Shown: piece by piece, positions 1 to 64,000 of the stretch
How the letters are laid out: each line of letters begins with the position of its first letter
Numbering within the stretch: the stretch's first letter is position 1
DNA from: Eledone cirrhosa
Taxonomy: Eukaryota
Assembly: GCA_964016885.1 (NCBI GenBank)
Contig: OZ024749.1
Span: forward strand, 992,001 to 1,056,000
Length of the DNA: 64,000 nt
Reading direction: 5' to 3'
The notes under the pieces: model-generated
Databases searched by the model: none
What the model saw: only the letters and a program-made list of their open reading frames with translations
Told to the model about the DNA's origin: nothing
Made by a program: the position numbers and the translations under genes

Positions 1-82
1 GCATATGTTGAAAAATAAACATTATAACTTAAACCATTTTTTCCAACTGTCCCTTTCTCACAAATTTTTTGAAGCTCCCTTG

Positions 83-115
<33 letters not shown>

Positions 116-236
116 TTGTGCATATATATATATATATATGAAAAACAATGTTGTCTTTGAGATGCAGCAAGAGTGTATTTGAATACAACAACAACCACTA
201 CCAACGACCTGTGGTACCAGGGGTGAAAGTCAGTAC

Positions 237-271
237 CTGGCACATTGGTTTTGGTAGAGGTAATAAAATGA
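237..271 (-). other. Candidate 35-nt alternative exon (IILLPLPKPMCQ) with U12-like acceptor, sequestered in a long hairpin
   Basis: TTCCCTTAAT, 19 nt, AG; donor CAG|gtactg; open in phase 1; pairs with 361-420. Confidence 0.45.
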
Positions 272-1419
272 CTAAAGTAAAATAAAAATAATTAAGGGAA
301 AATTGATTAATGTACTTGGGCAGAAGAGATAATTGAGAAGACAAAATCTGTTTTAGTAATTTACCAAAACCAATGTGCCTGATACTAAACTTCACCCCCT
401 TGGTAGCATAGGTCATTGTTGTCGACACTAATACGACACATCCAGAAAGATCTCCATCACACATACAATCACAACTGATCAACTAAAACCACTTGCTGTA
501 GCCACACAATAAACATCCATTGTATATAACGTGGGATACCAGTGTGTAATCAGTACAAACAAATAATAAGTAAAATATATAGGGATGTTGGTATGTCCAT
601 ACACATTATTTTAAAAACCATAAACTTAGGAATTCTACAACTTTAGCCAACGAAATATGGGAACTGGAGGGAAAAGGAACTAGATATGAAATATCTTGGA
701 CAGTCCTGGGATTTGCTGACCAGTACAAACAAGATACGAGTATTTGCTATATTTGTACACTGGAATTGTACTATATAATTTCTGAAAAAAAAAAAATTAA
801 TAAATAATAGATTAGAATAGGTTTTCAATTGTAAACATAAACACTTTAAACCTTTCTCCTATTATAATCCTGACTAACATAGAATCTGATCCTACAAGCA
901 TACCCTTCCTCAATTCCATCCATTTATCACTGTATATATTAATGGCAGCAGAGAATACTTGGCACAGCCCAGACTTATCAATAGGAACATTAAGATGACA
1001 AAATGATTTATTACTACCGGCTTAAAGTGCCTGATAAAGAATTCTTAAAATCTCAGTGGAAGTGGCCCGTCACTGACCAATGGCATTAGAACTACCCTTT
1101 ATTCAACAAATCAACAGCTACTTCTGTTAACTATGTTAGTCCTGCCGCATGGGGAGGAAAAAAAATGATATAACTATCAATGCTAATGAGAGTTATTGTT
1201 GTTGAGAACTCTTTTATACATTTTCATATCTTTGTCTCTCAGTATAATTGTTAATATTTCAATACTTTTATGATTTTATATAACCCAGGTTTCTCCTTAG
1301 CAACATGCTGTCTCTCTATATATAAACATTTCCCTGTGTGAATAAAAACATTGTTAGACTTTGACAAGCTGATAAGTAAAACTGTTGAAGCAGAATATTG
1401 GAATTCTCGGAAAACATAC

Positions 1420-1434
1420 GTGGGATTAGCAGTT
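1420..1434 (-). other. Candidate 15-nt microexon (KLLIP)
   Basis: TTTCGTTAAT, 20 nt with no pyrimidine tract, AG; donor CAC|gtatgt; frame-preserving. Confidence 0.3.
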
Positions 1435-1779
1435 CTAGATGTGTTCATTTACATATTAACGAAACATGTGTCAGTTACATAATAAATATTAATCCTTCAA
1501 TTGCGAAATTGGTATAGTCCTGTGATTTATTAATTTCTATATAAGGGCAGTGCCCCAGCATGGCCTTAGCTGGATGGCTGGAACAGGTAAAAGAGTATAT
1601 ATGTATGTATACATATATACATATATCACTTCAGTGAAAGAAAATGAAAGACATCAGTATATTAAAAATACTGAGTGTGTGTGTGTGTTTAAACATAAAA
1701 AGAAGCAGATAGAAACACTTGCCTCAGTCCAACGTTGTGTACGAAATCCAGAAATGAATTAACAGACAAGAGAAAACAC

Positions 1780-1822
<43 letters not shown>

Positions 1823-2936
1823 TATATATATAATGATAAAGTAGACAGTTTTCATAATTATATGTTATAGTATGAATTAATTTATATGAAATAATTAAAC
1901 AACTGATTATTGATGAAACACAGTAAACCCTTTAGCATTTACATTACTCTATATTTACAATTATATTTTTATTGTTCAAGGCTTTACCTCATATAATTAT
2001 CTCATAACATTTACATTACTCTATATTTACTATTGTATTTTCATGGTAAAGGCTTTATCTCTCATAGTATCGAGTCTACGAGATTTTGATATTATCTAAT
2101 TTGAGAACAATGCCTTAACATCAGTATAAGTGGCCAGTTACAGCCAGTTTGATCAGAGAGAGGTGAGAGAATTCAGGCCAGATATGACCAGTTTAAATGC
2201 TAAAGGGCTAAATGTTGCAACAATATAATAGCATTGGTTGAAAGAAGATTAGCTACATACATACATATGCATTACAGCAAGCCAAAATTTAGAAGAAAAT
2301 GGGTAAAATGGAGCAAATGAGGTGGTGAAGGTATGAGATATGGTGGTGGTTAGGTAAGACTGGTGCAAATTAATAATTATAAACAACACAAAAGTTGAGA
2401 TTTTGTTGTGAAAGAGATAAAATAAAATAAATAAATTCTAATCTAAGCACAAGGCCAGCATTTTAAGGAAGGGAAAAGTCTATTATATCGAACCCAGTAT
2501 TTTGGCTGGTACTTTATTTTATCGACCCCGGAAGGATGAAAGGCAAAGTTAACCTCGGCAGGATTTGAACTAAGAATATAAAGGACCTTAACTCTATGCT
2601 GCAAAGCTTTATGTCTGATACTGCCAATCCACCGCTGAATAATAATAATAATAATCTAATATATAATGAATGAAGAACTGCGAGACTGTGTCAGGGATAT
2701 TTTTTCATCCCGTTATTAAAATAAGTTGGATTACTATGAATAAATCATGAATGAATATTATGTAATATATCTACTAAATTTCTTAGCTCTTGATTAAACA
2801 TAAATATTCTTGTATCTAATGTATTGCTTATTTCTTTTAAAATTTTCAAATGTCAACTTTCTTAATATCATAACACTACGCTGTACGCTATATTTTCCTC
2901 GCTTATATATCATTATATATATATATATATATATAT

Positions 2937-3110
2937 GGTGGATTGGCAGTATCGGTAGAGGGTCGGACACCATGCTTTCCAGCATAGTTACGTCCCTTTA
3001 TGATCTGAGTTCAAATCCAGCCAAGATTAACTTTGCCTTTCATCTTTACGGGGTCGATAAAATAAAGTACCAGTAATGCTGGCCGTGTGCCAAAAGTAGA
3101 AACAATTATA
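2937..3110 (+). mobile_element. tRNA-derived SINE (about 190-bp family). Other copies near 2430, 21715, 33085, 33320, 34800, 35480, 53468, 54205, 54458, 56005 and 62061
   Basis: A-box tggcagtatcgg, B-box gagttcaaatcc; core gcctttcatccttacggggtcgataaaataaagtacc resembles the Meta-domain SINE core. Confidence 0.88.
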
Positions 3111-4384
3111 TATATAAACGTTCATATATTTCCATCGCTAATCTCATTTTGTCCTTTTTTGTTTTCATAACATTTCGCTGTAATGCAGTTTAAATATATC
3201 GTCTTTTTTTAAATGTATCATGGATTACTTTATTGATTATAGAAGAGAGTGTAACACTTTTTACATATATCTACATGTATATATACTTGCGTATAATATC
3301 AATATACGCACTACACATGCTAGAAGAAAACTGGCCACAGGGTGGTTTTTCTGCTAGTAGTAGTAATAATAATGAGATAATTACATCCAGACAGAAAATA
3401 ATGGTAGCAGCTGTTCTGTGGAGATTTGATTTGTAAATTATTCACACAGAAACCATAATTCTATCATTTTTGTTTATGGATAATGTATTCATGTGTGTGT
3501 ATATGTGCATCTTTATATGTGTATGTGTAACTTCATATATGTATAGTGAAAAAGTAAACACATGTTCAACTAGTCATACCTTGTTATTTTTAATGAGTAC
3601 ATCTTAAATGTTATAGATATTTCATTCTGTTACTAGTTTCAGTCATTAGACTGTGGCCATGCTGGGGCACCACACCCTTTTACTACTTTCAGTCATTAGA
3701 CTGCGTCCATTCTTTATTTTATCAACCCCTATAAGGAATTTAACCTCAGAACATAAAGGACCCTAACTCTATGCTGCAAAGCATGGTGCCGATACTGCCA
3801 ATGCACCACTCTGTAGGACAATAATGAAGAGAAGGGGTCTAATGATAGAACCCTGGTGGACACCCACCTACACACTGAATTTCTCTCTGTACTCATTGTT
3901 GATTTTAACTATATATATATAGGACTGGGGTCCATATCATTCTACTGCAAAGTGGATGTGTAGGTGCCACGGAAAAACAAAGCACCCAGCATTCACTGTA
4001 AATGAGGTTGGTATTAGGAAGGGCATCCAGCTGTAGAAATCAAGCTAGAAACAGTTCCCATATGAGCAAGACAAGGCCAGCCGACTGCCGACAACAGGAC
4101 AACCCTTCTAACCCATGCTAGCATGGAAGAACGGACGTAAAACGGTGATGATGATGATGATGATATTTGTATAATATATATATAAATATATTAAAATAGA
4201 CACCAAACACGTTTTACACTGATTTACGAATGTTTCAATCACTTCCTGGGACTTTCTAGAATCAGTTATTTAAGAGTAAAAAAGCCCCATTAAAACCACA
4301 CAAAAATACTCGACAGCCAGCAGCCAAAGAAAATGCTTACATTCCAAAAATCTGAAATGACGCCACAATACATGGAAAATCTAT

Positions 4385-6207
4385 ATTATCCAACTACAGA
4401 GGTATGTCAGACCACTCTAGTACATTACTATATGTTGTCTAACTAGAGGTATCAGACCAGCCTAGTACATTACTATATGTTGTCCAACTACAGAGGTATC
4501 AGACCAGTCTAACACATTACTATATGTTGTCCAACTACAGAGGTATCAGACCAGTCTAACACATTACTATATGTTGTCTAACTACAGAGGTATCAGACCA
4601 GCCTAGTACATTACTATATGTTGTCTAACTACAGAGGTATCAGACCAGCCTAGTACATTACTATATGTTGTCTAACTACAGAGGTATCAGACCAGTCTAA
4701 CACATTACTATATGTTGTCTAACTACAGAGGTATCAGACCAGCCTAGTACATTACTATATGTTGTCTAACTACAGAGGTATCAGACCAGCCTAGTACATT
4801 ACTATATGTTGTCTAACTACAGAGGTATCAGACCAGTCTAACACATTACTATATGTTGTCTAACTACAGAGGTATCAGACCAGTCTAACACATTACTATA
4901 TGTTGTCTAACTACAGAGGTATCAGACCAGTCTAACACATTACTATATGTTGTCTAACTACAGAGGTATCAGACCAGCCTAGTACATTACTATATGTTGT
5001 CCAACTACAGATGTATCAGACCAGTCCAACACATTACTATATGTTGTCCAACTACAGAGGTATCAGACCAGTCTAACACATTACTATATGTTGTCTAACT
5101 ACAGAGGTATCAGACCAGCCTAGTACATTACTATATGTTGTCTAACTACAGAGGTATCAGACCAGTCTAACACATTACTATATGTTGTCTAACTACAGAG
5201 GTATCAGACCAGTCTAACACATTACTATATGTTGTCTAACTACAGAGGTATCAGACCAGTCTAACACATTACTATATGTTGTCTAACTACAGAGGTATCA
5301 GACCAGTCTAACACATTACTATATGTTGTCTAACTACAGAGGTATCAGACCAGCCTAGTACATTACTATATGTTGTCCAACTACAGATGTATCAGACCAG
5401 TCCAACACATTACTATATGTTGTCCAACTACAGAGGTATCAGACCAGTCTAACACATTACTATATGTTGTCCAACTACAGAGGTATCAGACCAGTCTAAC
5501 ACATTACTATATGTTGTCCAACTACAGAGGTATCAGACCAGCCTAGTACATTACTATATGTTGTCCAACTACAGAGGTATCAGACCAGCCTAGTACATTA
5601 CTATATGTTGTCCAACTACAGAGGTATCAGACCAGTCTAACACATTACTATATGTTGTCTAACTACAGAGGTATTAGACCAGTCTAACACATTACTATAT
5701 GTTGTCTAACTACAGAGGTATCAGACCAGTCTAGTACATTACTATATGTTGTCTAACTACAGAGGTATTAGACCAGTCTAACACATTACTATATGTTGTC
5801 TAACTACAGAGGTATTAGACCAGTCTAACACATTACTATATGTTTTCTAACTACAGAGGTATCAGACCAGTCTAGTACATTACTATATGTTGTCTAACTA
5901 CAGAGGTAATAGACCAGTCTAACACATTACTATATGTTGTCTAACTACAGAGGTATCAGACCAGTCTAACACATTACTATATGTTGTCTAACTACAGAGG
6001 TAATAGACCAGTCTAACACATTACTATATGTTGTCCAACTACAGAGGTATTGAACCGGTCTAACACATTACTATATATTGTCTAACTATAAGACCAGTCT
6101 AGTACATTACCATATGTTGTCTAACTACAGAGGTATCATTCCAGTCTAACACATTACTATATGATGTCTAACTACAGAGGTATCAGACCAGTCTGGTACA
6201 TTACTAT
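4385..6207. repeat. 47-bp minisatellite, about 39 copies
   Basis: Unit ctacagaggtatcagaccagtctaacacattactatatgttgtctaa; period read from 4864 to 4911. Confidence 0.97.
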
Positions 6208-6475
6208 AAAAACTTATTTAAACTAATTAATAGCTGATAAATTTAAAAAGAGAGATATAATATTAATAAAATAAAGACATATACATACACACATAATCAT
6301 CATCAGACGTTAAATGATGATGATGACACCCCCACACATATACAAATATAGACAGAAACATACATAAATATATACATACACTCACACATACATATACACA
6401 TGTATATATAGATATATACCCACCTACAAATACATATGCACATATACACATACCTATATTTATAGACACATATAT

Positions 6476-6510
<35 letters not shown>

Positions 6511-6558
6511 GACACACACATATATATATATATACACACATATATACATAAACATATA

Positions 6559-7278
6559 TCATCATCATCATTTTACGTCCACTTTTCCCTGCTTGCAAGG
6601 GTGGGACGGGTCCTATTCAGCATCTCTCCGCTTGTCACGGTCCTTCGTCATCTCCTCCGTGAGCTTCAGCAATCTGAGGTTTGCTCTCACCACCTCCACC
6701 CATGTTTTTGGTCTACCGCTACTGCATCTTCTTTCTACTGGGATTTCTTGGCACTTCTTCACCCAGCGGTCATCCTCCATGTGTATCACATGTCTTCACC
6801 ATTGCAGCCTTCTCTCCTGCACACCACAACTTATCCCTCTTATACACAGTTTCTCTCTCAACACATCCATGCTTGGTCGTTCACGCACATTGACACTGCA
6901 CATCCAACGGAGCATACTTGCCTCATTTCTCTCCAGCCGTCGCATATCCTCTGCAGTTGCTGCCCATGTCTCACTACCATGCATCATCGAGCATCTCACA
7001 CAGGCATCATATAACCATCCTTTCGTACTCAGGGAGAAACCTTTCTTTGTCAATAGAGGAAGCAGCTCCCTAAACTTCTTCCAATCCGTCCTTATTCTAG
7101 ATACTATGGCCTCAGAACCCCCCCCCCCTCCCATGCAAATCTGATCACCTAGGTACTGGAAGCTATCAACCACTTCCATAAAACCCACCTGCATTGGAAA
7201 AATGTGTCTATCACTGTGACTTCTGTCTAATTTCCCTGTACATCTGCTACATACGTATTTCTCCCTACCTGTTAGTTA
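6559..7278 (-). mobile_element. RTE LINE 3' fragment, same family as 12075-14085
   Basis: ORF 6796-7194 is homologous to the RT C-terminus; (ATC)n tail at 6559. Confidence 0.92.
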
Positions 7279-7778
7279 CATGAGTATATATATTCACTAG
7301 TAACTCTGGCGTTAACTTTATCACACATCATTCCCCATTATAAGCCTGTCTTATATGTGTATTCTGTGTGTTATGTGATTATTTATATAAATATTTCCAC
7401 CACTACCACTGCCACCACTGTCTTTCCTGCCAGCAAGGGTAGGATGATATATACATATATAAATACATGTATATCAGATATTCAGGCTATTAAGCTGAAA
7501 ACTAAGTCTCAATATATTTCCAGAAATGAAAAAGTATATCTGAACTGAATAAGATTCTTTAGTCTTTTAAACATGGCTAAATAAAGAATTTATACAACAA
7601 AAGAGAAAACATAGAAAGATAGAGCAAAAGAAGGGCAATAAAATAATAGAAAGAGACCCAAATCTACACTGATAACATGTATGATGGATAATTGAATAGA
7701 ATTAAGATTTCTTCTTTATGTGTAAATTCCTTGTTGAGCCAGTAACAGCTGCACTGGACAGTAATGGACGCAACTTAC

Positions 7779-7797
7779 ATGAATAATATTTAATGTC
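7779..7797 (-). other. Candidate 19-nt microexon with acceptor buried in a hairpin
   Basis: Pyrimidine-rich tract ending tgttgtag; perfect donor gtaagt; 7791-7813 is complementary to 7867-7894. Confidence 0.4.
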
Positions 7798-8479
7798 CTA
7801 CAACAGATGGAATATAAAAGGGTAAAGGTAGTTAAGATAAGAGATAGAATACTAGGAATATTCCAGATTCCATAGATGTTGTGAGGATCCATTAGCTATA
7901 GAAATCAACCATAATATAGCACATCATAGAGAGAAGTCTACCAAGGATGAAGAACTGGCTTTAGTTTAATGATAATTGTGGAAGACAGAACTGACATATT
8001 TTGTATGAAAAGATATGAGCTCTACAATAGATAGTCAACTGTTACAATATATACACAATAACTTATAACAACTACATTGTATACACAGTAAGTTATGACA
8101 GCTATAATATACACAAGTTATAACAACTATATATGAACTATTCTACACCTTCAAAAGTCAGGAATAAAAATTAAAATAGGGAGTTCTACTTTAGCCTTTC
8201 TCTGACTATTTCTAATGAAATTAACTCTATTTCAATTAATTAATGAAACATTATTGAAAATTATGTTGGAAGATTTAAATAATTAAATCAGAACTTTTTA
8301 AAATGTTTTTTTTTCATAGTACCAGCGGCAAATTTTGTTGAATTAGTATCAACAAGGTTCAAATATATAGCATAAATCCCTTTCTTATGAAAAACAAACT
8401 TTGGTAAGTTTGGTGTGCAATGCTGAAGAAGAAAGTATTTTATTTCCACTCAGATACCCTAGTGTTGTAATGAAACAGC

Positions 8480-10398
8480 GCAAAAGCACCCAGTCAACAC
8501 TAAAGTGGTAGTGCTAGTGACATGACAAAAAGCACCCAGTCCACACTCTAAAGAGGTAGTGCTAGTGACATGACAAAAAGCACTCAGTCAACACTGTAAA
8601 GTGGTAGTGCTAGTGACATGACAAAAAGCACCCAGTCCACACTGTAAAGTGGCAGTGCTAGTGACATGACAAAAAGCACCCAGTCAACACTGTAAAGTGG
8701 TAGTGCTAGTGACATGACTAAATACACCCAGTCCACACTGTAAAGTGGTAGTGCTAGTGACATGACAAAAAGCATCCAGTCCACACTGTAAAGAGGTAGT
8801 GCTAGTGACATGACAAAAACACCCAGTCCACACTAAAGTGGTAGTGCTAGTGACATGACAAAAAGCACCCAGTCAACACTAAAGTGGTAGTGCTAGTGAC
8901 ATGACAAAAAGCACCCAGTCCACACTGTAAAGAGGTAGTGCTAGTGACATGACAAAAAGCACCCAGTCAACACTGTAAAGAGGTAGTGCTAGTGACATGA
9001 CAAAAAACATCTAGTCCACACTGTAAAGTGGTAGTGCTAGTGACATGACAAAAAGCATCCAGTTCACACTGTAAAGTGGTAGTGCTAGTGACATGATAAA
9101 AAGCACCCAGTCAACACTGTAAAGTGGTAGTGCTAGTGACATGACAAAAAGCACCCAGTCAACACTGTAAAGTGGTAGTGCTAGTGACATGACAAAAAGC
9201 ACCCAGTCAACACTAAAGTGGTAGTGCTTGTGACATGACAAAAAGCACCCAGTCAACACTAAAGTGGTAGTGCTATTGACCCGAAAAAAAGCACCCAGTC
9301 CACACTGTAAAGTGGTAGTGCTAGTGACATGACAAAAAGCACGCAGTCAACACTAAAGTGGTAGTGCTAGTGACATGACAAAAAGCACCCAGTCAACACT
9401 GTAAAGTGGTAGTGCTAGTGACATGATAAAAAGCACCCAGTCCACACTGTAAAGTGGTAGTGCTAGTGACATGACAAAAAGCACCCAGTCCACACTGTAA
9501 AGTGGTAGTGCTAGTGACATGACAAAAAGCACCCAGTCCACACTGAACAGTCAACACTGTAAAGTGGTAGTGCTAGTGACATGACAAAAAGCACCCAGTC
9601 AACACTGTAAAGTGGTAGTGCTAGTGACATGACAAAAAGCACCCAGTCCACACTGTAAAGAGGTAGTGCTAGTGACATGACAAAAACACCCAGTCCACAC
9701 TAAAGTGGTAGTGCTAGTGACATGACAAAAAGCACCCAGTCAACACTAAAGTGGTAGTGCTAGTGACATGACAAAAAGCACCCAGTCCACACTGTAAAGT
9801 GGTAGTGATAGTGACATGATAAAAAGCACCCAGTCAACACTGTAAAGTGGTAGTGCTAGTGACATGACAAAAAGCACCCAGTCAACACTGTAAAGTGGTA
9901 GTGCTAGTGACATGACAAAAAGCACCCAGTCAACACTAAAGTGGTAGTGCTAGTGACATGATAAAAAGCACCCAGTCCACACTGTAAAGTGGTAGTGCTA
10001 GTGACATGACAAAAAGCACCCAGTCCACACTGTAAAGTGGTAGTGCTAGTGACATGACAAAAAGCACCCAGTCCACACTGAAAAGTGGTAGTGTTAGTGA
10101 CATGATAAAAAGCACCCAGTCAACACTGTAAAGTGGTAGTGCTAGTGACATGACAAAAAGCACCCAGTCAACACTGTAAAGTGGTAGTGCTAGTGACATG
10201 ACAAAAAGCACCCAGTCAACACTGTAAAGTGGTAGTGCTAGTGACATGACAAAAAGCACCCAGTCAACATGTAAAGTGGTAGTGCTAGTGACATGACAAA
10301 AAGCACCCAGTCAACACTGTAAAGTGGTAGTGCTAGTGACATGACAAAAAGCACCCAATCAACACTGTAAAGTGGTAGTGCTAGTGACATGACAAAAA
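8480..10398. repeat. 48-bp minisatellite (46-bp variants), about 40 copies, related to a SINE-internal repeat
   Basis: Unit aaaaagcacccagtcaacactgtaaagtggtagtgctagtgacatgac; 16-aa periodicity in the ORF track. Confidence 0.97.
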
Positions 10399-11803
10399 TT
10401 GACATTACTTATTTGTATAGGTAAGTATACGTTACCCGTATGTTTTCTGGAGGTTCGGTATACTTTCTCGTACGTATATATGCTTGTATTCGTTATAGGT
10501 GGATATATTATATATACTAGCATGTATGTATATGGTTATGTGTATATGTGTATTTCGTGTTTGTGCGTGTATATTTGTATGCGTGTTTTCACATATGTAA
10601 GGTATGCACATGTGTACATTAGTGAACATATGTGTATTTACCTGTAGGTATGTGTACGTGTGCGTTATATACGTATTTATGTGTGTATATTTATATACGT
10701 TTATATAATTATATGTATACACACACACACATATTTATATGTGTATTTGGTGTATACGTTTGTATGTGTGCGGGTACATGTGACGCGCGTTTACATAGGT
10801 GAGCGCGTGTTTATGTGTAGGTGCATGTTTATGCATGGATGGCGTGTGTTTTCACGTATGCACGTCTATGTACGTATATAGATGTGTGTATATATTTAAT
10901 TATTATTAATTTCAATAACCTCTGTCATTTTCGTTCTACTAATTTATTTACATTATTCTGAATTCCGAAGCCGAGAATCATTCAGTTTCCTAAATAGACT
11001 TCATTTATACCATAAATGTGGTTTTGTCTTTGCGTGTAACTGTTCTCACCGCTCCTCATAACAACGTATTATCTTCGCTTTTTTTCCGTTCATTACCAGG
11101 GAACGTCTCCACGAACCAAAGTATCGTCTTCCTGTTTTCCTTCGGTTGCAACGTTTTTCGAAATATTTACTTCTGCGTTCACAGATTGACTTTTTTAGTT
11201 TCAGAAGATCCCGTTAAGGGTGAAAGCAACGATTCTTTGCTTAAACTTTAATCTGTTATTTTAATAAATAAATATATATATATCATCATCATCGTTTAAC
11301 GTCCATCTTCCACGCTTGCATGGGTTTGGACGGGAGTTTTCCCACTTGAGGCAAGAGTGGTTGTCTTGCTCTCATAGGACTGTCTGGCGGGTTTTCTACG
11401 GCTGGATGCCCTTCCTAACACCAACCACGTTTAGAGTGTGGACTGGGAGGTTTTTACCGTGTTACCTACACGGCCACATTACAGCGTGGACTGTTTTTTT
11501 TTTTTTTGTCGTGACACCTACACGACCTCATTTGTTTCGGACTGGATGTTGTGGTACCAACATAACTTCACATTTAAGGGGGTGGTGTGGATGGGGTGGG
11601 GGTAGTGGGACGGGGGGTGTATTTTGTTAGAGGTGCCTACTGACTGTAGGTTTCGCTTTGTACTTAGGCAAGGCGGATCTTCTGTATGACTGTGTAGCGA
11701 CAAAGATCTCGGTCCAGTGACATTGTCTTGGAGAGGTGTAAGTATGTGAGGTCGGAATTTATCAAGTTGTCCCAGGTTTTTCTTGGTCTGCCTACTCCGT
11801 GGC

Positions 11804-11841
<38 letters not shown>

Positions 11842-11892
11842 TATATAGTGACGAAACATAAGTCAATTGCATGAACTCATAATCCTTTATTT

Positions 11893-11948
11893 ACTGCTAT
11901 ATATATTTCGATGATAGCCATTGAATGGCTATGACCTCATCAGGCAGT
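11893..11948 (-). ncRNA. Minimal type I hammerhead ribozyme (Penelope-like-element type)
   Basis: actgc-CTGATGA-[ggtcatagccat tca atggctatcatc stem II]-GAAA-tatata-TA-gcagt. Stem I is actgc/gcagt, stem III is palindromic, and AATAAA follows. Confidence 0.8.
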
Positions 11949-12074
11949 TAGTCAGTTCTTAGATATGCCAGCTCTGTGTTTATAGTATTGATGGTATCAG
12001 AGCCTTATGTATATATATATATATATATATGTATGTATATATATATATATATGTGTATATATATATATATATAC

Positions 12075-14082
12075 ACTCTCACTAAGAGAGAAGCTAGACG
12101 TCAGGTGTACTTAGCACGCAGGGAGGCAGAGAGTAGGAGGTTTGCCAATGTTCTGCGACGGGAAGATCAGAGGCGTGCGGTGTTCCACATTGCAAGGCAG
12201 TGTGTCAATGCAAATCAGGATGTTGTTGGTGATAAATGTGTCCGGGATGATGCCGGTGTACTTAGTGTCACGAATGACCAGAAAAAGGAGGCCTGGAAAT
12301 GTCATTATGAGAGACTGATGAATGTGGAGAACGAATGGGAGAGAGAGAAATTACCCTTGGTAGATCCGACAGAGGGACCAGCTATTGAGATTGACGAATA
12401 TAGGGTCCAAGAGGCGATTAGGGAAATGAAAAATGGTAAGGCGGCCGGACCATCGGGAATAGTTGCTGAGATGCTGAAGGCATCAGGGGACGTAGGCACT
12501 AAACTGGTTGCACGCATAATCAATCAGGCTATATATGGTGGTGTCATACCCAAAGACTGGTGCAGCAGTATTCTCATAAATTGCTACAAAGGTAAAGGGG
12601 ATGCTTTGGAGAGGAGCAATTATAGGGGTATAAAACTGATAGATCAGGTTATGAAAGTGGCAGAAAGGATTTTAGCACAACTAATTAGAGAAAGGGTCAA
12701 ACTAGATGAGATGCAGTTTGGTTTTGTGCCTGGGAAGAGAACAACAGATGCCCTCTTCTTGGTGAGACAAATGCAAGAGAGGTTCTTAGAGAAGAATAAG
12801 CCACTATACTTAGCCTTTGTTGACCTAGAGAAGGCCTTTGATAGGGTACCCCGATCTGTCATCTGGTGGTCCCTAAGGAAGCTGGGTGTTGAGGAATGGC
12901 TTGTAAGGACAGTGCAAACTTTGTACAGAGGTACTGTCAGTAAAGTCAGGGTAGGAATGGAGTTTAGTGAGGAATTCCAGATACAAGTAGGAGTACATCA
13001 GGGTTCGGTCCTCAGCCCGCTCTTGTTCATTATAGTCCTCCAAGCCATAACAGAGGAGTTTAAGACTGGCTGTCCATGGGAACTTCTCTATGCTGACGAT
13101 CTGGCTCTTATGGCAGAATCAGTAGAGGAGCTAGAGAATAAATTCCGGCTATGGAAACAGCAGTTGGAAGCAAGAGGACTGAGAGTAAATCTAGCTAAGA
13201 CAAAAGTGTTGATGAGTAGAAAAGAGGACAAAACCCTGATTCCATCAGGGAAATGGCCATGTTCGATATGCAGAAAAGGAACTGGCATAAATTCTATAAA
13301 ATGCACACAATGTAGGTCCTGGGTACACAAGAGATGTAGCGGGATAGCAGGCAAACTAACAGGTAGGGAGAAATATGTATGCAGTAGATGTACAGGGAAA
13401 TTAGACAGTAGAAGTCGCACTGATAGACACATTTTTCAAATGCGAGAGGGCGCTATAGAAGTGGTGGATAGCTTCCGGTACCTAGGAGATCAGATTAGCA
13501 TGGGAGGAGGGTGTTCCGAGGCCATAGTATCTAGAATAAGGACGGGTTGGAAGAAGTTTAGGGAGCTGCTTCCTCTGTTGACGAAGAAGGATTTCTCCCT
13601 GCGTACGAAAGGCCGGTTGTATGATGCCTGTGTGAGGAGCGCGATGCTGCATGGTAGTGAGACATGGGCAGCTACCGCAGAAGATATGCGACGGCTGGAG
13701 AGAAATGAGGCAAGCATGCTCCGTTGGATGTGCAGTGTAAATGTGCGTGAACGACCCAGCATAAATGTGTTGAGAGAGAAACTGTGTCTGAGAGGGATAG
13801 AATGTAGTGTACGGGAGAGGAGACTGAGGTGGTATGGACATGTGATGCGCATGGAGGATGACCGATGGGTGAAGAAGTGCCAGGAAATGCCAGTTGAAGG
13901 AAGACGTGGTAGAGGTAGACCACGAAAAACATGGGCGGAGGTGGTGAGAACAGACCTCAGATCATTGAAGCTCACGGTGGAGATGACGAGGGACCGTGAC
14001 GAGTGGAGAGATGCTGTGCTGAATAAGACCCGTCCCACCCTTGCAAGCAGGGAAAAGCGGACGTAAAATGATGATGATGATG

Positions 14083-14085
<3 letters not shown>
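12075..14085 (+). mobile_element. 5'-truncated RTE-clade LINE with uninterrupted RT reading frame and a C4HC3 (PHD-like) insert
   Basis: ORF 11976-14066 with QFGF, AFVDLEKAFD, GVHQGSVLSP, YADD and [10 protein letters not shown]; 3' (GAT)n tail; flanked by (TA)n. The N-terminal YI-rich part of the ORF is microsatellite. Confidence 0.95.
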
Positions 14086-14144
<59 letters not shown>

Positions 14145-14155
14145 ATATATATATA

Positions 14156-14200
<45 letters not shown>

Positions 14201-14251
14201 ATATATATATATATATGTGTATATATATATATATATGTGCATATATATATA

Positions 14252-14302
<51 letters not shown>

Positions 14303-14368
14303 ATATATATATATATGTGTATATATATATATATATGTGTATATATATATATATATGTGTATATATAT
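14086..14368. repeat. (TA)n microsatellite with TG interruptions
   Basis: Direct reading; source of the poly-YI ORF artefacts. Confidence 0.98.
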
Positions 14369-14987
14369 GAAATACCAATGATCGTTGGCAAATCACTGAT
14401 GAGGGACTAATTTTATATGTATTCCATGTGCAACCATGCAGTATTCTTCTCCCCATGTTTTTCATATATATATATATATATACATATGTATGTATATATA
14501 TATATATATCATCATCATCACCGTTTTACGTCCGTTCTTCCATGCTAGCATGGGTTAGACGGTGTATGTATATATTTGTATGTATATATTTGTATTTATT
14601 TATATGTATATATATATATATATATGCACACACACACCTTTTTATAGCAAGTCTGTTTATACAACCACCAATCAATGTGCCTTGTGTAATAATATAAAAA
14701 CTAGTCTGATAAATTGATTTAGGATTAAATAGGAAGACAATATTTTGGCTGACAGATTTAATCCATTGTCTGGTTTATGACATCATTACCAGCAACACAA
14801 CAATTACCCCCTTCTCTACACCATCTGGTTGTCGGATGCGTTTAGTAAAGGAAAGACTGATGCAAACTTCCTTCCACCAGTCATAAAGGCCCTACAAAGG
14901 TGTCAGACCACAATGACCTGTCTAAGAGATGCCAGCATGGAGAACAGGCATATAATGATGAGGAGGAGGATGATTAGAGCCACAGAA

Positions 14988-16651
14988 TAATGTGGACACT
15001 AGCCATGGCAACAGAGACAGTTACATGTAGACTCTAGCCATGACAACAGAGACAGTAACATGTAGACTCTAGCCATGGCAACAGCTACAGTAACATGTAG
15101 ACTCTAGCCATAACAGAGACAGTAACATGTAGACACTAGCCATGACAACAGAGACAGTAACATGTAGACTCTAGCCATGATAACAGCTACAGTAACATGT
15201 AGACACTAGCCATGACAACAGAGACAGTAACATGTGGACTAGCCACGACAACAGCTACAGTAACATGTAGACACTAGCCATGGCAACAGAGACAGTTACA
15301 TGTAGACTCTAGCCATGGCAACAGCTACAGTAACATGTAGACACTAGTCACGACAACAGCTACAGTAACATGTGGACACTAGCCATGACAACAGATACAG
15401 TAACATTTAGATACTAGCCATGACAGCAGCTATAGTAACATGTGGACAGTAGCCATGGCAACAGCTACAGTAACATGTGGACACTAGCCATGGCAACAGC
15501 TACAGTAACATGTGGACTAGCCATGACAACAGCTACAGTAACATGTAGACACTAGCCATGACAACAGCTACAGTAACATGTGGACAGTAGCCATGGCAAC
15601 AGCTACAGTAACATGTGGACAGTAGCCATGACAGCAGAGACAGTAACATGTGGACAGTAGCCATGACAACAGCTACAGTAACATGTGGACACTAGCCATG
15701 ACAACAGCTACAGTAACATGTGGACAGTAGCCATGACAACAGCTACAGTAACATGTAGACACTAGCCATGACAGCAGAGACAGTAACATGTGGACAGTAG
15801 CCATGGCAACAGCTACAGTAACATGTAGACACTAGCCATGACAACAGCTTCAGTAACATGTAGACAATAGCCATGGCAACAGAGACAGTAACATGTAGAC
15901 ACTAGCCATGACAGCAGAGACAGTAACATGTAGACACTAGTCACGACAACAGCTACAGTAACATGTAGACACTAGCCATGACAACAGCTACAGTAACATG
16001 TAGACAATAGCCATGGCAACAGAGACAGTAACATGTAGACACTAGTCACGACAACAGCTACAGTAACATGTAGACACTAGCCATGGCAACAGCTACAGTA
16101 ACATGTGGACACTAGCCATGACAACAGCTATTGTAACATGTGGACACTAGCCATGACAACAGCTACAGTAACATGTAGACAATAGCCATGGCAACAGCTA
16201 CAGTAACATGTGGACTAGCCATGACACCAGCCATGACAACAGCTACTGTAACATGTGGACAATAGCCATGGCAACAGCTACAGTAACATGTGGATTAGCC
16301 ATGACAACAGCTACTGTAACATGTAGACACTAGCCATGACAACAGCTACAGTAACATGTGGACAATAGCCATGGCAACAGCTACAGTAACATGTGGACAC
16401 TAGCCATGACAACAGCTCCTGTAACATGTGGACAATAGCCATGGCAACAGCTACAGTAACATGTGGACTAGCCATGACAACAGCTACTGTAACATGTGGA
16501 CTAGCCATGACACCAGCTATTGTAACATGTAGACACTAGCCATGGCAACAGCTACAGTAACATGTGGACTAGCCATGACACCAGCTATTGTAACATGTGG
16601 ACACTAGCCATGGCAACAGCTACAGTAACATGTGGACTAGCCATGACAACA
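14988..16651. repeat. 35-bp minisatellite (33-bp variants), about 48 copies
   Basis: Unit tagccatgacaacagctacagtaacatgtggacac. Confidence 0.97.
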
Positions 16652-17428
16652 AAAATACTAGGTAACAACCTTATTAGTAAGTAATATTATGTATTGAACT
16701 ATATCAGAGTTTGCTAGAGAAATATAAAATACGTATTTCTACATGTGAATTACATGACAAATACGTTCTACATGAAGTGTTTTAAGGTTATTTCACTTGC
16801 TAAAGCAGGGCTTTACCATGTGGGCTTCATTAGAAACTTTGTCTTATTCTCTACATCCCTGAAACACTGGTTTTCATTTTTTTCCTCCAGTTTTAGACAT
16901 GTCTTTCTTAGTTTTCCCCTTCTTAGAGTTCTTTGCACATTCCTCTTACCCGGATACTTTCATCCTTCCCCAACCATCTCATTCCATTTCTTTTCACAAC
17001 ATTAATCATTACCATCCTCCTCTATAATTCATTGACCTTCTCTCTCAGTGACACTCCACTCATCCACCATTCTCATTTCTATTCTTTCCAGTCTCTTCTG
17101 TTGCTCCACATTCATCGTCCATGTCTTGCTGTCATAAATCATGGCACTTCTCACACATGCACCACACACCTTTACCAAGACTATGCACACACAAATATAT
17201 ACATGACACACACACACACACCTCATACAAATTAAAAGTCTAATAAATACTATATATATATATACACATATAAAACATCACTAAAAAATTTCAACTTTTC
17301 GTTTATGTTAGCAGGGGAATGCAACAATAAAAGGGTGAGAGAGTAGATAATCATTCGATAAAGAAGCTTTAGGGATTTAAGACACTGACGTTTTTATCAC
17401 AGTAAACCAATCCAAGCCATACCAGACA

Positions 17429-17466
17429 TCAACAAATGCAGTGGCAACCACAACAAAAAGAGGTTA
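17429..17466 (-). other. Candidate alternative terminal exon ITSFCCGCHCIC*
   Basis: tttag acceptor; phase-1 join to the 25254 exon ends in CXC-stop, the Rab6-type prenylation motif; branch point weak. Confidence 0.3.
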
Positions 17467-17642
17467 CTAAACTTCAAACAACATTACACAAAACTTATTA
17501 AAATTGAATGATGAATGGTATACAAAATGACAGAGGTCAACATTAAAATAATTCAAAACAATAAATTATATATATATAAAAAAAGCAATCCTTGTTAATC
17601 TAGGTTTGTATTTTTAACTTTTACCCTTTTTTAAAAAAATAC

Positions 17643-17671
17643 CAAATGTCTCCGACCCTCCACCCCTGGTT
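17643..17671 (-). other. Candidate 29-nt microexon (KPGVEGRRHL) sequestered in a hairpin
   Basis: GCTTTAAC, 21 nt, AG; donor TTG|gtattt; GC-rich island; pairs with 17709-17733. Confidence 0.4.
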
Positions 17672-18789
17672 CTAGGATATAAAGCGGTTTATGTTAAAGC
17701 GAGGAGAGTAGATCCCAGGAGATGGTGAAGGAGCACAGTAAAATGGATGGAAGCAAATGATGATGATGTTAAAATTAATCTAAAAACTTTCCATCATTAT
17801 TTTATGCAAGAACATTTAAGTTATGTCCCAAACACCAGATAAATACTGAGAAATCTCTCCAATTACTGTATTATTTTCAAAATGATTTAAAATTGAAAGG
17901 CAGTGTCTTTCATGAAAATTATTGTAATGAAAGAGTTAATAATACATCAAATACTTATATATAAACTGTCAACAGTTATTGTTTGGTTGATAGGGTGGAA
18001 TGGGTAGTTAAACATACAACTACCACAACATACACACAAACGTACATATGTACACATATACACTACAGGTAAAATTCCGTTATGAATACGATTATAATAA
18101 ATTTTTCAGTATAACAACATTTTTTTCAATCCCTGGCCACACACTCGATGTTACAATAAATTCTTTTTTTATACGCCATGAATTTCATTATAATGGAACT
18201 TCATTGTAGTAGTAGTATTGCTGGAAATATTGTAAAGATGGCCTTCAAACTATCCCCATCCTGGATCAAAGGAAAGGAATGGCCAGTGCTTCTAAGAAAG
18301 ACAACTAGGTTATAGGGTAGGTAAGGAATTTGCAATGCCAAACTCTAAAACCTTTTCATATCAACCTGTCTGAAACTCTGGTTCTATGATACAACCTGTC
18401 ATATAGTGTTCATATTAAAACCTTCCATCATAATTGTACATAGGAAATTTCCTTTTAATTAATGTTCTAGATTAATGGCACAAGGCCAGTAATTTGAAGG
18501 GAAGGGGAAAGTTGATTAAATTGACCCCAGTGCATTACTGTATATCCCAGTTTAATACCGAAAAAAGAAATTTTACAAAATTCTTCCAGATATTTGATTA
18601 ATTTCAAAATGAATTGAAATAAGGAGTTACTGGGCTTCATTTCCACTCCTTTAATGGGTGGTCACTGATGCCTTATTGAGTCCCCTTCAACACACATTGT
18701 GTTTTTGAGTAGATATACATATGTATACACACACACACATATATACATATCTATGGCGGGTAAAATTCCCGAGATAAATATATACGTAT

Positions 18790-19310
18790 ACGCAACGGGA
18801 TGGAAGAAGTTCAGGGAGCTACTTCCACTGCTGCAAAAGGCTTTTCCCTCAAAATGAAAGGCAGACTGTATGATGCTTGTATACAAACAGCAATGTTACA
18901 TGGTAGTGAGACCTGGGCGTTGTTTGTAGAAGACTTGCGTAGATTAGAAAGAAATGAAGCTTGCATGCTCCGATGGATGTGTCTTAGTAATATACGTGAA
19001 CGGCAAAGCATAAACAAATTGAGAGAGAGACTGAGCATAAGAGGAATCAAATGCTGTGTGCAGGAGAGGAGCTTGCGTTGGTATGGACATGTGATGCGTA
19101 TGAAGGATGAGTTGCATAAAAAGGTGCAGGGCACTAGAAGTCGATGGAAGCCGCGGAGTGGGGAGACCCAAGAAGACCTGGGATGAGGTGATAAAAGCCG
19201 ACCTTACCCAATTGCACCTCTCAAGGGTGATGGCACACGACCGTGACCTCTGGCATCACGCAGTAATACAGAAGACCCGACCCCCCGCGGGTACAAGCCG
19301 GAGCTGAAGC
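18790..19310 (+). mobile_element. Degenerate RTE LINE 3' fragment, followed by a SINE tail to about 19563
   Basis: KGRLYDAC...MLHGSETW...LRWYGHVMR. Confidence 0.88.
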
Positions 19311-19574
19311 ATATAGACAATATGCCCCCACACCCTCCCACTGTACGGTGGTCGTGGAGGTGCCATGGCAAAAAAGCACCCAGCACTCACTGTAAATGAG
19401 GTTGGTGTTAGGAAGGGCATCCAGCTGTAGAAATCAAGCCAGAATCAGTTCCCGTATGAGCAAGACAAGGTCAGCCGACCGGACACTGCCTACATCAGAA
19501 CAACCCGTCTAACCTATGCTAGCGTGGAAGAACGGACGTAAAATGATGATGATGATGATGATGACATATATAGT

Positions 19575-19611
<37 letters not shown>

Positions 19612-20084
19612 AAGTGCCTGAAGATAGGGCACACTTTTGATCTTTCTTACATTCAGGAGATATAGTCAATATAGGGCCTTGAAACCTTAGGTAGTGCTTA
19701 TGTTTTGTGTATGAAGATAATATAATACAATGTGGGTGTGTGTGTATATATATAATTACACACACACATGTATGTGAAAAGAGGAAAAGCAGATATAAAT
19801 CAGACTAGCCTAGAAATAACTACCAGATATGTTTGCACATTAATTATTAAAGAGACATCACCAACAATATCAACACCTTTACAATGGTTTTATACATATT
19901 TGTATATTCTATTTTACAGATGCATTCACCAATTCCATAGAATATTCTCTGGATTTGGAATATATTTAAATCGTTCCTGGATTAGTAGTGTTTCTATTCC
20001 ATATCGTAAATCAGACATCTTATTCTACTGCTGACTGTGTTTTACATATTCACTGTCTAGAACTGCTCTCTCTCTTTCTCTCTT

Positions 20085-20122
<38 letters not shown>

Positions 20123-20394
20123 AGAGATGAAGCTTGACTAATAGAATGGACACAGCTTCGGTCGTTTCATCCCTTGCTCAATTACCAATTCAGTTTGTAT
20201 TATTAAAATTCAAACCCAGCTGGCCAGAGAGCTAGAAGATGACTTTGTGTGGGTGAGAGTGTTGAAATACTCGGACTTGTGCATCAATGTCTGCGGTTCC
20301 GATCTGTTGGCAGTATTCTGAAAGGTGCAGCCATGTGCAGAATATTAGGTAATGACAGGGGTTGTTAAATGATGATGTATATATATATATATAT

Positions 20395-20558
20395 ATATTA
20401 TGAATAAGAGAGCCGTTTTTATGTGTACATCTTTTTATTACAGAATTCTGTTCTATGTATTTTGAAAATGTCAGAGTGGTTGCATCTTTGAAATACGTAT
20501 AACAGGAATATGTAATAAAAAGATGTACACATAAAATCTGCTCTCTTATTCATAATAT
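20395..20558. repeat. Foldback palindrome, arms about 70 bp
   Basis: tatgaataagagag...atgtgtacatctttttattaca is the reverse complement of the right arm. Confidence 0.9.
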
Positions 20559-20979
20559 TGAAACTCCAGTTGATATCTTAGTGAGAAAATCCTAAGGAAT
20601 ACAAATCGTAGAGTACTTTACATCTGTTTACAAAAAAAAGTTGGTTGATTATAATCAATATAATTATATGATCAACAGTTTTCATTAATTGAATATATAT
20701 ATATTCATCATTTAACATCAGCTTTCCCTGCTAGCAAGAGTTGGACAGGTCTACACAGACAAAGTCAGTATTGAAGCAGGGCTACAGACCTCCTAGACAG
20801 GCCAAGGGATCTGTATCCTGCTTACATATGGTCATATCAAGAGCAGAAAAGTTGTGTCTTTTGACACAAACTGAAAGGTCCTCCTAACCCTTAATCTAGT
20901 CAACTCTCCCTGTCCCTACCAACATTTCTGGCCTTGTGCCTATGTTAGAAATCTTTATTATTATTATCATTATTATTAT

Positions 20980-21262
20980 TGTGTTATTTCGTTTAGCTCA
21001 GTTCTGTTTCTCTGTTGCCAGGTTCAGGCCTTGAACCTAGGGCTATAGAGGTTTTCATTGTAGAGAGAGAACCTGTCTGAGAATGTGTGTTGTTCGTAGT
21101 AGCCTGATCTTCTGTAGCTCATATTTGCTGATCTTGCAGGGAAGGATGCTAAGGTGCAGGTGATGATTTGGGTATTAATCCTAATGCCCCTATTACCACA
21201 GGGATAGTGTTTGTGGTCATCCTCCACATGTCGTTGATCTCCACTTCCAGGTCTTTGTATTA
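20980..21262 (-). mobile_element. 3' fragment of a restriction-like-endonuclease non-LTR element (Dong/R4-like)
   Basis: Minus strand reads YKDLEVEINDMWRMTTNTIPVVIGALGLIPK; abuts an (ATT)n run. Confidence 0.7.
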
Positions 21263-21952
21263 AAGTATAGTTCTTTTAGAAAATAGATAGGGAAAAGGCA
21301 ATTTGATTATTTTTAATCCATGAACTGCAATCTTAGTAAGATTAATTAATTAAAAGAAAGAAAAGTGACTTAAATGGTTCAATTATTCACTAAGAAGCTC
21401 ATTAGACCATTTTAAAAATGTTTAAAGACAGCTTTCCTTTTTAACATCTACTTATTTATCCAAGCCAGCAGAGATACGGTCATTCTGCCAGACTATATAT
21501 TTGGCACTGTCTCAAATACCTGGGACAAGCAAAGTCTAGTAGTCGTTTTTAGTATTTTACTGGTTTCATCCATTAGACTGCTGCCATGGTGGAGCCCATC
21601 TTTGAAAGTTTTACTTCATGTTACCCCTAGTTCTTATTTTATGAGTCTCTTATCAAACCACTAAATTATAGGATATAAAACGCACACACACACACATATA
21701 TATATATATAATCATTATTTCTACTTTTGGCACAAGGCCGGCAATTATCTCAGTGCATTACTGGTACTTTATTTTATCGATGAAAGGCAAAGTAACCTCG
21801 GCGGGATTTGAACTCAGACCATAAAGGGCCATAACTCTTTGCTGCAAAGCATGGCGTCCGACCCTCTACCGATACTGCCAATCCACCATAATGAAAATTA
21901 TTGTGTATAGTGCTCAGGTGCACTACAACTCATCAAAGGTACATGTACAATA

Positions 21953-22922
21953 TTAGGTTGTTTCGAAAATAATGGCGGATTTCAGAAACATAATTTTATT
22001 CTGGAAAAATTAGCAACAGAAATGTTTTGATTAGTCAAAGTATGAGCCGTGAACATCTCTGCATCTCTGTCTATTGACTATTCGGTCAAGAAAAGGTTCA
22101 TTGGTGTTTCGTAGAAAGAGCATCGAGCACACTTCAAAACGCTGAACTTTTTGATTTTCATTGAGCTCATGTGGTACCCAGTTATCGAGCTTTTTCACCT
22201 TACCAATCTTCTGCAGATGGTGTGAGACCGTTGCAATACCGACACCGAGTGCCTGAGACATTTCTCTGACACTTTGACGTGGGTTTTGTTCAACAATTGC
22301 TTTCAATTGTTCATTGTCAAGACTGCATGACTGTCCTCTACCTTCTTCATCTTCAAGGCTCTATTCACCACTACGGAATTTCTGAAACCACCTTCGTACT
22401 GTGCGATAACTTGTGGACCCCTCTCCCCATGCTCTGTTGATATTGGCAGCCCCCTTCGTACTGTGCGGTCACTTGTGGACCCCTCGCCCCATGTTCTGTT
22501 GATATTGGCAGCCCCCTTCGTACTGTGCGATAACTTGTGGACCCCTCTCCCCATGCTCTGTTGATATTGGCAGCCCCCTTTGTACTGTGCGGTCACTTGT
22601 GGACCCCTCTCCCCATGCTCTGTTGATATTGGCAGCCCCCTTCGTATTGTGCGATAACTTGTGGACCCTCTCCCCATGCTCTGTTGATATCGGCAAGCTT
22701 GACTCATGCAAGAAAAGTAAGCGAAGGTCCTTTTTTGTCATGTTCATGTTTTCTGAATGCTTCAAGAATGTTTTCTGTCTGAAATAAGTAGATAATTATT
22801 AAAGAGCATACATCAATTATTAAGTATGTCGAAATTCACCTAAAATATAATTAAAATACTATGATAAAATTGCGTTTCAAAACACAACATATAGAGCGGC
22901 CATTATTTTCGGAACAACCTAA
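21953..22922 (-). mobile_element. Internally deleted mariner transposon with a 5x 62-bp internal tandem repeat
   Basis: 24-bp TIRs ttaggttgtt(t/c)cgaaaataatggc with TA TSD; WVPHEL motif in ORF 22031-22306; catalytic domain absent. Confidence 0.93.
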
Positions 22923-23489
22923 TACATAGAATAAGGTAGAAATGTCAGGAAAGTGAACAGCGTACGAGTCATGATATACATGTGTGTGTGTGTATGTATG
23001 GAGGAGTAATATCAAGTGTAGTGTTGGTGAATGTCAGGAAGCATGGAGGTTTTGAAGGATGCAGTGCCCCGACCCTACATATGTGTGTGTGTATATATAA
23101 CGGATAAATTCCTGATGAGTATTGGGAGGTGACCACAATTAAAAAAGGTACTCAATATGTTAGTAGAGTATAGGCATCTTTATTTTATATAATAAAGATA
23201 TATATGCATGTGTGTTCAATGTGCTTCTGCAGAATTTCCACCTATCAAATTTCATTCACAAGGCACCAGTCAACCCAAGACTCAGGAGAAGACACTTACC
23301 CAAGGTGCTGAACCCAAAGCCATGTGGTTGCAAAATGAATTTCTTAACCACACAGCTAGGCCTGTGCCTATAGAAGAAATTTGACAAAAACATTCCCCAT
23401 GGAATTATATAAACATGTGGTTCTTATATAAAATAAGTTGGAAGATTAAAAATGGATGTTTGTTTGTTAGACTGTGAGGTGGATTTGAT

Positions 23490-23753
23490 CCTCTCACCCA
23501 GTTACTTTCATCCTTCCTCACATGACCCAGCCATCTCACTATTTCTCTTCACAACATTCACTACTGGCTCTGTTCCTCTCACCCAGTTACTTTCATCCTT
23601 CCTCACATGACCCAGCCATCTCACTATTTCTCTTCACAACATTCACTACTGGCTCTGTTCCTCTCACCCAGTTACTTTCATCCTTCCTCACATGACCCAG
23701 CCATCTCACTATTTCTCTCCACAACATTCACTACTGGCTCTGTTCCTCTCACT
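23490..23753. repeat. 85-bp tandem repeat, 3 copies, resembling a decayed RTE 3' fragment
   Basis: Units start at 23490, 23575 and 23660; similar to the single-copy stretch at about 52260-52350. Confidence 0.85.
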
Positions 23754-24911
23754 CCTCTGAAATACTTCACTCATCCATTGAACCTTTTAAAAAACTGAAT
23801 TTTTCTTCATACATTATACATTATGAGAATAATATCACTGACAGAGTTTCAGAAACATTTTTGGTTTTCCATTCCTTTCACCAGCCCCTCCCCCACCACA
23901 GTAAACTTAATGAAAAATTATACTTTGAAAATTAAAATTAAATGTAATAATTCCATTTTATAACTCTTACTATCCTGTAATGATTTAGAAGAAAATATAT
24001 AAAAAGAGGTTCATTCAAATGTTTATATTATCTTTACTAATGAATAGATCATTGTGAACATTTGCAGTAGACTAAACTAAAGACTTTACAAGCAACTACT
24101 AAATTATATTCCTTGCCCCTTATGTTTTCCAATGACCCTCCCCTACTTCACCTCCAGTACTGCTCTGGAGTCTCTCAATGTCTCCAACATGGTGGTAATG
24201 TCTACTTTCAGTAGTGAGTGGTTATGGTGTTGGACCCATCAACATAAGGTTCAACTCTCAGGCCAGGGTGGTGTGCTGTGTCATCTCACATTGCTCCAGT
24301 TACCACCAGTAGGAGTACTTGGGGATTAACCCTGCAAGGGACTGGCATCCTCTCCCTCACCCCTATTCATCTAGGGTGGAGAAGTAGGGTCTCTTGTACT
24401 CTCAGGTCATTTAACTCCACATAAAACCAAGAGAAACTCTGGCTTTAGTTTAACTTTTGTACAAGTATGGAAGAAATAATAGATTGATGATGATGATGAT
24501 GCATATTTAACTGTGGATCAACAATTCTAAATATTGAGCCTGTGTGACCTGTAATATGCGAGGAGGAGGAGAGGAGTTAACTATTGTGGATCCATTTGCA
24601 GCATGATGCAGAAATTGTTGAAAAAAAAACTAACAAAAAAATTAAAATGAAACCCATATAAAAGAAGAGTATAAACATGCAATGGAGAATGGAAGGATGC
24701 GCAGTGTTAAAAGTTTGGATATCACTGAATTGTTAAACCACAACAACAAAACACTATGGGGAGAATGGACACTATATATATATAATTAAATTTGTCACGA
24801 ATATACATAACATCTCAATGAAAAGAAATTGTTAAAAAGATCTCATTCAGAGAAGCAAATATTTAGAGAGAGTATCTGATGCAAAATTACTGAAGGGTAG
24901 ATCCCAGTAAA

Positions 24912-24967
24912 TTACTCTAAAGAACACTTCACATCTTTCCCTAGGGATATACTCACATTCAAGCAAC
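24912..24967 (-). other. Candidate exon in the loop of a 24-bp stem: 11-nt microexon (SCLN) or terminal exon ending CSLE*
   Basis: ttcctatgtttag|GTTGCTTGAAT|gtgagt; read-through gives SCLNVSISLGKDVKCSLE*; arms at 24882-24905 and 24981-25004. Confidence 0.4.
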
Positions 24968-25243
24968 CTAAACATAGGAAGGGATCTACCCTTCAGTGAT
25001 TTTGTATAAGATATTATATTATATACACACACAGAAGTATCGATATAAAATATAATAATATATAGCAATCAACCACTGATACAAAGGGAAGATGATAAAT
25101 ATAGAGAAAGAAATAAGCAGTTATATATTAGCACAGATAGAAAGCTAGAGAGAGAGAGAGCTAGAACATATGTTCCATTGTTAAAGGTTAAAATGAACAA
25201 CAATAATAATAAAGAAAGAAGCTTTGCTAAAATATTTAAAGCA

Positions 25244-25253
25244 GTAAGGATAC
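25244..25253 (-). promoter_or_regulatory. U12-type (minor spliceosome) 5' splice site GTATCCTTAC
   Basis: Matches the U12 donor consensus RTATCCTT at the point where Rab6 homology stops; poor match to the U2 consensus GTRAGT. Confidence 0.85.
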
Positions 25254-25317
25254 TTTCTCCTGGTTTCTTGGTTTCCTGCTCCATTCCAGGTAATGCAGCT
25301 GCCACTCGACGGAACAG
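25254..25317 (-). CDS. Rab6: Rab6 penultimate exon (64 bp), LFRRVAAALPGMEQETKKPGE+A, start of the hypervariable domain
   Basis: LFRRVAAALPGME is Rab6-diagnostic; tatttacag acceptor; ends in phase 1 at GTATCCTT. Confidence 0.94.
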
Positions 25318-25353
25318 CTGTAAATACAAGATGAACTTTCATATATTTCTAGA

Positions 25354-26535
25354 TACAACTGTTAATTAAATATTGGTATATACCAACACAACTGTTAGTC
25401 AAATATTGGTATGTAATGTTGGTATATACCAACACAACTGTTAGTCAAATATTGGTATGTAATGTTGGTATATACCAACACAACTGTTAGTCAAATATTG
25501 GTATGTAATGTTGGTATATACCAACACAACTGTTAGTCAAATATTGGTATGTAATGTTGGTATATACCAACACAACTGTTAGTCAAATATTGGTATGTAA
25601 TGTTGGTATATACCAACACAACTGTTAGTCAAATATTGGTATGTAATGTTGGTATATACCAATACAACTGTTAGTCAAATATTGGTATGTAATGTTGGTA
25701 TATACCAACACAACTGTTAGTCAAATATTAGTATGTAATGTTGGTATATACCAACACAACTGTTAGTCAAATATTGGTATGTAATGTTGGTATATACCAA
25801 TACAACTGTTAGTCAAATATTGGTATGTAATGTTGGTATATACCAACACAACTGTTAGTCAAATATTAGTATGTAATGTTGGTATATACCAACACAACTG
25901 TTAGTCAAATATTGGTATGTAATGTTGGTATATACCAACACAACTGTTAGTCAAATATTGGTATGTAATGTTGGTATATACCAATACAACTGTTAGTCAA
26001 ATATTAGTATGTAATGTTGGTATATACCAACACAACTGTTAGTCAAATATTGGTATGTAATGTTGGTATATACCAACACAACTGTTAGTCAAATATTGGT
26101 ATGTAATGTTGGTATATACCAACACAACTGTTAGTCAAATATTGGTATGTAATGTTGGTATATACCAACACAACTGTTAGTCAAATATTGGTATGTAATG
26201 TTGGTATATACCAACACAACTGTTAGTCAAATATTGGTATGTAATGTTGGTATATACCAACACAACTGTTAGTCAAATATTGGTATGTAATGTTGGTATA
26301 TACCAACACAACTGTTAGTCAAATATTGGTATGTAATGTTGGTATATACCAACACAACTGTTAGTCAAATATTGGTATGTAATGTTGGTATATACCAACA
26401 CAACTGTTAGTCAAATATTGGTATGTAATGTTGGTATATACCAACACAACTGTTAGTCAAATATTGGTATGTAATGTTGGTATATACCAACACAACTGTT
26501 AGTCAAATATTAGTATGTAATGTTAGTATATAACA
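25354..26535. repeat. 46-bp minisatellite, about 25 near-identical copies, each with the palindrome ttggtatataccaa
   Basis: Unit ccaacacaactgttagtcaaatattggtatgtaatgttggtatata; period read from 25521 to 25567. Confidence 0.97.
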
Positions 26536-27631
26536 ACAATGAAACACATGTACATCTTGTGTACATCTGAAGTCCCTCTTCAGTGTCAGCCTGCCTGTGA
26601 CCCCACTCTACGTCTTGTGTACATCTGTTACATATGAAGTCCTTCTTCAGTGCCAGCCTGCCTGTGACCCCACTCTACCTCTTCTGAACCCATAATTTAC
26701 ATCTGAAACATTTTATAAAATTTTTACAAAAGCCACTTTATTTTGTAGTAAACAAAGTCCCTGCTTAGATGTCAGTAGAATCCCATTTTTTTTTCTGCTA
26801 ACTAAAACTTTTGTCTTTCTTAAGTTTACTTTTAACACTTTTGATGCCAACCCAGCCAAAACCACGTCTCATTCTATGAAACAAAACCCATTTTGAAAGT
26901 TTCCAACATAATTTTATATAAACACTAAATGTTAAATTACTATATAATGAAATAATAAATGATTTTAGTAAACCCCACAAAATACCTCATTAATTAATTG
27001 AAATATGGTGCATTACATAAGAGATACAGTAATGAAAGGGTTAAAGTCTCTTGATTCTAGGATTTACTTCCATATTGAGAATTTCTTGACTAATCCCATG
27101 CCAGGGTGGATGATGATGATGAGTGTAGCTGGGACTACCAATGAAATGTCAAAAGTGTTGTGATAGAAACATTGATGAAAAAGCAGCGATGGTGATTATG
27201 ATAATTAGTGGGGAGAATAAACTTCAATGATGTTGAGGAAAAAAAAACCCAAAAACTAACAAACAATGCATACAATTAAGTTTTTGAAATTCGATTCAAT
27301 ATATTAAAAATAAAAATTAACTTAAAAAACAAAACAACAGATTTTTAACAAAACTCAATTGTTGTAAACAGAAACAAATCTAACAACAATATTTTAAATA
27401 ATAATCATTATATATAATCTCCCTTCCTTTCATTGCTTAATTCTTCTTTTTTTTATTCTTTTCCTTTCTTTTTTTGTTTCTTTTAAATATTTTTAACTGT
27501 AAATATTGTATGCAAGGAAAATAAAAGATTGAATATACTAAAACAAAAAATCAAAAAGATCTCAGAGTTGTTAAAGGAAGAACTAAAAGTTGATAAAACA
27601 AGATTGATATGTTTCCAATAAAACTCCTTCA

Positions 27632-27730
<99 letters not shown>

Positions 27731-30700
27731 TCAAATAATTAAAATACACAAAAATTTCATTTAATTCAATCATCATGAAATATAAATTCTATAAAAACAA
27801 ATAAAAAAAAAAATTAATTTAAGCCGTTTTGATGCAAAACTGTTTGAAACAACTTCTGGTTTTATGATACAAATCTGTTTATGGTGTTTGAATTTATATC
27901 TAAAAACTGTCCATCATAATTTTATGTAAGAACCTTCATGAAGTTAACATTAAGTTATTATCCAAACACCAGCTTAATAATGGGGAGAAAGTTAATTATA
28001 TTATTAAATCTTGCCAAATTCTTGATTATTTTCAAAATAATTTGAAAATTATAGGCAGTGTCTTTCATTATAAAAAATGGTAGTTGAAGAAACTAAAAGG
28101 AAAATGTCCTGTTTAGTCTCAGAGTGTGACTATATCACAAATGTCAATTATGATGATGATGATGACAATATGAAAATCTCTTCATAAAAAGGGTGTATCT
28201 TGTACCTATAAGAATTCTGTAATGCTCTTTGCTATTTATTAGTTCCCATTATAGGAATGCTAGGTTTCATAACGATAACAGAAGTATTTACTATTTTTTA
28301 TTCTTTTTTATTTATAATAGGATGCATCTTATATCCTGAAAAATATGGTATGTATGATTTTACTTAGCACTACTTCCGAATTTAATCCATAAAGCAACTG
28401 CTTTCCAAAATAATTATTCTTGGGAAATATATACATATTCACTTTGGTATAAATTTGGAAATTTATTATAAATTTAGAATCTAAAAATCATGAAAGATTT
28501 TGAAAAGAATTATTATTTATTTATAGTGTAGAAGGAAAAAAAAAACATCTATTGTTATTATTGTTATTGGAAAATGTTTATTTTTTATTTTTAATTTTTA
28601 TAAAAGGTTGCACCTCTCTTCATCACTTTTGTAAATGGCTGTAATTCTTTTATTCAATCTAAAGAATTAATTGGAATTATTTTTGGTAATTTATAGTCTG
28701 AAATCTTAATTTTAGTCAAAAATAGAGACAGTTTAAATTTATGGTATTTTTCAGATAAGTTTCTAGCAACACCTGTTAAAAAAAAATAACAACAAAAAAC
28801 TTTAGTTTTGGGTTAGTTATTATTTGAGTTGATAAATGACCATTATTTCAAGATGAAGTATTTTCAAGAATTAGGTGACTATAATGTCAATAATTAGAAA
28901 CAGGCTTCCAAACAATCTTTAGACCATTGCTCTCATCTTAAAAAAATATGGTATTTATCATTGTATGTTTCATATAACAAATTATATTTTTAAGAAAATA
29001 GAGGAAAAAAACAATGTTACAGTGATTTGGTTATAGAGGTGGATTTCCTTACCCTACAGAAGGTTGGTTTGCTTAGCACAGCAAGAACCATACAAAAGGT
29101 GCTACATATATCTTAGGCTACAGGGCACAGCTTCATATCTACCAACAGAGGAACAAGGAAATGTTGAATAAAAAGGAGCTAACACATTAATAGCCTGTGC
29201 CACATGAAACCACATTCTAATTTGTCTATAAGTAAGGATATTCTAAACATTTGAATTAAACTAAATGAAATCACATTAACATTAAATTATTTAAACAATA
29301 AAATACTATAAATGTATGACAAGAAAAATTGAAGCCTTTTCTTGAATATAAAATTCAACAATCTCTCCACTAATGAAGATACTTTAAACATTTGAATTAA
29401 CAAACTGATTTTTAAATAATTTTCTGTGAAATAACTACAAGATTTTTAGAGTTAGGAGCTATCATGATTTTGAACATTTTGTCAAGTAGAATATTTATGA
29501 TGTGAGAAGCAGTGTCAGGAATGTTGCTAAAAAGGTGAGCAAAAGAAAATACAGTATTGGAATTTGCTGTAGCCTTAAGATATTCCTTCATTGTATGTAA
29601 GCTTCCTTTACTTTATAGTTCAATCAATTATGTAAATTATCCATCACATGTGGCTAACAGCAGAAATACCTGTTAATATTTTTACCTCACATACATATGA
29701 TGGATCACCCTCCAACACCTGTCATTTCTTGTGATCAGCTGTCAGTCATTAATGAATTCAACATTGGACTTATAGATTAATGTGGAAGTGAATAACTGTT
29801 CCACAGACATGGGTACCCTTAATGTAATTCTTTCTTGGCACTTGTTTACCAAAGAAAAAAAAATTTGAATTGAAGACCGCGAGTTTGGCTTTTACACCTA
29901 CCTCCCTTTTTCTGTTTACTGAATGCTGGAGCATTACTGCATCAGCTTTTGCAATTCTTGCACTTATTTCCGCCTCCTGCCTTCCATCACTTGTGAACAT
30001 GGCCACGAGATAATTGAACTTATACACCTGCTTCAGTGATACTCCATTCACATGTAGAGTACACTGCACAGGCTTTCTTGAGAAGACTTTCTTCAATTTG
30101 GTTTTCGTGCCAACCCTTACCCATGGTCATCAATCTTGGGTAATGACCGAAAGAATACAATCGCAAATACAAGCAAGTGAAATAAACACACATACATGAG
30201 GACAGGGCAAAGTAAATGCATCCAGTGAAGCCCCCCAGTCCACACTGTAAAGTGGGTGTGATGATGACATGACTAAAAGCACCCAGCCCACACTGTAAAG
30301 TGGTCATGTAGGAGTCGCATCAAAAAGCACACAGTACTCACTGTAAATGAGGTTAGCGTTAGGAAAGGCATCCAAGCCAGAATCAGTCCTGTATGAGCAA
30401 GACATCATCACCTGACCTAGCATTGCCCACAACAGGACAACCCATCTAACCCATCTAGCATGGAAAATGGACGTAAACATCCAGCCCACACTGTAAAGTG
30501 ATTGTGTATGTGTCACGACAAAAAGCTCCCAGCCCACACTGTAAAATAGTAGTGTAAAAGACATGGCAAAAAGCACTCAGCACACACTGTAAATGGGGTT
30601 GGCGTTAGGAAGAGCATCCAGCTGTACAAAACCAGCCAGAAACAGTCCTATATGAACGAGACACGGTCACCCGACCCAACTTGCCTATAAATGAGACAAA

Positions 30701-32911
30701 CCCGTCTAACCCATGCTAGAGTGGAAGATGGACATTAAATATTGATGATGATATATATATATATGTAAGAAGGTCAAGGAAGATTTGGGATGATGTGATA
30801 AAAGTGGACCACTCAAAGGTGATGACACAGGACCCAGATCTCTGACGTTACACAGTAATACAGGTTGAATTAACAAACCAAATTAGCAAGACATTCTTGA
30901 AAACGACAAAATAGCACTATCACTGCATCACATCAAACATGTCCTCAGTTTACTGCAAATTTTCACAACAATCTGTCCACTAGTAAAGGTACTATAAGAT
31001 TTTAATCCACAAATCCATTTTTAGATAATTCCTGCTGATCATTACCAGATGTTACATGTTAGGAAGTTCACTTCGCATCTATGTGGTTTTGGGTTCTCTT
31101 CCATTGCATATCAGCTTAAGTGTTTTCTACTATAGCCTTGTGAATAAAATTTGTTAGGTGGAGACTGTGTGGAAGCCCACTGTATATATGTATATGTTTA
31201 AATACACTGTTTGTTTATGTTTCTCAATTTAGAGGTTTAACAAAAGGAGAGATTGATAAAATATGATCAATTAAATCGCTTCAAAATTATTTGCAAAGTG
31301 AGACAGTCTTTCATTAGAAATATGGTAATGGAAGGATTAAAGATTACATATTTATCAAAAAAACCTTCCATCATAACTTTGTTATGTTTCAAATAGCAAC
31401 TTAGTAATGAGAAAGTTTAAGTTATTTCACTAAATTCCTCCCAAAATTCTTGATTATTTTTCAAATTATTTGAAAATCATAGTGTTTCATTGATAAAAAG
31501 AGCAACACCAAATCACAAACAAACAATAATGACCAAGATGAAATGAACCTGGTGCAAATTAGAACAAGAAGAACACCACGAACGACGACAACAGCAGCAG
31601 TTAGAGTACAAATATTTTAGTTCCTGGTTACAAAATATCTTTTGAATGCATCTAGTAATGTGGTTCTTCTATTAGAGAAGAATAATTGTCAGGAGATTCG
31701 AAAAGATCAAATATCTTTAGAAGTTACTTTGGTTGTAGTCTAGTAGAATACTTATCACTTAAATGTATTCATTCATGAGGCCAGTATCTCATTTGAAAGA
31801 GATATAACAGAATTATTTCAAACACAATAGCTGGACATCCATATGTTTGTGTACCCACACACTATAGAATACATACACACACACACATATATACACACAC
31901 ACTATAGAATATATTTCAATGTATGACAGACAAGAGAAAATGACAAAGATGTTAACAAGCAAACAAAAGAAATGGCTCTTTTTTACAATTCAATCAGTGA
32001 TTTTTATCGAAAGATAAGAATCGCCTAACAAACTTGATCAATCTAAAGATATCAGTTCAAATTAAACTCAACAAATATACCATCTCAAAAACTGACAGAA
32101 GCACAATTTATTAACAAGGTCAGAGCTTAGCATCTTCTATGTAGATGTAAATTTTAAGCTTTACATAAATATAGTGTATAGCTTGGAGATCAGAGAGTCA
32201 CTCCAGGTAGACCTACTACTTCTCCAAATTAAGAGATCACAGCTACGATATTATGGACATGTGATTAGAATGTCCCTGGAAAGAATCGCTGGAGAGATTT
32301 TATGGGCAAAACCAACCGGCAGGAGACCCAGGAGTAGCCCCTGAGCAAGATGGTAGGATCCCATCCATGAGCTCAGCTGGTCTCGCTCGGGGATCCAGCC
32401 AGATCAATTAGAGACAGTTGCTGACTATCTCAGGAATAAATGGGTAAAGAAGAAGTAATAAACTGAGACAGATTTTCTGGAAACCAACCCACTTGAAACT
32501 GCTCCTGGCTCCTAAAACTCCTCTTTGGTGGGCAGGGGTGATAAATAAAGCAGTCAATGACTATGGGTTTGCTAGATTATTAGAGTATCATATGTGATGC
32601 CTAGCGATATCTCTTTTTGACCCTTTTGCATTTGAGTTTGCTTTTCCTATGCCACACGTCAGTGATGTAGAGAGGAAAGACTTGCATGTATGGGTGACTG
32701 CAGGTCTTACACACACCACATACACACAAAATATATCTTTGCCTAGGCCTACACCTTGAAGAAAAACTTTCCAGGTGCAGATTCATGAGAGACATAAGAC
32801 ATACAAGTCTTCAATCAAGTTTATCATGACATGATGTCCACCCTCAACCTCGCAAAAAAAAAAAAAAAGAAAAGAAAAGATAGATAAAAACAAAATGTCC
32901 AAAATCTCTTA

Positions 32912-33052
<141 letters not shown>

Positions 33053-36000
33053 TTATACATATCATCATCATCATTATTATTGTAATCCCGCTGAGGTTAA
33101 CTTTGCATTTCATCCTTACAGGGTCGATAAAATAAAGTACCAGTAATACACTGGGATAATTGCTGGCCTTGTGCCAAAAGTAGAAACAATTATTATTGTG
33201 TGTTGACGTATTAATGAGCATAGCTGTGTGCCTTGGGTATGAACAGTGTAGTTTTTGGTGTTGACACTTCTATTGTATTGACAACTTTTCATAATATATG
33301 TAGTGCCTATTATTGATAAGGGCAGTGGATTGGCAGTATCGGTAAAGCATCAGACACCATGCTTCACGACACAGTTACGTTCTGGGTTCAAATCCTGCTG
33401 AGGTTAGCTTTGTCTTTCATCCTTACGGGGTCAATAAAATAAAGTACCAGTAATGCACTGAGGTTGATTTAATTGACTTTCCCCTCACCCCTAATTTATG
33501 GCCTTGTGCCTATAGTAGAAATCATTATTAAGGGATTTGGCAGTATCGGTAGAATGTCAGACACCCTTCACGGCATAGAATTATGTCCCTTTACGTTCTG
33601 GGTCGGAAAGGGACATAATTCTATGCTGGGGGTCAATAAAGTGGGTCAATTTAATCATCTTTTCCCCAAAATTGTTGGTCTTGTGCCTAAATCAGAAGCC
33701 ATTATTATTATTATTATTGATGGTTTACACAGTAAATATAATTATTGGATCTTCTATGACCTGTCGGGTCTCAGCAAAGACCTTACACAGACATTATTTT
33801 CATGAGTTTATGTGCAGTACCCAACACGGTAGTCTTTAGTAGCAGAACTTTTTATAATTTAAGATCTATTTTTTAAAGATGTAGCACTATTCTTCTTCTT
33901 CTTTGTTTTTTTTATTATTTTTTTTATTAAACTTACATACTTATGCACATCATTTATTAGAAACTCTAAGTAACATAAAGTTAACCCTTTTGTTATACAG
34001 TATACCCCTGACATTCGTGGTCCTGGTTATTCACGGAATTTTCCTTAGAACCTAACTAATAATTGTTTGTGGAAACCACCGCATATTTGTGAAATCGTAA
34101 ATATCTTCTGCAATTTTTTAATGGCTTTTTTAACACAAAATTATTAATAACAATATACTGTATTTGCCAGCCTATTGGACGACCCTTCACATCAGACTCT
34201 TTTTAAAAAAATTATATTTTAAGTTTTATTTTGACATTTATAGGCATTCTTATGGACCACATCCAATATTTATGGTTTTTCACTCTTTGTGGGTGTTCTA
34301 GGAATGAAACCACTGCAAATACTGGGGGACAACTGTATTTCTAATATTAGACAGTGAAAATAATGAAGGATTTGGGAGGATTTAATAATATAACTTTCTC
34401 ATTTGGAACATAACAGTTCTTACATAAAATTATAAACACTTTTGAATCAAAGTTGGTTAGCTTTTTATGGAAAGACAAGTAAAGACAACTACACACAAAC
34501 AGAATTGGTAGTCACTATTGATGTCAAATCAAGCTACAACTTAACTTTATTATTACAATAATATAATTAAGTAAAATGAAAATCACATGCATGTTTTTAA
34601 CGGCTATAATGAATCTACTATGATACATGCCTCCACAAAACTGTTGATACCTGATACCAAACTGACTGAAGGCCTTGTTAGTTTTACCGTTCAAAGCTGT
34701 TTATTTTGAAGTGTTTATAATTATCTAAACCTCTTCCATCATAGGTTTATCTAAGAACTTATGTTAAGTTATGTTCCAAACACCAGCTTAATAATAGTTT
34801 CTAATTTAGGCACATGGCCAACAATTTTTGGGGAGGGGAAACTCATTACATTGACATCAGTACTTAACTTGTATTTTATTTTATAAAATATGAAAAACAA
34901 AATTGATCTGAGCATGATTTGAACTCAGAATGTAGAATATCAAAACTAAATACTGCAAAACATTTTAATCAACACTACTGATACTGCAAATCCACCATCC
35001 TAAACCAGCTGAATAATGAGAAAGATAAGTATATTACTAAATCTTAGCAAATTCTTGATTATATTCAAAATAATTTGAAAATTATAGACAGTGCCTTTCA
35101 CTGGAAACTTGGTTATGAAAGGGTTAAACCGTTTGTTACTAAACCACCAGAAAACACCCAAGTTATACTATTCAAAGCTGTGTGTTTTAAAGTGTTTATA
35201 TTTATTTGAAACCCTTCCACTATAATTTCATCGAAGAACCTTTGTTAAGATATGCCATGAACACCAGCTGAATAATGGAGAAGTTAATTATATTACTAGA
35301 TCTTTACAAATTCTTGATTATTTTCAAAATGATTAGAAAATTATAGGAGCCCATTACAGTAGAAATTTGGTAACAAAAGATATTTTTGGATGTTTAGTGA
35401 AAGTTGGTTCATGAGTAAAACAATTTATTAGAAGTAAATTAGTGTTAAAACTGAAACAAAGATTTGGATGTAATAAACAATAATTGTTTCTACTTTTGGC
35501 ACAGGGCCAGCAATTATCCCAGTGTATTACTGGTACTTTATTTTATTGACCCCGTAAGGATGAAAGGCAAAGTTAACCTTGGCGGGATTTGAACTCAGAT
35601 CATAAAGGGACGTAACTCTATGCGTCAAAGCATGGCGTCCGACCCTCTACCGATACTGCCAATCCACCAAATAAATAATGATAATAAATAGTACTGATTT
35701 ATTGATTCTGAATAGAAAATAATTGCAACATTGTAATAGTAATTATTAAATAACATGAAAATGAATAAAAATATAAAGAAACATTTTCTCCAGTAGCCAT
35801 CTTCAGAAAATGAGACAGTTTCTATATATTGACATAACACAAATATAAGCCAATATATCAATGTAAAGGTTAAAATCTCTTACTATGTGCAGCATCATTT
35901 AATGTCTGATTTCCTAGCAAGAGTAGGATGGGTTGCCATAGATAGAATCAGTATTAAACTGGAGTTACTGACCTCTAGATGGGCTGAGGGGGTCCACATC

Positions 36001-36677
36001 TCACAGTACATCCCCACACTCTGCTCAGTGTTGGCCAAGAGATTGACATCTTGTTTACATACACCTCCATGCTATACTGACTGTATTTTATCATAGCAGT
36101 AGCACTAAGGAAGTACTCATGTCTTTGACACAGCTGCCATCCTAGTATTATGTAAGATCCTTAAATTATGCTCCAAACACAAACTTAATAAGAAAGTTAA
36201 TTATATTACTAAATCCCTTCAAATTCTAAATCTCTTGCTTCTTCTTTGCCCACTTATTCCTGGGTTATCGAGGCAACGTCTGCAAGCATGCCTTCCAGCA
36301 GGTCATGTCAAAAGCAACTGTCTTCAATTGATCCAGCTGAGTCCCCAAACAAGACCAGCTGAGCATATGGATGTTATCCAACCATCTTGCTCAGGGTTGG
36401 TTTTGCCCATAAAAATCTGTCCAGTAATTCTTTCCTTAGACATTCTAACCACATGTCCATAGTATTGGAGTAGTGTCTCTACCTTGAGTGACTCTCTGAT
36501 CTCTGAGCTATGCACCCTATCAAGTAACGCTACTCCAAAAGCCCTTGGAGGAACCTCATTTCAGCCGCTTGTATTTGCTATTGTATACATCTAGTCATTA
36601 ACACCAAAATATGAACACCAACACACTGCAATATGGTAAGAAGAAATAAAGGCAAATTCTAATTATTTTCAAAATTA

Positions 36678-36950
<273 letters not shown>

Positions 36951-37529
36951 TCAAGAAATGTTGGTTGATAAATAATCTACCAATTGTGGTGTAAACAGTT
37001 GTAAAGGACTCCAAGACTTGTGTTCCTTAAAGTATTATCAATAAGGTATCAAACAAAGTGTCAATATAATAAACAGTTTTAAGTGCACATCCTCTGTTTA
37101 TTATATAATCCTGTTATATGCATTTCAAAGAAACAGTCCTATATGAGTAAGACACAGTTACCTGACCCAACATACCTCAAATGGGACGACCCGTCTAACC
37201 CATGCTAGCATAGAAAATGGACGTTAAACGATGATGATGATGATATATATATAATATATAAGAGAAATGTTTGTTCATTGGTTGGTATCTTCATGCATCT
37301 GTTTAAAAAAAAATTTGATATAATTTCAAATGTAAATATCGCAGAAACTACAAAGTCTGGGACAATGAGACTGAGCAGTATGTTGAGCAACAATATAACA
37401 GTAATTCCCAATATATATTTGTAGTTTCTGGGATTTTTGCATCACAAATGATATCAATTCTTTTAAAACAACCTGTGTATATGTATATATATATACATAC
37501 ATATATATACACACATATATATACATGAA

Positions 37530-40500
37530 GGCTGCAAACTCGTGTTCAAGCATTGCCATAGCTTGATAAAATGCTTGATAAAATGCTCAAAAAAGTGAGG
37601 CACAAATGTGAATCTTTAAACCAGCCAAAGACTTGCACCCTTTGGCACATACCCTTTGGCACAAGGTGCCCCTGACACAGTCCTGGTACTGCATTTTTGG
37701 TTTGTGTAGTGGTCACCTTCACATAGTTCTCCGTAGAGAAATTGTTTTGGAATGCGATCATCAGACATCCGGACCAGATGTCCACACCACCTCAACCGAT
37801 GGCAAAAGACCATCCTCTCTATAGTCACGCACCTGCTCCGTTTGAGAACTTCCAAATCACTGACGAACATTTTCCATTGCACCCCAAGTAACTTATGAAG
37901 AGATTGTTGGTGAAATCTCTCCAGATCCTTGAGGTGTTTTCTGTATGTGACCCACATTTCACAAGCATAAAGCAAAGAGGAGACAACACAAGTCTTTTCC
38001 AAGCTTATTGTGAGGCCCAAAGTGCTGAAAGCTCCAGAAAAAGAGTTCATAATATGCTGCATGTCTCTTTGTGAGTGTGCAAAAAGATCGCAGTCATCTG
38101 CATACAAAAACTCTCGGATTAAAGATGTTAATACCTTCGTACTTGCACCAAAGTGCCTGATGTTGAACAACCTTCCTGAAGTGCAATACCGGGTGTAAAC
38201 TTCATCCGAACAATTTTTCCTGAATGATATGAAAAACACTATCATAAAATATAAGGAAAACAGAGTTGGAGCCGGAATGTCCCCCTGCTTCACTCCATTT
38301 TCAACTGATATTGGTTCAGAGATGCTACCACAAATAGTGACCCAAGCCTTCATGTCATCATGAAAAAGACAGAATCTTCACAAACTTTGGAGGGCAGCCA
38401 AGCTTTTCCAAAATTTTCCACAATGCAGTTCGATTGACGGCGTCAAAGACCTTTGTTAAGTCAACAAAGACCTAGTAAAGGTCCATACATTGTTTGATAC
38501 ACTTTTCTTGCAGCTGCCGAGCAGAAAAGATCATATCCTTGAGATCAATCTATCCATCAAAATTTGACACATGACTTTACCAACTACTGAAAGAAGGGAT
38601 ATTCCACAATAATTGCCATATTTGTCCTTCCCTCCCTTTCCTTTATGGAGAATCACCATGAGTGCATCCTTCCTATCTTGTGGGACATTTACATCTTCCC
38701 ACACCTTTTTCATGAGGTCAGTCAGGCGCTGCGTGAAGTTTTCACCACCACACTTCAAAACCTCTGCACTCAGACCAACCATACCAGGAGACTTAGCACA
38801 GCTCAGCTTCTGCACAACACAAGTCACCTCTGCAAGACAAGGTACATCAACCATCTCATGCTTCACTGGTTCAAGAGCTCATCAAAGTGATCTCTCCATC
38901 TGTTGAGTATGTCTTTTGGATCGCGCAGTAACTGCTTGCCATCTTTTCATCTCAACAGTATCATTGGTGAGCTGGAAGGACCATACACTTCTCTGAGTAG
39001 CGTATGCAGCAGTTTCACATTGTTGCCAGCAGGTGCTGTTTGAACTTCATCTGCTTTGTTGCTCCACCAGGTATTTTTCATGACCCTGAGTTTCACCTGC
39101 ACCTCCTTCTCTACCTGTCTGTAATGCTCATAATTGTCACCAACAGAGCTACCACCTTTAAGAACTGCATCAAGTGCCTTTTGTTTTTTGTCCAGCAGAG
39201 CCTTGACCTCCTGGTCATTCTCATCAAACCAGTCCTTGTTTTCATGTGACAAAGCCAAGGACCTCTGCTGAAGCCTCATAGACCGAGCTCCTGAAGTCAT
39301 TCCAGTTGTTCACACAATCAATGTTTTCAAGTCTGTGACCCAGCTCTTCCTTGACACCCCCCTCTTTCATATAATCTATATTCAAGTACCTTGGAATCTT
39401 GTTTGAGGTTTGATCACAAAGTTTGGCTTGAAGCACACCAGACGATGATCTGTGCCACACAGAACACATACTTGCTTGATATCCTGCAGGTCACGTTCCT
39501 TCACAAGAACATAGTTGATCAGATGCCACACCTTCCACCCAGGGTGCACCCATGTCGTCTTGAACTTATTCTTTTGCTGGAACATCGTGCTTGTAATGAA
39601 CAGATCTAACTCCACACACATCTGTAATAAGAGGAGACCATTGCTGTTACATTTCACTATGTCTGCTGACCACATCCCAGATCTCACAATCCTTGCCAAC
39701 ACATGCGTTGAAATCACGATGTACGACAATTTTGTCTGCTGAAGGAACCTTTTTGACAAGTCCCTTCAAAAACCTGTAAAAGGTGAGTTTCTTGACTTCA
39801 TTGAAGTTCATCGTCGGGGTATATACACTGACAGTGGTAAGGTAGTGATTGTACATCAATGGAATTCTCATTGACATGAAACGATCACTGACGCCACTTG
39901 GAAACTGGTCAAGTGTTGACACCAAAGACGTTTTCACGGCAAAAGCCACACCTGCCTTCCTTTTGCATCCTGCTGCTCTGCCACTCAAGTAAAACGTATA
40001 GCCACGGGACATCTCAGTGATATGACCTTCTTCGAGTAGCCTTGTTTCAGATAAGGCAACAATATCCATATTGTATCGTCTCAGCTCTTTGGCAACAAGA
40101 GCTGATCTTCTTTCTGGTCGTGATTCTGAAGACATCAAATCTAATAAGGTTCGGCTGTTCCAGCAACCAATATTCATAGATTTCAACTTCTTCGCAGTGG
40201 CAGGATGACGACCGGGCCCATGCTGCGGTACCATGGGGGACACCTGCCGGGCCAAACCCTTTCACCATCAGTTTCAGAGCGCCCACTGCCATTAATTCGA
40301 ACATTATCATGGTTCATCATTGAATATTTTTGCCTCTTTTGGCTACGGCCAGCCAGAATGCAACAAATTATTTGTTCAAATCGATCAGGCGATGCCTGTG
40401 CTTTAAATTTTTTTAAGTGAAGAAAAGTCTTGCACAGAAGTAATCCCACTCTCTGAGCATGGAGAGCATGTACTGAAAAGAAGAACTGGTCAACATCATC

Positions 40501-40620
40501 GGGTGCCCTCAACACCGCAGGTGTTTATTCGGTGTTTCCCTCTCCTGGAGAAGTGTTGTGACAACAGTTAAGGAGGCATCTCACTCCCAGCAGGTAACCT
40601 GCATGCTTGGGCACCAACCC
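37530..40620 (-). mobile_element. Near-full-length degenerate RTE/BovB-like LINE (APE + RT)
   Basis: Fragmented ORFs: DIVALSETR (APE), GVKQG, LYADD, RLRWCGHLVRM; many frameshifts. Confidence 0.92.
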
Positions 40621-41094
40621 AAGTATTTGCTGTCTCTGCGCACATGTGTAAACAATGTTAAAAAGAAAAAGTTAAAATGTATATGCAAAAGCACACTCTT
40701 GTACATCAGAGGTTATATAAGAGACGAAGGATTTAAAGATTTAAAAAAGTTAAAAGAATTAATATGTATGAATATATACATACATCATCATCGTTTAATG
40801 TCCATCTTCCACCCTAGCATGGGTTAGACAGTTTTGTTCCATTTGATGCGGGAATGGTCGGGAGACCATGTCTCGCTCGCATCGAAGCGTCTCTGGTAGG
40901 TTTTTTTACAGCTGGTTGTCCTTCCTAACACCAACCACATTTACAGTGTGGACTGGGAGCCTTTTCACTGTGTCTCAGTGTGGACTGTTGTGTTATTGAC
41001 ACAGTGGACGGAACAAGAGAGGGAGGATGGGGTTTGACGTGGGGGCGGGGTGTACATTGGGTTAAGAGGTGCTTACTGACTAGGTTTGTATGCA

Positions 41095-42690
41095 ATGGCA
41101 GCCAGGTCTTCTGTACAACTGCATGGCGCCAATCGTCTCGATCCAGTGTCATTGTCTTAGAGAGGCGTAGGTGAGCAAGGTCAGTTTTTATCACCTTGTC
41201 CCAGGTTTTTCTTGGTCTACCCACTCCGCAGCTTCCATCAATTTTCATTGCCCTACACTTTTTTATACAGCTGTCGTCCTTCATACACATCAAATGTCCA
41301 TACCAACACAATCTCCACTCCAGAACACAACATTTGATACCTCTTATGCTTAGTCACCCTCATAATTCGTTTATGCTTCGCCTTTAACACACATTACTAT
41401 TACACATCCATCGGAGCATGCGAGCTTTATTTCTTTCTAATCTACACAGGTCTTCAGCACCCAATGCCCAAGAGTCACTATCATGTAATATTGCTGGCAC
41501 ATGGCTTAGTGGTTAGAGCATTGGCCTTGCAATCGAAAGGTTGTGAGTTTAATTCTCAGACCGGGTGATGTGTTGTGTCTTTGAGCAAGAAACTTTATTT
41601 CACATTGCTCCAGTTTACTCAGCTGTAGAAATGAGATGATAGGACTGGGGTCCTTATCATTCCACTGCAAAGTGGTTGTGGAGGTGCCACGGCAAAAAAG
41701 CACCCAGCACTCACTGTAAAGTGGTCGTGTAGGCGCCATGGAAAAAAAGCACCCAACACTCACTGTAAATGAAGTTGGTGTTAGGAAGGGTATCCAGCTG
41801 TAGAAATCAAGCCAGAATCAGTTCCCGTCCCACCCTTGCAAGCAGGGAAAAGCAGATGTAAAATGATGATGATGATGATCATACATGTGTCATACAATCT
41901 GCCTTTCATTTTTAGAGCAAGACCACTTGTGGCCAACAGCGGTATTAACTCTCTGAACTTTTTCCATCCCATTCTAACTCTGGCTACTGTACTTTCAGAG
42001 CACCCTCTTCCACTGCTGATTTTGTCACCCAGGTAACGGAAAGTGTCTACTATTTCTATAGAACCATCTGGGCAGTTGAAGGAGATAGCATCCTGTGGGC
42101 ACTTGCTACTTACTGCACCTGAGCATCGGCCACATATAAAATTTACATTCTTAGATAGATTACCTCTGATCCCACTACATCTTTTCTGTACCCATACTTT
42201 GCATTTGGGATGTAGAATGGAGTTTCTACCTACTCCTTTCTTACACACTGAGCATGGCCATTTCCCAGAGGGTACCTGTGCCCTATTCTCCTTTCTACAT
42301 ACTAGAACCTTAGTCTTAGACAAGTTGACTCTAAGGCCTTTTGATTCTAGGCCATGCTTCCATGTTTGGAATTTCTTCTCTAGTTCAGCCATAGATTCAG
42401 CTATGAGAGTTATATCATCTGCACATAGAAGTTCCCATGCGCAGCCAGTCTTAAACCCCTCTGTTATAGCCTGTAGGACAATAATAAACAGGAGGTGGTT
42501 AAGAATGGATCCCCGGTGAACCCCTACTATTACGATAAATTCATCACTATATTCATCGTTAATTCTAACCTTGTTGACTTCCTCTATACATGGCTTGTAT
42601 AACTCTCACAAGCCATTCTTCCACTCCTAATTTTCTAAGAGCCCACCATATTAAGGTGCGTGTGACTATGTCAAAGGCCTTCTCCAGGTA
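41095..42690 (-). mobile_element. RTE LINE fragment with PHD-like insert, interrupted by a SINE at about 41497-41880
   Basis: ORFs 41781-42392, 42565-42795 and 40925-41311 are homologous to the 12075 element. Confidence 0.88.
41497..41880 (+). mobile_element. tRNA-headed SINE with two copies of the 48-bp-type unit and an RTE-derived 3' tail
   Basis: A-box-like tggcttagtgg, B-box-like gagtttaattc; tail cccacccttgcaagcagggaaaagc...(GAT)n nearly identical to the RTE 3' end. Confidence 0.8.
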
Positions 42691-45217
42691 TATATATACC
42701 AAACTCGTCCCATGGACTGAGTGCTCTACGACTACGGATATTACCTTCCAGTGTTCTACCTCTCTCTCTCTCTCTATATATATATATACACACACACATA
42801 TATGATGGCTGCAAACTCTGTTAAGAGTACTGCAATCGCTTGTCAGATTATATAGTTTGGTGCACTTTTAGGCTACGGCCAGCCACACAAACCTGTAACA
42901 TATTCTGAACAAGCAATGCCTGCACTTTGAAGGTTTTTTAAAGTGGGGAATGTCCTTGCGCTCAACCAATCCCACTCTCTGAGCATCGAAACACTACTCA
43001 GGAGAACTGATCAACATCATCGGATGCTTCTGAAACTGCAGGTTTTCTTTTTCAGAGTTTCCCTCTCCTAGAAAGGTGTGACAACAACTGGGGGCCTTTC
43101 ACTCTCAGGTGGAGAAAAAAAAAAGAAAAGAAAAGTACTATTTGGATGACCATTGATTGTTGAGTTCCTCCACCCTTTGCATACATACATATATGGTGGC
43201 TGCCAACTCGTTTTCGAGTACGGCCACTACTTTATATCCATGTAGGAGAACCCCTACCGATGCGCTGAATGAGTGTGACTTAGTCCAGCCAACGACTTGA
43301 AAACTCTGGTACAAACACTACACTTGTGACAATTATTGACACATAGTTTTGGGCCCATGGTACCATGTGATGACAAGTGCAGAGAGATCTCCAGATATAA
43401 AGCAATGCCTGTGCCGTGAAGCTTTTATAGTGAGCAAAAGCACTGCACAAAGCCAGTCCCACTCTCTTAACCAAGATGATATTTACCAAAAAGAAGAACA
43501 AGTCAACATCATTGGATACCATCAGAGTTGCAGGTGTTATATCAGAGTTTTCCTTCTCCTAGAATTCTGTCTTGACAAAGGCTAAGGGGTTATCTCTCCC
43601 GGACATACATATATAGATGCATTAATACCTACATATATACATACATGCATATATACACATATACATATATTCACACACACACACCTGTGTTACATGTATA
43701 TGTAACTTTAATGCTTGATATAGTCCTTCTTTGGAGGATAGAATGGGAGTAAAAGAAGAAATACAAGACAAGAAAGACAAGACAAGAGTAAGAAAAAGGA
43801 AACAGAAAAAAATGTGGTTATTGCTCTCAGCTATGTAGGTTTAGCTGACCTTGTATGAGGTTGTATCCCATAAGAGGTTTCACACGTGTTTTAAAGATAG
43901 GGGCTCTAATGATATTTTGACTTTTCCTCTTACTGACCAATTGCTGGTTCATAGTAGAGGTTAACCCCACCCACTACCGGTTGCTGTTGATAATCGTTTT
44001 TGTCTTTAACAGAGTGGACTAGAGCAACATGAAATAAAGCATGTTGATCCAAGAATTGAACCAATGATTTTGTGTCCAATATCTTAACTATGCCACATAT
44101 CTTCATTGTGGTAGCCACACAGGCTTCTTCTTCATCCACTTATTCCTAGGCGGCTCATGGGGGCAGAGATCTCAAACACCCCCTCCAGTGAGTCCTGTTA
44201 GAAGCAACTGTCTCCAATTGATCCAGCTGGATCCCCAAGAAATAACCAACATAGCTCGTGAATATTATCCAACCATCTTGCTCGGGGTCGACCCTTGGGA
44301 TCTCTTGCTGGTTGGTTTTGCCCCTAAAATCTGTCCAGCAATTCTTTCCTTAGACAATCTAATCAAATGTTATATTATTATCAAATCTAATAATATTGGA
44401 GCTGTTATCTCTCAATTTGGGGAAGTAGCAGCTCTACCTGGAGAGTGACTGACATATACAGAGGTGAAACACCTGAGATATACCAACACTCACCCAGCAC
44501 AGCTGATGGAAAGGTGAACAACTGTGTGACTAATTCATATTCTATTCTCTATACATGTACATAAGATGTCTTATTACTGCAGAAATAAATAAATTATAGG
44601 CAGATAGATGATGGCAATATTGATACCAGCAGAAACCTCTGACACAGAAATGAAATACAATAAAACAATTTGAGGAGGTGGAATTATTGATAAAGCGAAA
44701 GTGTTAAAATGTACAATATTTGTGTAGCAGAGATATGACATTCAAGGTAAAATATCTTACAACTGTCATGTAATTTCTCTCTCAAAACACAGCAATCATT
44801 TATTTTCTGAAGGTATTTATTTACTGTCAGTGTTTATGGAGATTTCCAGAACATACTTATGTTGATCACTCACAGAAATAAAATATTTACTGAAGCTTAA
44901 AGGGGAGAAAAAGAAAAAGTAAAAGAAAAAATGTATCATAACCATCAACCAATATTCTATGTTCTATAGTGTCGGGTCACTCTTGAGTGCTACTGGTAAC
45001 ATGTAAACCAGTACAACCTGTCGCATGGTCGGGTCATCGGCGACTAAACTGGCAACACCACCAAGTTTACTTGGTGAGGAGGGTGGTTTTGGACACTCTG
45101 GAGGACAAAAAAACAAAACCTGACAAAGGGCGGAAGAACTGATAAGAGTCAACGGCCTTCCAAAAATGTGTAAATATGTATATACACATGTACATATGTA
45201 TATACGTGTGTATATGC

Positions 45218-48200
45218 CTGGGGTGTCAGGGAGGGGCATTTACCTCTGTAGGGGGGGGGGGACAAGCCATGCCTTTTTCAGGACAGCTTGTCCTGCATTG
45301 GGTCCCACCTGACACTCACCTCTCACCTGTGGCCCCCAGAAGCTGTAGCATGTGACAGCGGCCACACCCTGGTAAACCGCCTTGGCTGGCAGGCCGAACC
45401 AGGTTGAGGGTAGCCGGATCAGTCTTGAAACCCCCTGGCGAGTTAGATAAGGGATGCCTGCCCCTGCATGCGAAGACTGGACCCGGCAGAGTGAGTGGAG
45501 GAGGACAACATCGCCCCAACAGTCACGAAGGCGGCAACAGCAAGCGGTGTGGAGCGCTAGGGTACGGCAAGGCACTACAGATGTTGCGGCCATCCACTGC
45601 AGCCAAGGAAGTCCCTGGTCCTCCGTACCACCGGATTCTGGCTTCTGTGGCCGAGTGAGTGGGACCGTCACTGTGCACTGGCCCTCCCACTATAAACCTT
45701 TCCCGCACAAGTTTCTTCTTTAGCGTGCACTCCCAAAGCCCTGAGGTGATGGGCGAGAGGTGGAGATAACAGGTGGAGGTAACCTCTGGGAGTTGCCAGT
45801 CGCAAACCCACACGTGGGCGGCCTGGATGCGCAAGTCCTTCTCCTCCTGACCCTGGGATGACAGAGATCCGGCATTCCACCGGGCGACTGAGCAGCCCTT
45901 TTCAGGGGAGCACTGCTCACCCTCGCACAAGGGGAGGGGCGATAAAAGGAGCCCTAACCAAATGCTCGTCTCACACAAAGCCGGCCAGTCTACTGCGGCT
46001 GGTGATTTTACCCTTGCAAGCGGTCGAAACCAACATAATAGAAAGAAGAACTTGATTCTTGGCGCATGGAATGTGTGCACCCTCATGGATAGAGAAACCT
46101 CCTTGAGGCCAGAGAGAAGAACTGCCCTCATAGCAAGGGAATTAGCTCACTACCGGATCGACATAGCCGCCCTCAGCGAGGCTAGACTTGCCGAAGAAGG
46201 AATAATAGCAGAACCGAAAGGAGGCTACACCTTCTTCTGGAAGGGCAATGCAAAGGACGAGGACAAAATCCATGGGGTAGGCCTGGCCATCACGACTTCA
46301 CTCTGCAAGCAGCTACCAGACCTCCCAACACCTGTGAGTGAGCGGCTGATGAAGCTCCACTTACCCCTCAACCCATCTCGGCTTGTCACAGTCATCAGCA
46401 CGTACGCCCCCACTCTCACCAGCAGCGATGACACAAAGGACGCTTTCTACAGGGAACTCAACGCACTCATGAAGGGCGTCCCCCCAAGCGATAAACTCAT
46501 CCTACTGAGGGACTTCAACGCAAGAGTCGGGTCTGACAGCAGCAACTGGAGAGGCGTGTTGGGACCTCACGGCGCAGGGAAGCTGAACTCTAACGGCCTC
46601 ATACTGTTGAGTTTCTGCGCCGAGAACGTCCTCACCATCTCCAGCACACTGTTCCGCCAGGCAGACAAGTTCAAGAAGACATGGATACACCCCATATCCA
46701 AACAGGGGCATCTGATTGACTTTGCCATATGCCGCAGGAGGGACATCTGTGACGTCAGAATCACCAGGGCCATGCGTGGTGCAGAGTGTCGGACTGACCA
46801 TCGCCTTGTCAGGACCATCCTGTCACTGCACATCACCCCAACGCATCGCAAGACTCTGAAAGTCTGTAGGCAAGCTTTCGATGTCGCACAACTCAAGCAG
46901 CCAGAGCATTGTGATGCATTCGCGGAAGACCTAGACGGCCGGCTGACTGCCCATGGACCACTGACCAGACCCCCAACTCAGCAGTGGGACCAGTTCAGGT
47001 CACTGGTGGCAGAGTCAGCCAAGGTAACCATCGGAAGAGAGTCCACCAGGACTGGTTTGATGAAAACAATGAGCGTATCAGACAACTCCTGGATGAGAAG
47101 AGGAGGGATTTCATTGAGTGGCTGAATGACAGCTCCTCCACCTCGAAGCGCGACCGCTTCAAGCACCTCCAGAGGCAGACCCAAGCAGCGCTACGCAGAA
47201 TGCAGGACAAGTGGTGGGGAAAGAAGGCCGAAGAAGTCGAGAGATATGCTGACACAAAGAACTCCAAGATGTTCTTCAGCGCCATCGGGGACGTCTACGG
47301 ACGCCCCCAAGCCTGTCACCACACCGCTGCTGTCTGCTGACGGCTCGATCCTGCTGAAGGAGAAGTGCAGCATCAACTCGAGGTGGAGAGAGCACTTCAG
47401 CAACCTACTCAAGAGGCCCTCCACTGTCGGCCCTGCCGCCCTCGTCCAGGTCCCACAGAAGCCCGTAGTCGGCAGCCTCTCCCTCTCCCCCCACGTTGGA
47501 TGAAGTCACGAATGCAATCAACCAGACCAGCTCAGGAAAGGCCCTTGAGAAGGACAGGATTCCTGCCGAGATCTTCAAGTCGGCCGTTCCAGCTACCCTG
47601 GGGGCCTTCCACACCCTCCTCGTCAGCATATGGGAGGAAGAAGAGGTGCCCAAAGACTTCAGGGATGCCACAGTTGTCTCGCTTTTTAAGAACAGAGGCA
47701 GCAAAACTGACTGTGGCAACTATCGGGGCATTTCTCGCCTGTCCATCGTTGGAAGGTCCTGGCTCGGGTCATGCTCAACCGCCTCATCGCCAACATCTCG
47801 GAGGACAAGCTGCCTGAGGCCCAGTGCGGGTTCCACCCAAACCGCAGCACGATTGACATGATCTTCTCTGTACGCCAGGTGCAGGAGAAGTGTGTCGAGC
47901 AGAACGTGGACCTCTTTGCCGTCTTCATAGACTTGACGAAGGCCTTCGACACTGTCAGCAGGGAGGCCCTCTGGTCAATCCTGTCGAAGTTTGTGAACCT
48001 GATACAGCAATTCCATGACGACATGACCGAGCAGGTGCGCTCGGGCGGAGAAGCATCGGAGCCATTTGGAATCACCAATGGCGTCAAGCAAGGATGCGTG
48101 CTGGCTCTCGTCCTCTTCAACCTGTTCTTCACCTGCGTGCTCAATCATGCCATCAGGGACCTCGAGCACAGAGTGTATCTGCGATACAGACTGGACGGCT

Positions 48201-49215
48201 CCCTGTTTGACCTGCGGCGCCTGACGGCCAAGACAAGGACCACGCAGAGGATCGTCCTGGAGGCACTTTTTGCTGACGACTGCCCGCATGGCCCACAGAG
48301 TGTCTGACCTCCAAGTCATCGGTCTCACAATTAGCCTTGGCAAGACTGAGGTTCTGTTCCAGCCTGCACCTGCCTCCGTCGCCCACCCTCCTTCCATCTC
48401 CATCTCAGGCACCCAGTTAGAGACGGTGGATGACTTCAAGTACCTCGGTAGTGACATCAGCAGCGATGGAAGCCTCGACAAGGAGATAAACGTCAGAATC
48501 TGCAGGGCCAGTCAAGCCCTTGGCCGCCTGAGGACACGCGTCCTGAACCAGCATAACATCAGGCAGTCCACCAAGCTTAAGGTGTTCTCACCAGCCTCCT
48601 CTACGGATGCGAGACATGGACCCTGTACAGAAGGCACCTGAAGCAGCTGGAACGGTTCCACATGCGCAGCCTGTGGTCAATCATGAACATCAAATGGCAA
48701 GACAAGGTCTCCAACATCGAAGTTCTTGACATGGCTGAGACAACCAGTGTCGAAGCTGTGATACTGAAGAGCCGACTTCGATGGGTGGGACATGTCATCC
48801 GGATGGACGATCACAGGCTTCCGAAGCAACTGATGTATAGGGAACTCTGTTCGGAGAAACGAAAGCGAGGCAGGCCTCTCAAGAGGTTCAAGGACTGCAT
48901 GAAGTCCAGCATCAACAACACTGGAATCGCCCCAAAACAACTCGAGTCCCATGCTCAGGACAGGACTGAGTGTCGAGCCCTTACCAGACGCGCCAAAGAC
49001 TCTTTTGAAGAGAAAGACGGGCAGAGGTCACTGAGGCCCATGAAAGGGGAGCAAGGCATCAACAACTGACCCAAGCGACTCTGGCCTCTTCCTCTGCCCC
49101 CACTGTCCTCGGACTTGCAAGTCAAGGATCGGCTTTCACAGCCACCTTCGTGCCCGTGGCAGGCGGGAACTAAAGTAGAGAAGATGTCATCATTGTTTAC
49201 GATGGACAACCAAGA
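45218..49215 (+). mobile_element. Near-full-length GC-rich RTE/BovB-like LINE with 5' UTR, APE and RT, frameshifted
   Basis: GAWNV, IDIAALSE, DFNARVG, QCGF, FIDLTKAFD, GVKQG, FADD and RLRWVGHVIRM across ORFs 45962-49069. Confidence 0.95.
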
Positions 49216-49279
49216 TATATCATAAAGAAGACAGTTTTAAATGTACTTCCTCTATTATATAATCCTATTATATGTATTT

Positions 49280-50295
49280 CAACTACTGCAGCTTCCATCC
49301 ATTGGATTTCATGGCATTTCTTCACTCATCGGTCATAGTTCATGCACATCACAAGTCCATACCAATGTAGTCTTCTCTCCTACACACCACCTTGTATTCC
49401 CCTTAAACCCAGCTTCTCCCTCAGCTTTTCTCTCACATTTACACTGCACATCTAACGAAATGTGGTTGCTTCATTTCTATTCAGTCTATGCATGTCTTGC
49501 AGCATCGGGCACCGCTCAGTAGTTCTTTAAACTTCTTCCATTCTACCCTTATTCTAGCTATTATACACTCTGCACACTAATTAGGTCACCTAGATAGCAG
49601 AAGCTATCAACCACATCTATAGATCCTTCCTGTGACTTCCTCTTGATTTCTCCTGTGCATCTTCTACAAATAAAGTTCTCCCTTCCTGTTAGTCTACTAG
49701 TTATCCCACTACATCTTTTGTGTACTCAAGATTTACTACATTGTGTACATTGTATGGAGTTTATGCCCCCTCCTTTTCTACATATTGAGCAGGACCCCTT
49801 CCCTGAGGGTATAAGGGTCCTATCTTCTCTCCTACTCACTAGCACCTAGGCTTTTTGATTTCAAATTCAATTTCTATAATTGGAATTTATTTTCTACCTC
49901 TTTTTTGGTTTCAACTATAAGGACTATATCATCTACATAGAGAAGCTCCCATGAGCAGCCCATTTTAAACTCCTCTATTATGGCCTGAAGAACTTGGAAG
50001 AACTCCTATCTGTACCTTGAATTCCTTGCTAAACTCATTTCCTATTCTCTCTTTACTGACTGCTCCGCTGTACATAGTTTGCACTGCTCTCTCACAAGCC
50101 ATTCTTCTGCACCCAATTTCCTTAAGGATCATCAGATAATAGATCGAGGTAGTCTGTCAAAGGCCTTCTCTAGATCAACAAAAGCTAAATATAGTGGTTT
50201 ATTCTTGCCTAGGAACTTCTCTTGTAGTTGTCTCACTAAGAAGAGGGCATCTGTAGTAATTTTCCCAGGTATGAAACCAAACTGCATCTCATGAC
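49280..50295 (-). mobile_element. Degenerate RTE LINE fragment
   Basis: EMQFGF...AFVDLEKAFD in ORF 50132-50362. Confidence 0.85.
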
Positions 50296-53065
50296 ATAGG
50301 AGGATACGTATTGGTATGTGTAAGTGTGTAAGCAGAAGGGAAAAGGAAAAAGGCAGGAGCACAAGGCCATGTCAGCAAGAGAGCTAGTTGAATGGTGGAT
50401 AGGGGTGGGTGGAGTAATTCGGAGTCAGCATCTGTTTAGCAAAGGCATGTGTGTGTATATATATACATACATACATATACACACACACACACACACATAT
50501 ATATACACACACATATATATATATATATTTACCTGATAAATGAATGTAATTATTAGCTATCCATTTATATTGTTTCAGTCTTCCCCATCACACACACATA
50601 TATATACGCACACACACATGTAAAGTGTAAGTGTATTGGGAATAAGAGGGATCAAATGTTTTGTAATGGAGAGAAGACTGCAGTGGTATGGTCATGTGAT
50701 GCACATGAAGGATGACAGTTATTTAAAAAGGTGCAGCGCTTTAGAGGTTGTAGGACACCCTGAAAGAGGAAGACCCAGGAAGATGTGGGGTGAAATGATA
50801 AAAGCGGACCTGACTCAATTGAATCTCCCAATGAGGATGGCATAGGACCAAGTCCTCTGGCACTACAACGTATAACAAAAGACCTGTGTTGACAACTCAA
50901 CCTCGGACTCGGCTCATAATGGCGCCACTCAGCCCCACACTGCAAACACGGTCGACGGCAGGACCACCCAGTAACATGGCTCCCTTTATGAGTAAAGCTT
51001 GATGTGGCCAACTGGCCAAACCTCTCTCATAAAGTATGGTTCCGCTGTCAGCAGGGTATGGTGCAGCCAGCTGGCCTGTCCCTCCTCGTGGCGGTGCCAT
51101 CCAGTTCCAGGCTCCCAAACTGTGGTTCCATAGTGAGAAGGGTTTGGCATGGTCCCTCCTCTCATAGCAGTGCCTTCCAGTCCCACACCGTAAATGTGGT
51201 TGTGGCTCCCAAACTATGGTACTGGTGTGAGAAGGGTTTGGCGTGGCCAACTGGCCTGTCCCTCTTCATAATAAATATGAAAGTGACTCACCTGGAGTTC
51301 TTTCTAGCACTCCATAAAGCCTGTCCTGTTTATTATTCTGCCCTTCTATATTACCTAACACCACGTGGAAAACATTTAAAAAAAAAATTTTCCCAAGGGT
51401 AGACTAGCATTTTAATAGAGTGCGAGATATATAAGTGTTTTTGTAGAGACTGACAAAGAGGTTCACCTCAATCGATAATTGCTGATCACTACTAATTACT
51501 GTAATCAATGGTAAATTCTCAATCTTTTAGAAGCTCAGAAACTGACCTGTCTACGATTGGATGGTCATATTTGGAAGTACAGCCATTTAAATATAGCAAT
51601 CTATATGAGTATCGTTCTTATTTAACTCCTAATTTGTAGTTAAATCTACATATTTTTTGCTATATATGTATATATGTATTAAATGCTAGTACATGTATAT
51701 ATACATGTACACACATGGGAAGGAGTAAAGAAAAGCTTGTATAATTAGTATGCAGAAAGATCGCTGTATGTGATGGAAAAGTAAAAAGGTGTAATGCTCG
51801 TTTTAATCTTAATCACTATCAAAGTAAATAGGTTAATCTGGTAGACATCATTTATTGAAATTAAATCAATAATGAAGTGTATTTTTATCCCCTTTATTCT
51901 GGTGGTGGTGTTGGTTGTGTGTATTAAGATAAATCTCCTTTGAGGTCATTGTGGCTCTAATATATGGCTTCCTAGCTTGAGGGTGATATTCTTTTAAAGC
52001 CAGATATAATTAGATTTGATATTGCTTCCTCAGAGAATGAAAACCTCTAATAGAGAGCTACAAGCAAAGACAAACAATAACAAGTGTTTCAAGGCCATTA
52101 CCCCTACTTAAACAGGAGTTATCCTTGCAGGGAGAGGCTCAATGACTAGCTTCTTCATTCTACCTTGTCTGTATCCTACCCACATTACCTGGCTTTAATT
52201 TCCTCCTCCATTATCTTTAGTCATATCTTCCTCTACTTCCTTCAAAATTCATCTCTATTACTCCTCCCATCCAGTCACTTTCATCCTCAACACATACCCA
52301 ACCACCTCATTCCATTTATCTTCACAACATCCACCATTGGTTCTATTCCAATCATCCACAAGACTATTCCCATTTACGTTATTTCCAACCTTCTCTGCTT
52401 CTTCATGTTCATCATCCATAAATCATGCCACCTACACCTTTCTCTTCTGCCTCAGTGGCACTGCCCTCTTCATAACCACTTAGTTCCCCAAACATTTCAC
52501 TCTAGCTACTGTTGCCCAACCTGATCCACCTCCTCTGTTCAACTTGTTTCAGAGCTAACAAACTGTGTATGTCTAATGTACATCATATCTGTGTGTGTCA
52601 TATGAAGTGACTAAAACATTTAGTGACAATCTGATTGTCAAAACATTGCCTTCAAAAGTATACCATGGTGACCTATAAACAAATGTATTATTATTACCAT
52701 TATTTTTGCCCACCTTTTCCATGCTGGTATAGACTATATGGGTTCAATTTAAGGGTAATATTTTATGGCTAGGTCCCTTCCCCTTATGTCACAACATGGG
52801 CATTCAGTGTAGCTATTTTGTGAATGGTTCTGAAATACCATAATAGATATTTGGATTATTTCTATTAAAAAGAAATTTATATTAATTTATTTAAAACTTT
52901 CAAGTATTCCAGATACTATTAAAAAATGGTTCCAGGGATACATATGTATTGTTTCAAAATAAGAACTAATGTGTTCATTTTACACACGGTTTCCTTGGTA
53001 ACCAGTAGGTATTAGAAGCATAATCAATTACTAAAGAAATATATATGTGATAGGGATTCCTTTAA

Positions 53066-53272
53066 CCCTTTAGCATTCAAATCGGCTATATCTGGCCACA
53101 ATTCTCTCACTTCTTTCTGTTGAAACTGGCCATAACTGGCTGCTCATCCAACATTAAAGTATTGTTCTCAAAATAAATAATATCAAAATCTCATAGATTC
53201 AATATTATGTGAGATAAAGTGTTAACCAGGAAAATACAATAATAAATATAGAGTAATGTAAATGCTAATGGG
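53066..53272. mobile_element. piggyBac-type MITE; inverted sibling at 1928-2207
   Basis: TTAA-ccctttagcatt ... aatgctaatggg-TTAA. Confidence 0.75.
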
Positions 53273-56004
53273 TTAATAATCCTCTGGAACATAACAGTTC
53301 TGAAAACAGCTAGCAGCAATTGAAGCAAAATTTAAATTAAGTAAAAAAAAATAATGATAAAAACCACTTTTGAAATAATTTTTAATTTTCTACTAAATAA
53401 ATATTGAAATTGTATTTAATTCTTTCTCCATTAAAAAAACACCATGATCTGTATTGGTTGTGTATTATGTCGGACGCCATGCTTTCCAGCATAGTTACGT
53501 CCCTTTACGATCTGAGTTCAAATCCCGCCGAGGTTAACTTTGCCTTTCATCCTTACGGGGGTCGATAAAATAAAGTACCAGTAATGCACTGGGTAATTGC
53601 TGGCCTTGTGCCTAACGTAGAAACAATTATTAAAATATAATATATAATATAAAGTCATGCATGAATGGATCCATGTTGATTTGAAAATATCTGAAAATCA
53701 ATTAAGACAGAAGAATTCCACAAAAGAGAAGATAACCCCCCCACCAACACCACAAAACCCCCCCAAAACATGGCTTTCAAAGTATTCTTGTAAAAATTCT
53801 GATTTCTCACAAAGAGGAAGATGAACAGGTTTATTTAACTATAAAATGAGATATAAATATAGAAGTCCCATTTTTATCCTTATAGTTTGAGATATGCTTT
53901 CCTATAAATATATTAACTCGTTAGACAGCAAAATATCAAAACTAATCTATACAATACTGAAAGCTATGTTATATTGTTTATATTTGTTGAAAAATATTTG
54001 TTTACAAACAAACCGAGCATTATAATAAATGTTCGGTAAACCCATACGTACATACATATATATATGCGTGTGTGCATGTATGTATGTATATACATACTAC
54101 TGTGCGTCTGTATACATATATGTATGTACGTATACATACTTATATTTCAACATAATTTTATGTAAGAACCTTTGTTACATTATGCTTCAAGCATCAGCTT
54201 AATAATGGTTTCGGATTTAGACACAAGGCCAATAATTTTTGGGGAGGGGAATGTTGAATAAATCGACCTCAGTACATTACTGGTACTTTATTTTATTGAC
54301 CCCGTAAGGATGAAAGCAAAGCTAACCGTGGCAGAATTTGAACTCAGATTGTAAAGGAAAGGTTTAATCTTTTTTTTTTTATTTTAATTTTCTTAACTAT
54401 TTTGGCATTATCTTTGCTTGATCAATAATTTAATATTATTATAATATACATTCATATAGGGTGGTGAATTGGCAGTATCAGTATAGCATCAGGCACCATG
54501 CTTTGTGACATAGAGTTACATCCCTTTATGTTCTGAGTTCAAATCCCTCTGAAGTTAACTTTGCTTTTCATCCTTATGGAGTCGATAAAATAAAGCACCA
54601 GTAATGCACTGGGGGTAATTGCTGGCCTTGTGCCTAAATCAGAAACAATTATAATATACATTCATACTCCTGTGAAATATATGAGGAATCAGTACAAAAA
54701 CAGTTTTAAACTGCATTTTACTTCCATTGGTACCGGCTGCTTTTGTGTTGTACAGTTTTAGTCATTATTATTTTTTTTTTTTTCAATATGATATTTATGG
54801 CTACCTTTCTAACATGGGCTGAGCAAAACATTTTTGAGGCAGAATTTTATGGTCAAATGTCTTCTCTGATGTCAGAAGGCAAAACCAGGTACTGGTCTTT
54901 GCATATCAAATTACTGAACTTGCAGGACATAAACAAATGTTATTACCTGTATAAGTGAAATGCATAAACATCTTACTGCCTCCTTCATTGCAGAGTGTAC
55001 CTGGTACCTCGTTTCTCTCCTCACTTCTTGTTTTCTGGTTCCACATTCCTGTCAGTTTTTTCATGCCTGTCTCTTATCTTTAATTGCCTCATTTACCATA
55101 CTACTCCACAGCCACATTACCTTCCATCTTGCAGTGGCTTTCAGCAGGTTATCGCTCAAGAATCCCCACTGTCTCTTATTCCTTACTGTCACAAGCATCA
55201 AGCAGAGCATCACTAATTTTGATAATAGTTAAGAGTTCCCTCAGCTTCTGTATCCTTCCAAATTGCCTTTTGTCTTCAAGTTTGTCTGGTTCTAACGCTA
55301 AAGTCACTAACTATTAGGTTATGTGGGGTGTGGTGAGCTCCTCACAAAGGAAACACCAGTCTTCTGGTCAAACTAAAATATATTTGGTTTGCATGTTTGC
55401 CTGACTAATCAAGTGGCTGGTTGGTTTTCTGAAGTTAGTCTTGCTGATAGTTGAATCATTAGCACCACAGAACACCTGGAGCCTTCATCCATCTTCATTT
55501 CTTCTACTGAACTCAAAGTCTCCATCAACATAGATGTTTTCATTTTTTATTTAGGAATTGATTGACAAGATCTCAGACCTCGTTCTCTTACTAAGTAGGG
55601 TATATAAAGACATATAAACATTTAACAAGGGCTGGATGGGTTGTCTTAGACCACATTAGTGTTTAATTGTAGACACTGACGCCCCAGATGACCCAGGGGC
55701 CAGCATTTCACTTACATACTATCCTTGCACTCAAGGGATGCTAGGGAGGATGTTGTATCTGTGACACTGTTGAAGAGTCCTCCCAACAAGTTTTTTACTA
55801 ATATATATACTAGTGTATTAGATATGTGAAGGCATGTGGCTTAGTGGTTAAAAGCGTTGGGTTCATAATCATAAGATCATGTGTGATAACAAAGGATGTT
55901 ATTTCACTGGTGCCAAGCTTGGCCTTTGCCTTTCACAACATTAATATTTTATATAAGGTATAATTCCGTTATAACAAATTTTTTTTCAATCCTTGAGGTA
56001 ATAA

Positions 56005-56221
56005 TGGTTTCTTATATAGGCACAAGGCCAGTAATTTGGGGGAAGGCGAAAGTCGATTAAATCGACCCCAGTATGTTACTGGTGCTTTATTTTATCGACC
56101 CCATAAGGATGAAAAGCAAAGTTAACCTCGGCGGGATTTGAGCTCAGATCATAAAGGGCCGTAACTCTATGCTGCAAAGCATGGCGTCCAACCCTCTACC
56201 AATACTGCCAATCCACTGTCC
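56005..56221 (-). mobile_element. Full tRNA-SINE with 19-bp TSD, inserted into a small TIR element
   Basis: tcaatccttgaggtaataa at 55986-56004 and 56222-56240. Confidence 0.9.
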
Positions 56222-57373
56222 TCAATCCTTGAGGTAATAACAAACAAATGCTCGATTTGTTTCTGTCGATCTCGTTATAAAGAATTTTTCATTACAAATT
56301 TTTTTTTGTACCCCGTGACTTTCGTTATAATGGAATTTCACTGTATATGAAATGCAATGTCCCAAGTGCCAAACTGTCTCTGCCTTTCCTTTAAACAACA
56401 TCGGTGGCATGGAGAAGGTAGATTGGCATAGATGGGCAACCCTTCCACAAAAAACACATTGCCTTTATATTACACTAGACCATCTGTGACCCATTGGGTC
56501 ATGTTCACTTAAAAATAATTTTTAAATAATTAAAATACACAGACATGTATATAATATAAAATGAAAATAGAAGGCCCATATATATGTGTGTGTGTGTATG
56601 TGTGTATATAAATGTGTGTGTGTATATATGTGTGTGTGTATATATATGTAGGTGTCTTTCAATCTATCTCAATTTATGAAGGGACCTGGAAAAACCATCT
56701 TGGGAACCCGTGAAACTTCTTTTATTCCATTTGTATTCCCATTTCAGGAGAAACTTGCACTGTTTTGGCTGTATTAACAGACAAGCACACAATCACAGAG
56801 TTTTAGTAGTATTTAGATATATTAATGTATATGTAATAAGATAGAAGTAGGAACTAACAAGACTGTACTTTAAATTGCTACAATAAGCATTTGCAGAGTC
56901 TTCTGCTATAATCAGTTGAATAGGAATTACAAAAACATATTTTCAATAGAAATCAATCAATATTAATTAAAAATAAATAAAGATATATATTAAAGCAGCC
57001 ATTAACTATAAAACCTTATGTCAATTAAAGATAGGAGATAAAAATTTAATGAAACTTTTGCTAATAGTGCTAAATGTAAATTTTCTAACACAAAAGTAAA
57101 AAGAAATTATATTAACACTTGTAACCAAGCGAATATATATGTGTGTGTGTATATATATGAATATATATATATACATATATGTATAAATGTGTGTGTGTGT
57201 GTGTGTATTTTTGAAATTGTTTTGCAAGATTTCTTATCTGAAAACGTGTGTTGAAACAGATATTGTTATACTTTGGGAGGGTCATGCTGCCAATAAAAAC
57301 ACATGCACATGTTGGTTTTCACTTCAATTTATTATAAATTTCCGGTTGGTTGGTTGCTTCGATAACCGGAATG

Positions 57374-57573
57374 TTGTTTATATATTGTCAAAGCTCTTTC
57401 GTCACACATTCTGTGACCTCATCAGTGATTGGGTTTTTGTTTTGTGTCTCTCCTTTGTTCTGTCCTACACCAACAAGATGGTGTAGGACAGAAAGGAGAT
57501 ACAAAAATAACAAATTAGTCAGTGAGGAGGTTACAGAAAGTGTAACGAAAGAGCTTTGACAATATATAAACAA
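57374..57573. repeat. Foldback palindrome, arms about 97 bp, 6-nt loop
   Basis: Centre tgtcctacacca-acaaga-tggtgtaggaca; outer arms ttgtttatatattgtcaaagctctttcgt. Confidence 0.93.
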
Positions 57574-57669
57574 GAGCCTCCCAAAGTATAACAATATATA
57601 TATATAATTATATATGTATGTGTGTATGTACATGTATGTGTATATATATATATGTATATTTATATATCT

Positions 57670-58378
57670 CAGTAAGCAAGAGATGGAATGAGACATACAG
57701 GAAGGTATGGAGAAGAAAGGTCTTGAAGCTAAAAGACCTTTCACTAAAATACAAATTTAGGAAAGCCCTTCAAGATGTGTATGATCAAAAAGAAGACGAT
57801 TTAGAGACGTATGACATAGATGATAACTCGAATTTATTACGTGACAACTTACTGCAGGCTACTGATGAAACTTGTGGCTGGAGTAGAGCTCCAACCAGAC
57901 AGAGAGTGACCTGGTGGTGGAACAGCACAGTAGATAAGGCCATTAGATACAAAAGACTAACATGGAAGGCTTGGTAAAAGGGTGGGAGTAGAGAAAGATA
58001 TATAGCCACTAAGAGAGAAGCTAGACGTCAGGTGTACTTAGCACGCACGGAGGCTGAGAGTAGGAGGTTTGCCAATGTTCTGCGACGGGAAGATCCGAGG
58101 TGTGCGTTGTTCCACATTGCAAATCAGGATGTTGTTGGAGATAAATGTGTCCAGAATGATGCCGGTGTACTTAGTGTCACGAATGATCAGAAAAAGGAGG
58201 CCTGGAAATGTCATTATGAGAGACTGATGAATGTGAAGAACGAATGGGAGAGACCTCAGATCGCTGAAGCTCACGGTGGAGATGACGAAGGACCGTGACA
58301 AGTGTAGAGATGCTGTGCTGAATAAGACACGTCCCACCCTTGCAAGCAGGGAAAAGCGGATGTAAAATGATGATGATG
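57670..58378 (+). mobile_element. RTE LINE copy with a large internal deletion that removes the RT
   Basis: Matches the 12075 element to ...gaatgggagaga, then jumps to cctcagatc near the 3' end; (GAT)n tail. Confidence 0.9.
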
Positions 58379-58384
58379 TATATA

Positions 58385-60235
58385 CATCATCATCATTTTA
58401 CATCCGCTTGCAAGGGTGAGACAGCACAGCATCTCTCCACATATCATGGTCCCTCGTGATCTCCTCTGAGCTTCAGCGATCTGAAGTTAGCTCTCACCAC
58501 CTCTGCCCATGTTTTTCATGGTCTTCCTCAACCGTGTCTTCCTACCACCGGGATTTCTTGGCACTTCTTCACGGTCATCTTCCATGCACATTACATGTCC
58601 ATACCAACGCAGTCTTCTCTCCCGCACACCACAACTTATCCCTCTCAGACATAGTTTCACTCTCAACTCGTCTATGCTTGGTCATTCACGCACATTGACA
58701 TTGCACATCCAACGGAGCATACTTGCTTCATTTCTCTCCAGCCGTCGCATATCCTCTGCAGTTACTGCCCATGTCTCACTACCATGTAGCATCGTGCATC
58801 TCACACAGGCATCATATAACTGGCCTTCTGTTCGCAGGGAGAAATTCTTCTTTGTTAACAGAGGAAGCAGCTCCCTAAACTTCTTCTATCTTGTCCTTAT
58901 TCTAGATACTATGACTTTGGAGCACCCTCCTCTCTTGTTAATCTGATCAGCTGGGTACCGGAAGCTATCAACCACCTCTATAGATCTTACCTGTATTTGA
59001 AAAATGTGTCTATCAACGCGACTTCTACTATCAAATTTCCCTGAACATCTACCACATATGAAGTTTTCCTTTCCTGTTAGTTTACCTGCTATCCCACTAC
59101 ATCTCTTGTGTACCCAGGATCTGCATTGTGTGCATTTTATAGAATTTATGCCAGCTCCTTTCCTACATATCGAACATGGCCATTTCCCTGATGGAATCAG
59201 AGTTTTGTCCTCTTTTCTACTCATCAACACTTTTGTCTTAGCTAGGTTCACTCTCAGTCCTCTTGCTTCCAACTGCTGTTTCCATAGCCAGAATTTATTC
59301 TCTAGCTCCTCTACTGATTCTGCTATAAGAACCAGATCGTCAGCATAGAGAAGTTCCCATGGACAGCCAGTCTTAAACTCCTCTGTTATGGCTTGGAGGG
59401 CTATAACGAACAAGAGCGGGCTGAGGACCGAACCTTGATGTACTCCTACTTGTATCTGGAATTCCTCACTAAACTCCATTCCTACCCTCACTTTACTGAC
59501 AGCACCTCTGTACAAAGCTTGCACTGTCCTCACACTTAGTTTCCTTAGGGACCACCAGATGACAGATTGGGGTACCCTATCAAAGGCCTTCTCTAGGTCA
59601 ACAAAAGCTAAGTATAGTGGCTTATTCTTCTCTAAGAACCTCTCTTTTAGTTGCCTCACTAAGACGAGGGCATTTGTTGTACTTTTCTCAGGCACAAAAC
59701 CAAACTGCATCTCATATAATTTGACCCTTTTTCTAATTAGTTGCGCTAATATTCTCTCTGCCACTTTCATAACCTGATCCATCAGTTTTAATTGCTCCTC
59801 TCCAGAGCATCCCCTTTACCTTTGTAGCAATTTATGAGAATTCTGCTGCACCAGTCTTTGGGTATGACACCACCATATATAGCCTGATTGATGATGCGTG
59901 CAACCAGTTTAGTGCCTACGTCCCCTGATGCCTTCAACATCTCAGCAACTATCCCCGATTGTCCAGCAGCCTTACCACTTTTCATTTCCTTAATTGCCTC
60001 TTGGACCCTATATTCATCAATCTCAATGGTTGGTCCTTCTGTCAGGTCTACTGGGAGTAGTTTCTCTCTCTCCCATTCATTCTCAACATTCATCAGTCTC
60101 TCATAATGACATTTCCAGGCCTCCTTTTTCTGAGCACCAGTTACATTAAGTGCACCAGCATCATTTCGGACACACTTATTTCCAACAACATCCTGGTTTA
60201 CACTGACACACTGCCTTGCAATGCAGAACACGTCT
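58385..60235 (-). mobile_element. 5'-truncated RTE LINE, tail-to-tail with the previous copy
   Basis: ORFs 58886-59782 and 59788-60342 are highly similar to ORF 11976-14066. Confidence 0.95.
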
Positions 60236-60442
60236 CTGATCCTATATGTGTGTGTGTAAGTATATATATACATACACAGAGTATTTTTATGAAAATAAAA
60301 CATTATAAAATACCAATTTATCTTGACTAAAAATGATGGCATGAATAAAGAATGTCCATGGTAATAGGAAAGTATTTAACTATGAATGCCAGTTTAAATA
60401 AAGTAAAATAAATTCATAAGAACTAGGTAGATGTTTACTTAC

Positions 60443-60496
60443 AGTTCTGTCCTCCAGGTACATTGTTTTGGATAGGAAATCTATTCCAATTGTGGC
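60443..60496 (-). CDS. Rab6: Rab6 internal exon (54 bp), ATIGIDFLSKTMYLEDRT, switch I/effector region
   Basis: Manual minus-strand translation matches Rab6. Flanked by tttccatttcag acceptor and gtaagt donor; phase 0-0. Confidence 0.96.
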
Positions 60497-60624
60497 CTGA
60501 AATGGAAAAAGTTACAGAACATGTAAGAATATGAAGATATATATTTCAAAATTAATAGTTGAGTTAAAAACTCACTATACTCCCTTATAATCAAATTAAC
60601 TTAAGGAAAAAGTTTTGATCCCTA

Positions 60625-60870
60625 TATAACACAGTAAAGAGAGAAAAACACACATATATTTATGTGTGTGTGATCAAATCATAAGGGATACGAAACCACC
60701 AAAGTGAAGAAGATACACTGAACTCAAAATGATAAATTAAGGTAAACGAACCGACTATGATAACTATCAACATCCAGACAGTTTTAAGGTAGAACTGTTT
60801 CGCAATTCAGTGAAGAGATATATTGGTCTGTTGTTGCTTTCTATCCCTTATTATTTGATCACACACAGAC

Positions 60871-60901
<31 letters not shown>

Positions 60902-60925
60902 GTGTTCTCTCTTTACTATGTTATA
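60625..60925. repeat. Foldback element with imperfect arms of about 75 bp
   Basis: tataacacagtaaagagag / ctctctttactatgttata and gtgtgtgatcaaat..taagggata / tatccctta..atttgatcacacac. Confidence 0.8.
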
Positions 60926-60929
60926 AACA

Positions 60930-60961
<32 letters not shown>

Positions 60962-61841
60962 CAGGGTGCGGACGATATTTGTTTGCAAGATTACTGTTTA
61001 TGAAAAAATAACACAGTAGTTTTATTTTTTAAGATTTATTTATCAAACTTGTGTCAGTTTGTCTTCATGACTTGTTCTTTCGATCTCACTCGATAAACCA
61101 GCCATTGGCTTTGATGACGGCCTTGGAACCGGCTACAGGCCCTTGTTACTGCCCCCCGACTTAGGCCCCTAAAGGCACTTGTGATCCTGGCCTTCAGATC
61201 GTCTTTCGAATCGCAGCTAGATCTGTTGGTGTCTCGTTCCCCTCCGCCCCACACAAATAAGTCGAGGAGGTTGCAGTCAGGCGAGCTGGGAGGCCAGATG
61301 TCAGGTGAAGTGTGGTCGACGAAGTTCTCTGACAGCCAGGCTTGGGTCTTTCGGCTGGTATGTCAGGGCGCTGAGTCTTGCTGCCACACATACGGCCTAC
61401 CTGCAGCTACCTGGTCGTACGACAGCTTTACTACCTCGCTCAGAACGCGGATGTAGCCATCGGTGTTCAGTTTGAGGCACTCAGGGAAGAAGTGAGGTGG
61501 CATGACGTCATCTCGATTGCTGACGACACCTAAGACCAATGTTATCACTGGAAACTTTGTCTGCATGACTCTCGGCACGTCTTTGGATGAGACAGCGAGC
61601 CACCTGTTGTTCTGGGAGTTGATCTTCTGGTCTTATTAGTCCTCCCGGCGTGGATTCCAAGAAGAACTCTGTGTCTCTTCCCCAAATTTGGAGGTTCAAA
61701 ATTATTCATAATCAATTATTCTGAAAATAAATAATGGAAATATAGTCACTGCTTTTATGAAGACAAGAGTGACAACGGAAGTAAAAAAATTTGCGTAAAA
61801 TTAGCAGTTGAAAATTGTGAACAAATATCGTCCGCACCCTG
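60962..61841 (-). mobile_element. Deleted Tc1/mariner-superfamily transposon (maT/DD37D-like)
   Basis: TIRs cagggtgcggacgatatttgtt with TA TSD; transposase remnants LGVVSNRDDVMPPHFF, WQQDSAP and WPPSSPDCNLLD. Confidence 0.88.
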
Positions 61842-61849
61842 TATATATA

Positions 61850-62610
61850 CTAGCTGAGTTACCCGGCTTCGCCCGGGAGAATAGTTAAGAGAAGACGGAT
61901 AAAAGAGAAAACGACTGTATTGGATGTGTTCTCTGGATTACAGTATGAGGTGAGACCGTAATGTGTGTGAGAGGGAGACATAAAACTTCCTTATTAGGCT
62001 GGGGGAGTAAACTGCCAATTAAATTGTAATATTGGCCTTGAATTTTAAATGTGAAATAATTGTTTCTACGTTAGGCACAAGGCCAGCAATTACCCAGTGT
62101 ATTACTGGTACTTTATTTTATCGACCCCGTAAGGATGAAAGGCAAAGTTAACCTCGGCGGGATTTAAATGTGAAATAATCATAGTCAGTATGATCTTTTT
62201 CAGCTCCAAAGGACGTCAACAGAAACACAGCAATATGCTGCATAACATTGCTTCTGAAGAATTGCTTTGTTAGTACGGTCTATAAGTAGTATATGGATAA
62301 AAGCTGGAAGGAAGATTAATTTCAAATAGTATCAATTTTTCTTTGTTCTGTAAAATAAAACACTGTAAAATGACTTTATAAAAGCTAACACAATATTGTT
62401 AAACCTTCCTATAGATCAAAGGATCTATAGTTTAAGCCATTTCTAGACTTTCGTGGGACGTTACTCTCTCTCTCTCTCTGAATATCTAACACTTTAATTG
62501 TATCTCTCTCTTTCTGCCTCTTCCTCTGTGTTTCTCTCTCTTTAAATGTGTATGCATAGCTTTCATGTGATTCAACCAACCAATAAACATCTCTCTTTTA
62601 TATATAGAGA
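61850..62610 (-). mobile_element. Non-autonomous Helitron
   Basis: Minus strand 5' A|TCTCTATATATAAAAG; 3' hairpin CCCGGGCGAAGCCGGG followed by TAACTCAG-CTAG|T; A|T target with no TSD. Confidence 0.78.
62061..62162 (-). mobile_element. 5'-truncated tRNA-SINE inserted in the Helitron, 17-bp TSD
   Basis: tttaaatgtgaaataat at 62044-62060 and 62163-62179. Confidence 0.88.
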
Positions 62611-62944
62611 TATATGATGTTTGAAGGCCATGACTATATATAGATATATGATGTTTGAAGGCCATGACTATATATAGATATATGATGTTTGAAGGCCATG
62701 ACTATATATAGATATATGATGTTTGGAGGCCATGACTATATATAGAGATATGATGTTTGAAGGCCATGACTATATATAGATATATGATGTTTGAAGGCCA
62801 TGACTATATATAGAGATATGATGTTTGAAGGCCATGACTATATATAGATATATGATGTTTGAAGGCCATGACTATATATATAGATATATGATGTTTGAAG
62901 GCCATGACTATATATAGAGATATATGATGTTTGAAGGCCATGAC
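62600..62944. repeat. 34-bp minisatellite, about 10 copies
   Basis: Unit tatatatagatatatgatgtttgaaggccatgac. Confidence 0.95.
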
Positions 62945-63059
62945 AATACGAAATGGAGGAACAAGAAAATAAGATGAAGCAAATTAAATAGGTCTCAATA
63001 TGTAAACTAAACGACTAATCTATTTTAGAATCATTCTTTAAACTATATATGTGTGTGTA

Positions 63060-63740
63060 GTAATGATAATGGGGTTGATAACTGTGTCCGAACACAGAAG
63101 AGCCGAACTCCCACTGTCATCACCTCCATCTAATGGTGTCCCACGTGCTGGCCTACCCACAGCCCCCGCGGACAGAATGGAGAAAAAATTACCCCGGATA
63201 AGGGAGATGCGCTGGAAGAGCCATTCCATCTCGCGAGGCTCACACCTGTGGCCAGCCAGCTCAGTGCCTATGGTGGTAAGTAGGGAAGTAGCCCTAGGGC
63301 CAAGGACACCAGAAGTCCCCACTGCTAGGGGCTCGGCTGCAAACCTGCCGGAGAGCGACCGATACTTGCAGAACTTGCCCTCCTCAGCCCGAAGTGCAAC
63401 AGAACCTGGGTTAGTCGCAGACTGCACCAGGTTGCCACTGGAGAATGTGTTGCTGCAAGTGGCATCCCTGATGAGGGGTTTACCACCGCAGAACGGGAAG
63501 ATGGTCATACTGTCTGGCCTTTTACTGTCCCCTCGGTCCAGCAGGGAGAGGAAGCCTGCAGCATCCAAGCCATGCTTTATGACGTTGTTGAGGGAAGCAT
63601 GGCATGGAAGGCGGCTGGCACAGTAGCGACAGGAAAGTGGGTGGAGGTGGAAAGAGTCCATGGTGGATCCACAGCGACATTTATGTGGCTCGCAGATCTG
63701 GAGACCAAGCCTCAGGGAAACCCCAATGTGCAAGACGAAG
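63060..63740 (-). mobile_element. 3' fragment of a CRE-clade non-LTR retrotransposon (zinc knuckle + REL endonuclease)
   Basis: LRLG..C.C...H.LSC, RPD, K..KY and LFQRIS..RGN in ORF 63038-63733. Confidence 0.85.
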
Positions 63741-64000
63741 CAAGATGTTATGTGTTACTTTTTTTTATTTACCTGATATTTTGAGATAACATTTCTTCTT
63801 CGAAGGTTTATAAGAAGGAATGAATCCGATATCGGTAAATGTGCTAAGTCATACTGCCAGAAGTAGTGAACAGAGCTAAAGCGGAAGGGGGGAATAGTGT
63901 TCTATCCCTCTTTTATTTTTACCTATATATATATAATGTATCATCATCATCATTGTTTTTAATGACCACCTTTCTATACTGGCATACGTTGGACCGTATA

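Follow-up and report, generated by a model that had tools for sequence, protein, structure and literature searches.

How does a Rab6 protein end when its last shared exon opens into a U12-type intron that runs off the end of the available sequence? The question is posed by the window analysed here, a stretch of 64,000 nucleotides from Eledone cirrhosa (OZ024749.1, positions 992,001 to 1,056,000) that carries Rab6 on its minus strand. A preliminary description of the locus had placed alternative Rab6 tails behind one U12 donor, encoded by an array of micro-exons within the intron. The core idea of alternative tails from a single U12 donor stands; the proposed micro-exons, their U2 donors and the mechanism do not. 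We propose, at a probability of roughly 0.87, that the single Rab6 U12 donor is joined to a terminal exon A, and likely also to a terminal exon B, and that the choice between two prenylated tails of 22 residues, together with two 3' UTRs, likely rests with the minor spliceosome.

The Rab6 gene and its U12-type donor

The following Rab6 features were placed in the window.

60442..60495, minus strand: Rab6 coding exon (ATIGIDF...EDRT), followed by a U2-type donor
36772..36877, minus strand: Rab6 coding exon (switch), single copy within 204 kb
32913..33024, minus strand: Rab6 coding exon (ANSF...SEKR)
27634..27727, minus strand: Rab6 coding exon (QVTT...NVKQ)
25254..25317, minus strand: final shared Rab6 exon (LFRRVAAALPG...PGE and one further base), covered by a sequencing-run contig with no differences
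25246..25253, minus strand: U12-type donor GTATCCTT, phase 1, assigned from sequence, with matching donors in metagenome loci and in human and mouse RAB6A/B
1..25253, minus strand: in-window portion of the U12-type intron, with tandem arrays, microsatellites and dispersed repeats, leaving the window at its left end

The four other Rab6 donors in the window, all upstream, belong to the ordinary U2 type. The shared exon ends as the preliminary description had it, with GTATCCTT directly after 25254 in phase 1, and positions 25253-25246 carry the 5' splice site of a U12-type GT-AG intron. The same donor is present in three metagenome loci (among the 80 kept of 204 confirmed loci), on short contigs in which no acceptor was found downstream of it. 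A minor intron with a matching donor is also tabulated for human and mouse RAB6A/B (Olthof et al. 2019, PMC6717393), which share with the octopus gene the family, the donor consensus and the A before it. Vertebrate-type read-through frames ending in ...REDSIL point to the same intron position, which is an inferred one, as the table in PMC6717393 leaves the intron unnumbered.

Whole-protein comparison found every internal Rab6 exon that could be located to be single-copy. Vertebrate RAB6A and RAB6A' differ by duplicated, mutually exclusive internal exons of the GTPase domain; no such duplicate of exon 36772..36877 was detected within 204 kb, and in the octopus gene it is the tail exon that is duplicated, whereas the internal exons found are single. 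The genome holds no second or intronless Rab6 and no retrocopy, other matches being at most 53% identical. With a single Rab6 locus, there is no second gene copy able to own exon B.

Two terminal exons beyond the window

A six-frame scan extending 100 kb past the window located two candidate terminal exons.

G000:C9:978582-978515 (L003:6582-6515), minus strand: exon A, coding part of 68 nt, tail MTEVKLK...GSCSC
G000:C9:953230-953163 (L005:1230-1163), minus strand: exon B, coding part of 68 nt, tail NIELKPP...AGCSC

The introns from donor to A and from donor to B measure 38,671 nt and 64,023 nt. Exon A is preceded by the branch point TTCCTTAAC at 14 nt and exon B by TTCCTTGAC at 17 nt, both of the TTCCTTRAC type near the 3' splice site; the spacing before B exceeds the optimum of 11-13 nt given for U12 introns in PMC3584512. 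Scored with an untrained matrix that approximates the branch-point consensus, they take first and second place among the distinct sites ahead of the 3,435 AGs that separate donor and B. Branch points of this class ahead of the A and B tails are known from this genome alone.

Reading frame and tail composition single out the same two exons. A phase-1 reading that ends in cysteine occurs at 124 of 14,196 downstream AG/AC positions, and among these A scores 15.0 and B 14.1, with the next unrelated site at 7.5. A profile built from 65 non-cephalopod tails recovered A with an E-value of 3.5e-11 and B with 6.8e-6 (next match, 0.28). Each tail is open in phase 1, comprises 22 residues and ends in CSC. 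Both contain in frame a CIM-like motif of the form aliphatic-X-aliphatic, V-K-L in A and I-E-L in B, and a terminal CXC. No third octopus tail was found by the reading-frame scan in 125 kb downstream or by the tail profile in 204 kb. AATAAA signals lie downstream of both exons, and one contig continues beyond the first three of those 3' of exon A.

The junction to A was observed directly. In a 935-nt contig (depth 102.7) of run X20, a public run with no RNA label on record, bases 647-714 correspond to window positions 25321-25254 and bases 715-823 to exon A with 0 differences, and the 714/715 boundary joins 25254 to C9:978582 with no letters in between. A donor-exon contig was recovered from one of four runs (X20; X5, X14 and X2 were blank), and on exon A the runs X19 and X12 gave no contig and X18 partial depth; such blanks carry no weight. 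Read placement was aimed at the donor and exon A, and absent cover over the 25180 unit or the other islands was not counted. The X20 contig shows no differences across either exon, and differences seen elsewhere stemmed from repeat-derived contigs. The same donor exon is likely spliced to B as well in Eledone cirrhosa; the contigs placed on the donor and exon A include no junction to B.

Both tails recur in other species. Tail A is identical to that of XP_029648288.1 and is found in a Sepia protein and in the Logan entries P0032 and P0033 (28 and 10 contigs). Tail B occurs unchanged in XP_014781019.1, GAB1605358.1 and the Logan entry P0004, agreeing at every residue with the Octopus bimaculoides and Argonauta proteins; P0004 holds an entire 208-aa frame ending in tail B (4 contigs, the longest of 1,136 nt). 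The full-length cephalopod proteins that were retrieved all lack an insert at the junction. Pairs of isoforms that combine an identical pre-tail sequence with an A or a B tail occur, mostly as predicted RefSeq models, in nine species of gastropods and bivalves (Littorina, Babylonia, Pomacea, Mytilus edulis, M. californianus, Dreissena, Mya, Ostrea edulis and Crassostrea). The two-tail layout of Rab6 is common to molluscs. Oysters and Lingula have three Rab6 tails, and the second Lingula tail shows no clear grouping with B, scoring 45.4 against A and 42.0 against B.

On the proposed switch, A would be the default, since it lies nearer to the donor and its branch point is the better one. B would be chosen once the acceptor of A is skipped and transcription extends 25 kb beyond its poly(A) signals. 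Exclusivity would follow from both exons being terminal; because A and B are both terminal, no incompatibility between U12 and U2 sites is needed for it. The swapped exon would span everything from CIM motif through linker to CXC, and the two tails could modulate how Rab6 binds the activator subunit Rgp1 and the prenylation and GDI machinery, such that tail choice may set where or how fast Rab6 loads onto Golgi membranes. In the yeast work reported in PMC11618376, Rgp1 binds the tail segment containing the CIM and a tail swap mislocalises Rab6.

The same two exons could instead serve a switch of 3' UTRs that governs mRNA location, stability or level, with equivalent tails. We regard this as unlikely, yet as an alternative with some substance, given that A and B are of equal length (22 residues), both with a CIM and a CSC end, and that Cdc42 last-exon isoforms are described as differing in localisation driven by the 3' UTR (PMC6411841, 10.1101/366369). 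The yeast data point partly in the same direction, as tail swaps had a modest effect in vitro; tail changes there produced effects of about 2-fold, with normal growth (PMC11618376). Against equivalence, molluscs keep separate signatures across classes, MTEV.LK.TP for A and NIEL.P.EP for B, with 13 of 14 B-labelled tails scoring nearer to B, and the constancy of tail B across Octopus, Argonauta and one Sepia-type protein body exceeds the constraint expected of a generic linker.

It is improbable that exon B is a silent or seldom-used relic in Eledone cirrhosa and that A alone is produced. The lone informative contig does enter A unbranched, and the X2 model of Octopus sinensis (P0027) ends four residues past the junction, but contigs lose minor forms, and exon B retains an intact frame and stop, a near-consensus branch point and its residue-perfect match to O. 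bimaculoides and Argonauta.

Candidate exons within the intron

The preliminary description had placed its alternative exons in non-repeat islands of the intron, four of the candidate units in or under stems unrelated to the repeat families. The branch-like strings it quoted are present, some 21-25 nt ahead of an AG. Four of the seven named sites lie inside dispersed repeats (11213, 1455, 24967 and 271); 7797 is single-copy, and 17671 has three partial matches of 39-40 nt. Within 204 kb the 11213 site has 5 further copies, 91-95% identical, and genome-wide the 1455 site has at least some 40 additional matches (41 counting itself; 40 of 126 candidates scored). The stem element at 24967, with terminal inverted repeats of about 33 nt, recurs in at least 40 further long matches, with 40 of 196 candidates scored, and the element around 271 has 7 other copies. 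For the 25180 site the copy search covered 204 kb. Two of these repeats fall outside the proposed switch.

24873..25013, no strand assigned: MITE-like dispersed element, bounded by terminal inverted repeats, that holds the 24967 hairpin
202..418, no strand assigned: inverted-repeat dispersed element containing the 271/291 unit

The proposed stems fare unevenly. That at 24967 is strong (z -5.9) and that at 271 weaker (z -2.2), whereas those at 17671 (z -0.3) and 7797 (z +1.0) are at shuffle level; the two that fold sit in repeat elements, contrary to the claimed independence from repeats. With low-complexity windows excluded, very stable folding windows number 2 of 207 in the U12 intron, compared with 8 of 406 for the remaining Rab6 introns. 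Long-range pairing of the donor is likewise at control level: its proximal 1.5 kb had 0 matches to the flank of A and one 11-mer to that of B, against 0-3 in 40 control regions. The stems proposed to gate the exons are unstable or are repeat elements, and the analysis turned up nothing in favour of hairpin gating or editing.

The density of U12-like sites is at or below that of shuffles and of the other Rab6 introns, and the enrichment implied by an array is missing. At score thresholds of 4, 8, 10 and 12 on the same untrained matrix, the interval 200-25253 contains 40, 7, 2 and 0 distinct branch-like sites before an AG, compared with 53.4, 8.1, 2.7 and 0.6 in thirty shuffles and 56.4, 5.0, 2.9 and 0.7 per 25 kb in the other Rab6 introns. 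The antisense strand (23, 3, 2 and 0) is the sole control that leans toward an array. None of the named units ends in cysteine in phase 1, and none encodes a prenylation tail. As mutually exclusive internal exons of a U12/U2 hybrid system they are unenriched and of mixed exit phases, and they are missing from the proteins and the contig.

An in-window set of micro-exons or terminal exons, gated by hairpins or editing and adding tails or poison exons, is accordingly very improbable and was rejected as repeats plus chance matches: the excess of weak sense sites over antisense, the 271 and 11189 sites ranking 12th and 13th among the 3,435 AGs, the ability of the U12 spliceosome to use variable 3' sites (PMC1874599) and trace cryptic use that contigs could miss would speak for it, but 25254 runs directly to A, the retrieved proteins lack an insert, and the branch-to-exon spacing, the site density, the repeats, two unstable stems of four and the absence of a Cys-ended tail speak against.

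Relation to known switches and significance

Tail-exon switches of small GTPases are known from CDC42 and KRAS, where they use major-class introns. As proposed for octopus Rab6, a duplicated tail exon in CDC42 and in KRAS4A/4B gives two lipid-anchored hypervariable C-termini (10.1101/366369, PMC6411841, PMC9882654), and CDC42 is described as also yielding two 3' UTRs (10.1101/366369, PMC6411841). The switches described in those sources alter the lipid motif, whereas both octopus tails retain the CXC, and the donor and branch points are U12-type. Alternative splicing that involves U12 sites, as proposed for Rab6 here, is described for the hybrid introns of JNK (MAPK8/9) and TMEM87 and for the nested U12/U2 introns of prospero and SRSF10 (PMC8329584, PMC3584512, PMC7244321). 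The textbook cases of regulated minor introns given in these sources are ones in which two spliceosomes compete; octopus Rab6 has instead one U12 donor and two U12-type acceptors, and a U2 site is unneeded. For vertebrate RAB6A/B, the table in PMC6717393 gives one branch point per gene, whereas in the octopus two terminal exons lie beyond the one donor, with a separate canonical branch point ahead of each.

The automatic RefSeq models of mollusc and Lingula Rab6 (isoforms X1, X2 and X3) already include tails A and B, with a third tail in oysters and Lingula. Our literature search found no paper on both tails, on their conservation or on the U12 class of the splice sites; the introns may already figure in mollusc intron tables, such as intronIC-based ones. 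The component kinds are known and the isoforms are already in automatic annotation; what is new is how the parts are combined and how old that combination is.

Events around minor introns have been reported to vary with tissue (PMC6717393). We suggest tentatively, at somewhat less than even odds, that the Rab6 tail switch is ancient and tissue-regulated, that it uses the minor spliceosome throughout, and that two or three duplicated terminal exons persist behind one U12 donor in molluscs and brachiopods, perhaps in protostomes as a whole. Two conserved coding canonical U12 acceptors behind one donor offer a natural test of branch-point choice by U11/U12 and of its coupling to 3' end formation, and the natural tail variants, which differ in the segment bound by Rgp1, bear on how far the hypervariable tail determines the activation and location of a Rab. 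If the switch is as old and as regulated as suggested, it would provide functionally distinct Rab6 pools, for example a neuronal form with its own Rgp1 or GDI kinetics and its own 3' UTR. It would also be a clean natural instance in which the choice of one U12 branch point over another is regulated, and one gene would be doing the work of vertebrate RAB6A and RAB6B.

Two terminal exons beyond the Rab6 U12-type donor

The Rab6 exons agree with public Octopus Rab6 proteins. Addition of 100 kb past the left end of the window and 40 kb past the right end, followed by a six-frame scan, gave two tail-like frames, here called exons A and B (C9, contig coordinates).

Rab6 features
9 kb past the right end of the window, minus strand: earlier Rab6 exon
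Window 60495-60442, minus strand: Rab6 coding exon
Window 36877-36772, minus strand: Rab6 coding exon
Window 33024-32913, minus strand: Rab6 coding exon
Window 27727-27634, minus strand: Rab6 coding exon
Window 25317-25254, minus strand: last shared exon, ending in A followed by GTATCCTT, a phase-1 U12-type donor
C9:978582 (start), minus strand: exon A, 38,671 nt intron from the donor, preceded by TTCCTTAAC, branch A 14 nt upstream
C9:953230 (start), minus strand: exon B, 64,023 nt from the donor, preceded by TTCCTTGAC at 17 nt

The remaining four Rab6 donors are U2-type. The U12 donor is old and already known. RAB6A and RAB6B of human and mouse are given in PMC6717393 as minor-intron genes with donors of the same form, the S-I-L signature after the shared exon recurs in Rab6 read-through frames, vertebrate-type and invertebrate alike, and the donor itself, in phase 1, is present in three metagenome loci. 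A second GTATCCTT string occurs at window 55250 on the plus strand, opposite to Rab6. DNA locus L056 (1240-1400) has a short intron at the same position with a GTAAGT donor, an apparent U12-to-U2 conversion, and in three genomic-looking loci (L028, L030, L038) the shared exon continues into an A-type tail without an intron.

Exons A and B each have 68 coding bases including the stop (identical at 30 of 68), and both complete the phase-1 codon to give 22 residues with a CSC end. Their branch points are the two best distinct ones among 3,435 AG sites. A Cys-ended reading is found at 124 of 14,196 AG/AC positions in 125 kb, with A and B at the top, and they are the sole matches in 204 kb to a tail profile (65 tails, 8 cephalopod ones excluded). 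Since a genome search gave a single Rab6 locus (other matches ≤53% identical) and the Rab6 exons identified are each single-copy across 204 kb, exon B belongs to this gene. A perfect TTCCTTGAC branch string also lies at window 30781-30773, minus strand, within the U2 intron that precedes exon 27727; no AG follows within 45 nt, and it is likely a chance occurrence.

Branch-like sites within the U12 intron

The preliminary description proposed a hairpin-gated array of alternative micro- or terminal exons at 200-25253, with U12-like branch points before several of them. The observation is partly confirmed and the interpretation partly supported: the quoted branch-like strings are present, but the array fails on counts against controls, repeats, stems, phases and the absence of any Cys-ended tail. 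Every AG received a score from a branch-point matrix that approximates the U12 consensus.

Distinct branch-like sites at thresholds 4, 8, 10 and 12
Window 200-25253: 40, 7, 2, 0
Thirty dinucleotide shuffles: 53.4, 8.1, 2.7, 0.6
Other Rab6 introns, per 25 kb: 56.4, 5.0, 2.9, 0.7
Antisense strand: 23, 3, 2, 0

Only the antisense strand leans towards an array. Among the 3,435 AG sites, branch points ranked 12 (site 271), 13 (11189), about 66 (1434), 93 (17671), about 123 (25160), 722 (24967) and 1289 (7797). Named sites with a recognisable branch string have it 21-25 nt from the exon, and PMC3584512 gives the optimum as 11-13 nt.

The sites had been called non-repeat islands, which is incorrect for four of the seven: 11213 (five more copies nearby, searched within 204 kb), 1455 (about 40 other genome matches; 40 of 126 candidates scored) and 271 (seven other copies) lie in dispersed repeats, as does 24967, in an element with terminal inverted repeats that has 40 further long matches (40 of 196 candidates scored). 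Site 7797 is single-copy and 17671 nearly so; copies of 25180 were looked for within 204 kb. Better-than-shuffle folding is confined to the two repeat-borne stems, at 24967 and 271 (z -5.9 and -2.2), the other named units ranging from -0.6 to +2.0. With low-complexity windows dropped, 2 of 207 windows were very stable in the U12 intron versus 8 of 406 in other introns. As Rab6 tails, the candidate units have mixed exit phases, and none yields a Cys-ended tail.

Other features were noted in this region. An intronic read-through frame at window 25080-25125, minus strand, contains N-C-L-F-L about 45 codons past the donor, and read-through P0001, from a different cephalopod-type contig, has these residues about equally far out. 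The shared motif may be a conserved intronic element, or T-rich DNA may have produced it by chance. At 20395-20558 lies an inverted repeat of 76 nt with 87% complementarity and a 12-nt loop, which the preliminary description does not mention. Minisatellite arrays occupy 4392-6208 (47 nt), 8482-10398 (48 nt), 14990-16651 (35 nt) and 25369-26538 (46 nt), the last of which starts some 50 nt before the acceptor of the shared exon.

Expressed junction and tails in other taxa

A contig (935 nt, depth 102.7) from public run X20, which like every listed run carries no RNA designation on record, matches window 25321-25254 at bases 647-714 and exon A from its first base at bases 715-823, both with no difference. 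It is a spliced junction from 25254 to exon A, with nothing between. Other runs compared with the locus yielded no usable contig, which speaks neither for nor against the splice. Tail A is found in Octopus sinensis XP_029648288.1, a Sepia pharaonis protein and two Logan proteins (28 and 10 contigs), and tail B in O. bimaculoides XP_014781019.1, Argonauta GAB1605358.1 and Logan protein P0004. The latter is cDNA-sized, as no contig carrying its full frame exceeds 1,136 nt. Because P0004 has a Sepia-type body, both tails likely span coleoids. Among the cephalopod proteins compared, tail B is invariant and tail A varies at 4 of 22 positions. A further O. sinensis isoform (X2, P0027) stops four residues past the shared exon (S-I-E-L), an ending with no corresponding exon in 204 kb of the E. 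cirrhosa locus; the model may represent exon B joined at a shifted position, with an error in the assembly.

Of 639 candidates in a profile search, 86 proteins were returned, and cluster look-ups supplied more. Same-species A/B isoforms with identical pre-tail sequence occur in Littorina saxatilis, Babylonia areolata, Pomacea canaliculata, Mytilus edulis, M. californianus, Dreissena polymorpha, Mya arenaria, Ostrea edulis and Crassostrea; most of these are predicted models, and the comparison was of proteins. A third tail is present in oysters, and three tails occur in Lingula anatina. With labels assigned by eye, the closer match by score was A for all 14 A-labelled tails and B for 13 of 14 B-labelled tails, Lingula being the exception. 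An Artemia isoform and one read-through frame share a similar pre-tail and differ in tail, which hints indirectly at tail switching in arthropods. Third tail types are seen in P0143/P0086 (oysters), P0094 (Lingula) and P0080 (pulmonate-type body). In oysters, isoforms P0144 and P0141 begin tail B with a two-residue difference, suggesting a second acceptor nearby.

A predicted tail switch

As read from sequence, U11 would bind the single donor while U12 engages the branch point of either A or B. Exon A is likely the default, being proximal with the better-spaced branch point; use of B would entail skipping of A and transcription past the poly(A) signals of exon A. AATAAA motifs lie downstream of both exons, and one contig runs beyond the first three after exon A. 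Because A and B are both terminal, exclusivity would be automatic, needing neither hybrid intron nor stem; donor-to-acceptor complementarity did not exceed controls. The arrangement would work in the manner of the CDC42 and KRAS tail-exon switches. The JNK/TMEM87 hybrid introns and prospero/SRSF10 nested introns rely on U12-U2 competition and are not of this kind. Searches of bioRxiv and of PubMed Central papers under open licences gave no description of the Rab6 two-tail/U12 layout.

A serious rival is that the switch serves 3' UTR choice only. The swapped segment contains a CIM-like motif, a linker and CXC. According to PMC11618376, in yeast Rgp1 binds the corresponding Rab6 segment, CIM mutation halves Rab6 activation, and Rab6 given a foreign tail is mislocalised while growth continues. 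Because the swapped segment is the part bound by Rgp1 in yeast, tails A and B would, by analogy, tune Rab6 activation or location.

Follow-up and report, generated by a model that had tools for sequence, protein, structure and literature searches.

Rab6 and the start of its last intron

The window, i.e. the whole stretch of 64,000 nt analysed here, is animal DNA that is AT-rich and abundant in tandem repeats, and the hairpin under study lies in the gene Rab6 on the minus strand. Judging from general genome features, the DNA is presumably cephalopod. An earlier note on this DNA had named this gene and strand, and the assignment was confirmed by five Rab6 exons (Table 1) with mutually consistent phases (0-0-1-2-0-1). 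As judged from sequence comparison, the same note was also right in regarding the splice site at 25253 as a true U12-type donor, since 22 of 51 related proteins holding ALPGM read through into the intron with S-I-L, the translation of the donor GTATCCTT, and since human and mouse RAB6A and RAB6B are minor-intron genes with GTATCCTTT donors (PMC6717393; here and below, statements taken from cited articles apply to the available parts of these articles). No credible true last exon of Rab6 was found in the window by motif search, U12-branch scan or tblastn of related tails. Due to this absence of the known last exons, the last Rab6 intron is longer than 25 kb and runs off the window. The minor intron of human and mouse RAB6A and RAB6B, with which it has the donor GTATCCTT in common, probably lies at the same position, on the basis of the human tail and of the donor's last exonic bases. 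Minor intron length differs, with 1.7-14 kb in mammalian RAB6A and RAB6B vs more than 25 kb here, and, as a further difference, relatives of the Rab6 found here appear to have several alternative last exons.

Table 1. Coordinates of Rab6 exons, splice-like motifs and parts of the hairpin in the window
Feature	Position	Strand	Remark
Rab6 exon	60443..60496	(-)	54 nt
Rab6 exon	36773..36878	(-)	106 nt
Rab6 exon	32913..33024	(-)	112 nt
Rab6 exon	27635..27728	(-)	94 nt; U2 donor at 27634
Rab6 exon	25254..25317	(-)	64 nt; last coding exon within the window
U12-type 5′ splice site of last Rab6 intron	25246..25253	(-)	GTATCCTT, phase 1
5′ arm of hairpin on Rab6 strand	24981..25015	(-)	Contains branch-point zone of cryptic acceptor
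U2-like cryptic acceptor	24968..24980	(-)	9/11 pyrimidines, TAG (AG 24969-24968)
11-nt pseudo-exon	24957..24967	(-)	Phase 0: stop at codon 3; phase 1: frameshifting
U2-type donor motif	24951..24956	(-)	GTGAGT, 1 of 17 GTRAGT on unmasked minus strand
U12-like donor motif	24943..24950	(-)	ATATCCCT, 1 of 8 on minus strand (4 on plus)
Stop codon closing ...CSLE* frame	24912..24914	(-)	TAA
Hairpin loop	24906..24980	(-)	75 nt; from pair table
3′ arm of hairpin	24871..24905	(-)	
Mini-palindrome across right arm/loop junction	24978..24994	(+)	6 bp

The named relatives matching the last Rab6 exon are molluscs, annelids and one nemertean. Among 29 protein tails without read-through, 23 fall into three classes, i.e. 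M-I/T-E-V (13), N-I/V-E-L (7) and T-D-I (3), and the remaining six comprise four from plant or fly and two odd predictions. Isoforms of Ostrea edulis (X5, X6, X8, X9), Mytilus edulis (X1, X2) and Saccostrea have their upstream exons in common and differ in their C-x-C-ended tails. Judging by these protein sequences, a single conserved U12 donor in lophotrochozoan Rab6 appears to be followed by at least three alternative last exons with C-x-C ends. Alternative Rab6 last exons behind a U12 donor were not seen in the literature searched, and the available part of PMC10639083 does not mention Rab6. The proteins concerned are P0056, which is the closest full-length protein, P0075 and P0082-P0095. 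Among them, P0090 appears to differ from P0085 by an acceptor variant of two residues, and P0083, P0085 and P0093 appear to have alternative N-termini.

Beyond the U12 donor at 25253 the minus strand holds a frame that is open for at least 52 codons and encodes hydrophobic residues; similar read-through ORFs in relatives are probably the product of T-rich intron starts. A 46-nt minisatellite (25369-26538; 25.4 copies, 98%) with an internal palindrome and units able to pair mutually begins about 50 nt upstream of the acceptor of the last Rab6 exon. Two inverted copies of a repeat of about 1.7 kb (12180-13864 and 58572-60231, 90% identity, 45 kb apart) are located in the U12 intron and in an upstream Rab6 intron, respectively. 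A GC-rich stretch (45-55%) at about 44000-50000 within a Rab6 intron is possibly a retroelement.

Geometry and local background of the hairpin

Within the U12-type last intron the hairpin begins 238-249 nt after the donor, in agreement with the distance of 250 nt after the donor given earlier (249 nt from 25253 to the 24-bp arm). In its core, 24889-24905 pairs with 24981-24997 in an unbroken run of 17 Watson-Crick pairs, and pairing continues out to 24882:25004, where 23 of 24 pairs are Watson-Crick with a single mismatch. Both the 24-bp stem with 17 perfect base pairs and the 75-nt loop described by the earlier note were thereby recovered from the pair table, while the full stem is longer and comprises 35 pairs, namely 31 Watson-Crick pairs, three that are G-U on the plus strand and A-C on the Rab6 strand, and one G.A/C.U. 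The folding z-scores are −7.98 for the plus and −5.69 for the minus strand, none of 200 shuffles being as stable on either strand, and when the window was shuffled 40 times by block-wise dinucleotide shuffling, no perfect arm exceeded 16 bp. In a 541-nt pre-mRNA context the predicted pair probabilities are 0.94-1.00 for the 17 perfect base pairs and 0.84-1.00 for the inner 24 positions of the 5′ arm, the A-C mismatch excepted. The predicted fold of the antisense strand (−57.2) is a little more stable than that of the Rab6 strand (−53.1), and the loop alone, with −11.7 kcal/mol vs a shuffled mean of −12.2 kcal/mol, has no extra structure over shuffles. Eight nucleotides are directly repeated at 24884 and 24909; together with the mini-palindrome at the right arm/loop junction, this repeat represents a junction microhomology that hints at a template-switch origin.

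For the survey of local inverted repeats the window was used with tandem repeats masked, and local repeats were accepted at E<0.01. The hairpin ranks 11th among the 15 inverted repeats that passed, of which five are single-copy within the window and ten have further copies in it. The arms pair far beyond chance and such repeats are common in the window, i.e. the hairpin exceeds shuffled sequence but not the real local background. Transition mismatches over the 15 inverted repeats are oriented 32 vs 28, and 9:7 over the single-copy five, therefore the A-C orientation is uninformative and gives no sign of selection on one strand. Of the earlier proposal that the mismatches are A-C on the Rab6 strand and G-U on the opposite one, the description stands for the three positions in the 35-pair stem, but the orientation carries no weight.

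Kinship among the five single-copy hairpins was not found, the matches between them being only 10 nt long (E≥0.25). Three of them lie near Rab6 exons, the distances being 129, 239 and 422 nt. The one at 60625-60925 (-) ends 129 nt before a Rab6 exon and has a U12-branch-like motif and an AG (60718) in its loop as well as a U12-like donor (60691) in its 3′ arm; the one at 37300-37470 (55 bp, 63-nt loop) precedes a Rab6 exon by 422 nt. A further single-copy hairpin at 202-418 (-) with 57 bp and a 105-nt loop contains a U12-branch-like motif (8/9) in the loop with an AG 20 nt on, and the phase-1 frame from it has no Cys-ended tail; this hairpin may be near the true last exons just outside the window. 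Long near-perfect palindromes at 57260-57597, 58253-58487, 20395-20558 and 33573-33626 would form dsRNA far stronger than the hairpin, and the latter three have related copies within the window.

By the predicted fold, the transcribed strand carries stable dsRNA, as an ADAR substrate does. The three A-C adenosines of the stem have U, U and A as 5′ neighbours. The modelled hairpin is a plausible ADAR substrate, in line with the ADAR context claimed earlier; just one mismatch lies within the 24 bp to which the claim referred. Across metazoans, repeats are the main targets of A-to-I editing, with 5′ U or A neighbours being favoured (PMC9989829), and editing in octopus is mostly intronic or in 3′UTRs (PMC9699675); taken together with the U, U and A neighbours, this suggests that the hairpin is probably edited passively by ADAR. 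It resembles the intronic inverted-repeat dsRNA that is the usual ADAR substrate (PMC9989829) in its short-range 35-bp intronic arms, being one of many at the locus, and in its A-C mismatches with 5′ U or A neighbours, and differs from it in being single-copy in the window and assigned to no annotated repeat family.

Splice-like motifs in the loop

The acceptor, the 11-nt unit, GTGAGT and the adjoining U12-like ATATCCCT that the earlier note had placed in the loop are all present on the minus strand (Table 1). Direct juxtaposition of a U2 donor and a U12-like one is presumably uncommon; ATATCCCT is one base off consensus and AT-type, whereas the main intron donor is GT-type. With U12 branch sites scored against a consensus from general knowledge, the match upstream of the loop AG is 6/9, which is the background median (905 of 1503 minus-strand YAGs score at least 6). 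The loop acceptor hence has no U12 branch site, and therefore the ...CSLE* frame, which does read so from the 64-nt exon to 24967, needs a hybrid junction of U12 donor and U2 acceptor. The only spliceosome-compatible partner of the cryptic acceptor is the U2 donor 27634, and the junction 27634 to 24967 is entered in phase 0 and meets a stop at the third codon. Since the 11- and 17-nt versions of the unit are 2 mod 3 in length and the 64-nt exon is 1 mod 3, neither keeps the reading frame of the known last exons. Whichever way the loop is spliced, the resulting Rab6 would be truncated or out of frame.

In the predicted 541-nt fold, the region 19-37 nt upstream of the AG contains nine adenosines, each of which is in the stem with an unpaired probability of at most 0.06. 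The predicted pre-mRNA is thus double-stranded over the branch zone of the cryptic acceptor, and the loop AG and most of GTGAGT fall within small helices. The stem is thus predicted to hide the exon-like unit and its branch zone and not to present an exon. The "complete exon" giving a CaaX tail that the earlier note had proposed did not withstand the analysis, given an acceptor without U12 branch site, broken frames and a buried branch zone.

The strict criteria for an acceptor-donor unit (GTRAGT, at least 9/11 pyrimidines) were set to the candidate and chosen after seeing it. Under these criteria four of 17 donors belong to such units; besides the candidate, these comprise one true exon and two further units. 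With random placement, a unit would fall within one of the four single-copy loops with P=0.01, or with P=0.04 when all seven loops are counted; less strict motifs, as in the real exons of Rab6, raise P to 0.13-0.77.

On the protein level, a 5-mer shared with the loop frames was found in none of 98 fetched proteins, and none of the 22 intron read-through ORFs of relatives matches the hairpin, just one of them extending to its distance (339 nt). A protein search with the 61-aa frame across the hairpin gave no candidate (lengths 33-107 covered), and two protein matches of a 73-aa frame were rejected because they are tandem-repeat proteins with 28-31% identity and summed scores; both frames are non-coding and therefore a weak proxy.

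Origin and possible roles of the hairpin

MITEs and fold-back DNA transposons are bounded by inverted repeats and have a non-coding interior. The hairpin may be taken for a copy of such a multi-copy element with its arms as the terminal inverted repeats, which are present, as are the fitting size of about 145 nt between inverted repeats, the arm layout and the non-coding interior, and further copies in the window are known for 10 of the 15 local inverted repeats. This origin is unlikely, however, as there is no second copy of the hairpin itself within the 64 kb (the exact matches are the two arms only, plus one chance match with three mismatches, and blastn against the window gave only a 24-nt AT-rich match with E=0.09), no target-site duplication of 2-10 nt at five boundary choices and no relative of its ORFs, and the arms fade gradually with no sharp ends. 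A Helentron/DINE-1-like element, which has a sub-terminal repeat with an adjacent partial palindrome, was considered as well. As for small RNAs, the 35-bp stem, in which position 8 is mismatched, has pri-miRNA-like geometry, and the hairpin has at least 16 bp between arms of 20-27 nt, as a microRNA does, with an upper stem of 22 positions (21 Watson-Crick and one G-U/A-C) that ends exactly at the loop. From either strand this stem would give a long-loop precursor, i.e. a 121-nt pre-miRNA with 22-nt arms. The single copy within the window, the many novel miRNA families in coleoids (PMC9699675) and the existence of an annelid precursor of 137 nt (PMC11701709) speak for this possibility, and the stem of about 35 bp with its 22-bp upper part is like that of a canonical pri-miRNA (PMC11701709). 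It is nevertheless very improbable: molluscan pre-miRNAs in MirGeneDB 3.0 are shorter than 80 nt, longer ones being reported from arthropods, flatworms, rotifers and an annelid (PMC11701709), in agreement with the earlier remark that the loop is too large for a typical pre-miRNA, the common though non-obligatory basal UG, apical UGUG and CNNC are absent at the predicted cut sites on either strand, the predicted 5p arm begins with A, and the whole window has no Rfam match at gathering score. The arm motif had no match in the literature searched, nor in the searched part of the supplementary tables and PDF of PMC9699675, which contains no list of miRNA sequences. At E≤10, a single Rfam match around the hairpin (14.9 bits vs a gathering score of 75) was rejected as chance. 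The earlier note had also seen no C/D boxes, and indeed box C (RTGATGA within one mismatch) is absent on both strands and CTGA occurs in the arms only; a C/D-box snoRNA was rejected on these grounds and by the negative Rfam result, and an H/ACA snoRNA due to the one dominant stem, the unstructured loop and the negative Rfam result.

Among the splicing roles, the loop unit may act as a stem-gated poison exon that is mutually exclusive with the 64-nt exon, being entered by 27634 to 24967 and left via the U2 or the U12-like donor; the product would be a truncated Rab6 without prenylation site, the stem would repress by burying the branch point, and could be opened by ADAR editing or if folding is slow. 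In this possibility, which we rate as less probable than a transposon copy, the paired branch zone of the predicted fold and the strict coincidence of P=0.01-0.04 find an explanation, although the thresholds were set after seeing the candidate and P is 0.13-0.77 with loose ones. By the 50-nt rule of NMD, the stop, which lies just 2-8 nt before the last junction, should let the transcript escape decay, and ATATCCCT is off consensus and AT-type in a GT-type main intron. A U2-type acceptor together with a U12-like donor within a U12 intron is the layout of Tmem87b 11/11a and Mapk9 7/7a, but the Tmem87b exons are both 72 nt long and keep the frame, whereas the candidate, with 11 or 17 nt vs 64 nt and a stop at codon 3, lacks the length, frame and homology of its partner exon (PMC6717393). 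Complementary regions flanking a stop-bearing exon-like unit are also found at BRD2 exon 3b and BRD3 exon 5b, where they control poison-exon inclusion; those exons are conserved and experimentally shown, whereas the unit here is a candidate of only 11 nt, has a stop that would escape NMD and lies in a U12-type host intron (PMC10789245). That the stem is a selected, editing-sensitive switch between major and minor spliceosome in a mollusc-like genome, concealing the branch point that belongs to a stop-bearing exon of 11/17 nt with back-to-back major and minor donors, is quite doubtful and again a little less probable. Still further down is the idea that the hairpin is a docking site for competing RNA pairings that select alternative Rab6 last exons downstream in the intron; its donor-proximal position and the three or more last-exon classes after the U12 donor in relatives would fit, but no distal partner was found in the 24.7 kb of the intron within the window (blastn E≥0.14, AT-rich only; arm duplexes there reach −24.5 at best), the local arm-arm duplex (−41.4 kcal/mol vs −22.9 to −26.7 kcal/mol for the best distal partners) would outcompete the distal ones, and the best loop duplex of −42.6 was equalled by 4 of 19 shuffles, all of which makes it exceedingly unlikely. 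Scarcely credible at all is the version of the earlier note, i.e. an alternative terminal exon with a CaaX-like ...CSLE tail on Rab6. Its open frame does end in Cys-Ser-Leu-Glu-stop and the gene family does switch last exons, but, besides the median U12 branch match, 6 of 78 control frames also have Cys at −4 and 18 of 78 have one among their last five residues, and CaaX transferases disfavour Glu at X. Past the TAA, the nearest poly(A) signal (AATAAA) is 1728 nt downstream at a mean spacing of 627, although long UTRs exist. With its lone Cys at −4 the tail is not a Rab6-type C-x-C prenylation tail; a ...CSLE-like tail was found in 0 of the 29 spliced tails of relatives, in which full-length tails end in C-x-C or C-x-C-G, and a usable CaaX tail is thus unsupported.

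The preferred explanation, which we regard as fairly probable, is a neutral intronic inverted repeat in Rab6 that was made by a DNA-level event and has a chance pseudo-exon in its loop. The locally single-copy inverted repeat would stem from a template switch, from inverted duplication at the locus or from a fold-back element that has since decayed; its stem would form co-transcriptionally in the Rab6 intron, would be edited at low level by ADAR as other intronic dsRNA, and would be removed along with the intron without a selected function, the loop motifs being an unused pseudo-exon that the stem would keep silent by happenstance. Counted for this neutral origin are the 11th rank of 15 with five single-copy repeats, the mismatch splits (32:28 and 9:7), the better antisense fold, the junction microhomologies, the unstructured loop, the lack of a U12 branch site, the broken frames, the paired branch zone, the poly(A) signal 1728 nt off, the negative Rfam search and loop frames without protein trace. 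Counted against it are the strict criteria, under which only two other background donor units exist (P=0.01-0.04, with 0.13-0.77 under looser ones), the presumably rare adjacency of U2 and U12-like donors, the pri-miRNA-like stem geometry and the three single-copy hairpins 129-422 nt from Rab6 exons.

As a neutral repeat the hairpin would be of little significance, representing one further intronic inverted repeat. If it were a switch, opening of the stem, e.g. by ADAR editing, would allow the major spliceosome to bypass the U12 donor and to give truncated Rab6, and would thereby tune the output of an intron whose splicing also selects one of several prenylated tails; a true poison exon would link RNA structure, A-to-I editing and the choice between major and minor spliceosome in a core trafficking GTPase. 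The side finding of alternative tails deserves more attention than the hairpin. If the alternative last exons are true, Rab6 would lend itself as a natural model in which to study how the minor spliceosome makes an alternative 3′ choice and how Rab hypervariable tails are swapped.
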